Part shown: positions 1-64,000 of the stretch, piece after piece
How the letters are laid out: each line of letters starts with the position of its first letter
Position numbering within the stretch: position 1 is the first letter of the stretch
Source: Psammoneis japonica
Lineage: Eukaryota
Length of the DNA: 64,000 nt
NCBI GenBank assembly: GCA_008632985.1
Contig: QPGO01000050.1
Location: 186,001-250,000, forward strand
Reading direction: 5' to 3'
Made by a program: the position numbers and the translations under genes
The notes under the pieces: generated by a model
The model's database searches: none
The model's input: only the letters and a program-made list of their open reading frames with translations
Told to the model about the DNA's origin: nothing

Positions 1-23
1 ATGGTTGTAAGAATGGGATTCAT

Positions 24-548
24 ATGAGCATTGATCCATGGAATTCATGCTCACTGGGAAACTCGACTCACTGCTTCACACCTCATCCATTCGAGGTTCA
101 AGGACTTGATTTCTCGGGGTCGGATACATCGATGTTGTCGGCATCAGTTGTATCAGCTGTTGTGCTTTACAACTTGGCCCTTGTTGAACATATGAGATGG
201 CTAGAGGGTCCACGCAACGTTCAGTCGATGATTGAAACTGTTTTGCAGCTCTACGCACTTTCATTCGGTCTAACGCAGCGAGCCGATCTGGAAGGGCATG
301 TCGTACATTTGAACCTTGCCATACAAAACAACCTCGGACAGCTTTTCTATGAACTGGGTCAATACAGCGTGGCAAGGATATACCTGGACGGGCTTGCTTA
401 CAGAATGGCGTTTCTCTCCGCCAGAGGATGCCTCGGTCGCTCGAATAACAGTACTTTCAAAATGGTGATTCACGGATCTGATCCTTTCGAGGGGTTTCTC
501 TCAAATATTATGCTCCTCCACCCTCCTACCGCAGCCCCATCAGCATAG
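24..548 (+). CDS. Uncharacterised helical-repeat (TPR-like) protein, probably 5'-partial
   Basis: 174-aa ORF with normal composition, helical motifs LYNLALVEH and AIQNNLGQL; the frame is also open back to the window start. Confidence 0.6.
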   Translation: MSIDPWNSCSLGNSTHCFTPHPFEVQGLDFSGSDTSMLSASVVSAVVLYNLALVEHMRWLEGPRNVQSMIETVLQLYALSFGLTQRADLEGHVVHLNLAIQNNLGQLFYELGQYSVARIYLDGLAYRMAFLSARGCLGRSNNSTFKMVIHGSDPFEGFLSNIMLLHPPTAAPSA

Positions 549-607
549 CGTCCATGATCCAGGTCACAACTAAAAAGAGGGGACAAAGGCGACATTGTGA
601 AACCAAG

Positions 608-817
608 GGTAATTGGTACATAATAATCTCTAATCATTTTTTTTTAATGAACTGTACAGGATTCCCACCACCGCCACTAAGCGCTTGTTCGGGGAATGAG
701 ATCAAGCACGTCGGTAATTGGTATATGGTATTCTCTAATCATTGTTTAAAAAAATGAACTGTACAGTATTCACACCACCGCCATTAAGCGCTTGATCGGG
801 GAATGAGATCAAGCACG
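608..817. repeat. Tandem duplication, ~105-bp period, covering the MCM 3' end and 3' flank
   Basis: ggtaattgg...atgaactgtacag...cggggaatgagatcaagcacg occurs at 608-710 and again at 713-817. Confidence 0.9.
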
Positions 818-3171
818 AGCTTTGCCGCGTCTGTAATGCGGGTTCCTGGTCCAAAAACAGCACTGCAGCTTTGAGTCTCCTTCAAGAGGAAGTCGTAGTC
901 TTGCGGCGGGATAACTCCTCCCGCAACAACGACAATATGGCTTGCACCCCGCTCTTCGAGCTCTTGTTTAAGTTTTGGCAAGAGCGTTTTGTGCCCGGCA
1001 GCCTGAGAAGAGATTCCAATGACATGCACATCTGAATCAAGGGCTTGGAGAGCCACTTCTTGTGGAGTCTGGAACAGTGGACCAACATCGACATCAAACC
1101 CTAAATCGGAAAAACCGCTGGCGATAACCTTGGCACCACGATCATGTCCATCTTGACCCATCTTGGCGACGAGGATACGGGGCCTTCTCCCTTCCACCTC
1201 TTGGAAATCCTTGACCCTATTCAGGATTGACTCGTATTCATCAAACAGCTTATCGTCGTCACCACTACCGCTGGAAAAGGAAGCGCTGTACGCCCCTTGG
1301 ACCACCGCTGTTGTCGGAACGTGGCGTCCCCATGCATTCTCCAATGCCATGGAGATCTCACCAAGCGTGCACCTGGCTTGAGCTGCATCAATGCTAAGCT
1401 TCATCAGGTTGTCTGGATCGTCGCCCTTGCTAGTACTACGGTCCATTCGAGCACTGGCTTCCAGCTTGGCGAGAGCTTGTTGCGCAGCGCTTTCATCTCG
1501 GCCATTGCGCAGGTCCTGCAAACTCTTGATTTGCATCTCCCGAACTTCCGTATTGTCAATGTTCAAAACATCAATCATCTCCTCCTTCGCTTCTTCCTCA
1601 CTGAGTTGATACTTGTTGACCCCGACAATGACTTCTTGTTTTGAATCGATTCGTCCTTGCTTGCGGGTGGCGCTCTCTTCAATGCGCAATTTCGCAAGTC
1701 CACTATTAATGTACTTGGTCATACCACCCGCCTCTTCGACTTCAGCCAGAATATCCATGGCCTTTTCTGCCATTTCGTCCGTCAAGCTCTCCATCATGTA
1801 GCTGCCTCCCCATGGATCGGCCACGTCGCAAACACCGGTTTCATCCTGGAGAATGAGCTGAGTGTTGCGCGCCACTCGAGCCGTCTGCACGGTTGGCAAT
1901 CCCACGGCTTCGTCGTATGAATTGGTGTGCAAGGACTGCGTTCCACCCTGAACGGCGGCAAGAGCGCTAATGGTGGTGCGGACAATGTTGTTCATGGGCT
2001 GTGCTTCTGTAAGAGAATAGCCAGACGTCTGACAGTGTGTCCGCAAGAGGAGTGACTTTGGATTCTTGGGATTGAATTTCTCCTTGACGAGGGTCGCCCA
2101 CAAACGCCTTGCGGCACGCATCTTGGCAATTTCCGAGTAATAGTTCATACCGACACCCCAGAAGAAGGAGAGCCGAGGTGCAACGTCATCCACATCTAGC
2201 CCAGCCACATCGACGGCGGTTCGAATATACTCGAGTCCATCGGCAATGGTAAATGCCATTTCCAGCGCTGCATCAGCACCGGCTTCTTGCATGTGGTATC
2301 CACTGATGGAGATGCTGTTGAACTTGGGCATGTGGGCGGCGGTGAAACCCATAATGTCGGCAATCACACGGTTGATGCTCGCTTCTGGTGGATAAATATA
2401 CGTGTTTCGCACCATGAATTCCTTGAGGATGTCATTCTGAATGGTTCCGCGGAGATTGGCCATGACCTCAGAAGGATCCTTGTCTGGATTTTGTTCGAGC
2501 GCGGTTTGCACATACATGGCCATGACTGGTAGGACTGCTCCATTCATTGTCATACTAACACTAACTTTGGTGAGATCAATTTCATCAAAGAGTACGTTCA
2601 TATCCTTGATGCTATCGATTGGAACTCCAGCCATTCCCACGTCTCCAACCACTCGTTCGTGATCGGAATCATATCCACGATGCGTCGGCAAGTCGAATGC
2701 CACACTTAGACCTTGCTGACCTGCTGCTAAGTTTGCCTTGTAGAACTCATTCGACTCCTTGGCGGTGGAAAATCCCGCATACTGCCTCACAGTCCATGGC
2801 CTGTTTGTATACATGGAGGCATACGGTCCGCGAGTAAAGGGAAAAACGCCAGGGAGTTCGGGATTCTCTCCCTCCAAATCAAAATATACCGGTTGAATGG
2901 CAATGCCCTCGGGAGATACGCGTTCGGTACGAAGAGAGTCGACCGTCACAGAGGCGCGAGACAACTCCTTGTTTGCCAGTCGTTCCCATTCGACGAGCGA
3001 TGGTGGTTTCTGGTACGACGAAGGAGGTGCTTCAGAAGAGGACGATGAAAACCGTCGAAAGGTAGTGCTGGCTGCCGCATACGGCATGCCTCTGTTGAGA
3101 TGAGCATAAAGCCGACGCGTAGCGGCCACTAAAGATTGCTTGTGAGCAATTAGACGAGCTTGAGGCGTCAT
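784..3171 (-). CDS. MMUT: Methylmalonyl-CoA mutase (adenosylcobalamin-dependent), mitochondrial
   Basis: Intronless 795-aa ORF with [32 protein letters not shown] and the B12-binding DxHxxG motif (GQDGHDRG); Arg/Ser-rich N-terminal presequence. Confidence 0.97.
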
Positions 3172-3454
3172 GGTGAAAGCAAAAACGATTGCAAGATTCT
3201 TTTTCTTTGTTTTGTGCCGAGTGGCTGCAATGCTGCAAGCTCGTCGCCATTTTTGGGGTTCTCATTTTCTCTTCGGAGAATCTTTCTCATGCGCGAGCTA
3301 TTTTTACGAGTTCCAAAACTCGGGAGGCGGCAAGACTGAAATCGCCACAAAAAGGGCGGGCGGGCGGTGGGCGGCGTTACGGCGTTGGGCTTGTTTGATG
3401 TTGTTATTCTTCATGCTTCAGATAGTTCTCCGTACGAGTAGAGGAACAAGAACC
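3172..3454. promoter_or_regulatory. Putative bidirectional promoter between MCM and the ankyrin gene
   Basis: 283-bp head-to-head spacer containing GGGCGG repeats at ~3353-3375; function is inferred from the arrangement only. Confidence 0.45.
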
Positions 3455-4309
3455 ATGGAGGAGTTGATGCAAGCCATTGTGGGAGAACCGCGTGATGTTG
3501 TAGAAAACCTTATTGAATCTGGAGCCGACGTGAATGGGTTGTGGGAAGGGAGTAGTCCGCTTCTTCACGCGGTAGTTTTACAACGGCAAGAAATTGTGCG
3601 TCTCTTGGTTGCTCGAGGAGCTAATCTGGAAGCCATTGAGGGTGACGGCACCGTCCTACACTTTGCCTCTCATACGGGCCTCGAATCCATGGTGCAATTA
3701 CTCCTGTCACTCGGTGCCGCCATTGATGCTAAAGACAGAGAGTCGTTTCTGCCCCTGCATCGGGCCTGCATGGTACCTGATCGGAAAAACAACGTGGTCA
3801 CGCTGTTGATTGAGAACGGAGCCGACGCGAATGCTCGTGGTATTCATGAATGGACGCCTCTGCATCTTGCTGCTCTCAAAAACAGCGATCATGCAGCAAA
3901 TCTGCTGTTACAGAACCAGGCAGACGTGGATAGTAGGGACGACGATGGTTTGACACCTCTGCACGTTGCCGCCCATACAGGGAACAAAAGTGTTGCAAGG
4001 CTTCTTTTGCAGAATGGGGCCGATTTCAAGGCGGAAAGCATTGATGGAATTTCACCGATATTTGTAGCCATGAAGAAAAGGCGCGATTCGGTCGCTTTGC
4101 TATTACTAGAACATGGAGGTCGACACTTAATGAAAGAGAACACTGTTCACCCTTGTCTTTGGGCGCATTTGCTTGCCAAGATTAACGAAAATTCGAATTC
4201 ATCGAGCGCCTTTTTCTCTTTGATTCGCGAAAAGCCGGATTTATTTGGTTACGTGACGAATGCCGGTAGGAAAAGGAAGAAGCCCGATTGGTTTATCCCG
4301 AGTATGTGA
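3455..4309 (+). CDS. Ankyrin-repeat protein
   Basis: About 6-7 ankyrin repeats (SPLLHA, TVLHFA, LPLHRA, TPLHLA, TPLHVA, SPIFVA) and a basic C-terminal RKRKKP. Start placed at ACCATGG (3455), in frame with the ORF-track call. Confidence 0.9.
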   Translation: MEELMQAIVGEPRDVVENLIESGADVNGLWEGSSPLLHAVVLQRQEIVRLLVARGANLEAIEGDGTVLHFASHTGLESMVQLLLSLGAAIDAKDRESFLPLHRACMVPDRKNNVVTLLIENGADANARGIHEWTPLHLAALKNSDHAANLLLQNQADVDSRDDDGLTPLHVAAHTGNKSVARLLLQNGADFKAESIDGISPIFVAMKKRRDSVALLLLEHGGRHLMKENTVHPCLWAHLLAKINENSNSSSAFFSLIREKPDLFGYVTNAGRKRKKPDWFIPSM

Positions 4310-5015
4310 TAGAAGAACGCCGAGGACTGACACGCATGAATGTGTACATATTATATCTATGGTATTGGTATTCCTGGATAGAGTTCTCGACAAGTGATGG
4401 GTGCTATACCGGGAGCGAGGTACTACAACTTCTCTAAGAGCGAGTGCTCGAATTGAATTAATCCTAAAATTGCACAACTCACTAGAGAGAGAGAGCTGCT
4501 AACTACGGTAGACATAGTCGCGCCTGGGGACCTGGGAGTCGGATCAATGGCGCGCACGAATCTTGACATTCAAGTAGCGCTTTCTTTCGACTGCAGGTTG
4601 TTATTGTTGATCGTCGATGTGGTACGGGCGGCGGCAAGGGTGGCTAATGGCTGTTGCCTCGTTCTCCACATTCGCCTCTTCACGAATTGGCTACATTCGA
4701 GAACAGAAAGCCTGATGGCGACGTGACATAACTGCTCCAACAATCATTTAGAGCAGCAACATAAAACAAAAATGATCAGCATCATGCCAATGTTGGTGTC
4801 CAGCAGCCTATCCTCCACTTTTTGTTGCTGTCCAGGTCTGGGGTTTAGCAGGTGTCGACAAAATTTGTTCTGAAGTGGCGTCCCAAGAAACCATTTCGTA
4901 TTGTGTGATGTAGTTATGTAGGTATTATAAACGTAACTTTATGATGACGAGGGGTGTAAATGAGTCTTTCTAGGTCACCCGTTTCGAGTATTGGGGCATG
5001 CAGTTTCGAGAACCA

Positions 5016-5796
5016 TCATCCCCATGTGTAGCCTTCATCCTTCTGAGAGAATGAAATGTTTTCAGCTCCTAAATGACCTCCATCTCCCACGTGCCGACAG
5101 GTAGTGACACCATTCGCATGGACCACGAGATAAGTAATTGAGCAGTTGCAAATGACAAATCGGACCCACGACTCTACAGGAATCGAAAGGGCATGGCAAA
5201 CAAAATACCGAATAACATTGGCATGTCCGACAACAAGTTCAAATTCGTGTTCAATGTCATCTCCCTTTTTGTTTGGCGATGCACGATAGAATAATTTAGA
5301 AAAAGCCTTATCGGTCAAAAAATGACCACCGGTTTGACCAAGCAATCTAGCAAAACAGCAAAATTGAATGATCAGAAAAGGATTAGATCGTACGCAACAA
5401 ACATCTGAAACATACTGCGATTGTGGCTCACATTGATGGGGGGACCTCGTTCAGTCTCATATCTGGCTTATTCCTTGGAATACCAGGTAAATGAGAAGCA
5501 ATAATGTCTGCAGTTTCTTTCGCTCGGGTCAGGTTCGACACGTGTATGGCTTTGAATTTGGCTTGTCCGTCGAGGTTTTTCACAATTTCTGCGATTCGTT
5601 TTCCCGTCAGATCGGCTTGCTTTCTCCCCAAAGGCGTCAACACCTTTTTTGCATCGTCTGTAATTTCTTTATCGTCGCGGTATTGACCGTGTCGAACAAG
5701 TATAATGTGTCTGATTTTCGTTGGCTCTTTCCGCTTGAGTCCGTTCTTCTTGTTGGACGAGTGAAGGTCGAGTCGTTTTTGACTAAACGAGAACAT
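5016..5796 (-). pseudogene. PGAM5-like histidine phosphatase, frameshifted as assembled
   Basis: Motifs IILVRHGQY, LTPLGRKQA, LTRAKETA, LNE and VGHANVIRYF. Likely intron ~5348-5414; the frame breaks next to a C6 run (minus strand) at ~5438-5446; a 5' exon may be missing. Confidence 0.65.
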
Positions 5797-7302
5797 TGTT
5801 GAATCAAAATAGAAGCGCTTTAGAGTAGTGGTCTAGCCACACATAAAAAGAGACGGAAGCTTTGGAAGCAGTCAAGGTCGGAATGAATGGTACTGTACTT
5901 GTCGCCAATGCCGATTCTGCCGGTGTTGGTCGTGTCCATTTTGCGTGACTTCACAACATCATCGCAAGACGATGGCATTGGCGATAAGGGACGGGCGACG
6001 AGCGGACTGTCATTTGTGAAGTTCAACTTGTCCACGTCACACCGCCGGTGCTGTATGATCTGATGCATCGGACCTTCACGCACGCTCTCCTCCTTACACT
6101 TCGTGAGGGTTGCTGCCCAGCCACAGGAGGCGTTGGGTGGATGTTGAGTGACTGGAGTGTGTGAGCACCAGATTTGATGTTTCTTGGCTGTGGTCTGCTG
6201 GAGGCAAAGAAGCTGCGCTTTTGTCTGTGCAGCTGGGTGGCACACAGGTTGTTGGTGGTGGTGTGTTCAAGGCATTTTTTTGCAGTTGTGTGCTGGCATG
6301 TTTGCAACATCTGTTGTGGGTCATCTGGGGCTCATCTGATGGCCCCAAAATCAACAGAGAGCTGCTTTGTCTTCACAGAAGGTGGGGTGGGGGGCACACA
6401 TCATGGCAGCTGACGTGAGCTCCAGCTTGGGGTGGCAGTGGAAACTTGCAGCTGCTGGCTGTGCATGGGGGCTGTGACACTTTGCACTCACATCAAGTTC
6501 CTTTTAGCCCCAAATTCATGCACATTTCTCTGCACAACTTTGGGACATTGTGTGCATCAGTTTGTGGCAAAGTTGTTGTGCCATCCACCCAACAACTTTC
6601 TCTTCATTTTTTTTCCTGCAGCTTCTGCGCACACTGGTGCACATTTGTGGAGAGTGCAAAACCATGCACACGCAGCAGATTTTCCACAATTTTGAGCACA
6701 CAGCAAAGAGGTGTGATGGCACCACAAAATGACCACTTGTTTTGTTGTCAAATGCAAACATGTTTGTTGCCCCACAAGTGAGCTGTGGGCACAGCTTGCA
6801 CACAGAATTGTGTCTGGAAACTTGTGGGGGTCCTGGAGATGCCTCAAGAGCTCCTCAGGGGCTGCACATCAAGGTCTGGCTGTGGATTGCAGCAGGCATC
6901 ACTTGGGAGCACTCAAGCTGGGCTTGTGTCAAGTTGGCTCAGTGCTGCCAGGGATGGCAGTGCAGAGAGCAGCACATCAAAACTCACACAGCCATTTCTC
7001 AGGCCCAAGTGATGCACTGCAGCTGGAGCTTTGAGTGCTTCAAACATGTGCTCAGGTTGAAGAAGCACATTGTGCTTGAAAAGCTTTCAAGGAACATGGC
7101 TTTTTTTGTCAACAAGCAACCCAAAAGGTGCTGCACACCTTTTGAAAATCATTGAGGAAAGAGGAAATAAAGTTTGGTTCAGTCAAAAAGTGCAAATCAC
7201 AGCAAGCGCCAGTGTGCAGAATGACTTTGACACATGCACTGTTGAGTTCAAGGACTTCATCAAGCAGCCCAAGCCATGCAATGTTCAACAGCTGCATGTG
7301 GC

Positions 7303-8400
7303 TGCAGTCAAAGCTGGAAAGTGCAAGTGTGCTGTCATTCATGATCAAGCAGAGAACAAATGCTGTCCTCCAGCTCAGCACAAAAACATGCCACCAGAAC
7401 TTTGCAAAAAGCTTTGCTCCTCACTCCATGGCACATGTGGGGACATGGGCAAGGACAAGTCATCTAAGTCTGGCAAGCCCAATGATGCATGAAGGATTTG
7501 CACAAGCTGGCCAAGATGATGGCTGCAGCTTTCGCTGCCAAGGTTGACAGACAGGCAGGTGCAATGTGAGCAGCAAACCCAATGAGGAAGAACCCACAAA
7601 GCCACCAGCAACAAAGCAGCACAGTTGCAGCACATTTGCTCTGATTCTCAGCACATTTCAAAGCACAAGAAAAAGGGACAATGCTCATCCTTGGGCTCCA
7701 ACAGGACATTTCATCTCAGCTCACTCCAAACAAGTTGTCTCAGCCAGACAATGATGTGTCTGAGGCAGCACAGATTGAGTTGCAAACTGAGATGGATGGC
7801 CATGCTGACACAAGTGTGCTGGGAAAGCATTCCATGATTGTGCTTGATCATTGGCATGCAGTCAAAGCTGAAAAGTGCAAGTGTGCAGTCATTCACAATG
7901 ACCAAGTGGAGGACAAATGCTGTCCTCCAGCTCAGCACAAAAACATGCCACCAGAATTTTGCAAAAAGCTTTGCTCCTCACTCCATGGCACATGTGGGGA
8001 CATGGGCAAGGACAAGTCATCTGAGTCTGGCAAGCCCAATGATGCATCAAGGATTTGCACAAGCTGGCCAACATGATGGCTCTGCAGCTTTTGCTGCCAA
8101 GGTTGACAGACAGGCAGATGCAATCTGAGCAGCAAACCCAATGTGGAAGAACCCACAAAGCCACCAGCAACAAAGCAGCACAGTCACAGCAACTTTGCTC
8201 TGATTTTTGGCACTTTTCAAAGCACAAGAAAAAGGAACAATGCTCATCCTTGGGCTCCAACAGGACATTTCATCTCACTTTGCTCCAAATGTGTTGTCTC
8301 AGACAATGTGTCTGAGGCAGCACACAGATTGAGCTGCAAACTGAGATGGATGGCTGTGCTGACACAAGTGTGCTGTGAAAGCATTCCATGGTTGTGCTTT
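7303..8400. repeat. Direct tandem repeat, 2 copies, ~554-bp period
   Basis: tgcagtcaaagctg...tgtcctccagctcagcacaaaaacatgccaccagaa starts at 7303 and 7857. Confidence 0.92.
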
Positions 8401-11400
8401 GTCATGAGCATCCTGCAGATGCAGTGGGGTGTTGTTCTGGCTGTTTGTTGTTTGCCACAGCTCCTCCAAACTAGAGCAACAAGATGCCAGCCTTTCTGAT
8501 GAGAGATGAGATGCTTGAGGTCATGACACCTTGAAACATGCATTTTCTCCCTGCAGCAAACAAGTCAAGAATGGGAGTCTGGCAAATGTGTGGTGTCAAC
8601 ACTTTTGTCATGTGAATTGTCCAAGGGACTTGGGGGTGATTCTGTGTTCCGTGTGCCATGGGAAATGCACAACATTCTGTGGTCGAAACACATGGCCAAC
8701 ATTTGCATCCAGAGCACCACCTTGGTTCATTTTGGTGCATGAGACTGAAGGTTTTTCTCTGGCAACAGATGCATGTTAACAAAGGGCATCAACAGGAGAC
8801 AGTTCAGCATTTTGCTTTTGCAGACTTGTTCTCTAGAATGAAAGAAAATTGTGGAGCCACTGTTGCAAGCAACACATTCTGGTGCACCATGTTTTTCATC
8901 GCAGCTTTGGAATCATGCGGCACGTGGCAACATCATGCATCTTTCTCACGCTCCTTTTTTTGACACTTCACATTGTGGGAACAACTCTTGTGGCTCTCAT
9001 TTTGTTCATCAAACTTGCCCTCTGGCAAGTGCATGAACACAAAGGAACAATCCACATCCAGCAGACTGGACAATTCTTTGCAAAACTCAGGCAGACATCC
9101 TGGCCATGCTGCCTCAACCAAATGGTGGGCTCAGACAGGACGGCCAAGGTCAACACTGACAGCCATGAATTGACACAATTGAGTCACAAGCCAAGTGCAT
9201 GTTCCAAAATGCACAAAAATCCAGACCACCCTCAACCAGCAATGTGTCACACAACTCCTCCAGATTGCAGCAGAGAAGCCATCAATTCCTTGCCCTGGCA
9301 ATGTGCAAACACACCTTGGTGGTGTGATGCCAACACCTGGAACATGCTGAGCATGCAGCGGTGACATTGGACAGCTTTTCAAAAATTTGTGGTTTTAGTT
9401 CAGAAGGACATGTCCATCATGCTGGCAGGCAGCCACACTTTGTTGTTTTGGTCAGAATGCACTTGACAACCAGGCCCAGCAGCGCAGCATGCTGCGCTGC
9501 AGGGGTGGAATTGCAGTCATGTTGTCAAATTTCACAGGAACTCCTCCCAGCTGTGCAATGATGAGATGACAGTGAATGTCTTCATGCCCAATGCATTGAG
9601 GGGTGCCAGTTTCCAAGTCTGCCATGGCAATGTCATCCAAGGTGCTGTGACACTGAGAGACTCTCTCCCTCATTGATTGTTTTTGACAAAATCAGCAAAA
9701 CTGTTAAAACAAGCAAGATGGGTGTGCTCTTGCTGAACATGTGTCATTCCAGTGTTGATTCCAGCAACTGGCTGCAAACCATTCTTGAGCACCTTGACTG
9801 TGCTTGCAATGATTCCAGAGGAAAGAGATTGCCAACTGCCCTGTTGTTGGAAACAACCAAATTGCCGGCAGAAAAAGTTCTGAAAATGCAACAGGGTGCA
9901 TGTCCACAAACCAAATGTTTGTCTCCTTGAATTGCAGGTGTCAAAAGTGAGCATTGCACATTGTCTTGCATGTGCCTTGTGGCCAAGACAAGCCAAGTGA
10001 CAAACAAAGGGTGGTCCCTCCATGTTGTCAATGTCAGTCAAGACTCAGCCATGTTGGTGAAAGACAAGTGAGTGGTTGCTCACAATGTTTGTGGTTCACT
10101 CCCATTCCACCTTGTTTTGATGCCAAATCACACCAGCCAGGACAACTTTTTTGTTCTTGTCAGCAAGAGCCAGGTTTTCTGCTGTTGGTTGGTTGTGCTC
10201 AATCTTGAATGGATTGAGGTCTGATGCCCACTTGTGAAACAATCCATCCTTGCACTTGTCCTTGAATCTGCTGGTGTGGTGTTCACATCAACACCAGCGA
10301 ATCACATTGTCAACAGAGGAAAAATCTTTTTCAATCCCGCACATCGTGCAAGTGCAAAATGTGCAGATGAGTTCACAAACAAGGGCTCAATGTCATCAAA
10401 CCCATGAAAACCAGTCCCATGCAATGACATGACCAGGGCATGTTCCCAAGTGTCTTGTGGAGCTGACTCGAGCTCATTCTTGTCAATCCAACACAGCTCC
10501 AGGTGCACTTCTTTGTTTGATTGGAGTGCGATGTCTAGCCAAAATCAGAGCCAGCAAAACTGAAACCATTGGTGCGTCAAGTTGGAGACACAAAGGCTGC
10601 AGACAATGGCTTGAGTCAAAAAATTTTGGTTGCTGCAGAAAGAGCAGAACATTGCCATGCTGGTGCCAAATTTTCTCATTCATGGTGTCATTGCCAGTGA
10701 TGCAAAATCAATCTGATGCTTTCTCTTTCATTTGCCTCTGCTGGGGGGGTGCCTTGGGATCACATGTTGCACCCCAGTGAAAACACAGTTGCATCACCTG
10801 AAACACACACTTCTTGATGATCTTGGCCAACTCCCATGTGGCCATGGCCTTGATCTCATTCAGCAGTCATGCATTGATTTCCATTGGATGTGTGAGCAGC
10901 TTTCTTCCACAAAAGCTTGTGTGGATGTTGGCAATGTCGACACACAATGGAGTCAAGAGGTGCCAAACTTCCAATCCTAAAAGGCTGTGAGGCACCAAAC
11001 TTCCCATCCCAAAAGGCCATCTACAATGTGTGACACCCAAATGTCACTGCAATTGTGAAACATCAAAAGACTGGTTGTCTCCATGAGCCACAAGTTGCCA
11101 TCAATGATCAATCCTCCTGGTCTGCCGCACTTAAAAGTTGACACTTGCAGCTTGTCTGACTTCAAAATGTTGGTCCAAGCAATGGCTGACTTCCAGTGCT
11201 GCCAGTCAGCAAGACCTCAATTGTTTTGAAATTCAAATTTCTTCCTGCACCAGGTTGTCATTCCTTTGGATTTGTGTTTGCCCAAGAGATGAGACAAAGT
11301 GTGGCATCCAGCATTGATCATTGTCTGCAAAAACCATGCAGTCCAGTGGCTCTCTTTTTTTTTGAGTTTGTTGATGTGCACAAATCGCAAAAAGGAGTGC

Positions 11401-14400
11401 CAATTCATTTTGTTGTGAACCAGCATGACTGACAAAGGCAGGACACCTGGCTTCAGGGAGGCTGACTGCTGCCAATGTCTAAAACTCACAACCATTTCTT
11501 CAACCTCATTTCTTTTCTCAGCGATGTTGTTGACCACATGAACCTCCTCAAGCTGCCATCCAAACAGTCTTGTTTGATTCTGCAAGAAGATCAACTGATC
11601 CTTGAGAAGAAATGTGTGTTCTCAACAAACCAGTGCAATGCAGAGTGTCAGGACAAGTCTGCTGTGGGGATCAAGATCCAAGTCATGCTGCAGATGTGAC
11701 TCTCTTGTCTCTGGTGAGACAGAAGCCAATGTTGAGGTGAGTTTTGAGTGCTTGCACTTGCAGATCCATTCTGGCATGTGTCCGATGCAGTTGGCTCCCA
11801 ACAGCTCAAGCATCTGGTGCATGCAATCATGATCTGTTGCCTTGAGCAGCAACCAGCCATTGACACTGCAGGTGAAGTCCTTTTGAAGTGTGTGCCTCAG
11901 CAAATGCAACTTGAAAGTGTGAGGACAGTTGCATTGCCGCGAATTGGTTTGCATCTCCTGGCAAGGCAGAATTCACTTCTGCATGTTCCAGGTGTTGGCT
12001 TGGTCCATTTTCCAACAGAGGGGCTGTGGGTGCACCAGACACCATCAGTGCACTTGTTGTCAATGATTTGCAGTGCACTTGCCACATGAAGTTTGTTGTC
12101 TTTGTCAAGAACCACCACCAGGTTGTTTGGCTGAGCTGTTGTGTCCACAAGCACAAACACCCAGAAATTTGCACCTCCAGAACCAAGATGTGCTGTGGAG
12201 CACAAACAAACAGGCAGCAGCATGTGCCCTGGTGCCACAACTTCTTCTGGGGTCTTTAACGCAAATTGCAGGTCAGACTTGTCTCCACTGTTGGGTGGCA
12301 GTGTGAACTCAACAAGGGCATCCCCCCTGGAGAGACCAACAAAACCACCGAGTCTTGCCAAAGCATCATCAAACAGCCAAATGGCTGTCTTTTCAGCACA
12401 TGTCAGGGTCAACATTAAAAAAGGGAATCACTGCACAAATGTGATTGCAGACGGCTTGGGGGCAGATGGTGGGACGAGACCTGGGAAACTTGATTGGCTT
12501 CCCGATGTTGAGAGAAATGGGCAGTCCTGGATCAGTGTTCAACATCATGAATCTGTTGGAGCTGCTGGATGGAATGCTGTCCAAGATGAAGGTTTACAAT
12601 GTCTTCAGATTGCTGGGATGAGACTCCATTTTGACCAGCTTTCAATGCCAGCCAGTCCATCAAATCTTGTGCTGAGCCACATGATTCATCTGGCACAGCT
12701 TTTTGGCACAGGGTGCAACCAGTTTTGTTTGGTTGCTTGCATGAAGCGTGCTGGCCCTCAGGGCATGTTTCACCCCTTTCTGGCTTTTTAATTGAAGTCA
12801 CTCTAGTGCCGCCACACACAGCACATGTTGAGAGGACTGAACAGCAGTTGGTCGGCAAGACTGCAGTTTGGGTCGGACTTGCTTTCTGGTGGTCAATTCA
12901 TGATGACAACTGTAATTTGCTGCAAGCAAGAAAGCCTGACTTTGCAAAAAACTCATCTTTCAAGTCTTCCATGTCCTTCCACTGCTTCATTGGAGAGCTG
13001 GCAGAGCAGACTTCAAACACGATGAAGAGGCGTTCAATCGACCATCCTGAAACCTGCACAATGTGGGACAACCACATTGTGACATCTTCAAGGAAGACAT
13101 GTTTGTGCTCCATCTTTAAAAGCTCAATGCTCATGAAAATTGCAGCATCAATGATGGACGTTCCTGCTGCCCCACACTGCCAGGTGGTGACCTCTGGATG
13201 ATGATTGAACGGGCCTTCTTGGTCATCTGAATCCACAACTTCTGCTTCTGGAATCCAACAGGATGTTTCAAAACACTGTTGCTGATGCCCCTGTGGCAAA
13301 GCTCTGGGAGCAACAAAAACATTGGAGCCAAGGAGGGGACCAACTGGGACCCTGCTCAACTGCTGCTGGCCCGCTTGTGGATGCCATGGATGGCTCTGGA
13401 GTTGAAGACAATGATGACGAAGCTGAAAAAGTGCCCTGATGTTGAGAGATGCCAGCGGAGACAAATCCTCTTTGTTTCCCATCTCCATCACTTTGAGCAC
13501 AGATTTGAGAATGCCTTTGCCATCTGTTGTTGGCTGACCTCTTGGGGGCTTCCCATCTGGAATCGCAGCATGTGAGGGAGGCGCAACATTGTTTGGCAGC
13601 ACCACTTCAGCATGAGTTGGTGGCATGGCATCAGCCACATTGCCTGCATCATGACAATGTGGCTGTGCATGGGGATGGCTCAAGACATTGCCAACCATTC
13701 ATTTTGTGGCACAGACACAACTCAACAGGAGTCATTTGAAAATGTCACAAGAGTCACAATTGGCATTTTGCACAAGGAAAAATGCCAAATCGTGTGGAAA
13801 TGTGCACAATGTCATGCGAGAGGGTGATCAGAGCTAGTGACTTTTTGGGAACTCAATTGACATGTCATCTGACCAAAGGCATTTTGATTTGCATGGTGAA
13901 GAGCAACACCTTTGGTCAGACAACATTTCAATTGATTTCCTGAGAAGTTGACATTCGAGTGCGGATGGGTGGACAGACTGAAAACAATTGTTTCTGGTGC
14001 TCTTCTGCACAATTTCCACGCAATGACTCTGAGAGCCACAATGATTCCCACCGTCCTTGCCCAAAATTTTGACTTTGCGCAGTGATGCCATCTGATCAAG
14101 ATCTGCGCGCACACTGCTCAAGTCCTGGACATGTTTGATTGTCCATCCATGGCGCCCAATTGACAGATGAACAAATCAAGCCTCACACGTGAGTTCCTCA
14201 GTTGCTCAATCTGGACCCTGCCATTCATGATGGTGGTGGCAATGATGAGCCCCCCCTCCCTCTGACTGTGCATGACAGAGTGGTGCAGCACCACAAGGTT
14301 CATCAGAAGCAGAAGCAGTTCTGGCAACTTGTGGTGTGGGCTTGGGAAGAGCAGGCAGCACTGCCAAGATCTCTGGGTTGGTCAACTCCGTGTCAGGCAG

Positions 14401-14565
14401 GAATCAGTGGAGTCCAGTCCATGCTGGCAGTTGCCACCACAGGCACTGACTTTGACATTGGCGTTCCAGCTGCACCTCTGACAGGAGCTTTTGCAACCAA
14501 ATTGTCAATCATTCACACAGCTGAGTTGATGGACTTTCAGCTTCCACCAACACACACAACCCTCA

Positions 14566-15678
14566 GCTGTTCAATGCCAAGAAGGCGCACTTGGAGCAGG
14601 CACTGGCAGTGCTGTTTTGGAAGGTAAAATCTCTAGAGAATTGACAGCATGCACTTGGAGTTGATGCCAGAGTGTCTGTGTTATCCTGCTGTTGCATCAA
14701 ATTGGCATTTTTTTTGCAGTTGGGCCAAAAGAAGCAACTTGACAGAGCAAACTCTAGAGGAGGTTTTTGTGAACAAAAAATGTGCAGAAGCAGTGCCATG
14801 ATGTGTGGCCCAAAAAGAACAACACGTTGTTTCCTCGTGGACAACTGTCACTTGCTTGAGGAAGTGTGAAATAAAATGCATTTTAAAGTTGCAGCATGTG
14901 TGTTTTGTGCATGTCAAACAAACATTTTCAACCCTCATCTGTTCATCATGTTTATGATCGCTGTCCCAAGGGGACCATCTCCTGGTTGTTGGTGTGCCAC
15001 AGTCAAGTGGTGAGCACTGTTTTTGAGTGTGATGGGAGTGATGATTTTGCAATGGATTTGCAATCACTTCACTGTGGAATTTGGAAGTTTTTTCAGTGTG
15101 TTTGCAACTCAGAAGAGATGCAGAATCCCACCAGAGTGGAGGTGACTGAGCACCTGGATCCAGTGGAACAGAACCTGTGGCACACAATGCTGGGATGTCA
15201 TTCAGGATGGGTGCAATCCAGCAGATTTCTTGAGTGAGAATGAACTTTCAATGTTGGTGAATGACATGGACTGCTCATGGGAGGACACTGAAGTGCATCT
15301 CATGGCAGAGCTGGAACAGAATTGGGAGCTGTTCGATGCTGAGGCACACCTGAAGCAGGCACTGGCAGTGCTGTTTTGGAAGGTGAAATCCCTGGAGAAT
15401 TGACAGCGTGCACTTGGAATTGGTGCCAGAGCATGATCCATGTCATCCTGCCATTGCATCAAATTGGCATTTTACACCGCAGTTGGGCCAAAAGAAGCAA
15501 TTCAATGGAGTGAACTCCAGAGGAGATTTTTGTGAACAAAAAACATGCAGAAGCAGCGCCATGATGTGGGGCCCAAAATGAATGACACGGTGTTTCCTCA
15601 TGGACAATCATCGCTTGCCGGAGGAAGTGTGAAACTTCATGTGTTTTGTGCATGTCAAACAAACATTTTCAACCCTCA
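14566..15678. repeat. Direct repeat, 2 copies of ~350-370 bp (14566-14936 and 15328-15678)
   Basis: Both copies share gcaggcactggcagtgctgttttggaagg and catgtcaaacaaacattttcaaccctca. Confidence 0.9.
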
Positions 15679-18600
15679 GAGATCATGCAGAGACTGGCAA
15701 GGCACCCAGCCGGCTGCAGCCAATGCCCAATGCACTGCAATCTGAGATCCGCAATGGCACACCTGCCGCAGGGACATTTGTGTCCCTGACCTGCTGGCAA
15801 ATGGCCATGCAACAAATTCACGCAGGAGCTCTGCTGCAACAACATGCTGCAGCCTGTTGGCTCTGTTGGATCTGAGTTTGCTTGTGACAAAAAACAATGA
15901 CAAGACATGAACTCACAAGCAACACAGCATTTCCTTTTTTTCAAGAAACAGCACCAGAAAATGAGCAGCAGTCAATGCTGCACAGACCAAGGTGGCATTT
16001 GCACAAATGCACAGTTTTTGCAAGATGCGCCAAACAAGCTTCTCAGAGTTCATTTGGGAGAGCTTCAAGGTCAGTTGCGACAGCTGCTGAGCCCTGCAAT
16101 GTCCATTGAAGGTTGGGTTTGCAATGCCATGACAACAAGATTGTCAAAACATGCAACACATCACTGGAGTCTTTCTGACTCCTCAAAACAGAATTCCACC
16201 ACAACCAGTGCTCACTTGAAAAAGGTTTTTGGATGGTCAAAGAAGCATGCCAAGCAATGTTGACATGATTCAGCCTTGCATTTGTCTTCTGTGTTTGTCT
16301 TGTGCACAAATGCAAAGTTGCACTTTGCTGAGCTGCCGGTGCACCTGGACATGGCACAAAGGAAAAGTGAGTGCTGGTGCTGCCAGAGTGCACACAAAGT
16401 CTTTCATCTGGCAAGAAATGCGGTGCATTGGTGTGAAGAACAATGCAGAAAAGGAGAAAGTTGGTGCCAGTGTGCTGGCTGTGGGTCAAGACCAAGTTGA
16501 CAAGCAGGGCTCATCAGCTTTGCAGAAAAATGCACTCAGCAACAGAAAGCATGCTGTGGGGGAAGCCAGCCAAAAAATGAAACAAACAAACAAACAAACA
16601 AACAAATGAGAAATGAAGGAAAAATGCATTGTGTGCAAAGTCTCAATGATGTCCTCCTTGGCAGTGGAGTCAAAGTCAAGTTGCAAGGATGGCAGCAACC
16701 ACAATGCAAGCACCATTGTGACACTGGTGCACTCCACACTTTTTGATTTGAACCCAACTTTTCAGTTGGCTGTTGTGGTGCCATGAGATGAATTCCTTGT
16801 GACTGTGTTGGTTGCCTTGACAACCAAAAGAAATCACTCTGCTCAGTCACTCTGCTTGGCAGCATCAATTCCTGTGCAGCAGCAACCACACAGCGTGCTC
16901 CTGCAAAGGAGTTGCACAAATTGTGGCCAACCTTTGAGGAGCTGGGTGATGCCAAGTCACTCTCAAACATGCACCAGCAACACCAAGAAGGTTTGGGTGG
17001 TGCACAAATCTGTGCTGCATGTTTTGACTGACCAAGTTGCTGCACAAACCATTGCCAGCCATGCTGCATCATTCTGTGATTCAGAGGAAGGGGTTTTGTC
17101 TGCTTTGGTGGGACGAACTTCCCCACAAAGCACAGAAAATGCTGTGTGGAAATGTGGATCTACCAACAAAGGTCAAACCTGTCACTTTGCAAAGGATCAT
17201 GTTTGAGTCATGCTTCAAGGGCTGCAGGATGGAGGAGGAGTTTGAGAAAGGGGCTCTTCTTTGAATGTCCAAAAGCACTGCACCTGGATCCAGAACATGC
17301 CCCATGCTTTGTGTGGAGTGCACTGCCAGAGTCAAGCTCTTGAAAGCAACCAAACAAGTGTGGGACATTTCCCCCTGAGGCTTCAGGATGCTCTTTTCTC
17401 TTTTTTCACAATCTGGGCTCCTTCTTCTTTGCCTTGGGAATCTCAATTTTGCAAACAACAGACACTTGCCACTCAGCCACAGGCCAACTTTTTTGCCTCA
17501 CATTTGTTGCTTCAAGGACACCAACTCAACCACTGAGCATCATTGGCAGGCAGTGCAGGGCCATGGCTTGAGTCAAAGATCTGTCTGCCACACACATGAG
17601 AGCAATGCAATGGCTGGTTGTTGACCAAATTGTGCAACACGGCACAGCCATTTTTGTTGCACCTTCTTGAGATGCCAAAGCTGCCAGAGGGCTCCAAGCA
17701 AATGCTTCAATCTAACTGCCATGAAATTTCATTGTTGGGTTCAATGGTGGTCACTTCTTTTCCAGCTGGCCGCTGGCAGGCATGCTCTTTCCAAACAACT
17801 TGCGGCTGCTGTTGGTTTCCACAGTCTTGTTGTTGACAGCTCAACGTGAGATGCAATGTTGTCTCTGAACTAAAAGTCGCCAGCATGATGAGGAGCACTT
17901 CTTGCAACAAAAACGTGAGGGTGTCATTCTTTCCTCCCAACAAGAAGTGTGCAGAGGGGCCACTCATGGGCAAGTTGGTGTCAGAAAATGACAACACATT
18001 TCCCTCCAGCAACAGGAGTTTCTTGTCAAGGATGCCAAACAAGAACTTGAGCAGCTCTTGAAAGACCACAAAGAGTCCCAAGCCAAGCAGGCACATTTTA
18101 AGAAACAAGATCATGATTCCAAGGTCCGGTGAAACATCAGTGGGACATGGAGAATGCAGCTGATGCAATGGGCCGGCAACCCAAAGGAGTGTTAAACCTG
18201 CAGGTGATCAGACATGTTGAGATGCTCAATGAGCAACTCAAGTGGTCTGAACCACCTTGCAACCTTCACAAAAAGGCTGCTCTTTGGGCATCAAGCAGGC
18301 CATCTCAGCCCATGATGTCAACAGGTGTTCAGCAGTGTGCATTTAAAAAGAAAAGAAAGCAGAGGCTGGCCCTCATGTGGCTCCTGCTTGAACAACCATT
18401 GCACTAAAAAGTGCGCTGGTTGGCAACAGGTTGCTGCCGCATTGGATGTTTACAAGCATTCAGTGCACATGCAAGAAGCAAGTTTGCTGGCAATTGTGGT
18501 GCATCTCTGTCAGAGCCATGGACTGCTTTGACATGCAATTGTCATTTTGCCTCAAACTGACTTCCAAAGACACACACAATCAAGTGCACAGAAAAAAAAT

Positions 18601-20884
18601 CAAGGACCCAAGCCTTCAGGTCTGCGCGGCAATTGTGTGTGGATGACATTCAAAGACTCAACTCCAGCAGATCTGACTTGCAGTGAGAACAAGAAGATCC
18701 ACTCTCTTTCAGCCACAAACTGACAAAACCATGGCAATCAAGAGAGTGATGTGTTTCAAAGAGTTGAGCTGTGATTTTTTTGTGATCCATGCAACATTGA
18801 GCAAACTGATTCTGAACCTGCACTGCCCCTGATTGACATTTCAAATTTTGAAAATGTGGCAGGAAAACCAACGGTTTGTCGCTGTCACATTTTGTGTGCT
18901 TTGCAATTCAAACCCCAATGATGTCAGTCAGATTTCAGAACAGGGTGAGCTCCAAACTCCATGGTTTTCTTCCCTCCACCACACTGTGAATGCCCACCAT
19001 GCACTTCAACACAAACAACAAGACATGCAATGCAACAATCATGCCATCTGCCATTGCTTCCAAGAGGAAAAGAAACAATGCGGTGCATTGTGTGTTGGAA
19101 GCACAACAAGCAAACACATCACACACCAACAAAGAGAGGACTCACGTTCTCTGAAACTAAAGTGCTCAGAAGTGGCAGCATGGAGTGGGGCCACACAGAG
19201 ACTGCAGAAGGTTGCATGCAAGGTCTGCAGGACTGTTTGCCAACAACACAATGGTTGTTGTCATTTGCTGCCAAGTTGGGCACTGCATCACTTGGTCAAA
19301 CAACAACGTTGACTTTAAAGAGTGTGAAGCTTGAAAGCATTGTGGGTGCAAGACATTCAATCAAATTGTTGCTGTTTTTTGTCTGGCTTCAGAGAATGCC
19401 AAGGTGGACTGCTCAGTGTGTTGCTCAGAGAAGAGTCAGTTTCTGTGAGAGAAAAGGGATGAGCAGTTCTTGAGACATTGGACCAGTGCCAGATTTTCAG
19501 CGGCAGTGCAATTCTGCATGAGAAAAACGAATGTTGCTGATGACTGCAACCACGCGACAATGGAGCAAGTGGAAGTGCAATGTGCCAAAACACTGTCCCT
19601 GCAAAATGGTCTTGGAACACATCAAAGATTGCTTTGGGACAATTCAAGCAGGGTGCTGTGATGGTTGGTCAAAGCTCATGAGGGATGCAGGCACCTCAGT
19701 CATCTCCAAGTTCAGTGTCTGCATGGTGTTTGGTGTCAGAATCTACAGTTTTGTCAGCAGGGAGCCCGCAGCAGCTCAGGTTGACAACTCGCAGAGTGTT
19801 GCACATTTTGAAATCAAGGTGCACAGGTGTTGAGGTGAAACCAAAGAAATCACAAGCGCAAGAGGGCGCCGCGGCTGCAAACTGTCTGCCAAAAGCACAG
19901 GAAGCTTGTGCCATGAGTTGGAGAATCATCATCATGAGCCACAAGAAGAAAGACATGGCCTGACTGCAAAACTGCTCTGCAATGTTCACTTCTTGTGCTT
20001 TTGCAAAATGCAAAGGAAAACCAGTTGTGTCTGTCAATCTTGATTTGATCAAGGCAAGGGTGACAAGCTGGTGAGTCACGAATGGAAAGGTGTGACAAAA
20101 AAACCAAGCGCTGGCATTTTTTGCAGCCACCTTCAAGAAGCAACTGAAACTCAACTGCAGCACAGCCCCTCTGCCTTGCGCACTCTGAAAAGTTGAGCCC
20201 AGAAATGAAGGCATTTTTGCCACTGTGAAAGCAGTGGGAAAGTTGTCCAGTTGCCCAGTTCCTGAGGTGCAGTCCACCAGGGCACACCAACATTCATGCC
20301 AAGCACCTCAACTTGTTGCACCCTTGAGAGCCTGCCTTTTTAATTGCCTCTTGGAAAGAGACTGTTTTGAAATTGGCTTTTGCAAAAGCAAGAAAAAGCA
20401 CTCTTCAAAGAATTCAAAAGAACAAGTCTGAGTCTGAAACTCACATTTGTCCTGGCACTTTGTGTCCACCACAGCCCTTGGAGAGCCCAACAATCCTGAG
20501 AGTGTGGAAAGTGGAAATTTGTTTCAATGTAAGAGACTCATGCTTTTGGTTGGAGTTTTGAGTTCAGGACACAAAGCTTTGCTTGTTGGAGTGGTGTTGC
20601 CTGGGACACACGGCATTTTGTCGCCAATTGCGACATTCCCATAAATGAATTGGACGATTTGTCGTGAAAAACGCCCTTTGAGACAAATTTCAACCGTTGG
20701 CGATAAATAAGACAAAATCATCATTTAATTGGCGATGGCGTGTCCTAAACACACACGTTATATCAACTACAGTGCTATATGATGAATTTAACTTTCGGCG
20801 AAGACTGTACTTATAAATTAATGTTTTGGCGATTTTGTCGTACGTACGACAAATTTTGTCGGACGTACGACAAATTTTGTCGTA

Positions 20885-20992
20885 TCCGACAAACCCCGAC
20901 AAGCCCCGACAAACCCCGACAAGCCCCGACAAACCCCGACAACGTACGACAAACGCCGACAAGAGCCGACAAGAGCCGACAAACGCCGACAG
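20885..20992 (+). repeat. 10-bp tandem array (CCCCGACAAR-type) inside the MITE
   Basis: About 10 units of the form ccccgacaaa / agccgacaag. Confidence 0.9.
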
Positions 20993-21268
20993 ACGGACGT
21001 TTGCGACATACCGATAACGCAACGCTCCCCAACATTCAGAAGTGCCCAGTCGTACTGATAAAAGGTACAGTACAGCAATACATACCGGTACATTCCGTTG
21101 CACTATGTAGAAGTGTACGATGTTGTCCCGGTATTGACGAGAGTATGGAGACCGCCGAGAGCGGCATGATCGTCGCTTTGCATCATCGCGCAAAAGAGAC
21201 ATACCGGTAGTGTCAACGGAGACGTTAGCGGTTAGCGTGTGCGGGGGGCGTGGGTGTTTCGTTCGTGA

Positions 21269-21356
21269 GTCGTCGTGTCGTGACGTGTCGTGTCGTGTCT
21301 TGTCGTGTCGTGTCGTGTCGTGTCGTGTCTTGTCGTGTCGTGTCGTGTCTTGTCGT
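21269..21356 (+). repeat. (TGTCG)n 5-bp tandem array inside the MITE
   Basis: tgtcgtgtcgtgtcttgtcg... repeated about 17 times. Confidence 0.9.
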
Positions 21357-22669
21357 ATGCCGATTTGTCGGATGTCCGACAAAATTTGTCGGCTACGACA
21401 AATTTTGTCGTATACGACAAATTTTGTCGGATGAATTTTCGTCGATGACATCGTTCGCCAAATTCTGTTAATTACCCCACTTATTGAAACGACATCGCCA
21501 AAGTTCAGGTTGGTTATAAATGACATTAATCATTTTATAACTTAATTTTAAACAATGTTTCTGTCCCATTTATCGCCAACCCGGACATTTTGTCGCAATT
21601 CGCGTCTTTTCGCGACAAATCATCAATTCATTTAAGAAAATGTCGCCAAATGCGACAAAATGCCGTGTGTCCCTGGGGCACTGCAGGGGCTGTTGTTGGG
21701 CATCAGCACCAGCGACCCAATGAGGTGGGAACGAACACACCACAACAGAACAAGCAAGTGTCCCACTTTACAAGGCTGTCCTGCACTTGAGCAAACTCAT
21801 GGATGGGTGCTGGCAGGGAGTGGTGCCAAATCAGCTCCTCATTTGTGCACATGTGATGCATGTGCACCATGTCTCCAGATGCTCTCAGCTTCATTTTGCC
21901 AGCCACTCTCTGCCATTGAAGCCAGAGCAGTGCCCAACCACAACTTGAGTGAGGTTGAACAACCAAGTGAGCAACAAGTCATTCAGCTGCACATGTTGTT
22001 GCATCTGACACTAAGTTGCCACCTCACCACCTTTCAGGGCTCAACACACTGCAAGACAATTCCAGACACAACTTGAGCACAAAGCAACAAACTGCCACAT
22101 GCTTTTGCTCTTCTTCCAAACAGGTCTTGGCAACGGGGTTGCACATTGCTTTCAAGGTTCAAGCAAGGAGTCAGTGAAACATGGTGAACACAGACTGCAC
22201 AATGTGAGGGACAGTGGAGACAACACAACAAACCTGCACAGCTTGAAGTCATTTCCAGAAAATCCCATGATGAGCAGCCAGAGCAACAATGTGTGGGTCA
22301 TGCATGGCAGAAGTGCAAAAAAGGCAGTCATTTTGCTGTTTGGACAAACAGCCTGCAAACAATTTGCAGCAACATGAAATGAGAGAAGATGAAATTAATC
22401 CCCCCAGTGGCACAGCCAAATGAATTTGTTCTGGCACTTGCAGAGAAGCACACAATGAGCACCCGGGCTTTGGGACAAACAAAGGGTGCCAGTTTCTATG
22501 AGGACAGCCAGCAGCAAAGATGAGGCATGGCAAGAGAGATCTTGCAGTCACCTGTGCATTGTGCTGCAATGGCTGAGAGGTTGTTCAAAAATGTTGAGGG
22601 CAAAGCAGCTGCTGATGATAAAGCCTGTCACTCAGCTGGGAAGCAAGTCACCACATGCAATGTGTTTTT

Positions 22670-25600
22670 GTGCTCAACAAGAAGATCAATGAGAACAAGA
22701 AATGAAATTTTTTACACCTGTGATGCATTCTCCACACAGCGGTGCCATGGTTTTTCAGAAATCAACTGATGCAGTCACTGCCACTTGAGCTCCGAACAAT
22801 GGCTTCCCACTGCCTCATTTTTGGTCCAAATCTGGCATTGCCAAAGTCATTGTTCAGGTTGACAGCTGTTTTTTCGATGGTCACAGATTTGCAACATTTT
22901 GTTTTGTGGTGCAACATGTTGTGTTTTTGCAAGAGCTTCAACTCAGTTGCCTGTTGCACGTCATTTTTTGTGTTTTGGCTGCACCTGCTGTCTCTTTTTG
23001 TTGAACAAACACCACACAACTCAGCTGCTGACATGCTGTTTGGCTGGTGCATGACAGTGGTGCACCCATCCTTGTCACACATCTGACAACAACAAATGAA
23101 AAAACTCTCCTGAAAAAAACTTTCCATCAAACCAAGCCCATTTTGACAGACAGCACAGTTGTGAGCTTGAATCCTTTCCTTCTGCCCAGCATCAATTTGA
23201 TCCTGTCATGACTCCTCATGCTTTCTGTTGCCACAAATGCTCATCAAATGATTTGACCTCATCATCACATCACAATTTGACAAATTCCAACATGCTCATC
23301 AACCCAGATTACAGCATGGTTCAATCTGAGCTTCATTCAGCACTGCTTTCAAGCAGTTGTTTAATGACAAACATGCTGCAAACACTTTTTGAGGTGCCAA
23401 GTCATTGGGGCTGACATGGTTGCAGCCCAGAGCTTTGTGTTTTTGTTTTTGCCCATGCCTGCACACTGCACTCCATTTTTGCTGTTGCAGCAGATTTTTG
23501 CTGGTGAGTGCCAAATTGCATCTCCACTGTCTGTGCAGCTCTTCCTCATTGCTCTGTGAATGCACCAGTTTTGCATCTTGCAGAAGGTTGCAGAGGGTCA
23601 TTTTTGGAAGCTTCACTTGTTGAAGTGCTGGCATCAATTTGCTTGCATCAGAGAGAAAGGCAAAAACATTCCCAGTGTGCCCAAGAACTCTGGGACCCAG
23701 GCTGTGCAAATGGCAGTTGCAGTTGAGGCTTCTTTGATCAGAGAAAACTTGCTTCACATTGGAGCTTTGTGCAAAGGTTGGTGCAGATGATCAAGCCACA
23801 TTGCAACAACTGCATTGCCAACAAGATTTGCCATGAAGATTTGCTTGACAACTTGCAGCAGGAAAACTTGACAAGGCTGTGCAAGCTTCCAAAAATGATG
23901 ACTGTGGCACACAATCAATGGAGGTGAGCTCATCTTCACATTTCTGACTCATGTCCCAACCAATCCTCCCACAAGATTCATTCTTGCCTGGGCATGGGAT
24001 CAGAGTGAAACAGAAGACGGCTCACTCTTTCATCACAGTTCTCCATTGTTTCCAACTTCCAACTCATCCTTTTTGCTTCGCAAGTGTCATGTGGTCCTCT
24101 TGAGCATCCAAAGAAAGCATTTGAGCTGTTGCTTGAGCACATGAGAGCACCAAAGGTGTGAAAATCATCCCAGCCACTCTGTTCCTTTTTCCAGACCTTG
24201 TCTGCATCTTTGGGCAGCTGATGAGCCACTGTGGCAAGAAGCAATGTCATGCACAAGGTGCAAAAATGACTTGCAAAACAAAGCATCAGCAAGCGCTGCC
24301 AGCAAGAAACTCACAGAAAACAACAAAGGAGCAAGTGGGTGGTGATTGCAGAGCAGCACCTGAGAATGTTGTGCTCTGATGTTGAGAAAGCCCTCACATG
24401 CTTTTGACAGCAAAAGCACTCAACAAATTCTTCTCAAAGAGCTTTTTCTTACAACCCAAAACCCACATCCTCTGGCAATTTTCTTTGCTTTGTGAAAATG
24501 GAAACAATGGCTTCTGGTTGCTGCTGCTTGCCATTTTCTCACTCTTCTTGCTGCTGCTGCTGCTGCTTGCCATTTTCTTCTTCTTCTTGCTGCTGCTGCT
24601 GCTGCCATGTGAAGGTGTTGTTTTGTGCATGTGCATGACAAGTTTGTCGCCAAAGGTGCTGCTGCATGCAACAAGCTTTTGATGAGCAGTCAGCATGGAA
24701 AAGCTGTTTGACAGTTCTGTGAAGCCAAGTGACAACTGCAGCACCATGAGAAGGATGCACCACAAGAAGATCAATGAGAACAAGAATTGATTTTTTTGCA
24801 CTTGTGATGCACTTTCCACACAGGTGTTGTGGTTTTGCACAATGTCAGCTGATGTGGTCACCCCACCATTTAAAAATTCTGAACAATCACATTGTCATGT
24901 TTTGCCACCGGCTCATTTTCAGTGGCAAACCTGGCATTGCCAAAGTCATCATTCAGGTTGACAGCCAATTTTCCCAATGACCACAGATTTGCAGCACTTT
25001 GTTTTGGGGTGCAGCATCTCATTTTTGGAAGAGCTTCAGCTCAGTTGCTGTTGCATGTTTTTTTGCTGTTCTGGCCGCACCTGTCTCTTTTTGTTGCACC
25101 AGACCACACCATGCACAGCTCAGCTGTCAATGCACTGTTTGGTGCATGACAATGGTGCACCCCCCATCCTTGTTGCACATGTGACAACAAGGAAAAGACT
25201 CACCCTCTGAAAGAAGCCCCTCATTGAACCAAGCCCCTTTTGACAAACAGCACAGTTGTGAGCTTGAATCCTTTTTCTGTCCAGCAGTGCCAGTTTGACC
25301 CTGTCATTGCATGCATTTCCTGCTGCCACAAATGCTTGTCAGCCAATTTGACTTCATCATCACACCACAATTTGACATCACCCCAGATTGCAGCATGGGA
25401 CAATCTGCACTTCATTCAGCACTGCTCTCAAGCTGTCCATTGGCATTTGGGAGCCTCCAAAAAGATGGCTGTGTCATGCCATCAACAGAGCTCAACTTCA
25501 CATTTTTGACTCATGTCCCAGCCAGTCCTCCCACAAGATCCACTCTTGCCTCTGCTTGAGATCAGAATGAAAATGGAGAACAGCTTGGTCAACTCATCCT

Positions 25601-27540
25601 TCTGCTTTGTGAGTGTCATGTGGTCCTCTTGAGCATCCAAGAAAAGCATTTGAGCTGCTGCTTGAGCCTGTTAGAACATCAAAGGCATGCCAAGAACATC
25701 ACCCCAGCCTCTCCACTTTTTCCCCTGTGTGCTGTGTCTGCACTTTTGGGCAACTCATGAGCCACACTGTGGCAAGAAGCAATGGCATCCACAAGGTGCA
25801 AAAATGACTTGCAAAGCAGAACATCAGCAAGCACCGCCCAGCAAGAAAGTCACAACAAACAACAGAGGAGCTTGTCAGTGATTGCAAAGCAGCACCCAAG
25901 AGTGTTGCACTCTGATGTTGAGAAAGCCCTCACATGCTTGGACAAAAGCACTCAACAAATGATTCTCAATGAGCTCTTTTCATGACCCAAAACCCATGTC
26001 CTCTGGCAATTTTTTGTGAAATGGAAGTGAGGGTTTCCTCTGGTTGCTGCTGCTGCTTGCCATTTTTCTTCCAGCTGCTGCTGCTGCTGCTGCCACCATG
26101 CAGAGGAGCTGTCTTGTGCCCACACATGCCAAAATTGTTCCTGAAGGTGCTGCTCTGGCTGCACAACAAGCTTTTGACAACAAGCCAGTGCCAAGAAGCC
26201 ATTTGACAGCTCAACAAAGCCAAGTGGCTGACAACTGCAGCACAATGAGAAGGATCCACCACAAAATCAACAAGAACAAGAAATGAAATTTTTGCACCTG
26301 CAATGCACTCTCCACACAGGTGTGATGGTTTCTCAAAAATCAACTGATGCGGTCACCACACTGTTTGAATTCTGAACTTTTTGATCACAGGTCTGACATT
26401 GCCAAAGTCATCACTCAGTTTGGCAGCTGCTTTTTCCAATGGCCGCAGATTTGCAACATTTTGTTTTGTGGTGCAGCCTCTTGTTTTTAGAAAAGCTTCA
26501 ACCCAGTTGCCCGCTGAATGTTTTTTTTTAAGTTTTGGCTGCTTCTGTCTCTTTTTCCTTTAGCTGCATCAGACACCACACAACTCAGATGGCTGATCCA
26601 CTGTTTGCATGACAATCATGTGCTTTCTCCTTGTCACACATCTGACAACAAGGAAAAACTCTCCTTCCAAAAGAAACTTCTCGTTGAACCAAGCCCCTTT
26701 TGACAGACAGCGCAGTTTTGACCTTGAATCCTTTCCTTCTGTCTGGCGCCAATTTGACCCTGTCATCATGTGCACTTCATGTTGCCACAAATGCTTGTCA
26801 ACTAATTTGACCTCATCATCACATTGCCGCTTGACAAATTCTGACATCGCCAGATTGCAGCGCAGGTCAATCTGCACTTCTTTCAGCACTGCTCTCAAGC
26901 TGTCAATTGGCACTTCCCATGTGGTCCTTTTGAGCGTCCAAGGAAAGCATTTGAGCTGCTGCTTGAGCCTGCAAGAACATCAAAGGTGTGCCAAAAATGT
27001 CATTCCAGCCACTTCACTCCTTTTCCCATGCCTCGTCTGCATCTTTGGGCAGCTGATGAGCCTCTGTGTCAAGAAGCAATGGCACCCACAAGGTGCAAAA
27101 ATGACTTGCAAAGCAAAGCATCAGCAAGGGCCACCAGCACAAATCTAAAAAAAGGAGCATGTGGATGATTGCAGAGCAGTGCACAAGGGCGCTGTGCTCT
27201 GATGTTGAGAAAGCCCTCTCATGCTTGCGCAAGAGCACTCAACAAATTCTTTTCAGCAAGCTTTTTGCATGACCCAAAACCCATGTCCTCGGGCAATTTT
27301 CCTTGCTTTGTGAAATGGAGACAAATGCTTCCAGTTGCTGCTGCTTGCTGTTTTCTTTTTGCTCTTGCTGCTTCTGCCACACAGAGGTGTTGTCTTGTGG
27401 CCACACATGCCAAGGTTGTTTCCAAAGGTGTGCTGCCACATGCAACAAGCTTTTGACAAGGGCGCAGCACAAAGAAGCCATTTGACAGCTCAACAAAGCC
27501 AAGTGACAACTGCGGCATTGAGAGAATGATCCACTGCAAA
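22670..27540. repeat. Degenerate tandem array, ~3 units of ~1.5 kb
   Basis: Landmarks recur: atcaatgagaacaagaa-like at ~22685/24770/26266; tgtggtcctcttgagcatccaa-like at ~24090/25619/26919; tctgatgttgagaaagccctc at ~24375/25911/27198. The first unit carries a ~570-bp insertion. Confidence 0.88.
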
Positions 27541-27645
27541 GGCAGTGCCGCTGCACAAGGTCTCCCATCTTTCATGATTTTGGTCGAAGTTGTTGGTGCA
27601 CTGCACTGCACAACATGTGTGCCAGCAGTCTTTCCACCGGATGTT

Positions 27646-27646
<1 letters not shown>

Positions 27647-27678
<32 letters not shown>

Positions 27679-27807
27679 NNNNNNNNNNNNNNNNNNNNNN
27701 NNNNNNNNNNNNNNNNNNNNNNNNNNNNNNNNNNNNNNNNNNNNNNNNNNNNNNNNNNNNNNNNNNNNNNNNNNNNNNNNNNNNNNNNNNNNNNNNNNNN
27801 NNNNNNN

Positions 27808-27839
<32 letters not shown>

Positions 27840-27846
27840 CACACAC
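27647..27846. repeat. (CA)n microsatellite spanning an assembly gap (N at 27679-27807)
   Basis: Pure CA runs on both sides of 129 Ns. Confidence 0.95.
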
Positions 27847-28204
27847 TCTCACTGAAATGGCTGCACAACATTTTGTCAACATGCTCCAATGTGGCAGAAA
27901 CAGACAACTTGACAGAGGTGCGCTGCTCTTCCCACACTCCTTCAAGACAATTCATGGACCTTGGGGTCCTTGTGCTGTTGAGTGGGAAGCTCAGCTCTGC
28001 TCATGTTGGGAGAAAGGTGATGCCGGGTCACAAAGCCACAACACCAACAAGGAGGCATGGGGTCACAACACCACCCCAAGATCAACCTTGCACAGTGTGC
28101 TTGGCCACAATTGTCAAAGTGTTGCCTGGAGCCCACTGGATGCCACCAGTGCCCTCAGCTTCTTGCCATCGTTGGGTTTGTTGGTGCTGTCATGCTGCTG
28201 GTGT

Positions 28205-28720
28205 CCACCCCAAGTCTCGGAGCCGCCGGCTCAGCTGCCCCAGGTCCCGCAGCAGCCGGCTCAGCTGCCCCAAGGTCTGCAGCAGCTGGCTCAGCCACCC
28301 CAAGTCCCGCGGCAGCCGGCGCAGCCACCCCAAGTCCAACAGCAGCTTGCCCCAGGTCGGCAGCCTCAGCCGCAGCCCCAGCAGGAGCCCCGGCAGCAGC
28401 AGCAGCAGCATTGTGGGCCAGTGCTGGCATTTCACAGCACCGCAAGCAACCATCGCAGTGCAAGGAGGCGCCACATTGATGTTGCGCCCGGCCAGCAGCA
28501 GCAGCAGCAGCAGGGGCAAGTTCCGGCACCACTGCAGCAGGTTCCTGGCCAACAGCAGCAGCAGGGGCAGGTTCCGTCACCTTCGCAGCAGGTTTCTTGC
28601 CAACAGCAGCAACAGGCACAGGCTCTGGCTCAACAGCAGCAACAGGGGCAGTTCCACCTGCTGCTGCCACAGCCACAGGAGCAGCTTCAGGTGCTGCTGC
28701 AAGCAGAGCTTCAGCGGGCT
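28205..28720 (+). repeat. 30-bp tandem repeat (28205-28347) followed by CAG-rich low-complexity sequence
   Basis: gccggctcagctgccccaggtcccgcagca-like unit about 5 times, then (CAG)n runs. Confidence 0.8.
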
Positions 28721-28984
28721 TCAGATGCTGTGGTGGGGTTTGCATCACAGTGCAACATCTCTGGCTGCAGATTGCTTTTGTCACTGTCTGTGCCATTTCC
28801 CTGTTTTCTGCAGTGGCAATGTTTGTTGCTGTGCAAATGTGCAGCACCATTGAAGACTGTTTTGACATTGTGACAAAGAACAATTGAAAGCTGTTTTGAC
28901 AATTGCGACAAATGCACAAGTGGCAGGGAAATGAAAAATCTGTTGCTTTAGAATGTTGTCCATTGTTCTAAAACACAGTGTCAC

Positions 28985-29940
28985 AGCATCTGTGAACATC
29001 AAACAATGGATTGCCATTTTCAAGCTCCAGCTCTGTGATCACAGCCACTGCTGTGAACACATTTTGGTGTCTTTTGACTCAATGACAAAAGACACGGTTC
29101 AAGCAACTCCACTGCTTGAACCTGTTGTTTGCAGCTTCATGGCAAGCTCAAACCCATCCATGAAGTTGGCCACCATCCTGTTCAGGAACACTGCAGAGAG
29201 GGTGGCCCCTGCACCCCAGATTGGCTGCAACCCTCTCACCATCATCAAGGCAGTGTGCAAGAGCACTTTTGAAAATGTTGATGTCTGGACACTGGCCACA
29301 TGGAAACTTTCCATAAATCCAGACAATGTCTCCTGTCACAATGTTCATGGCAACCTCTCATCTGACTCCAGGCTTCTTGAATTTGTGCAAAAACTGGCCT
29401 TTCCAAAAAGGCTTCCAACCACAAATGCAGAAGATGGTGCCATCAACCAACACCAAGCATGTGTTGCCCATGCCCCCTTGAAAATGATTTTCCCACACAA
29501 TCTGGAGCAAAGTAACTCAGTGATGAGAGCCAACAAAGTGAAAGAGCAACAAAATCCCGCATTTCTAATGTTGCTTGATGTGCACTCACCCCACAGCAAA
29601 TTGCAGATTGCAGATCACAGCAACAAATGTCCAACTCCACTTGCGAAATGTTTTTTTGTCAACTGCGTTGGTTGCACTGGCAAGTGAGCAAAAATCTGAC
29701 TCAGAGCACAGCAGAGCTTCAGCGACATCATCAGCACCCACGGAGGAGAGGTGAGCCGCTGATGCACCACGTTCCATCTTTGCAACTGGGTCCATCATTG
29801 TCCACAACAAGGCACAACAGATCTCAGGTCATGTCCCAAACATTGCCTGAAACCATGTCACATCTGATGCGTGTGCAAACACGGTTGAGCACCGCATCAG
29901 TGCCTTTCCCTCAGAAAGGAAAGTTGTTGCTGCTGTGTGC
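28985..29940 (-). mobile_element. Decayed DDE transposase (DDE_Tnp_4-like; Harbinger/ISL2EU-related)
   Basis: Translated remnants FQAMFG, DKKTFRKWSW, CLVLVDGT, HKFKKPGVR*EVAMNIVTGDIVWIYGKFPCG, GERVAANLGCRG (expected ADxGYRG) and NPLFDV; broken by stops and frameshifts. Family assigned by motif recognition only. Confidence 0.72.
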
Positions 29941-31832
29941 ATGACAAAGAGGCAGTGCGTTGTCAGCCAATGTCAACAACGCCACTGCTTCTGCCTCCTT
30001 GCTCTCTGTGACATTTGGAGAGAGCAGATTGCGGCATCATGGTTGTTGGGATCGTGGCACAGAAATGGTGGGTGCGGGTGAGCTGAGATGCTTCAGAAAG
30101 ATGCGGTGACATGCGACATTGTGTTGCTCAAAGGTGAGCTTCAAAGTGAGCTTCGAAGAAACTTCGAAGCATCTCTTTAATGCCGCCAGCTCTCTCTAGA
30201 GCAGCTGGCACCCAAAATCTAGTCTAGCCACCAGCTGGAGCCAGCCACCACTGGCAGCTGGAGCAGCCACCACTCTGCTCCTAGAGCAGAGAGCTGGTGC
30301 TGCAGCAGACAGCATGAACAGACACCGTCAATGTCAAACGTACAGTGCCGTGTGCCCAAGAACGTGCGTGCATGTCCAAAACACGTAGAAGTGCCGTGTG
30401 TGCGAACCCACAGGTGCGCATCGCATGGTTGGGGACACGGAAGCAATGCCGGATGCGATCAGTGCGGCAGCATGGCACTGCAGAAGAGAGGCGCAGGCGA
30501 AGAACAGAAGCAGTCCAATCATCATCCCTCACCACCATCACATCAAAACCCAATTGAAGAGACAGTTGCTGATGCGATTGCATTCACACTGGATTTGGCA
30601 CGACCATTGCAGCCAGTGCAATGTCTCGTCGCCCAGCTGCAGAGCCTCCCGATGATGCTGACGCGAACAATGGACGATCTGTGTGTCAACGAGCGTCGAC
30701 ACCTCCTCCAGGTCTAATTGCCACGGAAGATGCGCCCGGTGATCTTTTTCCCATTGGAAAACTGGCAGCAAGTCCACTTGAAGCTCGAGGTGAAGTCAGC
30801 AACGGCTCTCGGTTGATCTCAGGCTTAGAGACATTTGTTGCCGACTTGCACCGCACCCCCCGGTGGTTCATTGAACTCAGCGATGTCGATGACACAGAGG
30901 CAAGCCCTCGTTGTGGTGTCATGCTGGTGGTGACTCCAATCACAACAAACCCAGAGGACTGCACCCTCACCAACATGACAACGGACCAAGAGGGCCGTGT
31001 CCTTGTGGTGAACGTGACCGTCTGTCCACGCCGCATCAGTGGCAATGCTCCCCAATGGTTTGGAGATGAACTGGAGAGAACTTCTTCAGCAATCCCACAA
31101 GGCGACAGATGTCGGGACAGGACCGGCACCTTTCAACCTTCCAGAGTCAGCAAAGACTGCTGGCAGACTGCCTGGTCCAATCAAATTGGCAGGCACATCT
31201 CTGCTGATGCAAACATTTGTGCAACAATGGAAGATTTGACCAAGAGGCGTGGTTGGGTTCGCTCAGATGGCACTCGCATTTGATTGACAAATTTGAACAA
31301 CATGCGTCCCCACGATCGAAATGGCAGCAACCAATGGTTCATGTTGATGCAGCTCTGGACCAACACCAGAAACCTTGTGACAAATGTCTGACAGAAACCT
31401 GCAGCAGGACCAAACCATGGAACAGAGTTTGTTGGCCAGTCATTTCCGAGTCTTGGTTTCTGGCTAAATCCAGGTCTCTTCTTGCATGTGTCCCAAAGTT
31501 TGTGTCCCTCCACTCTGGCCAGCTAGTCACTCTAGAGCAGCCAGCTAGAGAGAGCAGCTAGCCCCTTCTCGTTGCGATGTGATTTCATGTAAAAAAGAGG
31601 AAAAAGCCCAAGTTTCTCGGAAAAGTGGTTGACAATGCAGCCGCACGAATAAAAGGCAGTTGTCGCGCGCAATTTCGCAGGCTGTGCGCGCGAAGTTCGA
31701 ATTGATTCTGGTGCCGTGTCCAGCATGATGGCGGGTTTTTGTTGTCTTCCACTGGGCGCAGTGTCAACAGTCTTTGTGGATGGTCAGTTGGTGTGCTGTC
31801 GGGTGGGTGGAGGTCGATTGAATCGGGGTCCT

Positions 31833-34400
31833 TCAATGTTTGTAAAGGGACAGACCTGCGCCATCTTCCCACTGGGGTCGCCTGGAGAGCTGATCTGAGA
31901 GGCAGGAACACAGGATCCCCTGAGGCAACGGTGGGTCACCCAAACTGTGGTGATGCTCATCCTTGCATTGACACAGCTGCATGCTTCAGAACATGGCTTT
32001 TGCCACTTGTCTGACAGTTTCGATGCCATCTTCTTGCGGAGCATCACCTTGGCTTCCTTGCTGAACAGCCCGTCGCATGACACAACGAAGGGCATGACAT
32101 GACGGTGTTGTTCAAGACAGGGCTTGAGGTGCTTACGCTGTTTTCATGTTCGTGGCTTGCCAGGACTTCTTCTGGTGTTTTGGACAGGTGTGACTTCACG
32201 TCTGTGTCAGGGATTCGAACATCCATCACCATGTCTGTCCTTCTGTCCCAAAATCTCATGCCGAGAAGGTCTCCACGATCGCCATCGTTGGACTTGTTGG
32301 AGTTGGTGTTTCCTGGGGAACCATTGGGGGTGCTTGAGCTTCCATTGTTGCAACCAGTGGGGTTGATTGGGGGTCCGTCGCGTGTGTGGGAAGGTTTGCA
32401 AGCCTTGCCCATCAGGTCACCCACCAGGTTGTCACGCACTTCATCATGTCGTGAGATGACTGGGCCGCCCTTCTTGCACTGAAGAGCATGATTCATGGTG
32501 AATTTGCATCCACATTCATCACAGTGCTCTGGGAGGTCTGGCGGAGCACCGCCATGCCACAAGAAGAGTGCATCACGGAGCTCTTGGCATGAGAGTTCTG
32601 TGCCGTTCAGTGTCGAAGGGTGTGCTGACAGCCACGCTCCAGTCTTGGTGCTGCGCTTGACAGCTCTGGCCTGAAGGTTGGGCAGGTTCCTGAGGATCCT
32701 TTTGAGGGTCTCTCCATGTGCTTTGACTTTTCCATCAGCTGCTTCCTGTTTCACTTCACGCATGGTGTCCTTGTGCACTGCGGAGGAGAGCTGGGAGCAG
32801 ATGCGGAGTGAGATGATCACGTGGGAGCACGTGAGAGCACTTGCTTCACAGTTGTGAGCTGTGGACTCAGTTGGACAAGGGATGGACAGTCACGAAAATT
32901 TGATTGGGAGGGTGGACAGGGCCAATCTCAGGTTGTCGTTGGCTGGGGTCTTGCCCATCAGCGCCGGCAGAAAATTGCACTGTGTCGCGTGTTCTGCGTC
33001 GGCGAACAATTCTCCGCAGTCCTTTGCCACATGTTGGGCACATTGCCACTGAGGTTGCAGAGACTTTTGCAGACTAGCACAGGCGGTCTGAGGGTGGCAA
33101 ATTACAATCTTGGCGAGTCCCTGGATGACCGAGGTCCATGACTTGGCTTTTTCGCCCAGCCAACGGTCGCGTGCGTCCGTCTCTCCGACGAAGCCTCTGA
33201 GGCAGCAGCTGCCAGACTTGACAGCAAAGCCCAGATCTCCAAAGTGTGCTCCAGCATTTTCCAGGTTGTGTTCTGGGACTGCCAGGATGTTCTTGGAGTT
33301 GTCGGCAAGGCAGCATCCGTGTGTTTGGGGCCTTTGGCTTGGAGAGTGAGGAAAAAATCCCGCAGGACGTTGAATTTCCCAGCTGCTGCGGAATTGTCGG
33401 CATGCCAAGGGGTGAATGCATCTTTAAAATGTTCATTCATTTCATAGACTGGTGGAAGAAGTCCCAGTCCATGTGCCACCACACCAAGAAGCAGATCACC
33501 CTGTGTGACACCTTCTTTGCTGAGCAAAATGAAGGCGGTTCCGAAGCTTCCGCGGATGATCAGGACACTCCAATGCTTGTGGCTGTTGAAGGTGAACCTT
33601 GCACCAGATGGCCAAAGGTGCCTCACATTGCACAGCATCAAGATCCAGTTCTCTTTGTTGAACCCATTGGAGGCATCGACAAAAAGAAATCGGCAGTCAT
33701 CTTCAAATTTGTGTTGCTCCCAGAGCATGCTCATCGTGTGAATGGCGCCCTTGATGCCTGCTTCCAGTCCAGCACACAGCTGGTCTGTCCCACAAGCTTC
33801 CTTGGCTTCTGCTCCAGCAACTGGATGAATGGCTTTGGCAGTGGCTTGTTGCCACACCTCCCCTGTGCCGACCAGATGTGCGCCCGGGTTTTTGTTTTGC
33901 ACGACAAGTCGTTTTGCCATGATTTGCGGCACACGGCCCACAGGGGGTGACTCGTTTGCTGGCCAGTTTGCAAAGTTGCACAATGCTTCTTTAAGCAACC
34001 CACTGGCTTTTCTGCAATGGAGAAGCCATTCTGATGCTGTGTCAGCATCAGATCTGCCAAGTCCTGTGCCCCCGGACAGTCTGCGCTTGACGGTCTTGAT
34101 GGTTCCATTGGTGACAAGTGCACCCTGAAGCTCAGGCAACTCACTGAACTTGTGAAAATGGTCTTCATCCGGGATCCTCTGGTTTGGATGTTTCTTCTGA
34201 AGAATCTCAAACACTGAGTCATTGGTTTTTTTGTTGATGTCATCTGGTGAGAGGATTCCACCTTTCTCGCATTCGGAGATGCACCCACAACCACTCCTCG
34301 CAGGTTCCCTTGGAGCACCGTTCTATTGAATGTCTTGGTGCACTGCTCAGACATCTCCTCCCTTTGAATGGTCTTCAGGTCAGTTTCTGTTGCACATGGA
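31833..34400 (-). mobile_element. Decayed non-LTR retrotransposon with RT, CCHC knuckle and restriction-like endonuclease (CRE-like clade), 5'-truncated
   Basis: RT motifs FVDASNGFN, SKEGVTQGD and WHADN (from WYADD); C-x2-C...HALQC and RHDEVRD; RLE motifs RGDLL...DVRIPDTD and PFVVSCDG; C-terminus PQWEDGAGLSLYKH*. Confidence 0.85.
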
Positions 34401-36690
34401 CATTTGTCAAAACCTCAAAAATGTTCCAACGGAGTTCAAAACTGACTTTTGCTGTGGCAATGCAGATTTTTGGACCTTCAAAGATTTGTCTTCTTTTTTT
34501 AACAAGAATTTTACTTTCACAATCAGATGAAGACAATTGATTCTGCACACAAGCACAAATGTTTTATTCTGCCACTTTGCTTGCTGTTGTCAGGTTGGTT
34601 GGCACTGCCATGTGTCCTTTTGCTCTGGAGTTTGGAAATTCAGCGGCCCAACTGCTCCTGTTGGGGACAAGGCAACACAAGCCACACCACAACATCAACC
34701 TTGCAATTCCCAGCCACAGTTCTCAAAGTGTTGCCTGGGGTTGCCAGAGACCAATGGCACCTTCACCAGCTTGCTGTTGCTGGTTTGTTGGGGCCATCAT
34801 GGTGTCCTTTTGAATTTGGAAAGTCACATCTGCTCCTGTCAGGAACAAGGTGACATGGGGTCACAAAACCAAATGATCAACCTTGCAATGCTCAAACATG
34901 GTTTGCACCATCATGGCAGGGTCCTTTCATTCTGGAGCCAGGAGTTTGAAGTGTGCTTCTGGCTGGGACAACATGATGGGGTGTTGCAACCGTGCAACAC
35001 TGGCATTGTGCTGAGCACAATTCACAAGTGTTGGTGCCTGGGGTCCACCAGAGACTGCACCAGAGTGACCTCAGCCTGCAGGTGCTTGTTGGGTTGGTTT
35101 GTGCAGGCGCGGGGCTGCTCACAGTCTGAAGTTGGAAAGCTCAACAAGTCTGCCCCAGCCTGCAGACAAGGAGATGACATGGGACCACAACAGAGCAAGG
35201 AGGAACATTGACAGCAGGAGGCACTGCAGCTGCAGTGCCTCCACATCTCTGGGGGCTGCTGGGCTGGCTCTGTGCAGGCACCACACATGCAGCACCACCT
35301 CTGTGCTGACCCAACCAACCTCTTGCTCAACGAGCTCCCTGTCCACAATGAACATCTGTGCAACCAGCTCCACAACCTCTTTTGACCTCCTGCCTGCAGA
35401 TTCAACTGCGACGAGAGTGCAGCAGCAACAAAGGTTGTTGCGCACATGTGAATCAGCTCTGCAAAGATCAGCTGGCACATCAGCAGCCCCACAGACACAA
35501 ACAAACAAACTGCATGTGCCAGCACAAACAATGTGCAAATTCTTCAAACACAGATGCACCAAATGTGATTGAAACAATGTTCAACATCCAGCTGGTGCAC
35601 AAATGAGAGCTCACCACCAGCAACAAAACACACACTGTCAGCAAAGACCCAGTCATGAAATGACAAATTTTCAAGTTGATTCAAATGACCCAAAGCATTT
35701 TGAAACTAGTGTGATGAAAGGCTTCAAGAAGATGACCACTTGCAAAATGATGATGCAAGCAATGATTGACAGGCTGGCTGGGTTCTTGGCTGGGTGTCAT
35801 GGGAGGGTGCTGGGGTGCTGATGTCACAAGAGAGAGCTTCTCCTCCCATGCTGGACAGAGCTTTGCCAGGCAACAAATCCTTGGCTGACCCCACCTTTGT
35901 CAATGCTGACACACCCGCCAATGAGGCCAGCTGTTTGCACTTCTGTCTCCAGCTGCTTTTCCTCCAGTGTCATCTCCAACACAAAGCCCAGCCATCCTGA
36001 CACCACCTCCTCCTGTGCTGAAGAATCCTTCCCCATTTCTTCATCAAGAAATGCCACATCCCAGTCCCCCTGACACCAAGATGGCAGCTGGTTTGTCAAC
36101 CCCACCTTGGTGGAATGATGTCCTGACTTGAACCTGGCCATGTGATCTCCACCAGGGTTGTTGAGGGTGGTGCGCCATCCAACTTCTTCCTGTTGCTGGA
36201 GCCAAGGATGACATTGTGATGAAATCAGAAGTGGGCAACACTCTTCATGGAACACTTCTTCTGTTGCAATGTGCCAAGGGCACATTGACAGTTGACAATG
36301 CTTGGAAGTTTTTTGTCCTCTTGAGGCCACCTTCATTGCCTCCATCTGAGTTGCTGGGTTGCACGGATGCCTCTGGGAAACCACTGTTGCAATGGAGAGA
36401 ATCCATCAGATCATCACTGTGACCCTGAAAAAGGGAAAGGAGTGGGGGTGTCACACACAAATCAACTGTGTGCCAGTGCCTCCCCACAACTGAAATCTCT
36501 GCAACATGGGACAAGGAAATGCATGCCCTGCATGATGCTGCTTGGCCGCAAAGTTGCCAATGGATGCTTGGCTCTTCTGCTGTTGGCTCATGGACATGCG
36601 TGCACAAGCACAATGCAAAATGACAGCAGTGGCAAGCAAAAGGAAATCATGACCACATCATTGAACTCAATCATCAAAAGTGGCAAGACG

Positions 36691-37277
36691 GTGACGGACA
36701 CGAGCAAATGATCTTGTTGGAACTGGTCTGCATGCCACATCATCATCACTGTCATGTGTTGGATGAGGGTCTCAGCAGTGCACACATGTCAAGCATTGGC
36801 AAACAAGGAGACACTGGATGTGTTCGATTTACATTTCTTTCGTTTCCTCATCCGCCGCCTTGGTATCTTCGACAATGAGTTTTCCCGATTCTGTGTTCCC
36901 TTTTCCTTCTAGCTGTTGGTTGTGCTCCTCTTGCACTACAAGGGCGGCATTTCTCACCAGTTCGTAACGGTTGGCTACACCCAGAGCAGCCGCCGAGGCT
37001 TGAGAATCACCAGGCACAACGTCAGTAGTCGATGCATGCCTCGATTGCAAGAAGAACCCTGGATCCAAACCAGCCGCGGCGGCACGAGCTTGGTGTGCAA
37101 TCAAAACATCTTTTGACGACAGTGCTCCATTTTCTTGTCCATTGGAAGATGCAACTCGCCGCAAAGCCGTCAGCAGTTGCTGTGAAAGGTGGACCGTTCG
37201 GAAGCTTCAAAACAAACCCGTTCCATGCGATTGAACTTACTCAGCACTTGAGCCATTGCTCGCCCGTCGGCTGTTGC
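36691..37277 (-). pseudogene. TAF11-like pseudogene, copy 1 (internal ~350-bp deletion, TpA-mutated)
   Basis: Aligns to 37328-37800 and then to 38156-38249. Confidence 0.7.
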
Positions 37278-37327
37278 TTCTTGTGGAACGATAATTAAGT
37301 TTCTTCTGAGTTGGTTCGAGCCGCCCC

Positions 37328-38252
37328 GTGACGGACACGAGCGAATGATCTTGTTAGAACTAGTCTACGTACCATATCATCACCATCATGTGTTGGATGT
37401 GGGTCTTAGCAGTACACAAATATCAAGCATTGGCAAACAAGGAGATAATAGATATGTTCGATTTATATTTCTTTCGTTTCCTCATCCGCCGCCTTGGTAT
37501 CTTCGACAATGAGTTTTCCCGATTCTGTGTTCCCTTTTCCTTCTAGCTGTTGGTTGTACTCCTGTTGCACTACAAGGGCGGCATTTCTCACCAGTTTGTA
37601 ACGGTTGACTACACCCAGAGCCGCCGCCGAGGCTTGAGAATTACCAGCCACAACGTTAGTAGTCGATGCATTGCCTCGATTGCAAGAAGAACCCTGGATC
37701 CAAACCAGCCGCGGCAAGAGCTTGGTGTGGAATCAAAATATCTTTTGACGGTAGTGCTCCATTTTCTTGTCCATTGGAAGATGCAACTCGACGCGGCGCC
37801 GTCACCAGTCACTGTGCATATGCTTTCGCCAGCGTGGACACAACATCAGTGATCTCTTCAGATTGACCAGGCGCAACCATATCTTCAAGGGAGCGCTTTG
37901 GTCGACCACCGTTTCGTCGTCAATTCTCACTATTAGATAATGAACTAGTGTCACTACTGTTGTGACCATTGCTGGCAGTCCCATCGCGGATATACGGACA
38001 TCGCTGTGGCAAAGCGTTGTTGGCATTCCGGGCTTCACCGCCAATTCCCAAGGTCGAGGAGCCCAGGAGCTGTCGAGTCTTTTCTCCACCAGCACAATCT
38101 CTTTCGTGTGATACAGCAAGACAGTGCGCAACAAAAGATGATATAGCATCACCGCGAAAGGTGGACGGTTTGAAAGCTTCAAAACGAACCCGTTCCATGC
38201 GATTAAACGTACTCAGCACCTGAGCCATTGCTTGCCCATCGGCTGTTGCCAT
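37328..38252 (-). pseudogene. TAF11-like (histone-fold TFIID subunit) pseudogene, copy 2
   Basis: VLSTFNRMERVRFEAFK.STF and EEITDVVSTLAKAYAQ*LVT resemble the TAF11 histone fold; in-frame TGA stops at ~37920 and ~37810, plus a later frameshift relative to copy 1. Confidence 0.6.
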
Positions 38253-39049
38253 GCTGAATATCGATACAAGGTGTAGAGTGGAGATGAATCATCAGTACCA
38301 CCAAAGATTAAAGTTTTAGGCAAGGCATGATATTCCCTCTCAATACTTACCATACTCTTGAAGACGAGGAAGTTTTCTCTTCGTTGCTGTTCTTGTTTGT
38401 CTTTGCCGATTTCGACTTTTTCTGCTTCTTTTTCGTTTTTGTGGGCTTGGTAGGTTAAGCTCCCTTTTCCTCCGGTTCTATGGATTGAAGCAACAGATTT
38501 TTTTAGGATGTAAGAGAAAGTGAGGCGACGTGTAAGCACAATCAACCACGTTGGAAGTTGGAAAATACCTGCTTCCAACTGTCGCCGCCTCTGACCTTGG
38601 CCGTTTGATTGAGCGATGATCCATCTTGAGGCTTCAAACAAAATACTCGTCTAATGTATTCCTTTCAACTCACACTTTACAATTGTTGTAGAGTGCCGTA
38701 TCTCTAGCCAGAAACAGCACCAACAAGCAAGCAAACAAGGGAATACACTAAAGTCTCTTGAAGCAACAGCAAGAGCGGCGCAACGACCTTGTCTCCGCCC
38801 GCCCTTCGCTGCTCGGTCCTCGAGCTACTCTCCATCGTTTTGTTTTGATTTTTTTTTGACACCTGTGGACAAACGGGACACTGCGTAGCCAGGGTGTATT
38901 TTAGTACCTAGTGATTCGTGGACAAGCGTGCCAAGGCGTGCCAAGGCGTGCCAACGTGTACCAAGTGCTTCACGAACGATGGGGAGTGATAAATCCCGCG
39001 AAAATCCGAGCGAAACAGGTGCTGAACCGCATGAAAACCCCAAGCCCTG

Positions 39050-42000
39050 TGTCACGAGAATGACAGAAGTGCTGTAGGAATGCGGTAACCCCACCGGAAT
39101 CTGAGGGTCGTTTCCACCATTTGAAGTTTTCTTGTCGAGTGCTCCTGTGGATTCATCCAAGAGCAGAACTGCTGGTTTCAACGACAGTGCAATTGCAAGT
39201 GTGAGGCATGTTGTGCTTCCTCCTCTCCCAGAGAGGTTGATCCAAGGCGAGTGGACAGAAGCTCCGCTGGAGGCAATGCTGGTCGGGAGAAAGAGTGCTG
39301 TCTTTCTCATCAGCTTTGTAACCTTGCACTTCATTGAAATGCTCTCTTGGAGTTCTGTCGAGCGTTGGTTGCCATTGTTTGCAGCCTCATCCGTGCTGTT
39401 CTTGGGCTGATTCGCTGCGATGCCGTCAAGAGTCAAGAAACTCAAAATCATGGTGCATGATTGGTTCAATGTCACACATGCCAACAAGATCAAGCAGGAG
39501 GAGGACAAGGGGTCAACAAAAAGATTGGCATTGTTGGAGATGATGAGAATGGAAACGCTGAGCTCAAAAATGACTCCTTCCTCAAGGTGAAAGAGGCTGA
39601 CGATGAAGGCACGCCCTTGATGCGTTCGAGCTCGGTTGCAACTCAAAGGGCTGGGAACAAGAGCTTGAGTCTCTTGGAAAGGATGTGGAGAGCGTCCAGC
39701 AAACTGTCACGCATGTGTGTCATTCTGGATGAAACAACTCAAGCTGCCGCAGCTGGGATGCTGCCGGTTTCTTCATGGGCGTTGCGGGTGTGTTTGTCCG
39801 GCATGCACTCTTTTGGGGAGAAGCCCAGCTTCAGACCCTCACAGACAAGGGCAGAACACCGCTTCCTGTGCTTGGGAAGAAAGGGAACCAACCACTGATC
39901 TGATTGCCTTTGGCCATTGTTTGATTGATTCTCAAGATGCGGCTGCAATTGAAGCAGGTGTCAGCATTGGCTGTGCAGCTTTCATTTCAGCTGCAAAAAT
40001 GATCGTTGTCGGCCACAGCTTGGACACTGGCACAGTTGGAGGGCACGTTTGGGGGCCACTCTTTGTCAGTGTGTGGCTGCTCACCTCTTTGTGGGTGCAG
40101 ACAGAATGTTGTTGCATTGGACCGGCATTGAGCAGTGCCAGCCGCCATTCAAAAGAGGGGCTCAGAATGGATGTTGTCTCATGTTTCTGGCTTTGGAGAA
40201 TTGAAGGAGTTTCATCCTTCTTTGTTTCATGGAGCATGCCAACAAGCTGAATCTGTGAAACACCCACCATCTCTTCTGAAAGCGGGTTGGCACAGTTGAC
40301 AAGAACTCAGTTGCGACATTGGAAATGGCTCTGGTTTGGCATTGAGCAACGACGACATTGAGCGGTCCTCCATTGGAACTGGAAATCGGCGTGGACACGA
40401 GTTTGCATGATGACCAAGATTCTTGACCCAAACACCATGTTTGGACACAAAAAAACTTGCACCAGAAAATACAAAGGAGAACCAGCAACACAGATGCGTG
40501 CCATTGCTGTGGCTTGGGATGTTGCCATGACCAGGACATTCCATTCAATGACACCAGATTCCTTGGAAATGCTCAAACTGGTTGCAGCTGGACCTTTGGA
40601 CTTTAGACAAATGTTGTGGCCAGTTTGAGAAAGTGACAAATGAGCTCAAGGTCCAGTGCAAGTGTGACAACAATGCAGTGCAAACAAGCAACTGGAGCAC
40701 TGGACGAAAAAGCAATTGTGCGAAAGATGAGTCACCCCTTTGTCATGGGTTCACTCAATTCGCACAAGGACAAGCAGTGCCTCCAGATGCTGGTCAATCT
40801 CATGCACGTGAATTTGACGGCATTCTTGAGGATTGGGTTGTTGTTCATGCCTTGGCAGCAATTGAGGGGCTGAGCTGCATGCATTGTCAAGTCATTGTTG
40901 ACTTGGGAAGGGAAAATGTGATGCTGGACAGTGGACAGTGATGCTCCAATGTTGATCTTGGTCAATCTGTGTGTTCACCTTGCCATGGCATCATGCATGT
41001 CTTGGTGATGCTGGGTTTCATTAAAGCTCATGGAGGATCGGATTCTGCACCAATGGATTGCAACCGACACGACGGCCAAGTCGCTCATGACAGCGTGTGC
41101 TGAGGCCTGTTGTCAACAGACATTCTCAGGAAGCGCCGTCAGAGGAAAAGTGGTGGAGGAATTGAGAGGGACATGTTGGGCTGTTGGAGTTGAGAGGGAG
41201 AGTCAGTGTTTGGCAGTTGGGTCAAGGAGAGCATTCCACACTTGCCTGTCACCTTGTCCAACTTTTGCCAAAATCTGTTCTTTCACAGCTGCCTGCATCC
41301 CATCCACTCTTGAGCTCAACAGGGGCACTTTTGCACATGAGCAGGCTCAACTCTTGTTTGCCTTGTCTTGTGCATCTGTCCAGTTTGATGCAAAGGTGTG
41401 TGCAATTCATCACAATGCACTTCATTCTCACAACACTTCATTGGTGACCAAATCTGACTCTTGTCTTTGTGCTTCCCGCACAAGCAGGGGAAACGTCTCT
41501 GTTACGACATGCATGGCCAGGTTGTTTGAGGGCCTTGAGTGATGGTCCTTGCTTGGATGCGCTGGACCGACTCTCGCGGTGATTCAGATGCATCAAAATG
41601 TCATCTTGGACGCCGTTGCCTCCATGCCAGAAGGATTCATCCAACTTTTGTGGAGACTCGACTTGTTCCCTCTTTCAGCTGCACCCAACCTTGAGTGTCT
41701 TTCACCCCGATGCCAAAGAGGAGAATTTCATGCATTGCAGCCCCAAGCCAAGGACAGCTGTTGCCAAAAGACTTGGCAGCAGCAGGGCCTGTGGTGTTGG
41801 GCTTTTTGAAGTGCCACAGACAAGCCGCATTTGCTCACCTTGGAGAAGAGCACCATGCTCGTTGTCTAGATTGCACCTGCAAGAATGGTCACTTGCATCC
41901 TGTCGAAGCCTCAGAAAAGTTTCAAATCAAGTTGCTCGAAGCACGGGGCGCAGTTGGCAACACGGTGATTCGCCAAGCCTGCCTTGCATCATCATGCTGA

Positions 42001-42700
42001 ACATCACCAGGCTGCGGACGTGGTCCTTCAAAAGGCTCGCACTGTCGCCAACAATTCTCAGTTTGCGCCCGGCATGAAGCTGGGCTTCATTTGCACACAC
42101 AGCAGTTGGATCATGGATGCGGGGCATGAAGTCCTCTTAACTCGGCAGCTCGATCATCATCAAAAGTAGAGCGGAGTTGCAATGGGGGAAAAGAAGCAGC
42201 TTGGGACGACAAGAAATCAAGCTGCGATGCGGTGAATGTCGTCAAAGCTTCCCAAGCTGCCGGCACTGTTAGAGCGGCAATCGGGGCTGTGTCTTCAAGT
42301 TTCAATCCATCCCACAAAACCCGGAAAAGGGCAACATTGACGAGACGTTGCATGTCCTCTACCCAGTTTGACTCATCTCACGATTGTGCACTTCATCGAC
42401 ATTGATTCCAAAACCACAGACAATTCTGTTGGGGAGCTCATTGATGATTGGAAGGAGGTGTCGGTCCCGGGGAATGCCGTTGCTGTGAGTCTGCTCGCGG
42501 GTTCCTTAATTTGAAAAAGGACAAGATTGACTTTGCAGGCAGAAAACCACCGGCATCTACCGGCATTGAGAAGCTTCCATTTGGTTAGAGCTCACAGCAT
42601 TTCTTCGTTGTCGATGCAGGAAACGGAAACATTGATTTGTACAACATGAACCGTTGATGCTTCATAAAATGCAAAGATGGTCCATTGTCCATTGTTGAGC
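39050..42700. other. TpA-depleted block 3 with CpG largely retained
   Basis: Roughly 15-20 TA in 3.6 kb while CG remains frequent. Confidence 0.8.
39120..39250 (-). pseudogene. ABC ATPase gene fragment
   Basis: W.NLSG (degenerate signature), LAIALSLKPAVLLLDESTGALD (Walker B and D-loop); no Walker A found. Confidence 0.6.
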
Positions 42701-43239
42701 AGGGCCCCGGCAATTACATTGGATTCAGGTTGGAACTTGCACTGCAGATTACGCATTATGCTCATTGTACAGTAGCCATAGATAAGAGCCAGTTTGATCT
42801 ACCGGCATCATCACAAGAGGCATGCCACCGGAATGAAGCTTTGCGCCGTACGGGTGAAGAAGAACAAGAGGAGGGGGAAAACGTACAGCACGAACGCTCG
42901 GGACGACCGACAGAGCGGCGCCAGGTGCTTTTGGAGTTGTAGCTATGCACTTCTGTAACGATTGCTGTTGTCATCTCATCCTTTATTAACACCAACTGGT
43001 TATCAACATGTGGCCAACTTTGAATCGTAGGACAATCTAGTTCTCCTACTGTGTACTGTAATTTGTATTGTACGCAGCTTATGGTTGTTTTCTACTGTAT
43101 CATACTGCACTCTTCCAGAACTACCATTGCATCTGTCGCAGTTATGAAAGAAGAGCTGTCAAGACGCGCCATATACACTTTAATACCCGCATAAAAACAA
43201 AACAATAGCAGCACACAATATTTCCTTTGTGAATAGGGT

Positions 43240-43255
43240 GGATTTTAAAAAATCC
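43240..43255 (-). promoter_or_regulatory. Histone 3' stem-loop (H2B)
   Basis: AACC-GGATTT-TTTA-AAATCC-ACCC-TATTCACAAAGGA on the minus strand. Confidence 0.85.
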
Positions 43256-43291
43256 GGTTGTTTGATTGCAATAAAGCAATAGGTTTGGCAC

Positions 43292-43642
43292 TTAAGCCGA
43301 AGAGAACTTGGTGACAGCCTTGGTTCCCTCCGAAACGGCGTGCTTGGCGAGTTCACCAGGAAGCATGAGACGGACCGCCGTCTGAATCTCTCGGCTGGAG
43401 AGCGTAGCCTTCTTGTTGTAGGTGGCAAGTTTTCCGGCTTCGGTCGCGATACGCTCAAAAATGTCGTTGATGAAGGAGTTCATGATGGACATGCCTTTCT
43501 TGCTAATACCGGTATCGGGGTGGACCTGCTTGAGCACCTTGTAGATGTAGGACGAGTACGACTCGGTACGCTTCTTGGAGCGCTTGGTGGCGGCAGCCTT
43601 CTTCGGGGCCTTGGCCGATTGCTTGGATGGGGTTTTCGCCAT
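43292..43642 (-). CDS. H2B: Histone H2B
   Basis: 116-aa ORF with [18 protein letters not shown]...[12 protein letters not shown]. Confidence 0.99.
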
Positions 43643-44107
43643 GGTTGAAGTGTTTTGTTCTGACGAGGCAAAAGAAAATATAGAGCGTCAGAAACCATGA
43701 ACAAGTCGACAAGGAGCAACGAGAGAATACAGAGACGAGATACATTGCAGTGTCGAAGGCTCACCTTTGACTTTCCGACTGATTGATCGAAATTTGTGAG
43801 CGTTGTGTGAGCAACGCGAAAAATCGGTATTTTGAATCCTACTGAAGCCAACGGAAGGTCTACGTGCAGTACTGAGGCCCTGTAGATGTCTACGAATGAA
43901 GAGACGGCCGGCGCGCGCCATGAGTTTGATGTCTGTCCGGTTTCCGTCGTTCCGAGTGGCGCGTTTTCATCTGAGTATGGGGCGCCGTAGAATTCAACGA
44001 CAAAAGCCTACCGCACGCTTGTACGCGAAGCCACAGATAAGCTCACAAAACTCGTTGGAATCGTTCCAAGAAGTCAATTTACACACAACAACAACAACCA
44101 AGTCATC

Positions 44108-44564
44108 ATGTCTGGTAAGTCTCTCGCCGCTGCTGTGATCTTCATTAGGCAATGACGCAATGACTCGCTAACACGCTGCTCTCGTCTTTCTACTAACCAC
44201 AGGAAAAGGAAAAGGAGGCCGCGGCGAGAAGAAGAGCACCACCGCATCTGCCAAGGCTGGATTGCAGTTCCCCGTCGGTCGTATCGGACGTTATCTTCGT
44301 CAGGGCAAGTACGCCACTCGTATGGGAGCAGGTGCGCCAGTGTACCTTGCTGCCGTGTTGGAGTACCTTTGCGCCGAGATTTTGGAGCTTGCTGGCAACG
44401 CCGCTCGTGACAACAAGAAGAGCCGCATCGTACCTCGTCACATTACTCTTGCCGTCAAGAACGACGAGGAGCTCAACAAGCTTCTTGGAGGGGTCACAAT
44501 CGCGTCTGGTGGTGTCTTGCCAAATATTCACGCCGTTCTCTTGCCCAAGAAGTCGGGCAAATAA
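44108..44564 (+). CDS. H2A: Histone H2A; exons 44108-44114 and 44203-44564
   Basis: Spliced product [13 protein letters not shown]...AGLQFPVGR...LLPKKSGK; 88-nt GTAAGT...TACTAAC-CACAG intron. Confidence 0.97.
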
Positions 44565-44617
44565 GCATTTGACTGCAGTGCTCGCATAGTTGTCTCGCGT
44601 TGAGCAACGAACAAACC

Positions 44618-44633
44618 GGATTTTATAAAATCC
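44618..44633 (+). promoter_or_regulatory. Histone 3' stem-loop (H2A)
   Basis: AACC-GGATTT-TATA-AAATCC-ACCC-TATTCACAAAGGA. Confidence 0.85.
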
Positions 44634-45745
44634 ACCCTATTCACAAAGGAACCACTACGATGGACGATTCGTGTTTGCTTGTTTTTCTTTGCTTGATGTA
44701 TAGGTGGTTGTTGCGAATGGTATCGCATCGAGCAATAGAAAATAGAAACTAAGAATAGTGATTGGACTGTACTAGAATAGCTCAATTTGATCTCGAATAG
44801 CAACAGTACTTTTACCGACTGTCGACTTATGTACTACTCGCCTCTTTGCTTGCTGCTAAATTACATTCGATACACAAAAATCTCTTGTACGGTAAGAAGT
44901 GCATGTACCGGTAGAGAGAACGACTCCATCCACCGATGCTACGGTATGTAGAGAAACGCCATTGCGTGCTCCATCATCGATCCGCTCAACTCAGAACATG
45001 CTGCGCAGCGTCGCGCGCGCGCGCAATAACAGACAGAAGTAAAAGCACGCCCGCCTCCTCTGTTTAAACAAGATTTTGCTCAATACCGATTCTGACTGTA
45101 CATCCTACGCAGCTCCGTAAGACCATATAATCTTTCTACATACACATCATCTCTACGCCATTTTTGTACCAATCTTTATTCCAAAAATTCTGGCGCGGCC
45201 CGAATGAGGGACCGCGCCATCCCATCACTTCTGCTCCAAATCAAAGAGCAAACAAGCACACAATTTCCAGAACGGGGTGAGTGATGCCAGAGATACGCTT
45301 CGTCATGATGCGTTCCTTTCTTTTTCGTTATACTACCATACCGCCACGAGACTGACTGTGCTGCGTTCTGAATGACCCTCGTTTATTTTGCTGTTGTGTG
45401 TCGTCTTTCGCGTGTTGCGTCGTTGCTTGGTCGCTTACAGCCGCTGTCTCATGGTCGCCGCGGTATGTTGTACTTTTTGACGTCTTGTCGATGTCACCAT
45501 GGCGTCGTGACACTTTGCTATTACTCTTATGGATACTCTGTCTTGTCGATTTCTTCCATATGGCTCTTGTAGATCGCTGTTGTCGTTCGCATCGGCTGTA
45601 TGCCGTCGTTTCAGTTGACTCTCTCCATTGTCGTTCTGAATTCGCATTCGGTACTTTCAAAGCTTTACTCAATTCAACAACAACACTTACGCTTCTCCTC
45701 GATTTATCTCCTTTCAGAATTACTCTCTAGTACAAGTACAGCAAC

Positions 45746-46524
45746 ATGTCTTACAAAGCAGGTATCGTCGAAGCCATTACGGAGCTCAAGGATCGCAACG
45801 GTTCGTCCATGATTGCGATTCGCAAGGTGATGCAGGGCAAGCTCCCCAAGGACAAGAAGTGGCTCAACGCTACCTTTTTGACGGCTCTCAAGTCCGGCGT
45901 GGCTTCTGGGGACTTTATCCAGATCAAGAACTCTTACAAGCTTTCGCCGGAGTTCAAGAAGAAGGCCGCTGGCAAGACGAAGAAGGCGGCTCCTAAGAAG
46001 AAGGCCGCGGCTGTAAGTACTGTATTGCATGAAGCCATATGCGTTATTTTTGTTTATTGAGTCATAGCTTATTTTTGCTTTCTTCCACCTTAGTCTAAGA
46101 AGAAGACGGCACCCAAGAAAAAGACGGCTGTAAGTATTCGTATCTTGCTGAAACCATTTGCCTTAGTTTCGTTTATTGCCTCATTACTCATACGATTGTT
46201 TCGCTCTCTCTTCAGCCTAAGAAGAAGACGGCACCAAAGAAGAAGACGGCTCCTAAGAAGAAGGCTGGTGAGTACAGTGCCGTAGTGATTCTCGTTCATG
46301 TATATGCGGCTTCTAACGTCTTGCTCTCGCGATTGTTATTATTGATGTTCTTTCAGCCACCAAGAAGAAGAAGACCACGACCAAGAAGGCGGCGTAAGTC
46401 TCTTCTCTGCATATGCTGGTTGTCTTTTCCTTTGATTCGTTTGTTTCATAACTTAATTCCTTTTCTTTGTTGAAGCAGACCCAAGAAGGCCAAAAAGGCA
46501 GCCACCAAGAAGACCAAGAAATAA
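45746..46524 (+). CDS. H1: Histone H1; exons 45746-46012, 46094-46129, 46216-46267, 46357-46393, 46479-46524
   Basis: Globular H15 domain (YKAGIVEAI..LKDRNGSS...SYKLS); four GT-AG introns splice in frame to a K/A/P/T-rich tail ending KKTKK*. Confidence 0.92.
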
Positions 46525-46566
46525 ACATGTTCTCTAGCAGAATGAAGCTTGCGTAGCAACATAACA

Positions 46567-46582
46567 GGATTTTATAAAATCC
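46567..46582 (+). promoter_or_regulatory. Histone 3' stem-loop (H1)
   Basis: AACA-GGATTT-TATA-AAATCC-ACCC-TCTTCACAAGGA. Confidence 0.85.
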
Positions 46583-47313
46583 ACCCTCTTCACAAGGATA
46601 CCTACAACCTCTTTTTCGTAAACATTTTCATACATACTACCGTATTAGAAGTAACGTTTCAAAATTATTAGACGAAGTGTTTCGAATGACAGCTAACCTG
46701 TGTTACGGTATGTCCAAGTGTATTGCTCCTTGGTGTGTCATCACCCTCTACGACTACAGTACAGCAGATCTTTCGGTCCTTTTCGTCCAACTAGACCTAC
46801 CGGTAACAACAACTACTCCGACTGCACAGTCGATCGCACGCCGAAGCATAAAGTTGAGACCGACATCTCGACTGAGTTTGGCAGAAGATTGTGTTGCCAT
46901 GGGCGGGATAGGTCCTACCGGTACCGTAGGTAGAGAGAACATACATAAGCACTTCTTGTTCAACTTCGAGTTGGGTCAACCGCGAGCCAAAACGGAGTTA
47001 GTCTCTCGCTTGCGCCGGCGTCCGTGCATGAACAAGAATGACGAATTGACCACGCACACTCGGGTTTTCCGGGTCGGGTAAGACCTGCTTGTATGGATAC
47101 TCTACCGGTAGGTGAAATAAAGTGCAACTCCCTACATACCGATACCATGCTTGCTCATTAGTACGACGTACACGAGAACGGGAATGCGAAATTTTCGGAG
47201 CCAACCAAAACGCAGCACAACCAAAAGATCCAACGTCAAACGGAGCTGGGGGAGAACACGAATAGGATACAAGATACAACGTCGTCCTTTCCTCATCCAA
47301 TCTTGAATCAAAC

Positions 47314-49764
47314 ATGGACTCGTCTGATGTGCAACATGTACAAGAAGTCGAAGCGTCCGCTGCTCGGCACTACTTGGGGATCTTTGGCGGCGATAGAGTC
47401 CGAGCCATAGAATCTGTTTGGAACTACGGCGAGAACCCAGACTGGTGGGGCCACCCGCGGAATGCACAAGGTGGGGCGGAGGAAGAGAAGATTGAAGAAG
47501 AGATACCGAGTGCAACTTTCGGGAACCGGCAGATCGTAGACATGTCGGCCGTTGAAGAGGATGAAATCAGCGATCGAAGCATTCAAAACAAGGCATCTTC
47601 CGTTTCATTTGCTTCCAAAGAAGAGTCAGAAAGCAGCAATCACGTGAGTCGCAACTTCCAAGCAAGTTTCTTGAGCTGACATACACTGTCAACGCTGTCT
47701 CGTTGCATCTCACGATTTGATGGCCCTTCGATTCATCCTTGCTTTTCTGCGCGACAACAGAAAGAAGATTCAGTTTTTGAGAGGCAGGCCCACTTGGACT
47801 TAGAAGACATCACGGATGATCGTTCCTTTTATGATCGATATGGAGAAATCGTCGACACCTTCATCGACAGCGTTTGTAGCAACGCTTCTCGCGGCGAGCT
47901 GAGAGACCTCATTTCGAAAGCAGATCGCAGTTTGGGTGTGGACACGGGTACAGATTATGAAGAGTCGGGTATTGTCAACCGTCTGAGTTACAAGCACGAG
48001 AAAGTCGTAGGCCGGACTCCTTTAAGCTACGCCGTGGCGAAGAATCTTTATCAACAGGTATACGATCTCATCGATCTAGGAGCAGACGTTAGCAAGGTCA
48101 TGCTCCACGACGATGAGGACGAAACCGGATCCAGTTCGCCACCAACAACCGCCCTGGTAATTGCCACGACAAATCCAAAGCGAGATGGAACAGAAATGGT
48201 AAGAATCTTGCTTTCAAAAGGAGCGCATCCCTCGGAACTTGTAAACGGGGAAGTCGATGAAGCGGCTCTAGGACGAGGGATGAAGTATTGGATTGGCAAG
48301 GCCCGGAAGATAGGAGTTCCACCCCGAGATCAACTTCAACACATGGCGAAGCTCCCTCCTATGGATCGTATCCATGAACTGGACTATGCTGTAGTTGGAG
48401 AAGAAGCCGCTGTCTCTGTCATTCAGGAAGCTCTTGCTGGAAGGTTTGTCAATCCTCAGGGGAATCGCAAACCCTTAGTCATGCTCTTCCTCGGGCCACC
48501 AGGTAAGCACGCGTAAGATATCCATCGTGCACAACGATAGTTGTCGTTGTCTTCCCTAACTCCTTAAATTGGCTTCTGTCAGGGCACGGAAAGACATATT
48601 CTTCTAGCAACGCTGCTAGGTCGCTTGTTGGTGAAGACAATTTCCTCTTTGTTCCTTGCCAAGCAATCCGCGATGATGCAGATCTTTTTGGTTCTCGCCT
48701 GGGAGGATCTCGATCTGGAGAATACAGCAGTGATGGCCAACTGACTTGATGGCTCAGGAATCGACAAGGCACGAAGTCCATTGTCTTTCTGGACGAGTTT
48801 GAAAAGATGAAGGACTTGACTTCAGCTCTAGGTTGGGGCCAAGCAAAAAAGATATACCAGAGTTTCCTCGAGCCCTGGAATGATGGAACTCTCAGTGATC
48901 AGAGTGCACAATCAGGAGGTCGCTTTGTGCCTTCCACAGACGCCGGGGGTCACAAGATCGATTGTTCCCAAAGCGTTTGGATAATGACTTCAAATTGGGG
49001 GCAGCGTGAAATCATCGACTTCTGCGAAAAGCACAAGAATCGTATGCAATCGAAGATCGACCAAAAGGACGCAGCTTGTCAAAAAGATACTACGCCCATT
49101 GTGTATGCAAGAATTTGCTTCAGTCCACGAGGATCTCAAAGCACTGTGTCGCCGAGTCGATGTCATTGTGCCTTTCCTTCCCTTTACTACCGCAGAGAGG
49201 AAAGTTGTTGCTGACATTGCGCTAACTGATCGCTTCTCCTTGTATCGAGAGCCATGCCGACTTCAAGGACCAGAAGAAAAACGCAGATCTTTTGGAAACC
49301 TTTCTCTACGCAGCACGAGATCATTCGCTGCATATGCCGCAAGTTGTTACGATCCCATGCAGGGAGCTTCTGGAATGCTGTCGGTGGTTCAGCAAGCGGA
49401 TGGGAAGTTTCAGATGATGAATCTGAGAGATCAACTCGGGCTGACCGAAAGCCAGAAGTTAAGAGTCAAGAGCGAGAATGCTTCGAGTTCTGCCAACGGA
49501 ATCTTAGCTGATGAGCCTTCTTTCTGGGTGCACTTTGACAAACAGGCAGAGACCATAAGCATATCTCAAAGTCGTCCAGTCGATGACGATGACAGTTGCT
49601 GCGATTCAAACGAAGCCGGGGAACGTGCTGCGGAAAGGCCCGACCTAGTCGTAGACGAAGGTGGCAATGCCAGCAATGACTTTGATCGTTCTGGCAGTTC
49701 AGCTCGCAGTGCACCTAGAGAAGCTTATTCCACGGTCATAGGAGCGGCCGATGATGTGTTTTGA
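47314..49764 (+). pseudogene. Ankyrin + AAA+ ATPase (CLPB/Skd3-like), disrupted as assembled
   Basis: Introns 47644-47760 and 48503-48582; ankyrin GRTPLSYA, Walker A GPPGHGKT, Walker B IVFLDEFEK; in-frame TGA at 48747-48749 and a frameshift at ~49075. Confidence 0.72.
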
Positions 49765-49992
49765 TAACGTCAACGGAGGACTTGACCGTGCTCGACCAAG
49801 CCAATCTATAGTCATAAGCCAGTCAACTCACGCTGTATTTCGTTGCCCGCCCATAGTTAGTAGTAAGAACCAAAGCAAAATCATCTGTTTTCGCTACAAT
49901 AAGAGCCTTCTTTTTTTCTTTCCCTCCCTCTCTCTCTTGACTTTACCTACTTAACATCCTTTTCAGTGGCCTCCGTTGTAACTGTGCGTATC

Positions 49993-51299
49993 CTAATCCG
50001 ATGGTGTCTCGTCGTCTTCTTCGGATTCCTTCGTATCCTCCGTTGCTTCCTCCTCCCTACTCTCCTTGAAAGATTCATCGTCTTCGCCTCCACTCAGGTC
50101 ATTTTCATCTTTAGTTTCAGTCATCGCATCCGGGACATCACCAGAGGCATCCTTAACGGCATCCTCTGTACTATCTGACTCGTCCGCGATATCGCGTAGC
50201 TCATCCGCGACAACAGGATCTACCTTGTCGATCTCTGAAATGACCTCTTCAGCGATGTCTTCAGTGACATCCTCAACAATTTCTTCCATAACGTCTTCCT
50301 CCATCACCTCATCTATTTCGTCAAATTCTTCGTCTTCCTTGCCAGTAGACGATTTGGTAAAGATTCGCAACTGCTCCACCACGCCAACCTTTCCTCGGCT
50401 GACTCGAAGCTCGCTGTCCATGTATGTTGTATCGAACGTGCCCGAATTCAGAAACTCTCCCAACGGAAGGTTTAGGCCCAACACATCTGCTCCAGAGGGA
50501 TCCAGGATCTGGCTTTCTCCGGCTACACTCACTGCAAAGAAAACGAATCACAGACATGCAACATCAGAGACGGCCTGTCAGCACGAGAAGAGAAAAAAGA
50601 AAACATGCTCTTACAAACGATACTTTGTAGCCCTAGCTTTGTTCGCAACACAGGCATCAAGCTCAGTATTTCAGCCTTGTGAACCAAAGTTACTTTGCTT
50701 TCTTTTACTTGCAGAGGATTGACATTGAGGGAAAGGAGCGCTTCGGGGAGATCCGTCTCGTCCGGAAACAGATCCCCTAATGTGTCAGGCGGTGAATACT
50801 GTAGAACGTGGTCGATCCGATCCTTGGACCGGATTCGTTGCTGGACAACGAAACGACCCTGGATAGATTCTTTGATATCCGCGAGCGGCCCACTGTTCAG
50901 AAACGTAAGGTTTGGGAGAGAGACGGATTGAAATGGGAGTTTGCTTTCCGAAGTTGCTGTAGTGCAAAGCAGTGTCCAATCACCCGAAAAATAATCCTCG
51001 TAATCATTTTGCGAAGGAGGGCTACTCGTAGACTCTAGCTCTGCGACAGCATCCTTCAGTTTCGACTTGGCGTCGGAAGACATTACAAAGACTCCTTCTT
51101 CTTTTTTGAGTTCTTCGGAGACTCGCAAAAGATTTGCTCTAGCTTCCACCATATTCGTGGACGAGCTCGCAAACAAGGACCTTCCGCATGATTTACGATC
51201 CTTGTAACCATTCAGTCCGTTAGCTCTACCAACGAACGTGAAGGCGTCTGTAGCTGCCACAGCAGCAAGTACACTGGTTGCCAGGAGATGAACGTTCAT
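49993..51299 (-). CDS. Plastid lipid-associated PAP/fibrillin family protein with acidic tail; intron 50532-50614
   Basis: Signal peptide ending ATDA-F; GDWTLLCTT and FDTTYMDSELRVSRG motifs; the intron splices in frame. Confidence 0.82.
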
Positions 51300-51719
51300 T
51301 ATCAATCAGGAAAGGGCTTTCTCTCTGGACCGCCCCTCTCCTACTTAACAACTGAAATGATTTCTTTTCAATGCTCAGTGCTGAGGACGTAATGTTTGCC
51401 CCAACACGCTGGCTTTGCGATGCAATGAAAGGCGGCGTACAAGGTGTTGCTAGTAGTCATCGTCTCTCTCTCTAGAGTAGAGAGAGCAGCAACAGCTTGT
51501 CCACCGCAACAGCCACAGCAGTGGTGTGAATGAGTCGTCAGAATTAGTCAGAATCATTCGCGCATTCGGCATTCGCGCGCGCGGCTTGGCACTTTGCCGG
51601 TCGTGTAAAGCAAAAACAAGAGGGAATGCCAAAGTCTGTGGGCAAGACCTTGTTGCTAAAAAACGTGGTTCTTATGATGCATGATCCATTGCTCAACATG
51701 TCATGTGCACTTTATGGTG

Positions 51720-54450
51720 AAAGGTTGTGGATCCCCAGTCCTTGGCAGATGGTCAGTCCACACACTGACACAGCCGCCGCATCCCCCCCCGCCCTCTGCC
51801 CCAAGCCATGCTTGCTCCTCTGCAAACTCCACACAGCCGCTGACAGACCTCTCTTGACAAGGCCAGTGCTGGGGCAATCAAGTGCTGCTTCACCTGACTT
51901 TCTGTTGTGGTGCCAATCAAGCAGGGCAGCATGGTTCTCCAGAAGTCTTCATCCACATTGTGTCACCCCCCACCACCTTCGTGCACCACCCAGAGCAATG
52001 CTTGTTGCCTTGTTCATGGGGGGCAGGGCGGGGCTTTTGCTTTCTTTGACCACAGCACTCCACAGGTGTGCTTCTCTTCAGCTCTCCATCTGCTGCCATG
52101 TGCACACATCCCAGAGCTCTTTCAGAGCTCCAACCCTTCTTGTTGGCTTCTTCCTTCGAGGGTGGCTGGTGAGATGCCCCAGACTGAGAATTTGCACTGT
52201 TGAAATTGCTTTCAAGTGCACAGCTCCAGCTGCCTTGTCTCCACTTGAGCCCCACAAAACAGCAGATGACAATCTTTTCAGGTGCAGCCCCTCCTCTTGT
52301 CTGGCACTGCACTTGATTTCTGCCTCTCTCACAAAAAAAGGTCATCAGGAGAGATTCCAGGACACAAGAGATGATGCTGAAGAGTGTGACCCGGAGAGAT
52401 TCCAACCCCCCTTGTCCATCCCCCCCCCCCTTCTTAAACAACCATGCAACAGCTCTCATGGTCAACATTGACATTTTGTGAGCTCTGTTCTGGGCATGTG
52501 TTTTTTTCTTGTTTTGCATCTCTTCTTCAACCTTCTTCTCCTCACTTTCCTTCTTCCACACCACACAGGTTTGCAAGGCAGTGTTCCTCTGGAGCAAGGG
52601 ACAAACAACATGTCCAAAATGAACAGAGGAATGACTGGGGCACTCCTCTTCAGGACAGAACAAAGCAACTCATGCCTGTCAGCAAAGTGGGGGTCACACA
52701 ACACACCTGCTGCCTCAAGATCTTCATGACTCTGACACACTGCTGCCAATGTTCTTTGTGCATTTTTGTCTCATCTTGTCATTCACACATGCCTTGTTCC
52801 CATCTGTCAACTGTGCTCAAGCAATGCACACAAGCAACCAAGTGGTTGTTTGCAACAAGCCTTGTCATCTCTGTCATCTTTTCACACGTCTGAAAACATT
52901 TTTTTTGTCAAGCTTTTGAAAAACCAGAGCTGCCCTGATCTCTTCTTGCCCACACAGATGGAGGGCACCATCGTCATTCTGTGCACACAGAGTTGGTGCA
53001 CAAAAACAAATTGCTGCTTTTTGAGCACCTGCTGCCCTGCTGTTCTTTTGTGCTGGCGAACAGTGGCTGGAAATTTGTGCACACAGCACATGAGATGTGC
53101 AGGCAGAACTTCTGACGAGTGTGATCCCTTGTGCAGCAGCATCAGCTGATGTTGCAGGTTGTCATCACAGCTTCACCCAAAGCCCTCAGTGTGAAAAGTC
53201 TTTTCTTGCTGCTGCAGCTGTGGCCATGCTCATTCTTGCATCAAGGATGTGCAGCTGTTTCCTGGGAGCTTGTCACCCAAACAGGTGAAACTGGTCTGGC
53301 AGTGCTGCTCTGCACCACACCAAGAGACACCTTGATGAAACTTGATCTAATTTCTTGTTGTCACTTTTCACAAATGCAGAGTCTTTGATGGGACAATGCT
53401 TCCTGCAGAACTCATCAAAGGGAGCAGCAGAGGGGTGGTGACTCACTTGGTTGAGAGTGGATTGACATCATTCAATTGACAATGGAGTCTTGCTGGGAGC
53501 AAAAAAATTGGAGCTGCTGATGCGTTCATTGAAGATGCTGAGGGTGGTGCAAGGGAAGGTGTTGCGGTGCCTGTGGGATGATGGGATGAGCAGATGAAAT
53601 CTTTCAAAAAGGGGCTCTGCTGGTCAGCACAGAACTTGGGTTGTGTGGCTGGCAGGTGCCTGTTGAGGGCATGGCAAATGGCGACAAGCTGGGAGAACGT
53701 TGCTGGGTTAAGTTGGTGGATGAGTTGAAGGTGTGCCACATGGGGCCACAAAGAAGGCATTCTCTCAAGGGTGTTGCTTGGACCTGCATGGGCTGGATGA
53801 TGGCAGCATGTTGTTGGGCGCAGATGGCGGGTGTGTGTTGGTGGAAAATTTCAGAGGAGTTGTTGATGAGGGCATGGTTGAAGGCATTTTGCTTTGAGCT
53901 GGGAAGGAGGGAAGTAAAAGGAGCAATGCTTGGCTTGCTTGCTGGTGGTGCTGCACTTGGAGAATTGCCCGGGACTTTGGTCGGAGTGTGGCTTGGGGCA
54001 CTTGTCAGTGATTCATCGTGCGGACCACCCCTCATTCTTGGAGATGCACTCTGCACATCAGAGGATGCTTCTGTCAGAGCTTCACATGGCAACTCAAGCA
54101 GCTGCATGTGACAGCACAGTTGACACCATTTTGCTTGGAGATGGAGAAGGGGTTTCTCCACTGTGACATTGTCCATGTGAAATCATCCATGTCCAGCAAC
54201 AAAAACAGCCAATGGCAAGCCATGGGATCTGATGTGACAAAACAAAAATGATGCTGAAAGCAGTTGTGAGCAAGTTTGCAATGGTGTGATGCCTGGCTTG
54301 TGGTGTGGAGCTTCCAGCCAAGCCAACTTCTCATGTTCAAACCACCGGTGTTGCAGATGTGGATGGTGGTGCAACAAAACTGACAGTCTGGTGTTTCCTT
54401 CTAATGCATTTACAGTGCACCAGCTTCTTGTGGGTGCATCATCTGGAGCA
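51720..54450. other. TpA- and CpG-depleted hypermutated block 4
   Basis: TA nearly absent; graded transitions at ~51490-51720 and ~54450-54750. Confidence 0.85.
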
Positions 54451-55044
54451 TCTATGATGACGTGAAGCATGCCTCGCGACGAGATGCTAAATTCTGGATG
54501 GCTTGTACCGGCAGTCTACAAGTGCCGCATGGTGCCGGACCAAACAATCTGAGAGGATCTCCAGGACAAACTCTCCTGTTCTGCACCCCTCCTGCTGTTG
54601 GAAACGATTGGGTGTCATTTTGCCCACACGCAGGACTTGCTCTCTTGCTTTCAATGGCCACGAAGAGAAGTCGTGACCAGATACGGTGGGGCTTCCTCCT
54701 AGGCATCGGCATCCGATCCCCTGGCACTCCGAAAAGATAGACCCACAACACCGCATCAGCACGAAACGACTCCACAGTATCACGGAAACGACGAGAAATG
54801 TACAACAGTTTTGCAGCACACGACAGTAGGTTCAGCACGAGATAAAGAAGACTGCAAAGGCTGTACTGTACTTTCTATTTTTGTTAGGGAAACTAGCATA
54901 CCGGTACACAGACAGTCGTACCCACATCCTCAAAAAGCAAGCCAGTCACCGACAAGCAAGAAGAAGAAAAACTATACGGCACCAGTAAGAAAAACAAACA
55001 ACATAAAGAGAAGTAAAGGAGCAATGGTCTTTGATTGGATGGGT

Positions 55045-55060
55045 GGATTTCACAAAATCC
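55045..55060 (-). promoter_or_regulatory. Histone 3' stem-loop (H4)
   Basis: AACC-GGATTT-TGTG-AAATCC-ACCC-ATCCAATCAAAGA on the minus strand. Confidence 0.85.
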
Positions 55061-55112
55061 GGTTATGTGTGCTAAAGCACGTTGGTAGTTGGTAGGTAAA
55101 TTGCAATGATGC

Positions 55113-55565
<453 letters not shown>

Positions 55566-55756
55566 CTACTGACAGATACATACGCATGGAACAGTATTAT
55601 CGCGCGTTGGATGGACGGGCGCGAACAGAAGTCGTTCCGAGCCGGTAATTAAGGAGCGAATTTCTGGTATTAGTCTACATAGGTTGTTTTCCAGTATAGA
55701 TTCTACGATAGGTAGAATCTACGTCAAAACGGACTCGTTTGCTTTTTTCTGCGTGA

Positions 55757-56218
<462 letters not shown>

Positions 56219-56282
56219 GCAGGAGCTTTTCATGAAGACTTTTCGTGTTGAGTTTAGACTTGTCTAACTCACTCATACAACC

Positions 56283-56298
56283 GGATTTTTTTAAATCC
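56283..56298 (+). promoter_or_regulatory. Histone 3' stem-loop (H3)
   Basis: AACC-GGATTT-TTTT-AAATCC-ACCC-TTTCAATCAAAGA. Confidence 0.85.
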
Positions 56299-56844
56299 AC
56301 CCTTTCAATCAAAGAACACTCTCACTTTTGGGCCGGGGAAGAACGTTGGTTGTTTCAGACAACATCTACTGTGTGGTATCTATGTTCCGTCTTTGTCTAG
56401 TTATAATACTTACTGTAGTAGAAGGCGGTTTAATAAAAAATGCTGTACTGCGTTAGGTCTTCTTATCCTATTCTAGCTAAGCTAGTCTACCCTGCAGGCT
56501 TGTTGAATTCATTCTGTGCTTTGAAAAGGGGAATTACCTGGTAACGAGCGTCATACAACCAGGTGGCAAGTTATTTACTTCGGCTTCTACTGTATTGGCA
56601 AGTTACTTACTTTGGCTTCTACCGGTACGTACTTGTATTGTGTTCACACAAGGAAAACAGAATGTAGGCCCTACAGTACGTATTGATTACTCGCATGGTA
56701 AGGTGTGGTCCATACAGTATTGCGCCGAACTGAAAACTCATGACACCATCTAGCTAGGTTCGTTTGGGAGAGAATCATCTATGGTACGGTCTAGTGTTAC
56801 TACCGTATTTTTCTATGATATCCGTCTCGCAAGTTCGTCTCAAG

Positions 56845-58867
56845 TTAGACTCGTGTAATATCCCGACCGAAAACCTGTCTTTTGATCCAATCATTGACAA
56901 CTAAAACTCGGTTCCTCCAGGACACCTGTTTGGACAGGTACACGCTTCTCCAGATGGCGTTTCCAAGCTTTCCCTTGCCTTTTACGGTGGGAGCGCTGGG
57001 TGCAGTTGCCACCTCCGCAAGCGCTGATCCGTCCCCAGTGTAGGCGAGGATTCCCAGGTTTAGGAACTGAAAGGGTTTGGCATATTCTGGATTCTGCGTG
57101 GCAAACCCAGCAATTGAGTCGGAAAGCGTGAGGTTGAAGTCGGCACTCTTTGTCGGCGGCAGAAAAATACCTTCTTCTGACACTGGCGGACTCAAGTTGT
57201 ACTTCTTTCCCATTATGCTGGCCAGATACTCGCCCTGCTGAGCAGCCACTTGAGCGGTGGCTGGAAGCTGAGCGTCGACGTTACAAGAGCAATCTCCAAA
57301 CGCGAGGATGCTTCCACTAGTTCCCTTGACACGCAACCATGAGTCAATGGAAACTCGACCCCGAGCGACCGCTTGATCCTTTGCTTGTTCGTCCCCAACG
57401 TCCTCGATAAGCTGGAGGGTAATTGGGAGCGGTCCATTTCCAGCTGCCCACACAGCAATTCCATATTTGATGACGGAACCGTTAGCTAATTCAATGGCTT
57501 TGTCGGTCACCTCTTTCACTGCACTATCGAGGAGAAGCTCAGTCAACTCAAACTCGGGAAGGAGACTGGCAACCTTGGGATCAGACACGGAGACCTTTCT
57601 TTTGAGCTGCTTAATGGCCTCTTCCTGCAGAGACTTGTCGAACGGGGCTAAGACCGACGAAGTTGCTTCAATCACCTTGATTCGGACGTGCTTCAACAAG
57701 CTGGGGTAATATTTGGGGCCGTCTTGCTCGATAAAGTCGCGCAACTCCGCAGCAAATTCAATCCCAGTTGGACCAGCTCCGATAATGGCAAAGGTAAGGG
57801 CTTCTTGTCGCTCCTTATCAGTCAGCTGGGGAACACTGGCACGTTCGAAGCAGTTGACAATGGAGTTACGAAGACGACGTGCATCCTCTACCTGCTTCAG
57901 GAAAGAGCAGTACTCACGAACTCCGGGAATTCCAAAAGTGTTTGTTTGCGCCCCAACGCTCACAACCAAACGGTCATACTCGACATCAAACTCATTGATG
58001 TCGCAGGAGTTACCAGCGCAGACCACAGATTGACAGGAAACAGTTTTGGTCTTCGTGTCGATGTTTGTCGCTGTAGCTTCTAGATAGCTCACCTCGCGAT
58101 TGATCTAGGGCGACAAGTATTGATTGAGATATTTGTTTGAGGGGTAAGATTCCAAATGAGAAGGATACCTGGTCTGCTATTCGGAAACGGCTTACCTCTC
58201 GAATCGGCTCACATATTGACTGATACTCAACAGTTCCGACACTAGCTCCAGCCAACATAGGCGTAAAGAGAAAGTAGTTTCGAGGGGATATAACTGTGAC
58301 GTCGTAGAGCGAGTTGTCAATTTCTTTTAGAAATGAGGCTGCACCCCATCCGGTTCCCAACACAACGATGCGTTCCCTTGCGCCGTTGGGTTTCGCTTTT
58401 TCAACTGATGAATCGGCGCCAGACAAAGACTTCCCAATAGCTGATATCGTCGCTTCGACAAACTCAGCACCTTTCTCGGCAATGAACAATGGATAAGCTC
58501 TAGGTTTCGTCAGACGTTGAATCTTGGCAGTCAGCGAAGCCTTTTCAGCATCATCTGGGACTGTCGTGGTCGTGTCGAGAAGTGGCATGACTCCTTCCAT
58601 CCCATCTCCTTCGGTCACAGCGTAGCGTTGCTCGTCAGATACCTCCGAATTCCGCTTTGCAATCTGATCTCTCAATTCTTTTTCAGTCTTTTCTACTGCT
58701 CCCATCCCATCGGATGAGGTGGCTTCGGGTGTGCTGTGCAGTAAAGGGCGCCGGTTTCTGAAGCTGCTATTTGGATTCCGCGCGCATTGGTTAATGGATG
58801 GATTGAATGCCGACACAGCAGCAATTCCCATCAACGAAAATGCTAAAAATCGCATGGATGAAGGCAT
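56845..58867 (-). CDS. Type II NAD(P)H dehydrogenase (NDH-2), predicted plastid-targeted; intron 58105-58195
   Basis: [35 protein letters not shown] and [11 protein letters not shown]; presequence AAVSA-FNP; the intron splices in frame (PIRE|INRE). Confidence 0.92.
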
Positions 58868-59119
58868 AGTCGACACGAAGACGTTTGTACTTTCGCCGAA
58901 AGTTGTGTGTGTGGCGGCTGTGAGAAAGAAGAAAGATCAATGATCAACTTGTGCAAGAAAAATGACGGCGCAGATTCCCAGTGTTTCCAGTTTCCAGTGT
59001 GATCGTCCGTCGTCTCCGCGGGCAACACGTCACCTTTTGAAGGGCAATATATGATGTCATGATGACGACGGATATAAGCTCGTCGAGCGAAGCGCACCCG
59101 CCCATGGTCTTACGGCACT

Positions 59120-62100
59120 TGGGCTGTGGAATTTCATCCCATTCCTTGAGAAAAGAAAGATCTCCCATGATGGCAGTGACATCATCCACATTGGCTTGAG
59201 TGGCAGCTTGGTTTGCAGCAGGTGCTGCAGTGGTGCCAGCATTGCCAGCATCGCCGCTTCTCTGAGGGCGCTTGCCATCGCAGCAGCACTGTCATCCATG
59301 AAGGGGAGCTCTGTTGCTCTGCTTCCTCTGCCACCTCCACGACCACCATGACCAACAGCACAGCTGCCTCCACAACCACCTTCATGATGATCACAACTGC
59401 CTCCATGACCTTGCTCAGTGTCCTGCCTGGTGGTGAGTGCTTGGCATGTGATGACAACAATGCAGCAGCAGCGCAAATTGTTGTGCACACACGTGTGTGC
59501 AACACAACAAATGAGGCTGAAAAAACTTGCCAACTGCACCAGAAGCCCCACATGAATGCAAGAAAGAGAGAAATAGAGCACCTGCCAGCACAACGGTGAA
59601 AATTTCAATCTCAAAAAGAACAGAGACCAATGTGGCAAAAAATGAGATGTGAGGAGCCTTCTGCAAACACACAGCCCACAAACAAAAAAGAGCACACACC
59701 ACCAACAATGAAGACTGACAGAATGACCCATTCAAGTCAACTAAAACTGTTGAAATCTGCAGAGCAGATGTGATCATGGAAATTTGAAAAAAAAACAGCC
59801 ACTTGCAAAATGATCATGATGCAATCATCAATGAGGACAACCAGGCAGGCCAGCTGGCTTGGCATCCTTGATGTGCACCAAAAAACACACCCATCATCAT
59901 TGCACACAAAACACAGGACTCGTCCAAGCATCCTGTGTGAAATGACAGCATTGCAAGAATGCACCAACAAAGCACAGGACTGTGCACACCCAAACAAAGA
60001 AAAGAGATGGGAAAAGCAAGAGTGCTGACTTTCAAAAGAGTGCAAACAACTGATGCAAGAATGGCCCATCCTTGACACACTCAAATGAGTTGACATGAGT
60101 TGTGTGAGCACAAAATGCCACACTGCAATGTTGCACAAAGGTGAGCAGAAGCAGCATCATTGACACGGGCTGCCTTGCATTGCAAGCAACAGCGTCACAC
60201 AGGAGCCAGCCATTGTTGAAAGATGAGTGCTTGGAGCTGGACACTGATCAGAGCACAGACATCAACTGGAGCATGACACAATGCCAGAGCACCACAGCCA
60301 TGAACAACAAGACAGTGCTGTGCAGAAAGATGGCAGGAGGACAAACAGAGCAAAGGCAAGGGAGGGGGAAGCACAGAGAACAAGAACATTTTCTGAAGAA
60401 ACAAGTCAATGTCCTCATTGGAGGAGATCCACATTGCAAATTTGCGCAAATCAAATTGTCTGCAACATGCAGCCAATGAAGAAGAAAATCAATGGGATGG
60501 ATTTGCAGGGTTGTTCCAAGAAATGAACCACATCAGCAATTTGTCACACATGCGCTGTTGTCAAGATCAAAAACTGACAAGAACCATGTTTCTGTCATCA
60601 GTTGTTGTTTTCTGCTTTGCCGGTTGGCACTCAATTGTTGACAAAAAACCACTTGCAATTGTTGCATTGTCAATGTGTGCAAAGTTTGTCCTGTCAAGAT
60701 GACATGCATTGTCAGACCAAATTTTGTGAAGTCTGGTTTCCTGCTTTGCCAATTTGCTCAACTGTTGAAATCAGTCACTTCAATGTTGTCAAGAACATGG
60801 GCTTTTTGTCAGGCACAAATCGGCTCTGAACAAGAGCAACAGTGATTTCCAGACACACTGGTTGACAAGATGTGCAGATGAGGAGGCAGGTGTGCTTTTG
60901 TCCCCAAAAATGGAGACAGTGCAAAGCCCAGCAGACACTGACTGGAAAACCAGCCATGCTGCACCCCACATCATTTAGAGCGGGCTGCTGTTGCAGAGCA
61001 AGTTGATCAGATTTGCTGCTGCTGCTGCTGGCTGCTGCTCTCCAAAAGCTCTGCATGGACAGAGGCTGGCTGTGCGGTGGAGTTTTTTGGATCATCTCAG
61101 CCAAGCACTGGTTGGTCATCTGCGGCTCCAAGGCCAGCATGTTGTCAGTCCTGTTGCAATCATGAGACACTCCGAGGACACACCACCCACCACTTTGACA
61201 CTTCTGGGCATCAAAGTTGCTTGCTGATGCTCAAAACAGTGTGAGCAACACTGTTGTCCACCACACAAAATGTCAAGCCCCTGCATTTCTCTCCTCTCCA
61301 GCAGCGGCACTTGGCCTCCACAACTGGGTTGCTCTTCTTGAGCAGCAGCTTCTCCCAGTCTTCCATCCATGCATGAACTTTCACTTTGGGGGCTCCCTTG
61401 AGCTCTCTGCAAAATGTTCTGTCTGTGATTTGCATGGCACAAGCTCTCATTTCTTGACAACATCATCAGGATTCCAGGTTGTGTCAACAAAGTGCTGCCC
61501 CTGGGTGCTCAGCTCATGGAGCCAATCTTCTCATTCTGTGGCTTTTTTGCCAGGTCTCATCTCCTGCCATGTGGCTCTGCAAGGCTGACACAGGGCATGA
61601 CTGAAGCCACAGTCAGGAGGACATCTTCATTGCTGGGCGAGCAAAACTCTTGGAGAAAAATGTTTTCAGCAATCCCCCTCCTCAGCTTGTCATCCAACCC
61701 GCCAGCTTCAGCTTGCCACATCAAACAAAGGGCTGCACAGATGGATCTTTTCATTTTCCATGCACTGAGCCACTTTGCAAACCTGGGCATGTGCCACATG
61801 TCAACAACTGGAAAGTTGCTCATGGCTGTCCACATCATGATAGAAAAAGGAGGCTGGGATGCAGCCAGGGTTTTGTTTCATGTGATTGTCCCAAGTGCTC
61901 ATCCACACAAACCAAAGAATTGAGCGGCTGTGCTGCAAGTGTTCTTTTGTTGCATGACAGCATCACATGCTGCCACTGACATTCACAGTCTTGCTCTGTT
62001 TTGGCATGGTGACCCTGGGTTGGCAACAAGCAGCTCAAAGTGCAACACAAGCAACAGAGCCGGACATCCAGTGGACCTTCTGACCTTTTGGCAGCGGGCG

Positions 62101-62260
62101 CGCTTCTGCCATCCAGTCGTTGGCACAAGGATGTGAAGGATCCAAACGCATGGCCTCCGTTCACCGCATTTTGTGTTCACTTTCGTGTCCGATTGATTCT
62201 GACGGGCAAGAAAAATCCAAAGGGAACTGCCAAAGATGCATGCATGCCAGTTCACACCGG
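59120..62260. other. TpA- and CpG-depleted hypermutated block 5
   Basis: TA nearly absent between ~59112 and ~62260; Tyr-free ORF track. Confidence 0.85.
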
Positions 62261-62482
62261 TACGAGTGGGGCCCTACGGTACACGCGACGCACAGAAGAT
62301 GCAGTAGGATGCGGCACGGAAGCAAACCGTCGTCCGTCGTTCGGTGAAGATGAGAAGGCTGAGGGCGGGCGGCAGGGGCTGGACCAACAGTTCACTAAAA
62401 TATACTTTGTGTACTATGGTCCTTCTGTTCTGAGTTCGAACTTGAGATCATCAATAGCAAATGAACAATCAGACAAAGCAGA

Positions 62483-63361
62483 CTATTTTGATATTGGTCT
62501 TTGCGATACCTCACTCGAAATAAACCCTTCACCAGACCATGGTTCCCAGCCGGATTCCATAGATTGTTTCAAGTCGGATTGGTAGTTGAGAAATTCAATT
62601 AATGATCCATCAGCATCGTAGATGAACGCCAATTCGTAGACGCTCCCTCCGATTATTTGCTGTCTTGGTTCTAACGCTATTCGTAAAGACTTCCCAAACG
62701 ATTCCATGCTGGTGGCATTCAAATCCCGCATCCAATCCTTGAGTCCGTATGATTCATCGTCGACAATCAACTTTTTCCGCTCTTGTATGGCCCCAGTAGC
62801 ATCCAACGCCAGGTGGTTCCAACCTAACAAATCTTGTCGCTTCATCAGATCAAACGATCTTCGCTTCTTTCCTGCTGGTTCGTTAAGCATATAGGAAGGT
62901 ACTTCAATCAATTCGATTCTACTATTGGATGAATCGTGTGAAAGCCAAGCAGCTTTTGCGGGTCCAGCACGAAACTTTGACTGAACTTCAAATCCCAAAA
63001 GACTGTAGAACTGAATAGCAACCGTGATGTTCCGCGTCTTAACAGCCGCGTGGTGTGACATGAGCCCAGCAGCAACGGGTGCCTTTTTGTCGTTCGAAGA
63101 GAAAGGAGACTCGCCAGCCACCATCCATCTCTTCCCTCTATATACCTTGGTATTTGAATGAAACCGCTGCAACGGACTGAAGTGGGATGCCGCGGCAGCA
63201 CCGTGACGTTCAGTGATGATTGGCCTTGAAGCTGTCAATGCTTGACCATCATGCCAGCATTTCGTGCTCATAGTCACGACTAACAAAGATAATAGCGGCT
63301 TCGCATATCCATTGATTCTGAGTTGCCAGAATCGTTGATTCGCTGGTGCATAGGGCACCAT
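62483..63361 (-). CDS. VOC/glyoxalase-family protein
   Basis: HHAAVKTRNI..AIQFYSLLGF, RIELIE, NHLALD and AFIYDADGSLIEFL; start codon uncertain. Confidence 0.8.
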   Translation of the reverse strand: MVPYAPANQRFWQLRINGYAKPLLSLLVVTMSTKCWHDGQALTASRPIITERHGAAAASHFSPLQRFHSNTKVYRGKRWMVAGESPFSSNDKKAPVAAGLMSHHAAVKTRNITVAIQFYSLLGFEVQSKFRAGPAKAAWLSHDSSNSRIELIEVPSYMLNEPAGKKRRSFDLMKRQDLLGWNHLALDATGAIQERKKLIVDDESYGLKDWMRDLNATSMESFGKSLRIALEPRQQIIGGSVYELAFIYDADGSLIEFLNYQSDLKQSMESGWEPWSGEGFISSEVSQRPISK

Positions 63362-64000
63362 CGTCAACCCTTTTGTTGTTTTGCGTTTGCCGAGAAAAAA
63401 AATGCATCCGACAGCCGGCGCCTGTCCACTGTCCGATGCACTCCATTCTGGTTGATTCGCGGAGCTCGTCGCGGAAAAGCTCGTGACGACTCCCAACTTT
63501 CGAACTTGTCCCGTACTGTTTAGAGACTCCCATCTCTTCTATCAACAAGTATGGCACTATTCTTGGCGATGATATATGGTCAGGTTAGAGGCGACGACAC
63601 GCAGGAAAGAACTAGTGACAGACTCAGATCATGGGAAACAAGCTATCCGTTCTAGACGGTCAACGTGTTTGAAATGTTAAAGTTGGTCCCCCACGGCATG
63701 CGCCGAAGTTTTGAGTATTCGAGGCGACAAGATCGAAGAAGGGCAGCACTCTGGTCCCAATCTACAAGTGACTGACTTGGAATTTTGTGATGCTACTCCT
63801 TCTGGTGGGGCGTGAGTGGAAAAGTGACAATCCGAGTTTCTGAGCCCATGTCAATCTAGCGCGGACATCGTCCCACTCGTTCCAATGATGGGATAAAGAC
63901 GCATCTTCTTATGACCAAAGCTCTTGACAGTGAGCATGATGGCAACTCCAATCTTGTTTTTCAGAAACCGAAAGTGAATGGGTTGACGTGAAACTGCCGG

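Follow-up and report, generated by a model that had tools for sequence, protein, structure and literature searches.

Near-total loss of TpA from repeat-rich blocks of a diatom genome points to a targeted TpA to TpG/CpA process acting on DNA in place

In a stretch of 64,000 bp from the pennate diatom Psammoneis japonica (contig QPGO01000050.1 of assembly GCA_008632985.1, hereafter the window), long blocks almost devoid of the dinucleotide TA alternate with ordinary host genes, which raises the question of how TA was lost from them. A two-state HMM on TA positions delimits five such blocks (6096-20641, 21634-36829, 39087-42506, 51714-54401 and 59112-62260), summing to 38,999 bp or 61% of the window, in good agreement with the five blocks of about 38 kb listed in the initial annotation, which had read them as transposon DNA hypermutated by a new genome-defence process. 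The observed/expected ratio (o/e) of TpA is 0.02-0.14 in the blocks, compared with 0.60 for the intervening host genes, whose TA content had rightly been called normal, and TpG+CpA is about 1.9-fold enriched in the blocks. The observation proved larger than first reported, with TpA loss that is near total and with a loss of CpG to be added to it.

The size of the effect is best seen between 6100 and 14000, where TA occurs 21 times, exactly the count originally given, against an expectation of 542 from base composition (1000 shuffles gave a mean of 543 and a minimum of 492) or of about 325, indeed a few hundred, if the o/e of 0.60 from the normal part is applied. The 500-bp bins are bimodal for TA o/e, with 66 below 0.1, 16 at 0.1-0.4 and 44 at 0.4 or above. 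In the fully depleted sequence (26.4 kb) the o/e values are 0.03 for TA, 0.12 for CG, 1.90 for TG and 1.86 for CA, compared with 0.60, 1.02, 1.11 and 1.14, respectively, in normal sequence (25.2 kb). AA (1.21) and TT (1.26) survive there, AT stands at 0.78, and the GC content is 0.479 in depleted versus 0.484 in normal sequence; as previously noted, this is not a general loss of AT. Both strands are affected alike, (TG-CA)/(TG+CA) ranging from -0.10 to +0.06 across individual blocks. For the context bias of the surviving TAs, host-gene frequencies stood in for the ancestral ones.

Block 1 (6096..20599; TA o/e 0.04, CG o/e 0.14) is repeat-rich DNA with tandem duplicates at 7299-7857/7852-8411 and 14565-14937/15327-15678, and none of its ORFs of at least 100 aa has a Pfam match. 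About 260 bp separate its left edge from the 5' end of the minus-strand His_Phos_1 ORFs (5019-5832). It is followed by a 1.08-kb TIR element (20600..21676, arms 20600-20728 and 21548-21676) that sits inside depleted DNA and is itself unmutated, with normal TA and abundant CG (o/e 0.52 and 1.15 in the 1-kb bin from 21001), and that is therefore probably a young insertion; a search for relatives of its 279-aa ORF found none. Beyond it lie block 2a (21677..29700; TA 0.04, CG 0.11), with tandem repeats of about 1.5 kb across 22671-27540 and an assembly gap at 27679-27807, and block 2b (29701..31835), which is single-copy at a read depth of about 61 and is at an intermediate stage (TA 0.14, CG 0.61). 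After a retroelement at 31836..34393 come block 2c (34394..36829; TA 0.03, CG 0.12) and a graded border zone (36830..37184) within copy A of a tandem duplicate whose copy B is at 37328-37816. The remaining blocks are block 3 (39087..42506; TA 0.05, CG 0.47), block 4 (51714..54401; TA 0.02, CG 0.14), between a PAP_fibrillin gene and histone H4/H3 genes, and block 5 (59112..62260; TA 0.02, CG 0.20), between the NDH2 region and the ORF 62486-63538 on the minus strand.

Block borders are sharp or graded across about 350 bp, and host genes show no trace of the change at a distance of 180-700 bp. The normal stretches carry methylmalonyl-CoA mutase, ankyrin, His_Phos_1, histone H2B/H2A/H1/H4/H3, AAA_2 domain, PAP_fibrillin and NDH2 genes or ORFs, whereas 0 of the 127 ORFs of at least 100 aa within the blocks reach the Pfam gathering score, and the two largest blocks hold no recognisable coding content. 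Since a single TE was recognised, the label of transposon DNA lacks proof over most of the 39 kb: the reported coincidence of the blocks with decayed TEs applies to the retroelement and does not extend to the rest. Like the TIR element, the sequence from 37.6 to 39.1 kb, which is multi-copy (summed depth about 385-440), is unmutated, so neither repetition nor location alone is the trigger. The process may be an extinct past episode rather than an active system.

Three polarised tests (the border duplicate, the tandem copies, and the RT against its relatives) show that the TA loss is derived and took place in situ. In the border duplicate, TA in the unmutated copy is matched by TG (9) or CA (8) in the mutated copy at 17 sites, and 0 sites have changed the other way. 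Left of 36830 TA is converted at 11 of 11 sites; in the graded zone (36831-37184) it is converted at 6 of 13, with CG kept at 18 of 21. Seven alignments of tandem copies contain 127 double differences of the TG/CA type, the next class reaching 20, and this is the main type of difference in block 2a; the copies resolved the same sites independently to TG or to CA. In the 7299/7852 pair, both copies of which are mutated, 13 of the 41 differences are transversions; the process therefore stretched over appreciable time, which fits a chronically elevated rate as well as bursts.

The one TE recognised in the window, the RT-bearing retroelement at 31836-34393, lies on the minus strand, is 5'-truncated and dead (TA o/e 0.06, CG o/e 0.48), and combines an RT with a C-terminal Cys/His motif. 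It has 3206 relatives (best E 1.5e-84), RVT_1 being present in 5 of the 7 scanned; by tblastn it covers residues about 181-1011 of a 1016-aa relative (P0122), with the coding region split into three frame pieces. The family is multi-copy in the genome (summed read depth 300-1700).

Over columns with a conservation of 60% or more across 15 or more relatives, 0 of 9 conserved Tyr are kept in this RT, 7 having become His (CAY) and 2 Cys (TGY), and the catalytic Y-A-D-D motif now reads H-A-D-N. Where the codon has an A that does not follow T, conservation holds at 43 of 51 columns (Asn 4/4, Lys 9/11, Asp 12/14, Glu 8/11, His 5/5, Gln 5/6). Conserved Arg is kept at 13 of 28 columns, and 11 have become Cys, His, Gln or Trp, the residues that CpG transitions yield. 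TG (229) and CA (280) both abound on the coding strand, and about 90% of TA is gone relative to the family, whose metagenome loci (n=73) have a median TA o/e of 0.60 and keep the conserved Tyr at 563 of 627 columns; judging from these relatives, the depletion is not intrinsic to the family. Duplicates, tandem copies and RT codons thus agree on a region-restricted, both-strand, TpA-specific change to TpG/CpA, as had been claimed, its outcome, polarity, specificity and symmetry being directly observed. The three findings named beforehand as contrary (TA in amplified-DNA reads at these sites, a TE family free of TA by nature, A to G changes not enriched at TpA) were, as far as they could be checked, all absent.

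CpG loss, which the initial annotation had treated as mere background, follows the TpA-depleted blocks, several times more slowly per site. CpG is strongly depleted in most blocks (o/e 0.12) and about half depleted (0.47-0.61) in two stretches, 29.7-34.4 kb and 39.1-42.5 kb, whose TA is already down to 0.05-0.14; no block in the window has low CG but normal TA. TA loss precedes CG loss, because elements with TA at 0.05-0.14 keep CG at 0.47-0.61 and never the reverse, and in these less decayed elements TpA was lost about 2.4-7.3 times faster per site than CpG (ln-ratio). The CpG part is most likely 5-methylcytosine deamination, because diatom TEs are CpG-methylated, in Phaeodactylum by DNMT5a (PMC9998398). 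Such decay accounts for the CG to TG/CA changes, for example at 11 of the 28 conserved RT Arg, but it cannot remove TpA, the loss of which outpaces that of CpG.

A precedent exists in one other alga. Although the initial annotation knew of no eukaryotic pathway with this signature, Mettrop et al. (bioRxiv 10.64898/2026.01.13.699255, April 2026) report exactly such a spectrum, TpA to TpG/CpA hypermutation of integrated viral DNA in Bigelowiella natans, so the process is not categorically new. Of 231 mutations recorded in two integrated viral regions of mutation-accumulation (MA) lines, 230 were A>G or T>C, with every GC-biased one at TpA and a rate of about 6e-7 per site per generation; 124 TpA-poor, CpA+TpG-rich clusters lie in the genome, TpA-poor CDS are enriched in RT and DDE domains, and an ADAT2-like adenine deaminase was proposed (10.64898/2026.01.13.699255). 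Both cases share A>G and T>C changes at TpA only and on both strands, restriction to regions of the nuclear genome with TpA depletion and CpA/TpG gain in clusters, and a link to foreign or mobile DNA. They differ in lineage (Rhizaria, a chlorarachniophyte, versus a diatom, Stramenopila), in recognised target (integrated viral regions versus one retroelement among repeats) and in extent, the depletion being near total here (o/e 0.02-0.06) as against a Rho of 0.45 for the NCLDV region and a cluster cut-off of 0.43 in B. natans. CpG decay accompanies TpA loss here, whereas 'CpG' occurs 0 times in the preprint text, as do 'diatom' and 'stramenopile'; and mutation was followed in real time there but is known from sequence alone here. 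Our literature search found no report of TpA hypermutation in diatoms, of TpA loss this complete, or of a link to CpG decay. The same signature is present in 6 of 79 metagenome loci, on contigs from two other assembly series, as an element-limited block (TA o/e 0.05-0.17, CG 0.51-0.70, TG+CA 1.3-1.5) with normal flanks visible in 4 of the 6.

We therefore favour, at a probability of roughly 0.8, the explanation that repeat DNA was rewritten in place by a targeted, DNA-level TpA to TpG/CpA process. Old repeats, along with one or more dead retroelements, would occupy the DNA between the host genes, and on either strand the A of TpA would undergo an A:T to G:C transition. A site would be hit a single time, the products TG and CA offering no further target, so that the process would end at about 2-4% of the normal TA level with hardly any effect on base composition. 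Delimited blocks would be the unit of action, with host genes spared, and an enzymatic cause directed at silenced or foreign DNA would be in line with the proposal for B. natans. The element would be permanently disabled through the loss of Tyr codons and presumably also of ATA, TTA, CTA and GTA codons and of TA-containing signals. As for the chemistry, we tentatively prefer, at a little short of even odds, an ADAT2/TadA-like enzyme that deaminates adenine to hypoxanthine; such enzymes naturally act on A34 of tRNA, which always comes after U33 and thus lies in a UpA context. Silencing, a defence role and the identity of the enzyme are points that we infer. Of the original interpretation, a targeted-looking TpA process acting in place holds and its novelty does not, and TE identity is shown for one retroelement.

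The same outcome could have come from the opposite base, if T in the TpA of silenced DNA were enzymatically oxidised or modified, for example to 5hmU or 5-formyl-U through a TET/JBP-type dioxygenase, and the altered base occasionally paired with G. This route, which we consider rather unlikely, predicts identical, strand-symmetric products (TA to CA, and TA to TG from the other strand), and sequence alone cannot separate it from adenine deamination. Base J and 5hmU are favoured on T before A, in kinetoplastid telomere repeats and dinoflagellate DNA, but 5hmU:A pairs are mostly non-mutagenic, which counts against it. In dinoflagellates, another SAR lineage, 5hmU made by TET/JBP enzymes marks and silences TEs (PMC11572971), so that a non-canonical base on TE DNA could be an upstream cause of T to C change; there it is an epigenetic mark, however, and the passages searched in PMC11572971 describe no mutational footprint or TpA specificity, 'TpA', 'mispair' and 'T-to-C' each occurring 0 times in them.

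Returning to a TpA-directed process, its traces would be illusory if a modified A or T at TpA and a modified C at CpG were systematically misread, as near-total conversion, sharp borders, the coincidence with probably methylated DNA and the assembly gap might suggest. Exact-word contigs from a public sequencing run (X1, platform not on record) nevertheless match the blocks, with 2 differences apiece over 28000-31822 and 34712-36590 and 0-1 over 39846-41787, at word depths of 59-66 (58.8 over 34712-36590) against 58-71 for normal single-copy sequence. This makes an artefact unlikely, although X1 may be the window's own source sample and the check is therefore not independent. A strand-specific miscall at palindromic TA would predict two half-depth paths where one fixed sequence at full depth is seen, and such contigs are not expected from noisy long reads. 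With the six metagenome contigs from other assembly series, and with Illumina MA-line data recording real TpA mutations in B. natans (10.64898/2026.01.13.699255), we give misreading very little credence.

Selection is no more credible, in the form that TE lineages evolved an avoidance of TA, for instance to escape a UpA- or TpA-specific nuclease, and that such elements make up the blocks. A live TA-avoiding lineage might be seen in the metagenome locus L025, a TA-poor element (TA o/e 0.12) with an uninterrupted 971-aa ORF and a FADD motif, but TpA to TpG/CpA change never makes a new stop codon, so an open frame such as this is no proof of function. The nine Tyr losses are not neutral or synonymous, because the catalytic Y-A-D-D Tyr is among them, and the depletion spans non-coding DNA, independently resolved tandem duplicates and a duplicate that is part-depleted while its sister copy retains TA. 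Passive decay, similarly improbable, in which TpA is hypermutable throughout this genome and selection alone preserves it in genes, would suit blocks that look old (no recognisable genes, decayed CpG, transversions between tandem copies), yet probably neutral intergenic stretches keep TA o/e at 0.68-0.94 (for example the bins at 44001-46001 and 56001), the bimodal bins form no continuum, and the RT is still recognisable despite its lost TA.

To our knowledge ADARs are metazoan, which counts against RNA editing. The idea that TE transcripts underwent ADAR-like A-to-I editing and were then reverse-transcribed and integrated can all but be set aside, even though ADARs favour a U 5' of the edited A (10.64898/2026.01.13.699255) and the sole recognised element is a retroelement, since TA to TG and TA to CA changes both occur on the RT coding strand and in every block, and mutation also runs through non-coding DNA and tandem duplicates and, across a graded border, into the flank. 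APOBEC3 (C to U on cDNA) and ADAR (A to I on dsRNA) likewise leave hypermutated TE copies with a nearest-neighbour signature, but they act on replication intermediates and on one strand, not on both strands of DNA in place.

A further parallel to the targeted process favoured here is RIP of ascomycete fungi, an irreversible genome defence that also makes exhaustive, context-specific transitions in place in repeats and TEs, leaks into flanks and leaves regions lost to similarity searches. Its direction is opposite: C to T change, mainly at CpA, creates TpA and lowers GC, whereas here TpA is destroyed and CpA/TpG are the sink. RIP-like mutation targeted to TCG is reported in Pucciniomycotina (PMC3318451), and RID-related DNMT4 enzymes, of function not established, are reported in some diatoms (PMC9998398).

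TA depletion in the window is strong and sharply localised. The initial annotation had put the number of TA dinucleotides between 6100 and 14000 at about 21, which proved exact: 21 were counted versus 542 predicted from base composition, and when this stretch was shuffled 1000 times the mean was 543 and the minimum 492. CG was scarce in the same stretch (55 versus 447 expected). A two-state HMM run on TA positions recovered the five TA-poor blocks that had been claimed (about 38 kb), placing them at 6096-20641, 21634-36829, 39087-42506, 51714-54401 and 59112-62260, with a total of 38,999 bp; the first two are a single 30.7-kb block interrupted by a 1.08-kb element with terminal inverted repeats (TIRs). 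The observed/expected ratio (o/e) for TA was bimodal in 500-bp bins, with 66 bins below 0.1, 16 at 0.1-0.4 and 44 at 0.4 or above.

In fully depleted sequence (26.4 kb) the o/e ratios were 0.03 for TA, 0.12 for CG, 1.90 for TG and 1.86 for CA, versus 0.60, 1.02, 1.11 and 1.14, respectively, in normal sequence (25.2 kb), while GC content was the same (0.479 versus 0.484). The survival of AA and TT was borne out (o/e 1.21 and 1.26 in the fully depleted 26.4 kb), and AT stood at 0.78 versus 0.03 for TA. All 1-kb bins lying wholly within the five blocks had a TA o/e of 0.02-0.14 and a TG+CA o/e of 1.5-2.3. The gain was about equally divided between TG and CA in every block (skew -0.10 to +0.06), in agreement with the earlier proposal that TA had been replaced by TG or CA on both strands. 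Block ends lie 180-700 bp from host coding sequences, and the host genes, which were found in the stretches of normal composition, have the normal TA content that had been ascribed to them.

The direction of change could be read from a tandem duplicate lying across the right-hand end of the second block (copies A, 36691-37184, and B, 37328-37816). Up to position 36830, all 11 TA sites of copy B were TG (8) or CA (3) in copy A, with CG changed at just 2 of 5 sites; in the 354 bp to the right, TA was converted at 6 of 13 sites and CG was kept at 18 of 21. No site had TA in copy A and TG or CA in copy B, giving a polarity of 17 versus 0, and all 17 polarised changes at TA sites were TA->TG or TA->CA. 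These proportions place a graded border over about 350 bp, at which TA conversion precedes CG loss. In seven alignments of tandem copies from within the blocks, TG versus CA was the top double difference (127, the next class being CC/TT with 20), and there were 653 transitions versus 262 transversions. Such TG/CA differences would be expected if ancestral TA or CG sites had been resolved independently in each copy after duplication.

An outgroup comparison was provided by a 406-aa ORF (33105-34322, minus strand), the only long block ORF backed by homology, for which 3206 relatives were found in a library of 1.84 billion proteins (best E 1.5e-84, 46% identity). RVT_1 was present in five of seven relatives scanned, the window ORF itself scoring below threshold, and tblastn with 150 relatives delimited a 5'-truncated element in three frame pieces at 31836-34393 (minus strand), which by these matches is best classed as a retroelement with an RVT_1-class reverse transcriptase (hereafter the RT element). 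A column was scored if its conservation was 60% or more in 15 or more relatives. None of the nine conserved Tyr columns was kept in the RT element: seven had become His (CAY) and two Cys (TGY), and none TTY, TCY, AAY or GAY, so that the catalytic Y-A-D-D is H-A-D-N and the consensus W-Y-A-D-D reads W-H-A-D-N. By comparison, of the 51 columns for residues whose codons have a second-position A preceded by A, G or C (Asn, Lys, Asp, Glu, His and Gln), 43 were kept, as the proposed TpA specificity predicts. The family is not inherently TA-poor: in 73 metagenome loci it had a median TA o/e of 0.60 and a median CG o/e of 0.89, with 563 of 627 conserved Tyr columns kept. The border duplicate, the tandem copies and the outgroup, three independent tests, all indicate that TA loss is derived, was made in place and is specific to TpA.

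The blocks had been described as transposon DNA, and this holds for 31836-34393, where membership of the RT family shows a mobile origin; it found no support in the rest of the blocks, since none of the 127 block ORFs of at least 100 aa had a Pfam match at the gathering score. Four weaker matches (E6, CoV_NSP2_N, TLD and one more below the cut-off) were judged to be chance. We also rejected the long block ORFs as coding relics: in first-order Markov simulations of 30 kb of TA-free sequence the longest ORF averaged 273 aa, with a 95th percentile of 370 aa. ORF finders will call long spurious ORFs in such DNA, as only one of the three stop codons is available to it, and most of it will escape similarity-based annotation of transposable elements (TEs).

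The same signature was found in 6 of 79 metagenome loci of the RT family (L023, L025, L047, L050, L060 and L077, from two assembly series). Each contains a TA-poor block, with o/e values of 0.05-0.17 for TA, 0.51-0.70 for CG and 1.3-1.5 for TG+CA, and few of the conserved Tyr columns are kept (0/5, 1/7, 1/6, 1/4, 4/10 and 4/8). In L025, L050, L060 and L077 the block coincides with the element of the RT family and is bordered by sequence of normal composition (TA 0.4-0.7); an RBM39-like RRM gene lies in one flank. These loci provide evidence that the same process may operate in other environmental genomes. The open 971-aa frame with a FADD motif in L025 is no proof of a live element, because TpA->TpG/CpA never creates a stop codon.

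A basecalling artefact would imply TA at these sites in reads of amplified DNA. X1, a public sequencing run that has no library type on record and may be the sample behind the assembly, contains 71% of sampled words from 33500-38500, and its exact-word contigs over 28000-31822 and 34712-36590 have two differences each from the window, at a word depth of 59-62; contigs of normal single-copy sequence (41765-43388 and 43604-44227) have a depth of 58-65. A miscall at palindromic TA would give strand-dependent calls and thus two half-depth paths, not a single full-depth path with fixed TG or CA, and contigs of this kind would not be obtained from noisy long reads. As far as the tools allowed, none of the three findings that the initial annotation had named as fatal to its proposal, namely a basecalling artefact, elements intrinsically free of TA, or A->G changes no more frequent at TpA than elsewhere, was made.

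Where X1 and the window are listed as differing in single-copy block contigs, the differences include a TA->TG change at 35708 and three positions (30912, 33933 and 39977) where X1 has CG and the window TG or CA; none is listed for 3.6 kb of normal X1 contigs. This is a weak hint that diversity, segregating or recent, may be raised at the target dinucleotides. The X1 depths also bear on copy number, mutated DNA being multi-copy at 31.4-35.4 kb (depth 300-1700) and single-copy at 28-31.4 kb (depth about 61). The stretch at 37.6-39.1 kb, which a second run, X2, covers as well, is multi-copy (in X1 its summed word depth is about 385-440) with normal TA and CG, and therefore represents an unmutated repeat family beside fully mutated DNA; no Pfam match was found in 37600-39100. 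Repetition by itself probably does not decide which DNA is mutated.

CpG deamination had been treated as background only, and here the initial annotation needs correcting: CpG is depleted in the same blocks, later than TA. At 29.7-34.4 kb and 39.1-42.5 kb the TA o/e is 0.05-0.14 while that of CG is still 0.47-0.61; in the oldest blocks TA has reached a floor of 0.02-0.04 and CG is down to 0.11-0.20, and none of the window's blocks has low CG with normal TA. The window holds a clear age series, from unmutated DNA through loss of TA to loss of CG as well. Expressed as the ratio of log survivals per site, with the RT family medians as starting point, the TpA:CpG loss ratio is 3.8-4.0 in the less decayed elements (the RT element, 29.7-31.8 kb and 39.1-42.5 kb) and 2.4-7.3 in the TA-poor metagenome elements.

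The CpG loss would be most simply explained by deamination of 5-methylcytosine (5mC). Diatom TEs are CpG-methylated via DNMT5a, and RID-related DNMT4 enzymes of unknown function are present in some diatoms, according to the accessible part of PMC9998398. The outcome of such decay is matched by the low CG of the old blocks and by the conserved Arg columns of the RT element, 13 of 28 of which were kept, with 11 of 28 replaced by Cys, His, Gln or Trp, as CpG transitions produce. One dual A/C deaminase that attacks TpA as well as CpG may also be at work and would suit the fairly constant loss ratio in young elements, but methylation accounts more simply for the CpG loss.

To our knowledge, before 2026 no cellular process had been known to strip selected parts of a eukaryotic genome of their TpA. 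The statement in the initial annotation that no eukaryotic pathway with this signature had been described was nevertheless a few months out of date, a preprint of April 2026 having reported TpA->TpG/CpA hypermutation in mutation-accumulation lines of Bigelowiella natans (bioRxiv 10.64898/2026.01.13.699255). According to the accessible text of that preprint, of the 302 nuclear point mutations, 231 were located in two viral regions, one from an integrated giant virus and one from a virophage; all but one of these (230 of 231) were A>G or T>C, with all GC-biased ones at TpA. The mutations were seen in some lines only, at a rate of about 6e-7 per site per generation. The B. natans genome has 124 TpA-poor, CpA+TpG-rich clusters (cut-offs TpA <=0.43 and CpA+TpG >=1.52), RT and DDE domains are enriched in TpA-poor CDS, long-term footprints are only mild, and an ADAT2-like protein was proposed as the deaminase; CpG, diatoms and stramenopiles are not mentioned in the text accessible.

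The window shares with Bigelowiella the A>G/T>C transitions (17/17 border changes and 9/9 Tyr losses), the restriction to TpA (Tyr 0/9 kept versus 43/51 for other A-codons) and the TpA-poor, CpA/TpG-rich clusters (TA o/e 0.02-0.14, TG+CA 1.5-2.3). Confinement to foreign or mobile regions may have a counterpart here in delimited blocks with normal host genes, a mobile origin being shown for 31836-34393 only. A process of the Bigelowiella type would be expected to yield de novo mutations in real time (1e-7 to 1e-6 per site and generation), of which the differences between X1 and the window noted above are the only hint. We file it as a case of this very recently described kind, the first from a diatom, with the most extreme footprint so far and coupled to CpG decay. 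In the papers covered by our literature searches, where the Bigelowiella preprint alone bore directly on the matter, there was no report of a TpA-loss signature in diatoms, and the terms hypermutation, deamination and dinucleotide do not occur in the accessible text of a paper on diatom TEs (Maumus et al. 2009, PMC2806351). In the window the end state is seen in another lineage, an ecologically dominant one, with tens of kilobases nearly without TA, sharp borders and neighbouring genes spared, suggesting a widespread RIP-like genome defence of opposite chemistry, for which TA and CG o/e plotted against TG+CA offer a simple genome-wide assay.

What the sequence records is that the A:T pair of TpA undergoes a transition, on either strand equally often, with one hit per site and products immune to further change; the change is confined to blocks with short graded borders and runs faster than methyl-CpG decay. 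Of the targeted TpA mutator, likened to a reverse RIP, that had been proposed, the mutational process is upheld by the three polarity tests, while an enzyme acting on silenced DNA is what we infer. ADAT2/TadA-like enzymes act on tRNA A34, which is always preceded by U33; for TadA itself the substrate is U-A-C. Our first choice, with a probability of roughly 0.4-0.5, is that such an enzyme deaminates adenine to hypoxanthine. Surviving TAs in the blocks are YTAR in 58 of 98 cases and RTAY in 4 of 98, and in the normal parts 18% and 33% of TA sites, respectively; taking these host parts as reference, which may differ from ancestral frequencies, this tentatively suggests that the mutator prefers RTAY over YTAR, in agreement with the TadA substrate. 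The main alternative, mispairing with G by a modified thymine (5hmU or 5fU of the TET/JBP type), would leave the same sequence, and we regard it as improbable. The data suggest that a TpA-specific editor of A or T in DNA exists in nature, which would be of relevance to base-editing research.

A far broader reading can be entertained, although we hold it to be somewhat unlikely: diatoms, and in view of Bigelowiella perhaps SAR protists at large, would possess a dedicated chromatin- or RNA-guided DNA base-editing defence, the functional mirror of fungal RIP. Its target would be the adenine of TpA, deaminated on both strands where mobile DNA is silenced in ordinary nuclei. With 5mC deamination it would erase both self-complementary pyrimidine-purine dinucleotides, permanently disarming invaders without stop codons or a GC shift and rewriting a large intergenic fraction (61% of the window).

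Other known processes fit less well. Editing of retrocopies by ADAR or APOBEC affects one strand and is limited to the element, whereas here TG and CA products both occur on the coding strand, and mutation runs through non-coding DNA and a graded flank. Fungal RIP itself is C->T, chiefly CpA->TpA, and raises TpA, the opposite of the window (TA o/e 0.03, CA/TG 1.86/1.90); it is triggered by duplication, which may or may not play a part here, where the mutated DNA is both multi-copy and single-copy and one multi-copy stretch is unmutated. UV TA-photoproducts and psoralen-type adducts have mixed T>A/T>C/T>G spectra. Such damage at TpA (PMC10632143) was rejected, the polarised changes being all transitions and the effect block-limited.

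The TIR element that interrupts the first two blocks (20600-21676) has normal TA and is CG-rich, and its position inside a depleted block marks it as a later insertion that stayed unmutated, which could help to date the process. Its TIRs are about 25 nt long with one mismatch, it carries internal GTCG/CGAC-rich short repeats and it looks non-autonomous; no homologues of its ORF (20693-21529) were found in the homologue search, nor any of the ORF at 38828-39706 in a search with 'longer' lengths. At the edge of the block at 39087-42506 (39040-39226, minus strand) there is a weak match to ABC-transporter nucleotide-binding domains, in their signature/Walker-B part (TAP1, E 1e-4), possibly the degraded remnant of a host-type gene that fell within the mutated block. 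A repetitive, Ala/Pro/Glu-rich open frame of 270 aa (28158-28967, minus strand), derived from a GC-rich tandem repeat beside an N gap (27679-27807), is probably not a gene.

The largest host gene encodes an intron-less methylmalonyl-CoA mutase of 825 aa (784-3261, minus strand). Its best relatives (76-79% identity) are from raphid pennate diatoms (a Bacillariaceae MAG, Nitzschia, Cylindrotheca and Mayamaea), one metaclust entry (63% over 57% of the query) being set aside, and centric diatoms come next (69-75%), which identifies the window as nuclear DNA of a pennate diatom. The other host genes, all of normal composition, include those for an ankyrin protein, a His_Phos_1 protein, a PAP_fibrillin protein and an NDH2-type dehydrogenase, as well as an AAA_2-domain ORF. 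A tRNA scan of the window found none, and an Rfam scan had as its sole match a histone 3' stem-loop (43215-43260). This stem-loop belongs to H2B, which with H2A and H1 forms one histone group (43215-46057), H4 and H3 forming another (55116-56215); both are of normal composition, and the two small groups are kept apart by mutated blocks.

Follow-up and report, generated by a model that had tools for sequence, protein, structure and literature searches.

A non-autonomous CWG-flanked element, probably inserted late into a TA-converted block of a diatom genome, and the course of TpA conversion in its sister copies

It is very probable that the 1069-bp element at 20604..21672 was inserted late into an already converted block of DNA and that the element exerts no lasting protection. 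The window, that is the whole stretch of 64,000 nucleotides of Psammoneis japonica that was analysed, consists of ordinary DNA alternating with blocks in which the observed/expected ratio (O/E) is about 0.04 for TA, 0.1-0.5 for CG and about 1.9 for CA/TG. One protein of the window has its best cluster matches mostly in Bacillariophyta, in line with a diatom host; a second protein was uninformative. In a genome sample of 39 ten-kb stretches at arbitrary hand-picked coordinates, 40% of 778 bins of 500 bp had a TA O/E below 0.2 and the distribution was bimodal. The features of the element and of the block around it are as follows.

6200..20600, no strand assigned: depleted block, left part; TA O/E 0.04, CG 0.14, CA/TG 1.87
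20601..20603, forward strand: target duplication, left copy, CTG
20604..21672, no strand assigned: non-autonomous, MITE-like element with terminal inverted repeats (TIRs); 1069 bp, TA and CG intact
20604..20624, forward strand: left TIR, 21-bp perfect part; imperfect match to about 20728; first 38 bp TA-free
20832..21005, forward strand: left internal array; palindromic TTTGTCG/CGACAAA units and a 10-bp tandem repeat
21006..21247, no strand assigned: non-repetitive core, crossed by frames of 153 and 278 aa
21248..21431, forward strand: right internal array; 5-bp GTGTC-type tandem repeat and palindromic TTTGTCG/CGACAAA units
21652..21672, reverse strand: right TIR, 21-bp perfect part; imperfect match from about 21548
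21673..21675, forward strand: target duplication, right copy, CTG
21676..36700, no strand assigned: depleted block, right part; TA O/E 0.04 to 29900; CG partly kept at about 28200-33900

The sequence-only reading had placed a TIR-bounded element of 1069 bp here, and its coordinates proved exact, with 21-bp perfect TIRs and CTG on both sides; the two motifs it had quoted were located at 20839 and 21064. Beyond the perfect 21 bp, the inverted repeats match at about 78% over about 125 bp. Both internal arrays are built from GACAA-type units, and the left one, which varies in length from copy to copy, may hold transposase-binding sites. The 153-aa and 278-aa frames over the arrays gave no Pfam match and the element no Rfam match, so that no coding capacity was recognised; together with the TIRs, the target duplication and dispersed copies of similar size, this is what is expected of a MITE.

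The same reading had described a flip of composition at the TIRs, from an element full of TA and CG to flanks in which both are erased. The contrast was confirmed: the element holds 54 TA (O/E 0.69) and 102 CG (O/E 1.82), against 3.0 and 8.7 expected per 1069 bp from the block, while the adjoining 1069 bp hold 3 TA and 11 CG on one side and 6 TA and 5 CG on the other, and no 1069-bp window of the depleted block exceeds 8 TA or 27 CG. Its terms were too strong, the TA level of the element being about ordinary for the genome (0.59 in undepleted DNA) and not enriched, and the flanks being strongly depleted, not erased. The TA nearest the left end of the element lie at 20530 (outside) and 20642 (inside), those nearest its right end at 21633 (inside) and 21769 (outside); the element is by far the largest TA-rich island within 6200-36600.

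The window copy (L001) has lost 0/43 TA and 1/54 CpG and shows 3 differences in 718 aligned columns from its nearest pristine sisters (L004 and L005), whereas about 87% of the CpG has been lost in the flanking 4 kb (CG O/E 0.13). These figures bear out the earlier suggestion that the insertion followed the mutation of the block. Flank CpG would have taken about 2 hits each if the start was 0.98, as against 0.10 at most for the element; this CpG clock gives the flanks an exposure at least about 20 times that of the element, provided that their original CG level was the usual one of the genome. The flanks are only 64-80% like their relatives elsewhere in the genome; of 24 TA in one TA-normal relative, 16 appear as CA or TG in the window and not one survives there. 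A paralogous empty site was sought at the 12 loci that match the flanks, but none of these extends across the junction. The contigs of sequencing run X1, which cannot prove the absence of an empty allele, show no joint skipping the element either; recency is therefore not shown by polymorphism. These contigs contain both junctions, and over about 4 kb of flank they depart from the assembly at 8 positions; should assembly and X1 represent two haplotypes, the insertion would be older than their separation. Two TA-to-CA differences between assembly and X1 flanks, at 19744 and 22619, were set aside as proof of ongoing conversion, as an ordinary reverse C>T fits them equally.

It is hardly credible that the element was misassembled into this position or that the TA loss is a basecalling error. 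Two sisters (L002 and L006) abut N gaps, the target copies of a third (L011) are unequal, and X1, the library of which is not on record, possibly comes from the sample behind the assembly; its contigs drop rare variants, and runs X2 and X3 contributed almost no coverage. Against an artefact, the X1 contigs cover both flanks at a depth of 64-70 with 1-2 differences per contig and reach 24 and 25 bases into the TIRs, which is under the 31-base bridging rule. Matching target duplications in 21 of the 22 readable copies, a rare CCG pair included (P 5e-6 under random pairing), argue against chimeric joins. The sequence-only reading had also used the intact element as an argument against a domain-wide basecalling artefact, and this argument gained from the sisters, in which conversion is graded and polar, unlike the behaviour of a basecaller, and from the agreement of the X1 contigs.

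A similarity search of the 91.4-Mb assembly, in which the best 40 of 63 candidates were scored, yielded at least 23 full-length copies (76-100% identity, 1028-1288 bp), besides split and truncated ones; the exact 21-mer of the TIR has 61 genomic matches and its reversed control 0. Target duplications of the 23 full-length copies were 13 CAG, 7 CTG, 1 CCG, 1 unequal and 1 unreadable. The CTG duplication had been taken to fit the CWG targets of some Harbinger elements. The CWG preference held, with CWG/CWG pairs in 20/23 copies; the assignment did not, since in the accessible text of Han et al. (PMC4482050) a CWG duplication defines NuwaI (PHIS) and PIF/Harbinger proper has TWA, of which no case was seen here. 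According to the same text, NuwaI has TIRs of 12-61 bp, usually starting with GGG, and is reported from 16 animal genomes only. The TIR of the element, 21 bp in its perfect part, lies within this length and starts with GGA after the CWG if the duplication is 3 bp; a 1-bp duplication of the W inside CWG, with a TIR starting with GGG, is the same sequence and indistinguishable. No autonomous partner with its own transposase and these TIRs was found in the genome with TIR patterns 21 and 11 bases long and two degenerate ones of 15 bases, unpaired ends being fetched as well; screening was extended to 23 PF13359 loci and to five wider stretches, none of which matches the element, and the genome searches made gave no partner with DDE and Myb/SANT, as NuwaI would have. 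The element thus works like a PHIS-type non-autonomous element and cannot be filed as NuwaI, because no autonomous partner was found. With MITE/Tourist-like elements, as described in the accessible part of PMC12595863, it shares a non-coding, TIR-bounded, multi-copy nature and a frequent position close to genes; it differs in its length of 1.0-1.3 kb, in tens and not hundreds of copies, and in its CWG target in place of TWA or TA.

Longer copies of the family (L033, C214:64755-69199; L034, C217:29826-34840; L041, C21 about 512700-517900) contain nested inserts, with a DUF7869 frame, a DDE_3 frame with a second ORF, and a Pfam-blank transposase-like frame. Distinct related elements with GGACA-type ends and CWG flanks occur at L125:7830-8672, L127:958, L128:8637 and L036:1065, which suggests that more than one family may use the same transposase. 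An unbroken 475-aa DDE_Tnp_4 frame (L133:4509-5933, C13), in TA-normal DNA and with no clear TIRs, is probably a young or domesticated Harbinger-type gene. At C107:144631-147024 (L020/L040), the right end of a copy and its flank are duplicated about 1.4 kb downstream, the duplicates differing at TA sites. A TIR look-alike with TATA on C216, which lies inside an ORF and has no match to the element, and three matches from a metagenome scan (one bare 19-mer, without CWG or further likeness) were attributed to chance.

To describe the conversion, a state was taken as ancestral when at least 8 of the 9 TA-rich copies agreed on it; this covered 718 columns, tandem arrays being left out. Nine of the 23 full-length copies scored keep 41-43 of 43 TA sites and the other 14 keep 2-21. 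A>G changes affected 443/1953 A after T and 85/7148 other A, and C>T changes 84/2431 C in CG and 29/4523 other C, counts which, due to the kinship of the copies, exceed the number of independent events. The A>G/T>C changes are thus largely confined to TpA, as in hypermutation of the type described from Bigelowiella natans. Both CA and TG outcomes were present at 34 of the 42 listed TA sites among the 14 converted copies, and double hits (CG) were rare, which fixes the direction, with TA ancestral: each TA site is converted a single time, on one strand or the other, and becomes TG or CA. Conversion depended on the base 3' of the edited A (C 0.62 > T 0.46 > G 0.35 > A 0.28); genome-wide, the best-surviving TA context is TTAA (0.47 of normal density) and ATAT stands at 0.007. 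The TA nearest the right TIR lies in the resistant TTAA context and was kept in 14/14 converted copies. No same-strand runs of conversion were detected (217 observed, 221 expected), which rules out same-strand processivity, and the WA motif of a polymerase-eta-type enzyme fits poorly, as A after A changed at only 55/3073 positions. At element offset 933-934 (21536-21537), several pristine copies have CA and one (L009) has TG, so that source copies may carry one conversion and still transpose.

The sequence-only reading had proposed to compare TA loss among genome-wide copies with their age and location. Over the 23 copies, TA loss was correlated with CpG loss (rho 0.92) and ran 8-37 times faster (hit ratio, 14 converted copies). 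Location mattered as well. The ten copies scored inside depleted DNA had 80-100% of their non-TTAA sites converted over the whole length, ends included, so that neither the TIRs nor the arrays protect. Four copies on a border (L008, L010, L011 and L016) were converted from the silent side, three of them facing one way and one the other, with 4/56 sites converted in the gene-side part and 94/118 elsewhere; the same end regions of copies inside depleted DNA were converted at 87/102 and 36/45 non-TTAA sites. Split copies L034, L035 and L039 lean toward the same silent-side polarity. A counter-example is L025/L044, a border copy beside a gene, which is converted right to its gene-side edge. Position therefore governs conversion, which ends a few hundred bases short of undepleted gene-side DNA. 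The bimodal genome sample and the polar border copies show it to be regional and to spare genes, as in B. natans. The polar copies further indicate that the neighbourhood, and not duplication, sets the target, unlike in RIP, and point to a possible guidance by chromatin.

Lasting protection, either by protein bound to TIRs and internal arrays or by the element acting as a boundary, had been offered as an alternative to late insertion and is very unlikely. What speaks for it is the placement of the copies: none of 21 scorable copies lies between two undepleted flanks, as 36% of random CWG sites do, and 7/21 sit on a border against 5.9% of random CWG sites (500-bp flanks; two further copies fall next to N gaps); in three border copies, conversion also stops approximately at the left internal array. 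On the other hand, 14/23 full-length copies have lost half or more of their TA, with conversion running through TIR-proximal DNA and both arrays and survivors mostly at TTAA sites, and L010 was converted straight across the left array. With a null that allows for element length, the border excess is reduced to P 0.035, the neighbour of one of the seven border copies (L023) is another young insert and not a gene, and insertion near genes is usual for MITEs in the accessible part of PMC12595863. From this analysis, the excess would be the usual liking of MITEs for gene edges plus selection, and not the work of an insulator. The longest predicted ORF points away from the element in 8/10 border copies (P 0.055), which was taken as a hint only of a preference for promoter sides.

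Gene conversion, by which an old, converted insertion would have been overwritten from a pristine sister, is highly improbable. Near-identical donors exist and the composition switches sharply at both ends; no converted remnant is left at either end (0/43 sites), L001, L003 and L009 would each need a full-length event, and plain insertion explains the same data.

A delayed or on-off conversion is a refinement compatible with late insertion, possible and on balance rather doubtful. Here, a CpG-rich insert would remain unsilenced for a time, or the mutator would be off in the old block, and conversion would then be fast, the window copy being not much younger than some half-converted sisters. 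Among the 23 copies none was 5%-50% converted, a range in which a steady process would spend about 13 times longer than below 5%. Private transversions or non-CpG C>T numbered 9 in nine pristine copies and 21 in nine converted copies of the same subfamily, yet TA changes numbered 4 and 288 and CpG changes 2 and 46; the non-TA clock thus separates the two groups poorly. The window copy, with 2 private transversions and 1 CpG change, carries more than the half-converted L010, which has lost 22/44 TA with 0 private transversions and 0 non-CpG C>T; the slow process that had been considered finds no support in this copy, and the episodic one named with it may apply. In B. natans, the main region was mutated in only 11 of 15 lines, as given in the accessible text of Mettrop et al. 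(10.64898/2026.01.13.699255). Against a delay, a very recent burst of transposition leaves the same gap, only the 40 best of the 63 candidates were scored, and a floor of error or heterozygosity of about 1 change per 700 bp would explain the private changes; assembly and X1 differ at about this rate in unique flanks too, and the private base of the window copy at 21454 is in 0/12 X1 contigs, which is not proof of error. The roughly one private change per pristine copy is either such error or haplotype noise or a sign that conversion starts after a delay.

Under late insertion, a transposase made elsewhere (not found) would have moved a TA-intact source copy of this non-autonomous, CWG-targeting TIR family into the block by a recent cut-and-paste event. 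The insert would take on the silent, CpG-methylated state of the block, spreading from the latter, and a locally recruited adenine deaminase would turn A into inosine, read as G, with the preference T-A-C > T-A-T > T-A-G > T-A-A. This enzyme would convert the window copy like its sisters, the exposure of the window copy so far probably having been too short. For the TA step, an adenine deaminase is somewhat favoured, an error-prone polymerase is unlikely and a modified-base route is distinctly unlikely. TadA prefers T-A-pyrimidine. This preference was not confirmed in the accessible part of PMC10661471. The genome has 5 matches to PF14437, none of which was singled out as editor candidate. In one of them (L141, C79), the deaminase-domain match shares a frame with a second domain. 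By eye, we take the five to be TadA-, ADAT2- and dCMP-deaminase-type proteins and this fusion, the partner of which is presumably a 2-oxoglutarate oxygenase. More tentatively, and with some doubt, the diatom might possess a chromatin-guided DNA adenine editor that comes on at an insert only after silencing, erases most TA faster than one or two ordinary mutations arise per 700 bp and comes to a stop a few hundred bases short of active genes; the CWG family would be fitted to it by its TA-free ends, by a target that conversion makes commoner and by source copies surviving beside promoters.

Fungal RIP is likewise a dinucleotide-specific, near-saturating mutation of repeat DNA. RIP changes C to T at CpA, making TA from CA, across the whole duplicated segment. 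The direction here is the opposite, with TA lost and CA/TG gained, same-strand runs are absent, and repeated DNA is spared on the gene side, so that duplication alone does not set the target. The closest known case is the integrated viral DNA of B. natans, in which, according to the accessible text of Mettrop et al. (10.64898/2026.01.13.699255), A:T changes to G:C almost only at TpA, at about 1000 times the background rate in 11/15 lines, with 124 small clusters besides two viral regions, and an ADAT2-like deaminase is proposed, not shown. As far as that text goes, both organisms share the change of TpA to TpG or CpA, its regional nature, silent or foreign DNA as target, and enrichment of TE-type genes among TpA-poor sequences. 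The present case differs in the host, a diatom, in the extent (about 40% of the 778 sampled 500-bp bins), in conversion near completion and coupled to CpG loss, and in a 3' base preference and a gene-side boundary, although supplements of that paper may bear on flanking bases; rates given here are relative and not per generation. No diatom report of TpA hypermutation was found in the literature searched, which subscription papers mostly lie outside. The element thus joins a known kind of TIR element, and the TpA process is a variant of one described once.

The insertion itself is ordinary, and its value is that of a dated probe, one sequence in 23 places, from which one can read the direction and context of a TpA mutator, its relative speed and the rule of position that it follows. 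This mutator shapes about 40% of the sampled genome and, within the literature searched, is in print only for one unrelated alga. In L001, L003 and L009, which are pristine inside converted blocks, new conversions should show first, and this can be tested in culture; if the reading of a chromatin-guided editor is true, pristine copies would be ready-made reporters of the editor at work.

Additional sequences were recognised in the window. Converted DNA adjoining the element (19364-20541 and 21741-22091) includes decayed copies of host-type sequences: a gene for a membrane protein, with L047 as relative, a family of genes for proteins with an ADP-ribosyltransferase domain, with L048, L049 and L052 as relatives, and the 3' end region of a gene like that for glycyl-tRNA synthetase (L058); the blocks are therefore not made of transposons only. 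A decayed tandem repeat with units of about 1.5 kb and 73-77% identity occupies 22671-27540 of the depleted block. Within 28200-33900, where TA is gone and about half of the CG kept, retroelement-like frames form a younger layer in the older block. The ordinary DNA of the window includes divergent histone H4 and H3 genes at 55113-56218.

Follow-up and report, generated by a model that had tools for sequence, protein, structure and literature searches.

A stretch of DNA that has lost nearly all of its TA steps while keeping many of its CG steps raises the question of how the two losses are related, and whether either of them tells the age of the sequence. Such a segment lies at 30330-34300 of a 64,000-nt window from Psammoneis japonica (contig QPGO01000050.1, assembly GCA_008632985.1); the window is the whole stretch of DNA that was analyzed, and all positions refer to it. 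The segment contains 158 CG (o/e 0.567) and 18 TA (o/e 0.083), whereas block 1 (6001-20000) contains 119 CG (o/e 0.151) and 42 TA (o/e 0.044), and three gene-bearing stretches show CpG o/e of 0.98-1.05 and TpA o/e of 0.57-0.69. Between the segment and block 1, CG differs (CG:GC 158:291 vs 119:1014; Fisher P=1e-28) while TA hardly does (TA:AT 18:195 vs 42:799; P=0.067), in agreement with a preliminary description of TA as nearly gone and CG as still common here, with both lost in block 1. Its two examples, 30601-30720 (10 CG vs 1 TA) and 32940-33200 (19 CG vs 2 TA), are also the most CG-rich parts of the segment. The composition is no assembly artefact: contigs of run X1, which is possibly the assembly's own sample, cover the segment piecewise in lengths up to 2.8 kb and show 7 substitutions in 6,285 bases, one of them a TA difference, after 11 of 18 differences were set aside as originating from paralogue contigs. 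An edge effect as the source of the high CpG was ruled out, as o/e is flat (0.35-0.45) in stripped domains from 250 bases inward and the segment sits inside its block.

Table 1. Pieces of the window that were compared, with the basis of each assignment.
Feature	Positions	Strand	Basis
Dead 5'-truncated non-LTR retrotransposon	31633..34387	-	Family copies, protein homologues
Frameshifted coding remnant	31836..34310	-	Translation compared with homologues
TA-poor, CG-retaining DNA of unassigned origin	30330..31632		CpG o/e 0.64, TpA 0.14
Right-hand repeat DNA, family with ~190-bp internal units	34388..36690		Both steps lost
Internal control at the stripped block's edge, paired with its duplicate 37328-37816	36691..37184		Pairwise comparison
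Block-1 comparator, copy of TA- and CG-normal DNA on contigs C16 and C144	8606..13274		Intact copies elsewhere in the genome
Block-1 comparator, family E	14936..15628		Branch length 0.015
Block-1 comparator, family D	18140..19187		Branch length 0.066

The segment joins two unlike pieces of DNA at 31632/31633 (Table 1). The right-hand piece has 47 other matches at 70%-88% identity, and its 5' truncation is evident from copies that extend more than 1 kb further 5'. A reverse transcriptase, a Cys/His zinc-knuckle-like motif, a restriction-like-endonuclease-like C-terminus, the truncation, and no LTRs place it among RLE-type non-LTR retrotransposons; its C-terminal motifs, read by eye, make it putatively CRE-like. 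Pfam RVT_1 is present in its homologues (including P0001), and homologue P0002 aligns across 34310-31836 in three frames. Relative to its subfamily, the element retains 7 of 126 TA-type sites and 93 of 211 CpG sites, so that CpG is already about half gone in this part of the segment. The left-hand piece returned no long paralogue in a DNA search, which found three ~130-base matches just to its left, and a protein search returned only the piece itself, with no Pfam or protein-atlas match; CTAG-rich short motifs at ~30187-30290 and 31513-31565 carry many of its surviving TA. Terminal repeats or a target-site duplication that could order the pieces were sought and none was found. To the right, at 34301-36800, CpG o/e falls to 0.12 and TpA o/e to 0.03.

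The remaining pieces allow comparison with related copies. The internal duplicate has lost 17 of 24 TA (every one of the first 11 and 6 of the remaining 13) and 3 of 23 CG, while its partner retains 24 of 24 TA. In block 1, the C16-related copy, a stripped duplicate of unclassified non-coding DNA, retains 5/125 TA and 24/202 CG relative to the C16 copy (sums of three non-overlapping aligned pieces). The family E copy retains 2/29 TA and 5/35 CG, and the family D copy 3/29 and 5/49, respectively; family D as a whole includes intact, TA-only-lost, and both-lost copies.

On both strands, the TA steps have undergone TpA>TpG/CpA transitions, and intact paralogues together with conserved tyrosines now read as Cys or His show that they run in this direction and followed insertion. 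At ten conserved Tyr positions, the coding remnant has three Cys, four His, two Phe, one Val, and no Tyr, and Cys or His replaces Tyr at 158 of 185 copy-positions across the element family. Such loss was not found in 120 outside homologues, where at most 2 of 10-12 positions read Cys or His, although active copies are over-represented among open-frame proteins, which makes this a poor guide to other species. TG and CA both occur within the same aligned columns, which shows that the changes arose separately in each copy; 86 such columns are unpolarised since there is no intact copy among the 29 aligned.

The A>G rate is 0.644 after T but 0.014 after A, 0.011 after C, and 0.017 after G, a ~45-fold excess. 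The reverse change is rare (TG>TA, 0.005), and transversions at TA reach only 0.03, such that ~95% of TA changes are transitions and ~5% transversions. TAY was changed more often than TAR (156/192 vs 63/148; P=2e-13), and off-target A>G likewise favors a 3' pyrimidine (31/1263 vs 8/1525; P=1e-5). Retention of TA was 0/102 in RTAY, 14/116 in mixed contexts, and 21/68 in YTAR. Within context classes, TA loss showed no link to the distance from or density of CpG (533 sites, P 0.3-0.7). An A>G change on one strand is indistinguishable from T>C on the other. Strand-coordinated runs, a possible trace of a processive single-strand deaminase, were not significant among the changes (752/1461 vs 728.6+/-15.3; P=0.067).

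The two losses are ordered. Two sister copies differ over 1.7 kb by 31 TA, 4 CG, and 5 other changes, and 24 of 25 non-reference copies retain less TA than CG. These observations uphold the proposals that TA is lost faster and earlier than CG and that its loss needs no prior CpG decay, and the copies deviate from a 1:1 scaling of the two. The word "uncoupled", by which the preliminary description characterized them, does not hold, as the losses are nested. Among 753 sampled 500-base genome windows (two of the 40 stretches chosen for sampling proved nonexistent), 209 were low in both TA and CG, 154 were TA-low and CG-high, 312 were high in both, and 78 were intermediate; none of the 312 TA-rich windows was CpG-poor, and TpA o/e lay below 0.2 in 363. 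Because CpG loss is never seen without TpA loss, both act on the same targeted DNA. Nearly complete loss of TA with only about half of CG gone can then be read as a fast targeted TA process followed by slow CG decay in the same places. In an element or duplicate that has inserted into a targeted domain or been absorbed by one, TA steps become TG or CA, mostly before 0.5%-1% background change accumulates; CG becomes TG or CA initially ~6-35 times more slowly, and substantially only where the TA process has acted. The segment is a mid-stage locus, with TA saturated and ~36%-44% of CpG remaining. That this ordered, two-process pattern is real we regard as highly likely.

Whether either loss measures age is a separate matter. 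Among family D copies, branch lengths are the same whether the copy is intact or stripped (11 vs 7; P=0.60), so TpA loss is a per-locus switch and not the clock that had been suggested. For CpG, the suggestion that CG content ranks insertions by age fared better: CG kept declines with background change across 25 retrotransposon copies (rho -0.81) and across 49 stripped copies (rho -0.53); off-target A>G is part of this background, which is therefore not strictly neutral. The 25-copy table leaves out L006, L022, L025, and L026, of which L006 was never scored and the other three were brought in later for the branch-length analysis; the branch-length test leaves out L059, L075, L079, and L081, and two further rows were dropped, L016 (overlapping L015) and L060 (identical to L059). 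The ranking is broken by the family E copy, which has kept less CG than the retrotransposon (5/35 vs 93/211; P=7e-4) with no excess of transversions (6/545 vs 27/1906; P=0.68) and is a counter-example to a strict CpG clock, being no older yet more depleted. The claim that the segment is younger than block 1 fits the two dated block-1 pieces that look older and fails for this one. Moreover, the youngest stripped retrotransposon copies, at branch lengths of 0.003-0.007, have already lost 23%-37% of CpG, so that CpG loss is not constant in rate, and an early burst may be common to both losses. CpG is a rough clock of time since silencing; its content would record both the time and the strength of silencing and hence follow insertion age only roughly.

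Against this background, two independent constant-rate clocks, with CG content ranking insertion age, are a weakened and unlikely account. The declines with background change speak for them, as does the richness in transversions of the block-1 family D copy relative to the retrotransposon (25/708 vs 27/1906; P=0.001), but the CG relationship is not significant within retrotransposon subfamilies, and the equal branch lengths in family D, the family E copy, and the nesting all run counter to them. That the element was TA-poor from the outset, by inherited composition or selection, or that the assembly is in error, is refuted: all 29 aligned copies are TA-poor, as an original deficit would have it, yet they differ in TG or CA at the same sites, conserved tyrosines have been destroyed, three other families have intact relatives, and run X1 agrees with the assembly. 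A mechanism resembling repeat-induced point mutation (RIP), whereby DNA-DNA homology sensing marks duplicated sequence, would explain a near-saturating, repeat-bound, and sharp-edged loss that also affects the internal duplicate 36691-37184. We consider it very improbable, as the loss is one-sided (the window copy is stripped but its C16 and C144 counterparts are not), family E copies that are 99% identical and 11 copies of family D are largely intact, 30330-31632 is stripped though no paralogue was found, the direction is opposite to that of RIP, and the main target in Bigelowiella natans is, in the text of a preprint considered below, single-copy. Many elements with multiple copies are intact; it is location and not copy number that governs targeting.

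Regarding chemistry, the mutated base may instead be T, although we consider this unlikely. Oxidised thymine can mispair, and thymine in RTA converted to 5-hydroxymethyl- or 5-formyluracil would pair with G; TA being palindromic, T>C in RTA explains the data as well as A>G in TAY does. A TET/JBP search of the genome gave no match, but neither did its positive controls. Error-prone repair would account for the shared territory of the two losses: a polymerase-eta-like enzyme, called in when deaminated 5mC undergoes mismatch repair, would miscopy TA in the vicinity. Polymerase eta is known to act after mismatch repair and to yield A>C/G at WA motifs (PMC4686820). Such repair is nonetheless quite improbable, given that AA is changed 45-fold less than TA, that transitions predominate, that TA loss is independent of nearby CpG, and that the sister copies lost TA almost without CG. 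Finally, adenine at TAY in repeats could first be methylated (6mA) and then be deaminated or misread as G, as a counterpart of 5mC at CG. This would leave a signature that is bound to the locus, limited to one dinucleotide, and present on both strands, as is seen here, but eukaryotic 6mA lies mostly at ApT in active genes and not at TpA in repeats, which makes it improbable.

We propose instead that the same silenced DNA is subject to two mutational processes, one after the other. In the first, adenine in DNA would be deaminated to hypoxanthine, read as G, by an activity of TadA/ADAT type that is brought to silenced chromatin; in the second, 5mC laid by a DNMT5-type enzyme would be deaminated. 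CpG loss is very probably caused by 5mC, and repeats show the CG>TG/CA excess expected of such decay (0.229 vs 0.005-0.016 in other G>A contexts). Adenine deamination as the TA mechanism has about an even chance, and the succession of adenine deamination in silenced chromatin and 5mC decay as the whole explanation is one that we favor with modest confidence. The genome has a DNMT5b-like locus by sequence match and 27 C5-methylase matches, one adjoining Tudor and SNF2 domains. In Phaeodactylum, DNMT5a methylates CG in transposons, according to the main text of PMC9998398. The enzyme search also gave nine PF00383 matches and two A_deamin loci, which resemble ordinary tRNA or salvage enzymes; no obvious chromatin-linked deaminase was found, and no chromatin-reading domain was present in the scanned frames of these genes.

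It is possible, though we put it somewhat below even chances, that the genome as a whole is defended in this way, by a natural adenine deaminase of DNA that is switched on locus by locus in silenced chromatin and erases TA long before 5mC decays. If so, nearly half of the genome would lose its TA steps, and Tyr codons along with them, to a process that mirrors RIP with A-to-G changes but responds to chromatin state rather than homology and is shared with, or convergent on, Bigelowiella, and the TA/CG pair would be a two-stage timer of each locus's silencing. As about half of the sampled DNA is marked and the record is staged, the target rule, the sequence preference, and the order relative to methylation can be read from one genome. 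This provides a cheap readout and points to candidate genes (ADAT/TadA-like, A_deamin, and DNMT5-like). Copies less than 1% apart in background appear 8%-10% diverged, and transposon dating based on identity or CpG overstates age in this genome.

Several known systems invite comparison. In ascomycete fungi, RIP makes C>T changes, typically CpA>TpA, in both copies of a duplication, and is tied to the sexual cycle and the RID/DNMT4 protein. Like RIP, the present pattern consists of dinucleotide-specific transitions that nearly saturate repeats, end sharply, and spill slightly into neighbors; in contrast, TpA is removed here rather than made, and partner copies can stay intact. In TadA/ADAT2 substrates, a 5' U precedes the tRNA site. 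The target is listed as 5'ACG, which fits the 3' pyrimidine, and A to inosine conversion gives A>G, whereas the 5'UAG preference listed for ADAR is mismatched with the disfavored TAR (PMC10661471). The natural TadA/ADAT substrate is tRNA, and activity of this genome's enzymes on DNA is only putative. The non-canonical AID signature of polymerase eta likewise has A mutations at TA tied to C deamination, but a WA motif with A>C would be expected, while AA is nearly spared here and transversions are few (PMC4686820). Repeat-confined CG>TG/CA and a DNMT5b-like locus, here from sequence alone, resemble DNMT5-methylated diatom transposons, and neither "TpA" nor "deamination" occurs in the main text of that study (PMC9998398). 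Among titles and abstract openings, mostly of open-access papers, we found no diatom TpA report and a single published precedent for an A:T>G:C process of this strength and TA specificity. It is the 2026 preprint by Mettrop et al. (bioRxiv 10.64898/2026.01.13.699255), which deals with an unrelated alga and two viral inserts that it carries. Its main text describes how integrated NCLDV and virophage DNA undergoes TpA hypermutation in B. natans, proposes adenine deamination with ADAT2 as a candidate, and reports TpA-poor genes enriched for reverse transcriptase and DDE domains. There, the evidence was measured in mutation-accumulation lines, and Rho is 0.45 for the NCLDV insert; here, it is comparative, the host is a diatom-like stramenopile, the targets are transposons and duplicates, and nearly half of the windows fall below 0.2. 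Both systems show almost pure, region-bound TpA>TpG/CpA transitions on both strands that strike inserted DNA and spare genes, switch on or off (between lines there, between loci here), require no second copy, and proceed far above the background rate, which here is relative, from the sister copies, and not per generation. To what the main text of that preprint reports, the present genome adds a TAY preference and a later decay of CpG.

The segment at 30330-34300 had been described as nearly free of TA with CG still common, and its composition agrees: observed/expected ratios are 0.567 for CpG and 0.083 for TpA, compared with 0.151 and 0.044 in block 1 (6001-20000; CG contrast, P=1e-28; TA contrast, P=0.067). 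Its 18 surviving TA sites include 10 YTAR and 1 RTAY; the corresponding counts for genic DNA are 52 and 113. Across the window, positions 186001-250000 of contig C43 in the 91-Mb eukaryote assembly, gene-bearing stretches have CpG ratios near 1 and TpA ratios near 0.6, and TpA falls to near 0.04 with raised CA/TG in blocks at about 6-20, 22-36.7, 39-42.4, 52-54 and 59-62 kb. The block at 39000-42400 shares the state of the segment (CpG 0.43, TpA 0.04); a weak TLDc match at 41583-42077 is possibly a decayed gene copy. The multicopy element at 36689-39047 (six other copies at 81-86%) is mostly TA-intact despite its repetition, and one paralogue bears a TAFII28/TAF11-like ORF. The NDH2 gene scores 0.97 to a cluster in which Bacillariophyta is the commonest phylum, and diatom entries occur among the named homologues of the retrotransposon; on these grounds the genome is described as diatom-like.

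Features of the window
Feature	Position	Strand	Remarks
Methylmalonyl-CoA mutase gene	784-3261	-	In TA-normal DNA
Ankyrin-repeat gene	3164-4309	+	In TA-normal DNA
N gap, 129 bases	27679-27807		Within repeat DNA
Dead non-LTR retrotransposon	31633-34387	-	At least 47 further matches, from scoring 40 of 186 candidates; three main subfamilies
NDH2 gene	56845-58104	-	In TA-normal DNA

The retrotransposon lacks more than 1 kb of 5' sequence. For 30330-31632, DNA, protein and domain searches revealed no long paralogue or recognisable protein, and no target-site duplication ordering the two pieces was found in the segment. An assembly artefact is ruled out as the source of the pattern by contigs of the sequencing run X1, possibly the assembly's own sample, which agree with the assembly except for 7 substitutions over 6,285 bases (4 CpG, 1 TpA, 2 other). 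These small numbers hint that CpG and TpA sites are both still variable. All four CpG differences (30912, 33471, 33933 and 34339) show the CG state in X1, and could be alleles or base-calling bias at methylated sites.

The same aligned columns hold TA, TG or CA in different retrotransposon copies. Of 29 copies, 25 were scored; depending on subfamily, they keep 7-12% of TA-type and 47-70% of CpG sites, while background change amounts to 0.7-1.9% for transitions and 0.2-1.1% for transversions. In the window copy, 7/126 TA-type and 93/211 CpG sites survive, and the CpG share would drop to about 36% had roughly half of the unpolarised columns been CpG. Across 28 copies, 158 of 185 conserved Tyr positions read as Cys or His (median 0 in 120 outside homologues). 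Intact references come from three other families. Block-1 sequence 8606-13274 has TA- and CG-normal partners on contigs C16 and C144; of the sites in the C16 copy it retains 5/125 TA and 24/202 CG. Repeat families D and E include intact, TA-stripped (TA changed to TG/CA) and doubly stripped copies.

TA loss precedes CG loss. The preliminary description held TA erasure to be faster or earlier and independent of prior CpG decay, and both parts stood: less TA than CG is kept in 24 of 25 non-reference family D and E copies, and no influence of nearby CpG on TA loss was found. Between two family E sister copies, L057 and L058, there are differences at 31 TA, 4 CG and 5 other sites (central kilobase: 25/31 TA, 3/64 CG). 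In L057, a young copy on contig C223, TA has been stripped from the central kilobase and both ends are nearly intact. The local duplicate at 36691-37184 has lost 17/24 TA and 3/23 CG (P=9e-5), with TA loss densest beside the stripped block. From these early cases, TA loss is estimated to run 6-35 times faster than CG loss.

The genome was sampled at 38 arbitrary positions, 10 kb each, giving 753 windows of 500 bases; TpA was below 0.2 in 363 (209 CpG-poor, 154 not) and 78 were intermediate. CpG decay occurs only where TA is stripped, because none of the 312 TA-rich windows was CpG-poor; to call the losses "uncoupled" was thus too strong. CpG as high as in the segment occurs in 29% of TA-poor windows, making its state a common one. 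"Two clocks" also overstated the case. With TA and CG columns masked, branch lengths of 11 intact (0.006-0.018) and 7 stripped (0.006-0.026) family D copies are alike (P=0.60), and stripping is therefore a switch. CG retention declines with branch length in 49 stripped copies (rho -0.53), with about 0.7 kept at a branch length of 0.005 and 0.1-0.3 at 0.07, although these are related and the P value overstates the trend. The block-1 family D copy (branch 0.066, CG kept 0.10) predates the retrotransposon (0.021, about 0.43), and transversions (0.041-0.048 for the C16 pair, 0.026-0.031 for the retrotransposon against siblings) point to 8606-13274 being older as well. The claimed youth of the segment relative to 6-20 kb holds for these comparisons and fails for the block-1 family E copy (0.015, CG kept 5/35), which is no older yet has lost more CG and breaks the CpG ranking; with about 6-7 changes to date it, this copy is a warning rather than proof. 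CpG content is best read as time and strength of silencing.

The A>G rate is 0.644 after T and 0.011-0.017 after other bases, about 95% of TA changes are transitions, and TAY is favoured over TAR, a 3' pyrimidine bias shared by weak off-target A>G changes. Because of this spectrum and off-target AY bias, we prefer a single enzyme with a T-A-Y pocket, which would make the A>G changes, to polymerase eta or ADAR. Polymerase eta, credited with A>C/G at WA motifs in the accessible part of PMC4686820, fits less well with nearly pure transitions after T; so does ADAR, whose 5'UAG preference (PMC10661471, accessible part) differs from the TAY seen here. T chemistry or 6mA at TA sites is a less probable alternative that is compatible with the sequence. 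Counting against the single-enzyme reading, strand-coordinated runs of TA changes were not significant (P=0.067), and no candidate TA-mutating enzyme stood out among deaminase-type genes of the assembly. At L170:313-1785 (contig C79), a deaminase domain lies in-frame with DIOX_N and 2OG-Fe(II) oxygenase, an unusual fusion likely serving purine salvage. Two separate A_deamin (ADAT1/ADAR-type) loci, L175 and L176 (C40, C79), showed no RNA-binding domain in the frames scanned.

RIP was rejected, and RIP-like pairing as the guide of mutation is argued against, since duplicates are mutated on one side only; chromatin state, rather than pairing, would then pick the targets. C5-methylases are present in the assembly, one with Tudor and SNF2 neighbours: locus L179 (C76:291501-297000) combines Tudor, weak methylase and SNF2 matches and is DNMT5b-like, DNMT5b having Tudor and SNF2 domains beside its methylase and DNMT5a methylating transposon CG in Phaeodactylum (both from the accessible part of PMC9998398). 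At L162 (C34), a methylase match adjoins a weak chromodomain match. Further C5 DNA-methylase domains (L159-L161, L165; C297, C301) lie on TA-stripped DNA (TpA 0.07-0.11), and are probably carried by mobile elements themselves stripped.

The pattern is real and striking, and is a variant of a process described once before. No diatom report of TpA loss was found in the literature searched. The present analysis contributes five points: the nesting runs one way, stripping is timed like a switch, one copy contradicts a CpG clock, off-target changes share the AY bias, and proximity to CpG has no effect. Judging from the accessible part of a 2026 preprint (bioRxiv 10.64898/2026.01.13.699255), TpA hypermutation in B. 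natans is the closest known case, and the process here appears to work like it, a likeness of working rather than of claimed ancestry.

Follow-up and report, generated by a model that had tools for sequence, protein, structure and literature searches.

A dead R2-like retroelement of the diatom Psammoneis japonica and its probable erosion in place by two context-specific transition processes

A pseudogene of the R2-like reverse transcriptase/endonuclease type is present in a 64,000-bp stretch of the Psammoneis japonica genome (contig QPGO01000050.1, positions 186,001 to 250,000; hereafter the window), and its sequence very likely records the erosion in place of a dead element, mainly by two context-specific transition processes acting in bounded blocks. 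The first process would have converted TA to CA or TG, thereby removing about 95% of the TA steps of the element, including those of every conserved Tyr codon and of nearly all TAA and TAG triplets. The second would have converted CG to TG or CA, removing about half of the CG steps and changing Arg to His, Gln, Cys or Trp and the catalytic Asp to Asn. CA/TG would be the common endpoint of both processes, with the loss of TA in the element about 3-4 times further along than the loss of CG. Both appear to be limited to blocks putatively derived from repeats or transposons and to spare genes and the adjoining non-coding DNA, and the outcome for mobile DNA would be an inactivation that cannot be reversed.

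The active-site motif of the reverse transcriptase (RT), located on the minus strand at 33393..33407, reads W-H-A-D-N (TGG CAT GCC GAC AAT from 33407 to 33393 by direct reading), as a first-pass annotation based on the letters of the DNA had stated, and a 406-aa open frame (33102-34322, minus strand) carries it in translation as ...FTPWHADNSAAAGKF.... The family consensus is W-Y-A-D-D: in an alignment of 150 relatives, 102 of which cover motif columns 496-500, these columns hold W in 93/102, Y in 73/102, A in 98/102 and D in 97/102 and 96/102 of the relatives. TAT to CAT (Y to H) takes one T>C step at TA, although the Tyr column carries F in 20/102 relatives and a Tyr ancestor at this codon is, therefore, likely rather than certain. 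GAT to AAT (D to N, at the second Asp) takes one G>A step, which counts as CG>CA because AAT is preceded by the C of GAC. Four further peptides in which the first-pass annotation suspected a former Tyr are all present, each on a Tyr-majority column of the family: FNSHKHW (column 439, Y in 121/127, window codon CAC), VAHGLG (column 474, Y in 108/116, CAT), KSHL (column 889, Y in 20/33, CAC) and KPCSE (column 954, Y in 24/32, TGT). The proposed use of the conserved protein as an outgroup fixing TA as ancestral was sound, since the homologues give the ancestral states at the motif.

The loss of Tyr was found to exceed background divergence. None of the 11 Tyr-majority columns retains Tyr in the element; ten hold His (6) or Cys (4), residues that the intact relatives do not natively carry at these positions, and one holds Phe, whereas 217/330 of the other conserved columns (66%) are retained (Fisher p=1.1e-5). 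The ten Tyr>His/Cys codons lie at 31991..33581 on the minus strand in the alignment to the family, those for His at 33579-81 (CAC), 33471-73 (CAT), 33402-04 (CAT), 32554-56 (CAT), 32188-90 (CAC) and 32129-31 (CAC), and those for Cys at 33202-04 (TGC), 33079-81 (TGT), 33040-42 (TGT) and 31991-93 (TGT). The conserved Tyr codons would have been lost because their TA was converted to CA or TG. The null set consisted of the 63 homologues with coverage of six or more of the Tyr-majority columns; their Tyr retention is 38-100% (median 71%) and their His/Cys share at most 30%. The element, with 790 residues aligned, has just 1 Tyr next to 37 His and 34 Cys, the frequencies in the family being 2.3% Tyr, 2.9% His and 2.5% Cys. 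Arg columns are also poorly kept (14/34 vs 203/296 of the remaining non-Tyr conserved columns, p=0.0017), and the losses are mostly to H, Q, C or W.

Overall, 124 conserved columns are changed, and 97 of these changes can be explained by one nucleotide step when the ancestral codons are taken from relatives of 46-52% identity: 12 TA>CA, 7 TA>TG, 18 CG>CA, 9 CG>TG, 18 other transitions, 27 transversions and 6 ambiguous cases. With a conservation threshold of >=60%, 12/13 of the inferred T>C changes occur at TA. In line with this, the element contains 7 TA where 135 are expected and 89 CG where 180 are expected. On the sense strand, 12 T>C and 7 A>G changes occur together, which bears on the idea that the copy was born mutated through ADAR-like A>I hyper-editing of the element's RNA ahead of its reverse transcription. 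The element is indeed a retrocopy, and ADARs prefer U before the edited A according to the discussion in a preprint on Bigelowiella natans (Mettrop et al., bioRxiv 10.64898/2026.01.13.699255). Editing of one strand, however, yields just one of the two classes of change, and the same signature both extends over about 35 kb of adjoining DNA without RT homology and grades in place into a tandem duplicate, which makes this origin extremely improbable.

Among 79 related loci from metagenomes, only two (L074 and L030) have a rho TA <=0.10. Neither is closely related to the element in the window, one 67-bp blastn match being shared. They keep 0/10 and 0/8 of the conserved Tyr and 10/21 and 12/18 of the Arg columns, respectively, and 70-74% of the other residues. 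In the reverse direction, a RIP-like C>T change at CpA/TpG would have made TA in normal DNA, the state without TA being the original one, or His and Cys would be native to this lineage. A few homologues do have H/C at single Tyr columns, and a comparison of paralogues gives by itself no direction. However, nearly all relatives have Tyr at columns 439 and 474 (see above), the 76 related metagenome loci with a rho TA >=0.25 show a median Tyr retention of 73-74% while the three TA-poor sequences keep none, normal DNA of the window carries intact conserved genes such as those of histones, and the element itself is disrupted by its frameshifts and its stop codon. We consider the reverse direction scarcely conceivable and read the changes as losses of TA and CG.

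From its sequence, the element is a dead copy of a multi-copy non-LTR retroelement that encoded an R2-like RT, a zinc knuckle and a restriction-like endonuclease. It occupies 31787-34322 on the minus strand as a 5'-truncated, twice-frameshifted pseudogene in four pieces. The first (33105..34322, E=9.3e-105) comprises the N-terminal extension and the RT fingers and palm (HMM 199-524); HMM positions 1-198 are missing, which points to the 5' truncation. The second, in another frame (32893..33423, E=1.1e-29), comprises the RT thumb and linker (HMM 529-664), the first frameshift being placed within about 33303-33321. An in-frame TGA stop (32890..32892) inside the conserved LP.K.[SA]GL motif of the family separates it from the third piece (32047..32889, E=6.4e-58), with the linker, the CCHC zinc knuckle and the start of the endonuclease (HMM 667-907). 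The fourth, in the third frame (31787..32143, E=2.9e-24), is the C-terminus of the endonuclease (HMM 905-995), and the second frameshift lies near 32134-32143. In polymerases with a YXDD box the Asp of the box binds metal. The annotated loss of catalytic activity is well accounted for, because the metal-binding Asp is lost and the element has two frameshifts, an in-frame TGA and a 5' truncation, all of which indicate a catalytically dead copy.

Relatives of the element are numerous (3206 at E<=1e-3), although the best is 46% identical, and a 90%-cluster search for closer ones yielded none above 52% identity. A Pfam search with five pieces from the window gave no match; RVT_1 was found in 8/10 homologues at E<=0.01, just 2 of which pass Pfam's own cut-off. 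The YXDD box of a non-LTR-type RT is present in the family as [YF]ADD, with HADN in the window, and the family profile matched R2 proteins in the PDB (E=2.5e-15 to 8.1e-15), followed by LINE-1 ORF2p. A PDB search with a single sequence gave chance matches only and was disregarded, and tblastn against a phage collection gave no match. The zinc knuckle (C-x2-C-x7-H-x3-C) is invariant in 22/22 alignment rows. A structure was predicted for part of an intact relative, its C-terminal 285 residues (pLDDT 86.8), and all seven Foldseek matches of this model at E<=1e-3 are R2 proteins (TM 0.42-0.57), with weak matches to nucleases of the cap-snatching and MGME1 types below them. Judged by overall fold, the predicted arrangement is a restriction-like endonuclease of the PD-(D/E)xK type behind a CCHC zinc knuckle. 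Copies of the family appear to be 5'-truncated with an excess of 3' ends: the summed contig depth is 380-401 for the 5' part and 1012-2131 for the 3' part, relative to a single-copy depth of ~60, values that derive from the contigs of one sequencing run and give only a rough estimate of copy number. Near 31751, where the repeat has its 3' end, there are loose contig ends and the depth falls from 697 to 62.

The family thus resembles R2-type non-LTR retrotransposons in its RT profile, in the fold of its zinc knuckle and endonuclease and in a 3' copy bias typical of 5' truncation. It differs from them in having its own N-terminal region of about 200 residues and in an identity to R2 of 14-17% in the fold matches. 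The term R2-like, resting on the RT sequence and the predicted C-terminal fold, is accordingly not meant as an assignment to a clade (CRE, NeSL, R2, R4 or Hero). The first-pass annotation had named CRE-like proteins for comparison. In the CRE clade the RT groups with CRE, SLACS and CZAR, and insertion takes place into spliced-leader genes. No recognisable insertion target was found in the flanks of the window's element. No name for this retroelement family was found in the parts of PMC5029228 that were available.

The signature is not limited to the element. Eight sharply bounded blocks, which we term scrubbed, make up 37,543 of the 64,000 bp (59% of the window) and contain 1.4-3.0 TA per kb, as compared with 35-47 per kb elsewhere in the window. 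The block around the element (31710..36786) has 2.4 TA and 21.5 CG per kb. The others are those at 6047-14604 and 14906-20557 (6047..20557; TA 2.7/kb, CG about 8/kb), 21700-30074 and 30376-31395 (21700..31395, from the dinucleotide map), 39110..42435 (TA 3.0/kb, with an intermediate CG of 28/kb), 51757..54337 (TA 1.5/kb, CG 8.5/kb) and 59201..62154 (TA 1.4/kb, CG 9.8/kb). Pooled, the blocks have rho values of 0.04 for TA, 0.22 for CG and 1.83 for CA/TG, vs 0.60, 1.02 and 1.12 in the normal DNA of the window, and they hold 227 CA+TG per kb vs 2.45 TA per kb, a steady-state ratio that gives an indirect estimate of the mutation rate. The GC content is 0.489 in the blocks and 0.484 in normal DNA. 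The TA steps that survive in the blocks show a flank bias against R-TA-Y.

It could be argued that an untargeted, genome-wide neutral bias acts against TA and CG and that selection maintains these steps in genes only. The recognisable genes, including those of intact conserved histones, do all lie in normal domains, and the window as a whole has a rho TA of 0.27 and a rho CG of 0.54. Non-coding DNA in the normal domains, however, has a rho TA of 0.68-0.72 and a rho CG of 0.98 over 8.6-11 kb, the block boundaries are sharp at 250-bp resolution, a 1.1-kb non-coding inverted-repeat element within a scrubbed block is unscrubbed, and a non-coding duplicate was hit in one copy and spared in the other. 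An untargeted bias is, in our opinion, very improbable, and confinement to blocks is the reading that we retain.

What marks a block for this treatment is not repetition or position alone, since both the inverted-repeat element and the multi-copy repeat at 36787-39109 (3-9x single-copy depth) are unscrubbed. Within the blocks, only the retroelement could be identified, and many of the block sequences are repeats. No credible Pfam match was obtained for 132 long ORFs of the scrubbed blocks, so that for the other blocks an origin from transposons is an assumption. Four weak matches (E6, CoV_NSP2_N, TLD and RcsC) were all below the cut-offs and were taken as chance. Between 22671 and 27540 there are tandem repeats of roughly 1.3-1.5 kb, and CA<->TG double mismatches distinguish their copies. 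Eight repeat pairs contain adjacent double mismatches; 25-64% of these are of the CA<->TG kind (e.g., 32/73), and they appear to be the same sites resolved independently in the two copies.

A comparison within the window itself is offered by two tandem copies, one of which lies on the edge of the scrubbed block. The edge copy (36691..37184, plus strand) has 7 TA and 24 CG, while its sister copy in normal DNA (37328..37816, plus strand) has 24 TA and 26 CG. At all 17 differences that involve TA, the sister has TA and its counterpart CA (8) or TG (9), and these TA>CA/TG changes, all in the edge copy, account for 17/38 of the substitutions of the pair, for which the direction comes from the protein outgroup, the duplicates giving none without one. 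A preference for R-TA-Y flanks was not evident in the pair (converted 8/9, 5/10 and 4/5). These sequences indicate that TA loss acts on the DNA in place, independently of CG loss.

Searches of the literature for TA>CA/TG hypermutation, covering fungi and RIP, 5-hydroxymethyluracil, diatom mutation and dinucleotides, and adenine deamination, found only the B. natans preprint. According to the sections available, it describes TpA-only hypermutation of integrated viral DNA: in two viral inserts 230/231 mutations were A>G or T>C, all at TpA, as measured in mutation-accumulation lines, with a de novo rate about 1000x background and activity in some lines only; TpA-poor CDS were enriched in reverse transcriptase and endonuclease-RT domains, and an NCLDV insert had a rho TA of 0.45, with 124 clusters in about 95 Mb (10.64898/2026.01.13.699255). 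The window shares with that case A:T>G:C change at TpA giving CpA/TpG, as observed at its Tyr columns and in its duplicate, the confinement to local blocks, here putatively of mobile DNA, as seen when blocks are compared with normal non-coding DNA, and a long-term depletion of TpA with a gain of CpA+TpG, the RT-domain enrichment of TpA-poor CDS in B. natans being a further likeness. It differs in its host, a diatom and not a chlorarachniophyte, in being far more complete (rho TA 0.04 over 59% of 64 kb), in having a retroelement and not a virus as its identifiable target, in the bias of surviving TA against R-TA-Y flanks, in the co-depletion of CpG, which is not mentioned in the available preprint text, and in being known from a fossil signature, whereas de novo mutations were measured there. 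On the basis of this likeness, the TA process is probably the same kind of locally targeted TpA hypermutation. As all the evidence from the window is a fossil signature, its rate, any episodic activity and a purpose in 'defence' are things that we infer.

Fungal RIP changes C to T mostly at CpA, creates TpA and hits both copies of a duplication. The window resembles RIP in a local, transposon-associated transition hypermutation that ruins coding capacity and shifts dinucleotide ratios. Identity with RIP was rejected, however: TpA is destroyed and CpA/TpG made, only one tandem copy of the duplicate was hit with its sister unaffected, and an unscrubbed multi-copy repeat adjoins.

Methylated CpG is known to decay in the silenced transposons of vertebrates, plants and diatoms. 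Ordinary decay of this type, at sites presumably methylated, is the most likely source of the CG losses. The CG process has in common with such decay the conversion of CG to TG/CA in repeats, the replacement of Arg by His, Gln, Cys or Trp and that of Asp by Asn after C, and CG>TG/CA changes are in excess in the element (27/97 single-step changes), with the difference in rho CG between blocks and surrounding DNA given above. This decay alone cannot alter Tyr codons, and in the window it would be the slower of the two processes. In Phaeodactylum mutation accumulation, the available parts of the report give a GC>AT bias with CG as the most mutable step and no TpA effect (PMC6604790).

Regarding the chemistry of the TA process, we tentatively prefer, at a probability somewhat short of even, an enzymatic deamination of A in T-A(-Y) in silenced DNA to inosine, which would be read as G. 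The tRNA substrate of ADAT/TadA-type deaminases (U33-A34) offers a T-A-like context. The thymine could be the target instead: in silenced chromatin, a TET/JBP-type enzyme would oxidise T in TpA to 5-hydroxymethyl- or 5-formyl-uracil, which would lead to T>C by mispairing with G or by misrepair. Since TA is self-complementary, T>C and A>G outcomes are indistinguishable and the sequence reads alike whether A or T is hit, with 6 His vs 4 Cys at the Tyr columns and 8 CA vs 9 TG in the duplicate. Formyluracil is mutagenic towards T>C, dinoflagellates place hydroxymethyluracil preferentially at TpA, and a joint loss of CpG would suit blocks marked by base modification. Losses of CG and TA are, however, uncoupled in the duplicate and across the blocks, the literature searched on 5-hydroxymethyluracil gave no sign of such modifications in diatoms, and the sole experimental precedent, as far as available (the B. 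natans preprint), proposes an adenine deaminase. We, therefore, regard thymine oxidation as unlikely and continue to prefer adenine deamination.

These results have practical consequences for the analysis of algal genomes. Losses of TA and of CG cancel, leaving the GC content of the blocks normal, so that GC scans overlook them. Because the blocks lack TAA and TAG, each of their six frames holds long ORFs that are spurious, and because proteins of the element lose Tyr their homology scores drop, as in the RT pieces without a Pfam match. The use of a conserved protein as outgroup for the direction of mutation worked here and can be reused genome-wide.

A gene near the element likewise points to a diatom host, its best named matches all being diatom sequences (66-71% identity), and diatoms rank among the leading primary producers. 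The signature in the window would make Psammoneis japonica the second alga with local hypermutation of the TpA type, more extensive than the first and accompanied by CpG decay. If this is true, TpA-specific local hypermutation is not confined to one chlorarachniophyte, and it has moulded over half of the diatom DNA in the window. It would represent a natural A:T>G:C DNA-editing activity, opposite to the usual GC>AT mutation bias, and would be relevant to mutation theory, to transposon control in algae and to natural DNA adenine editors, of which it may be a source. More speculatively, and with rather less than an even chance in our estimation, diatoms may possess an active DNA-level defence in which an ADAT/TadA-like DNA adenine deaminase edits TpA (preferably T-A-Y, on one strand) to TpG/CpA in silenced transposon blocks, faster than methyl-CpG decay, erasing all Tyr codons and all TAA/TAG, with a T-A preference of the enzyme that would reflect the U33-A34 of its tRNA substrate; together with the chlorarachniophyte case, TpA editing would then be a branch of eukaryotic immunity that is ancient or arose more than once.

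At 33407..33393 on the minus strand the codons TGG CAT GCC GAC AAT (WHADN) lie within a 406-codon open frame (33102-34322, minus strand; translation ...KDAFTPWHADNSAAAGKF...) of the element. The first-pass annotation had read these codons as a decayed form of the RT active-site box WYADD, and had listed VAHGLG, FNSHKHW, KSHL and KPCSE as further sites of probable tyrosine loss; the codons are present as described, and all four peptides were found on the same strand as the motif. The reading as decay is supported by the relatives, in which the motif columns contain W in 93/102, Y in 73/102 (F in 20), A in 98/102, D in 97/102 and D in 96/102. The His codon CAT is a single T>C step from TAT, and since AAT, one G>A step from GAT, is preceded by the C of GAC, the second change is CG>CA.

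A Pfam search with the open frame and all window pieces tested (n=5) gave no match, and RVT_1 was detected in 8 of 10 tested relatives at E<=0.01, in only 2 of them above Pfam's cut-off. An exhaustive phmmer search gave 3206 relatives at E<=1e-3, 99 at E<=1e-30, with a best identity of 46%; full-length relatives have ~1000-1200 residues, and two RT relatives are labeled Thalassiosira sp. A family HMM (1003 states, built from the 36 relatives that are 800 residues or longer) matched the window in four minus-strand pieces in three frames, i.e., 33105-34322 (HMM 199-524, E=9.3e-105), 32893-33423 (HMM 529-664), 32047-32889 (HMM 667-907) and 31787-32143 (HMM 905-995). Because the matches begin at position 199, the window copy lacks HMM positions 1-198. 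With this 5' truncation, two minus-strand frameshifts at piece boundaries (~33303-33321 and 32134-32143) and an in-frame TGA between pieces (32890-32892, minus strand), the element is dead, as had been proposed from the motif. Among proteins of solved structure, a profile from 20 full-length relatives ranked R2 retrotransposon proteins first (2.5e-15 to 8.1e-15) and LINE-1 ORF2p next. The C-terminal 285 residues of an intact metagenomic relative (L002), translated unchanged from its locus, gave a model with pLDDT 86.8, for which all seven Foldseek matches at E<=1e-3 were R2 proteins (TM 0.42-0.57); a C-x2-C-x7-H-x3-C knuckle is invariant in 22/22 rows. In the single public run that contains the window, contig depth over the element is 380-401 in the 5' part and 1012-2131 in the 3' part (single-copy ~60), and its 3' end at ~31751 is marked by loose contig ends. 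This depth pattern is that of a multi-copy, 5'-truncating non-LTR element. Immediately 5' of it, at 34579-35553, the contigs of run X1 have numerous alternative joints and "goes back" junctions, with depth up to 745, which suggests a variable minisatellite-like repeat.

For the tyrosine losses, the four window pieces were placed with all 150 listed relatives in one alignment to the family HMM. Eleven columns, each with 25 rows or more, carry Tyr in half or more of the relatives; none of them has Tyr in the window (6 His, 4 Cys, 1 Phe), so that 10 of 11 have turned into His or Cys, whereas 217/330 of the other conserved columns are kept (Fisher p=1.1e-5); the contrast also holds at conservation thresholds of 60, 70 and 80%. 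In a null set of 63 relatives with at least 6 of these columns, Tyr is kept at 38-100% (median 71%) and His/Cys amounts to at most 30%; His or Cys is therefore not native to these positions, nor is the Tyr loss at background level, the two outcomes that the first-pass annotation had named as contradicting its reading. Arginine is also depleted, being kept in 14/34 columns against 203/296 of the remaining ones (p=0.0017), and of the 14 replacements seen for it at the 60% threshold, 10 gave His, Gln, Trp or Cys. In its 790 aligned residues the element has 1 Tyr, 37 His and 34 Cys, compared with family frequencies of 2.3, 2.9 and 2.5%. Out of 124 changed conserved columns, 97 are explained by a single-nucleotide step and 27 by several steps; the single steps comprise TA>CA (12), TA>TG (7), CG>CA (18), CG>TG (9), other transitions (18), transversions (27) and ambiguous cases (6). 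The TA class extends beyond Tyr, with CTA>CCA (Leu>Pro) three times, ATA>ACA (Ile>Thr) twice and GTA>GCA. TA>CA and TA>TG both occur on the sense strand of the element, which argues against editing of one RNA strand before integration as their source.

A scan of metagenome contigs yielded 79 related loci with DNA, 77 of which have a rho (observed/expected ratio) of TA of 0.29-0.80 over the match. The two others, L074 (326-2139) and L030 (479-2130), have rho TA 0.08-0.10, rho CG 0.5-0.6 and CA/TG ~1.5, and break into three frame pieces apiece. They come from the same metagenome data set, share 66% identity and are not close copies of the window element, with one 67-bp blastn match in common. 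Conserved Tyr is kept in 0/10 and 0/8 columns and Arg in 10/21 and 12/18, with other residues at 70-74%; in the 76 TA-normal loci with enough coverage the medians are 74% for Tyr, 76% for Arg and 73% for the others. Every conserved Tyr is lost in 3/3 TA-poor elements (window, L074 and L030) versus 0/76 TA-normal ones. L074 and L030 show the state of the window copy on short contigs.

Averaged over the window, rho is 0.27 for TA, 0.54 for CG and 1.54 for CA/TG, but two states lie behind these values. Eight sharply bounded, "scrubbed" blocks (37,543 bp in total, 59% of the window) contain TA at 1.4-3.0/kb and CG at 8-48/kb, compared with 35-47/kb and 56-89/kb in the normal DNA outside, except for three intermediate 300-bp patches; pooled rho TA, CG and CA/TG are 0.04, 0.22 and 1.83 in the blocks and 0.60, 1.02 and 1.12 outside. 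A genome-wide neutral bias against TA and CG does not account for this depletion, since non-coding normal DNA keeps both (rho TA 0.68-0.72, CG 0.98 over 8.6-11 kb). The element has kept almost no TA (7, where composition predicts 135) but still about half of its CG (89 vs. 180), whereas other blocks have lost both; TA loss is therefore separate from, and independent of, CG loss, and on a log scale would be ~3-4 times further along in the element. G+C is equal in blocks and normal DNA (0.489 vs. 0.484) because the losses of TA and CG to CA/TG cancel, and GC profiles are blind to the blocks. The element region, with TA gone and half of CG left, forms a 0.53 GC bump at 28-34 kb. Since TAA and TAG are nearly absent, all six frames of the blocks have long open frames, the longest of 431 codons (e.g., 27578-28870 on the plus and 28158-28967 on the minus strand); the 132 block ORFs of at least 100 codons gave no credible Pfam match, and such ORFs are likely to be miscalled as genes.

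All recognizable genes lie in normal DNA. A divergent H2B/H2A pair followed by an H1-like ORF (43295-46057) and a divergent H4/H3 pair (55116-56215) have normal composition between scrubbed blocks, and a methylmalonyl-CoA mutase-like ORF and an NDH2-type dehydrogenase are also present. The best named matches of the latter are diatoms only (66-71% identity; Nitzschia, Seminavis, Cylindrotheca, Fistulifera, Epithemia, Pseudo-nitzschia, Fragilariopsis and Synedra). The strings AVSAF and ATDAF, present in two presequences encoded in the window, are taken to resemble the diatom plastid-targeting motif.

Repeats give evidence that the process alters DNA already in place. A tandem duplicate straddles a block edge, with 24 TA and 26 CG in 37328-37816 and 7 TA and 24 CG in the edge copy (36691-37184). 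Of their 38 substitutions 17 involve TA, in every case with TA in 37328-37816 and CA (8) or TG (9) in the edge copy; this comparison alone gives no direction, which is provided by the protein outgroup. Between older repeat pairs within blocks the CA<->TG double mismatch is by far the commonest of 72 possible types of adjacent doubles (32/73, 19/49 and 9/14 in example pairs), as predicted if the same TA or CG was resolved independently in two copies. About three tandem units of ~1.3-1.5 kb occur within a block at 22671-27540 (73-77% identical, transitions:transversions ~2:1), and here too CA<->TG is the commonest adjacent difference.

The flanks of the 92 surviving block TA (R-TA-Y 2, mixed 34, Y-TA-R 56) differ from those of CA/TG in the same blocks (24.5, 52 and 23.5%; chi-square p=1.8e-17), the same classes in normal DNA being 33, 49 and 18%. 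Survivors are mostly TTAA (23) and CTAA/TTAG (25), and neither ATAT nor GTAC is left, whereas normal DNA has 66 and 96 of them. The bias points to a preference of the TA process for R-TA-Y flanks, not seen in the small duplicate pair, and fits a one-strand motif T-A-Y, Tyr codons included. Steady-state block densities are 227/kb for CA+TG versus 2.45/kb for TA; near equilibrium, TA loss would be of the order of 100 times faster than re-creation.

Two repeats are unscrubbed. A 1.1-kb island within a block (20558-21699; TA 47/kb, CG 89/kb) is bounded by ~130-bp inverted repeats (20600-20728 and 21548-21676, 78% identity), has low-complexity repeats inside and looks like a DNA-transposon or foldback insertion. 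A multi-copy repeat (36787-39109) with normal TA and CG adjoins scrubbed DNA, at 3-9 times single-copy depth in X1. Both may postdate the last episode, or be exempt. A second run, X2, covers only ~36.7-43.3 kb, with depth peaking over the latter repeat.

Both TA and CG are changed by transitions that act locally, at the DNA level and in a specific context, and the process would target silenced mobile DNA. In the known substrates of ADAT-type enzymes U33 always precedes A34, and the substrate context of bacterial TadA is U-A-C. Our preferred chemistry is deamination of adenine within T-A(-Y), held tentatively, at slightly below an even chance, with thymine oxidation as the main alternative. Diatom cytosine methylation falls on transposons, and the CpG loss would reflect such methylation. 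In its accessible part, a Phaeodactylum mutation-accumulation paper mentions cytosine methylation for a diatom and reports no TpA effect (PMC6604790).

Fungal RIP runs in the opposite direction and, unlike RIP, the present process spared one copy of a duplicate. For TA>CA/TG hypermutation one precedent was found in the literature, Mettrop et al. (bioRxiv 10.64898/2026.01.13.699255). According to the accessible text, two integrated viral regions in mutation-accumulation lines of Bigelowiella natans mutate ~1000x faster than the remaining genome, with 230/231 changes A>G or T>C, all on TpA; over the long term this has left 124 clusters depleted of TpA and enriched in CpA+TpG, and RT, endonuclease-RT and DDE domains are enriched among TpA-poor coding sequences. 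These authors propose an ADAT2-like DNA adenine deaminase; CpG and diatoms are unmentioned in that text. The present case agrees with that of B. natans in specificity, direction and locality. It departs from it in the lineage of the host, in how complete and extensive the change is, in having a retroelement as target, in the CpG decay alongside and in the flank bias. WHADN is an ordinary pseudogene detail, yet one that cleanly reports an unusual, barely described mutational process, and Psammoneis japonica would be a further host of the kind of TpA hypermutation that we found in the literature only for B. natans.

Follow-up and report, generated by a model that had tools for sequence, protein, structure and literature searches.

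Hypermutation directed at TpA has been described in Bigelowiella natans, in which mutation-accumulation lines display A:T to G:C changes at TpA only, in integrated NCLDV/virophage DNA (Mettrop et al., bioRxiv 10.64898/2026.01.13.699255); the available text of this preprint also describes clusters depleted in TpA and enriched in CpA and TpG, in which RT and DDE domains are enriched. This appears to be the closest known case to the diatom locus presented here. Going by that text, the two share transitions from TpA to TpG or CpA, on either strand and in particular regions. The hosts differ, since B. natans is a rhizarian (chlorarachniophyte), and so do the data: the preprint text gives a measured rate and a viral DNA target, whereas here the process is read from the sequence alone and no viral genes were seen in the window (the whole 64-kb stretch of Psammoneis japonica DNA that was analysed). 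The depletion given in the same text is mild (Rho TpA of 0.45 in an NCLDV region) compared with the observed/expected ratio (o/e) of 0.04 for TA over tens of kilobases here. CpG loss, a 3' context and leakage into the flanks are all seen in the diatom and are not reported in the preprint text that was available.

The RIP of ascomycete fungi resembles the present case as a genome-defence-like mutator of repeats, which makes transitions in a single dinucleotide context and spills into neighbouring unique DNA; its leakage into unique flanks is documented in the accessible part of the source (PMC7296669). RIP differs in that it converts CpA to TpA, so that TA accumulates, whereas here TA falls and TG/CA rise. 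Moreover, RIP mutates both members of a duplicate, whereas 18 TA-type changes in one copy face none in the other here. RIP needs a cytosine-methyltransferase-like protein and a premeiotic stage. To our knowledge, it is the only other hypermutation directed at a dinucleotide in resident DNA, whether repeat or foreign; the TpA-directed type is documented, in the literature that we searched, by one 2026 chlorarachniophyte preprint. The CpG decay of methylated transposons (deamination of 5-methylcytosine) accounts for the CG part of the pattern, namely a CG o/e of 0.22 and a CGA codon lost from both copies of a tandem pair, but it cannot remove TA, which is depleted here both more strongly (0.04 versus 0.22) and earlier. 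Animal APOBEC/ADAR footprints are likewise clustered transitions in mobile DNA and are attributed to deaminases, but they are strand-coordinated, differ in context and arise on RNA or single-stranded intermediates, whereas the changes studied here lie in resident DNA with both strands interspersed. Our literature search, in which coverage of subscription journals was limited, returned no report of TpA loss in a diatom.

About 37 kb (37.6 kb) of the P. japonica window is made up of TA-poor, TG/CA-rich blocks, five in total, with sharp edges in the composition profile (Table 1). Over these 37.6 kb the o/e is 0.04 for TA, 0.22 for CG and 1.8 for TG and CA, compared with 0.61, 1.03 and 1.1, respectively, in the non-block DNA. 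The loss of TpA is confined to these regions, which occupy more than half of the window, and is at saturation in them; for each context class, the TA and CG lost are roughly balanced by the TG and CA gained. A composition both TA-poor and TG+CA-rich was found in 34 of the 63 1-kb windows here and in none of 977 from control loci, which are a rough control only (80 methylmalonyl-CoA mutase relatives of at most 61% identity, too remote as diatom relatives and, judging by identity, presumably mostly bacterial). We consider it probable that this pattern results from a DNA-level hypermutation of TpA to TpG/CpA in repeat and retroelement domains, regional in nature, which leaks over a few hundred bases and hits only the adjoining copy of a pseudogene pair. 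In the proposed mechanism, transitions from TpA to TpG or CpA (A:T to G:C) would arise in repeat/retroelement domains of pennate-diatom nuclear DNA, site by site and on either strand, with 5'-TAY-3' favoured. Ordinary CpG to TpG/CpA decay would act more slowly in the same domains, and the two processes would jointly convert every TA and CG step to TG or CA. The TpA process would be regional and would extend a few hundred bases past the block.

Table 1. Coordinates of the blocks, the tandem TAF11-like pair and related features in the 64-kb window.
Feature	Position	Strand	Remarks
Block adjoining copy 1	21650..36690	.	TA-free, CG-poor, TG/CA-rich; TA o/e 0.04, CG 0.22, TG/CA 1.8
Other blocks	~6100-20450, 39100-42350, 51700-54400, 59100-62100		Composition
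Block across the 2.4-kb island from the copy 1 side	39100..42350	.	TA gone, CG only half depleted
Unmutated MITE-like insertion inside block	20604..21676	.	TA o/e 0.55-0.8, CG o/e 1.5-1.8; terminal inverted repeats 20600-20728 and 21548-21676
RT-like ORF remnant inside block	33105..34322	-	36 homologues, some with PF00078; target DNA apparently retroelement-derived
Copy 1, TAF11-like pseudogene fragment	36691..37277	-	Internal 339-bp deletion; partly TA-converted, CG normal; 7 TA and 24 CG in 494 bp
Saturated leak zone (first 150 bp of copy 1, 3' of the pseudogene frame)	36691..36840	.	12/13 TA, 2/5 CG changed
His CAC of copy 1, against Tyr TAC of copy 2 (37556-37558)	36922..36924	-	Tyr in 12/13 orthologues, Trp in 1
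Copy 2, longer TAF11-like (TAFII28, PF04719) pseudogene	37328..38252	-	ATG at 38252; TA count normal, 24 per 489 bp
In-frame TGA of copy 2	37809..37811	-	Orthologue context AYAQ-R-LV, Arg in 13/13; copy 1 codon CAA at 37177-37179
Segment of copy 2 absent from copy 1	37817..38155	-	Pair alignment

The tandem pair lies beside one of these blocks. Its copies, of about 590 bp, are now 91% alike, with 36691-37277 of copy 1 aligning with 37328-37816 plus 38156-38249 of copy 2. They are identical over 36833-36923, and the stretch from 150 to 300 bp holds just five differences of all kinds; at several non-TA sites copy 2 rather than copy 1 is derived, and neither copy is pristine. The ORF of copy 1 (36829-37164) has a frame continuous with the TAF11 orthologues. 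The read-through translation of copy 2 (37659-38252, minus strand) gives 61 protein matches; PF04719 is present in 55, and the best match has an E value of 4e-42 (52% identity). The 110-aa ORF, scanned by itself against Pfam, returned nothing at E <= 0.5. A first-pass annotation of this DNA had spoken of a functional TAF11 copy, which fails on two counts: copy 2 has a stop codon (TGA) in place of an Arg that all 13 orthologues share, as well as a frame shift due to a 1-base insertion near 37671. It also carries a second in-frame TGA at 37920-37922. Since the codon of the conserved Arg reads TGA in copy 2 and CAA in copy 1, the ancestral CG went to TG in one copy and to CA in the other. Both copies are therefore pseudogenes, with TAF11 homology present and an intact frame absent in each.

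The differences between the copies are concentrated at TA. Over the first 150 bp, 12 of the 13 TA sites of copy 2 are changed in copy 1 (eight to TG and four to CA), and over 150-500 bp the figure is 5 of 11. Both counts of the first-pass annotation are reproduced by our alignment; its count of two changed CG sites in the first 150 bp also stands, but out of 5 rather than 6. When the 94-bp 5' segment is included, 18 of the 26 TA sites are changed (10 to TG and 8 to CA), compared with 4 of the 31 CG sites (p = 2e-5). The reverse, TG or CA in copy 2 facing TA in copy 1, does not occur (17 versus 0 over 488 aligned bases), and the differences between CG and TG/CA are about symmetric, with four in each direction. 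Only the block-adjoining copy is hit, as had been claimed: copy 1 carries 18 TA-type changes, whereas copy 2 carries none.

The direction of mutation is TA to TG/CA. The earlier polarity, in which copy 1 lost TA rather than copy 2 gaining it, is borne out by composition, a Tyr codon, the block repeats and the RT remnant. Relative to non-block windows, copy 2 lies in the top 6% with 13 TA per 150 bp and in the top 29% with 24 per 488 bp, whereas copy 1 is block-like, falling in the bottom 2.4% with 1 per 150 bp and in the bottom 0.2% with 7 per 488 bp. The first-pass annotation had proposed that orthologues be used for polarisation. They polarise one of the 18 TA-type differences, where they side with the Tyr TAC of copy 2; the 12 differences of the saturated zone (37355-37466 in copy 2) sit 3' of the frame. 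A conserved 25-mer of both copies, used as an outgroup probe in metagenomes, gave 0 matches. Inside the blocks, five tandem-repeat pairs contain 6, 29, 9, 11 and 8 double differences between CA and TG, the next commonest double difference reaching at most 4, and the lone non-block pair contains none between CA and TG. Such double differences indicate that an ancestral TA or CG was resolved independently in each copy. In the RT remnant, none of the 6 conserved Tyr columns retains Tyr, and three of them now read His (CAY), whereas 123 of the 215 remaining conserved columns are retained (Fisher p = 0.007), with the caveat that one of the three Tyr-to-His changes has a preceding C, counter to the context rule described below.

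These data also bear on the reverse polarity, in which copy 1 would be ancestral and copy 2 would have gained TA from CA/TG through a RIP-like C to T change. By itself the 18-to-0 asymmetry is compatible with either direction, and the first 150 bp of copy 2 are somewhat TA-rich (13 TA, top 6%). Yet this polarity conflicts with the only site open to testing, at which 12 of 13 orthologues share the Tyr that copy 2 encodes by TAC; its ancestor, with 1 TA per 150 bp, would itself be block-like (bottom 2.4%), and both the block repeat pairs and the RT remnant have TA as source and TG/CA as sink. We regard it as very improbable.

In the blocks, the process prefers an A followed by a pyrimidine, 5'-TAY-3'. 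Residual TA in block/non-block DNA amounts to 2/270 for RTAY, 16/225 for RTAR, 18/206 for YTAY and 66/149 for YTAR; the gains run from RTAR to CA (631 versus 216 TG) and from YTAY to TG (510 versus 248 CA). This preference is not visible in the tandem pair, where a manual count from the alignment listing gives 5 of 6 YTAR, 5 of 10 mixed-class and 8 of 10 RTAY sites changed; three of the five mixed-class changes go in the direction predicted from the block context. The process acts on both strands. Indeed, TG and CA are interspersed in the blocks (runs-test z from -3.0 to +1.3), and strand-coordinated clusters of TG versus CA did not exceed the non-block level there. The loss of CG lags behind that of TA at the edges, in copy 1 and in the blocks at 30-34 kb and 39-42 kb.

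The equal numbers of TG and CA in the blocks, together with their interspersion, argue against an origin in RNA editing, in which transcripts would be edited by an ADAR- or TAD-like enzyme, reverse transcribed and inserted. Such a route would fit the retroelement remains of the block, and a 5' U preference of RNA adenosine deaminases is mentioned in the preprint text at hand (bioRxiv 10.64898/2026.01.13.699255). On the other hand, copy 1 is an in-place tandem DNA duplicate with its strands alternately changed, and a pyrimidine is preferred on the 3' side in this DNA, so that we hold RNA editing to be exceedingly improbable. By analogy with B. natans, the most likely chemistry of the DNA-level process would be an enzymatic deamination of adenine to inosine in DNA. 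A change of T to C at 5'-RTA-3' is equivalent to one of A to G at 5'-TAY-3', and the sequence cannot separate the two; a TET/JBP-type enzyme could thus be imagined to form 5-hydroxymethyl- or 5-formyl-uracil at RTA in silenced DNA, which would mispair with G and give T to C. Formyluracil is mutagenic and some protists modify thymine. We know of no TET/JBP-type enzyme or modified base documented for this case, and adenine deamination is the sole published proposal for the signature; thymine oxidation seems unlikely to us.

A short-range leakage of TA loss out of the blocks is weakly supported. Summed over eight block edges in the window, the nearest 300 bp of flank contain 66 TA compared with 100 +/- 15.6 expected (empirical P = 0.005), the edges having been placed by a change-point in TG+CA that itself depends in part on TA loss. 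The deficit persists for the seven edges other than that of copy 1 (59 TA versus 87.6 expected, P = 0.014), and at the edges at 36700 and 62100 TA returns 140-200 bp after CG does. The decaying gradient put forward in the first-pass annotation agrees, weakly, with the deficit over the eight edges, but it is less apparent in the pair alone, where 12 of 13 near and 6 of 13 far TA sites of copy 1 are changed (Fisher p = 0.03) and the successive distance bins (12/13, 1/6, 4/5 and 1/2) are not monotonic.

This fall to 1/6 and subsequent rise to 4/5 would suit a reading without a true gradient, in which all of copy 1 belongs to the target domain and is half converted, the contrast between 12/13 and 6/13 being noise combined with gene conversion or constraint at 150-300 bp. 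The identity of the copies over 36833-36923, the few differences at 150-300 bp and the 7 TA per 494 bp of copy 1 in full are also in keeping with it. We find this reading rather unlikely, considering that the seven other edges have a TA deficit confined to about the first 300 bp (59 versus 87.6, P = 0.014) and that TA returns 140-200 bp behind CG at 36700 and 62100. If leakage is accepted, the TAF11-like pseudogene unit would have been duplicated in tandem and its block-side copy then TA-converted, at nearly all sites within 150 bp and at about half of them beyond, and the copy lying 640 bp further from the block would have stayed untouched.

We may wonder what designates the blocks as targets. 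The first-pass annotation had favoured the spread of a chromatin domain over pairing between homologous sequences. As written, this is unsupported, since fungal RIP leaks too and an unmutated MITE lies deep in the block. Because RIP leaks into unique flanks, a leaking block recognised by homology predicts the same asymmetry between the copies, and the normal TA and CG of the 1.1-kb MITE-like insertion imply that location in the domain alone does not bring prompt mutation. A silent chromatin or methylation domain may nevertheless be the targeting signal, and we give this idea nearly even chances.

Copy number bears on the alternative, a RIP-like targeting by repeat homology with leakage into the flanks, in which chromatin spreading would play no part and the tandem pair would go unrecognised. 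The summed contig depth over 33000-35100 is 350-2050, compared with about 59 in single-copy parts, so that the block holds multi-copy DNA, in keeping with repeat homology; the RT-derived ORF within the block and the unmutated MITE, which fits a trigger other than location, point the same way. However, the segment 35808-36509 beside copy 1 is TA-free at a single-copy depth of 58.8 (although this might be a copy with over 15% divergence), the island 37212-38849 shows a summed depth of 270-730 from similar contigs without TA depletion, and the tandem copies (about 590 bp, 91% alike) are not both mutated. Targeting by repeat homology is in our view possible but doubtful. Going further, and speculatively, the TpA process could be a heterochromatin-coupled, DNA adenine-deaminating defence of diatoms, which would erase TpA (at 5'-TAY-3') from silenced mobile DNA and creep outward with the silent domain; it might then be homologous to that of B. 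natans and ancient across SAR, a chemical mirror of RIP and a natural adenine editor of double-strand DNA.

The block sequence itself appears reliable. Contigs of run X1 match 34712-36590 with two other letters and 36570-36861 with none, at a word depth of about 59-75; the library type of this run is unrecorded, and the assembly itself may have been built from it. That the sole matching run may be the source of the assembly, with its library type off record, would leave room for an artefact in which modified bases of heterochromatin are miscalled in sequencing or polishing. We judge it highly improbable, as clean contigs at a depth of 59-75 agree with the block and with its edge to within 0-2 differences, the result is always TG or CA and almost never CG or mixed, conserved Tyr and Arg codons are altered as predicted and the borders of the insertion, which looks unmodified, are sharp. 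Run X2, of unrecorded kind, gives almost no cover over 33000-36977 and does cover the island; run X3 gave no matching contigs, and no RNA run is listed as containing this sequence.

The tandem pair alone gives the change of TA to TG/CA, its occurrence in resident DNA and on both strands, and its dependence on position beside the block, as opposed to both duplicates being hit. Its occurrence at saturation in a diatom suggests both a widespread algal genome defence and a naturally occurring enzyme for converting A:T to G:C in DNA, the latter being relevant to base editing. Genes adjoining blocks risk collateral mutation and, if a heterochromatin-coupled defence is indeed at work, genes next to repeats would be reshaped.

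Mutated elements lose Tyr codons as well as TAA and TAG stops, and they thereby escape domain searches: among 107 block ORFs of at least 110 aa, Pfam found no credible family (five chance-level hits, with E values of 0.0016-0.0093, all under the cut-offs). For 56 more ORFs of at least 75 aa from two blocks, searched at E <= 0.5, it returned chance-level hits and a weak ABC_tran (E value of 0.08). The ORF at 38828-39706 on the minus strand gave two weak ABC-ATPase matches in a phmmer search against 1.84 billion representatives (E values of 1.4e-4 and 5.1e-4), which are too distant to polarise the changes. The converted DNA also includes a decayed ABC-ATPase fragment, as well as single-copy DNA.

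Base composition is normal all along the window (GC 0.43–0.57), and its dinucleotide makeup falls into two states. Five blocks, summing to 37.6 kb, have an observed/expected (o/e) ratio of 0.04 for TA, 0.22 for CG and 1.8 for TG and CA, compared with 0.61, 1.03 and 1.1, respectively, in the remaining window. The window is identified as pennate-diatom DNA by the best protein relatives of an intron-less methylmalonyl-CoA mutase ORF at 784–3171 (−), with at most 79% identity to Bacillariaceae, Cylindrotheca, Nitzschia and Mayamaea proteins. Old tandem duplications lie inside blocks at 22671–27540 and 7299–8411 (units of about 1.5 kb at 73–77% identity and of 0.55 kb at 90%), and a 129-N gap at 27679–27807 is bordered by (AC)n runs. 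The ABC-ATPase fragment (weak ABC_tran match, E 0.08, and two weak phmmer matches) lies across a block edge, so that blocks can engulf host-type genes.

Blocks and associated elements in the window
Feature	Position	Strand	Remarks
Block	~6100–20450		TA/CG-poor, TG/CA-rich
Block	~21650–36700		TA/CG-poor, TG/CA-rich
Block	~39100–42350		TA/CG-poor, TG/CA-rich
Block	~51700–54400		TA/CG-poor, TG/CA-rich
Block	~59100–62100		TA/CG-poor, TG/CA-rich
MITE-like element, ~1.07 kb	20604–21676		Terminal inverted repeats GGGACACACGGCATTTTGTCGC...
Decayed ABC-ATPase fragment	38828–39706	−	Signature, Walker B, H-loop region; spans block edge ~39100

Copy 1 (36691–37277), a TAF11-like fragment adjoining the second block, is a tandem, partial duplicate of the longer copy 2 (37328–37816 plus 38156–38249), whose segment 37817–38155 it does not contain. 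Translated with read-through, copy 2 gives a predicted diatom TAFII28/TAF11-like protein (61 protein matches, 55 with PF04719, best E 4e-42). The pair cannot be taken as a gene and its copy, since both are pseudogenes. Contigs from the public sequencing run X1, possibly the assembly's own source, agree with 34712–36590 (two other letters) and 36570–36861 (none) at a word depth of 59–75; the block and edge letters are thus present in reads. Over 37212–38849, X1 contigs of 85–95% similarity stack to a summed depth of 270–730, compared with about 59 for single copy, and some do not have the frame-breaking extra base that copy 2 carries at 37672. From this pile-up and these contigs, several further TAF11-like copies should exist elsewhere in the genome, perhaps including a functional one.

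In the first 150 bp, copy 1 has TG (8) or CA (4) at 12 of the 13 positions where copy 2 has TA, as the first-pass annotation had counted, whereas its figure for changed CG (2/6) becomes 2/5; its count of 5/11 TA changed further from the block is reproduced over the next 350 bp. With the 5′ segment counted, 18/26 TA sites are changed in copy 1, and the reverse, TA in copy 1 opposite TG/CA in copy 2, never occurs. TA is changed much more often than CG between the copies (18/26 versus 4/31, p = 2e-5), differences between CG and TG/CA being roughly symmetric (four in each direction), and copy 1 retains 7 TA versus 24 CG in 494 bp.

TG/CA arose from TA (and CG), as four concordant lines of evidence show. 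The TA counts of copy 2 are ordinary for non-block DNA, and those of copy 1 are block-typical and outside the non-block range. At the only TA-type coding site that 13 orthologues could polarise, copy 2 and 12/13 orthologues have Tyr (TAC) and copy 1 has His (CAC). The proposal that copy 1 lost TA is thereby borne out, and a parent with TG/CA is contradicted, at one site out of 18; the 12 changed TA sites in the first 150 bp lie 3′ of the reading frame. An Arg invariant in 13/13 orthologues is TGA in copy 2 and CAA in copy 1, indicating that an ancestral CGA codon went both ways. Moreover, five block tandem-repeat pairs contain 6, 29, 9, 11 and 8 double differences between CA and TG (any other double difference, at most 4; CA/TG in a non-block pair, 0). 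Since TG becomes CA through two transitions, via TA or CG, ancestral TA/CG sites were settled separately in each repeat copy. Finally, a block ORF at 33105–34322 (−) with 36 homologues, a reverse-transcriptase remnant, keeps Tyr at 0/6 conserved Tyr columns (three now CAY His) versus 123/215 other conserved columns kept (p = 0.007), and 5/10 of its replaced conserved Arg residues became Cys, His, Gln (twice) or Trp, as a change of CGN into TGN or CAN would give. One homologue on a metagenome contig, P0137, has 0.0% Tyr in 306 residues with raised His and Cys, compared with about 2.3% Tyr in the others; this Tyr-free protein suggests that at least one further sample contains TA-erased copies of the retroelement family.

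In blocks, TG and CA occur in equal numbers and intermingled, with no strand-coordinated runs of either beyond the non-block level, and the changes in copy 1 switch between strands, so the process acts on resident duplex DNA rather than on an RNA or single-strand intermediate. The TA left in blocks depends strongly on flanking bases (block/non-block: RTAY 2/270, RTAR 16/225, YTAY 18/206, YTAR 66/149). RTAR sites gain chiefly CA (631 versus 216 TG) and YTAY sites chiefly TG (510 versus 248 CA); these contexts fit the A in 5′-TAY-3′ as the target, equivalent to the T in 5′-RTA-3′. Lost TA+CG and gained TG+CA nearly balance per flank class (806/1011, 781/847, 822/757, 651/646). The context rule is absent from the small sample of the copy 1/copy 2 pair, where YTAR is changed at 5/6 sites, and one Tyr-to-His change in the reverse-transcriptase remnant is contrary to it. 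TA loss precedes CG loss: in the blocks at 30–34 kb and 39–42 kb TA is nearly gone and CG o/e is still about 0.5, and at the edges at 36700 and 62100 CG resumes first and TA 140–200 bp later. CG survives in blocks mainly in GC-rich flanks (GCGC 54/68, GCGG 45/60) and is mostly lost in A/T flanks (TCGT 23/126, TCGA 26/107 remaining), a flank dependence of the CpG decay that is separate from the TA process.

The gradient proposed to decay from the block edge is weakly supported. TA in copy 1 is changed more near the edge than far from it (p = 0.03), but successive bins give 12/13, 1/6, 4/5 and 1/2; the stretch at 150–300 bp shows few differences of any kind, with 91 identical bases within it, and the gradient may be obscured by gene conversion or constraint. 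Eight block edges of the window were set by change-point, with TG+CA as the sole criterion. The 300 bp just outside them contain 66 TA versus 100 ± 15.6 in interior non-block windows (P = 0.005), or 59 versus 87.6 with the edge of copy 1 left out (P = 0.014), and the count is at background (100) by 500–800 bp. This deficit makes it likely that block edges across the window share a short-range effect, though a modest one.

All TA-type changes are in copy 1 and none in copy 2, in line with the earlier claim that only the block-adjoining copy was heavily mutated. The conclusion drawn from it, spreading chromatin rather than homology pairing, is not entailed by the data: according to PMC7296669, RIP also leaks into unique flanks, and a homology-recognised block with leakage would leave the same one-sided mutation. 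Positional, domain-based targeting is favoured by 35808–36509, at single-copy depth yet TA-free, and by the non-block island 37212–38849, which draws its many similar contigs yet is not TA-depleted. A simple positional model is, however, at odds with the MITE-like element, which carries subterminal TTTGTCG/CGACAAA repeats and internal tandem arrays of 5 and 10 bp and sits unmutated in the middle of 30 kb of TA-free block with normal TA (o/e 0.55–0.8) and very high CG (o/e 1.5–1.8). The element may be a recent insertion and, if so, may serve as a clock for the latest action of hypermutation.

RIP itself mutates both copies of a duplicate. We rejected it as the identity of the process, as it runs in the opposite direction and only copy 1 is mutated here. 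The nearest known case, with which we class the window, is the TpA-only A:T to G:C hypermutation at integrated NCLDV and virophage DNA in Bigelowiella natans mutation-accumulation lines, for which an ADAT2-like adenine deaminase has been proposed by its describers (bioRxiv 10.64898/2026.01.13.699255, as far as its accessible text goes). The signature is alike, but the window belongs to another SAR lineage, is at saturation and adds a 3′ pyrimidine preference, accompanying CpG decay and flank leakage; the words ‘diatom’, ‘CpG’, ‘trinucleotide’ and ‘flanking’ are absent from that part of the preprint. No diatom report of TpA loss was found in the literature searched. The phenomenon is striking and hardly described so far, and the copy 1/copy 2 pair constrains its mechanism without any experiment. 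A few of the A:T to G:C transitions in copy 1 fall outside TpA (positions 36963, 37199, 37261 and 36974), including TG to CG at 37261, where copy 1 is derived according to 2/3 orthologues, and GA to GG at 36974, which hint at weaker off-context activity or ordinary mutation.
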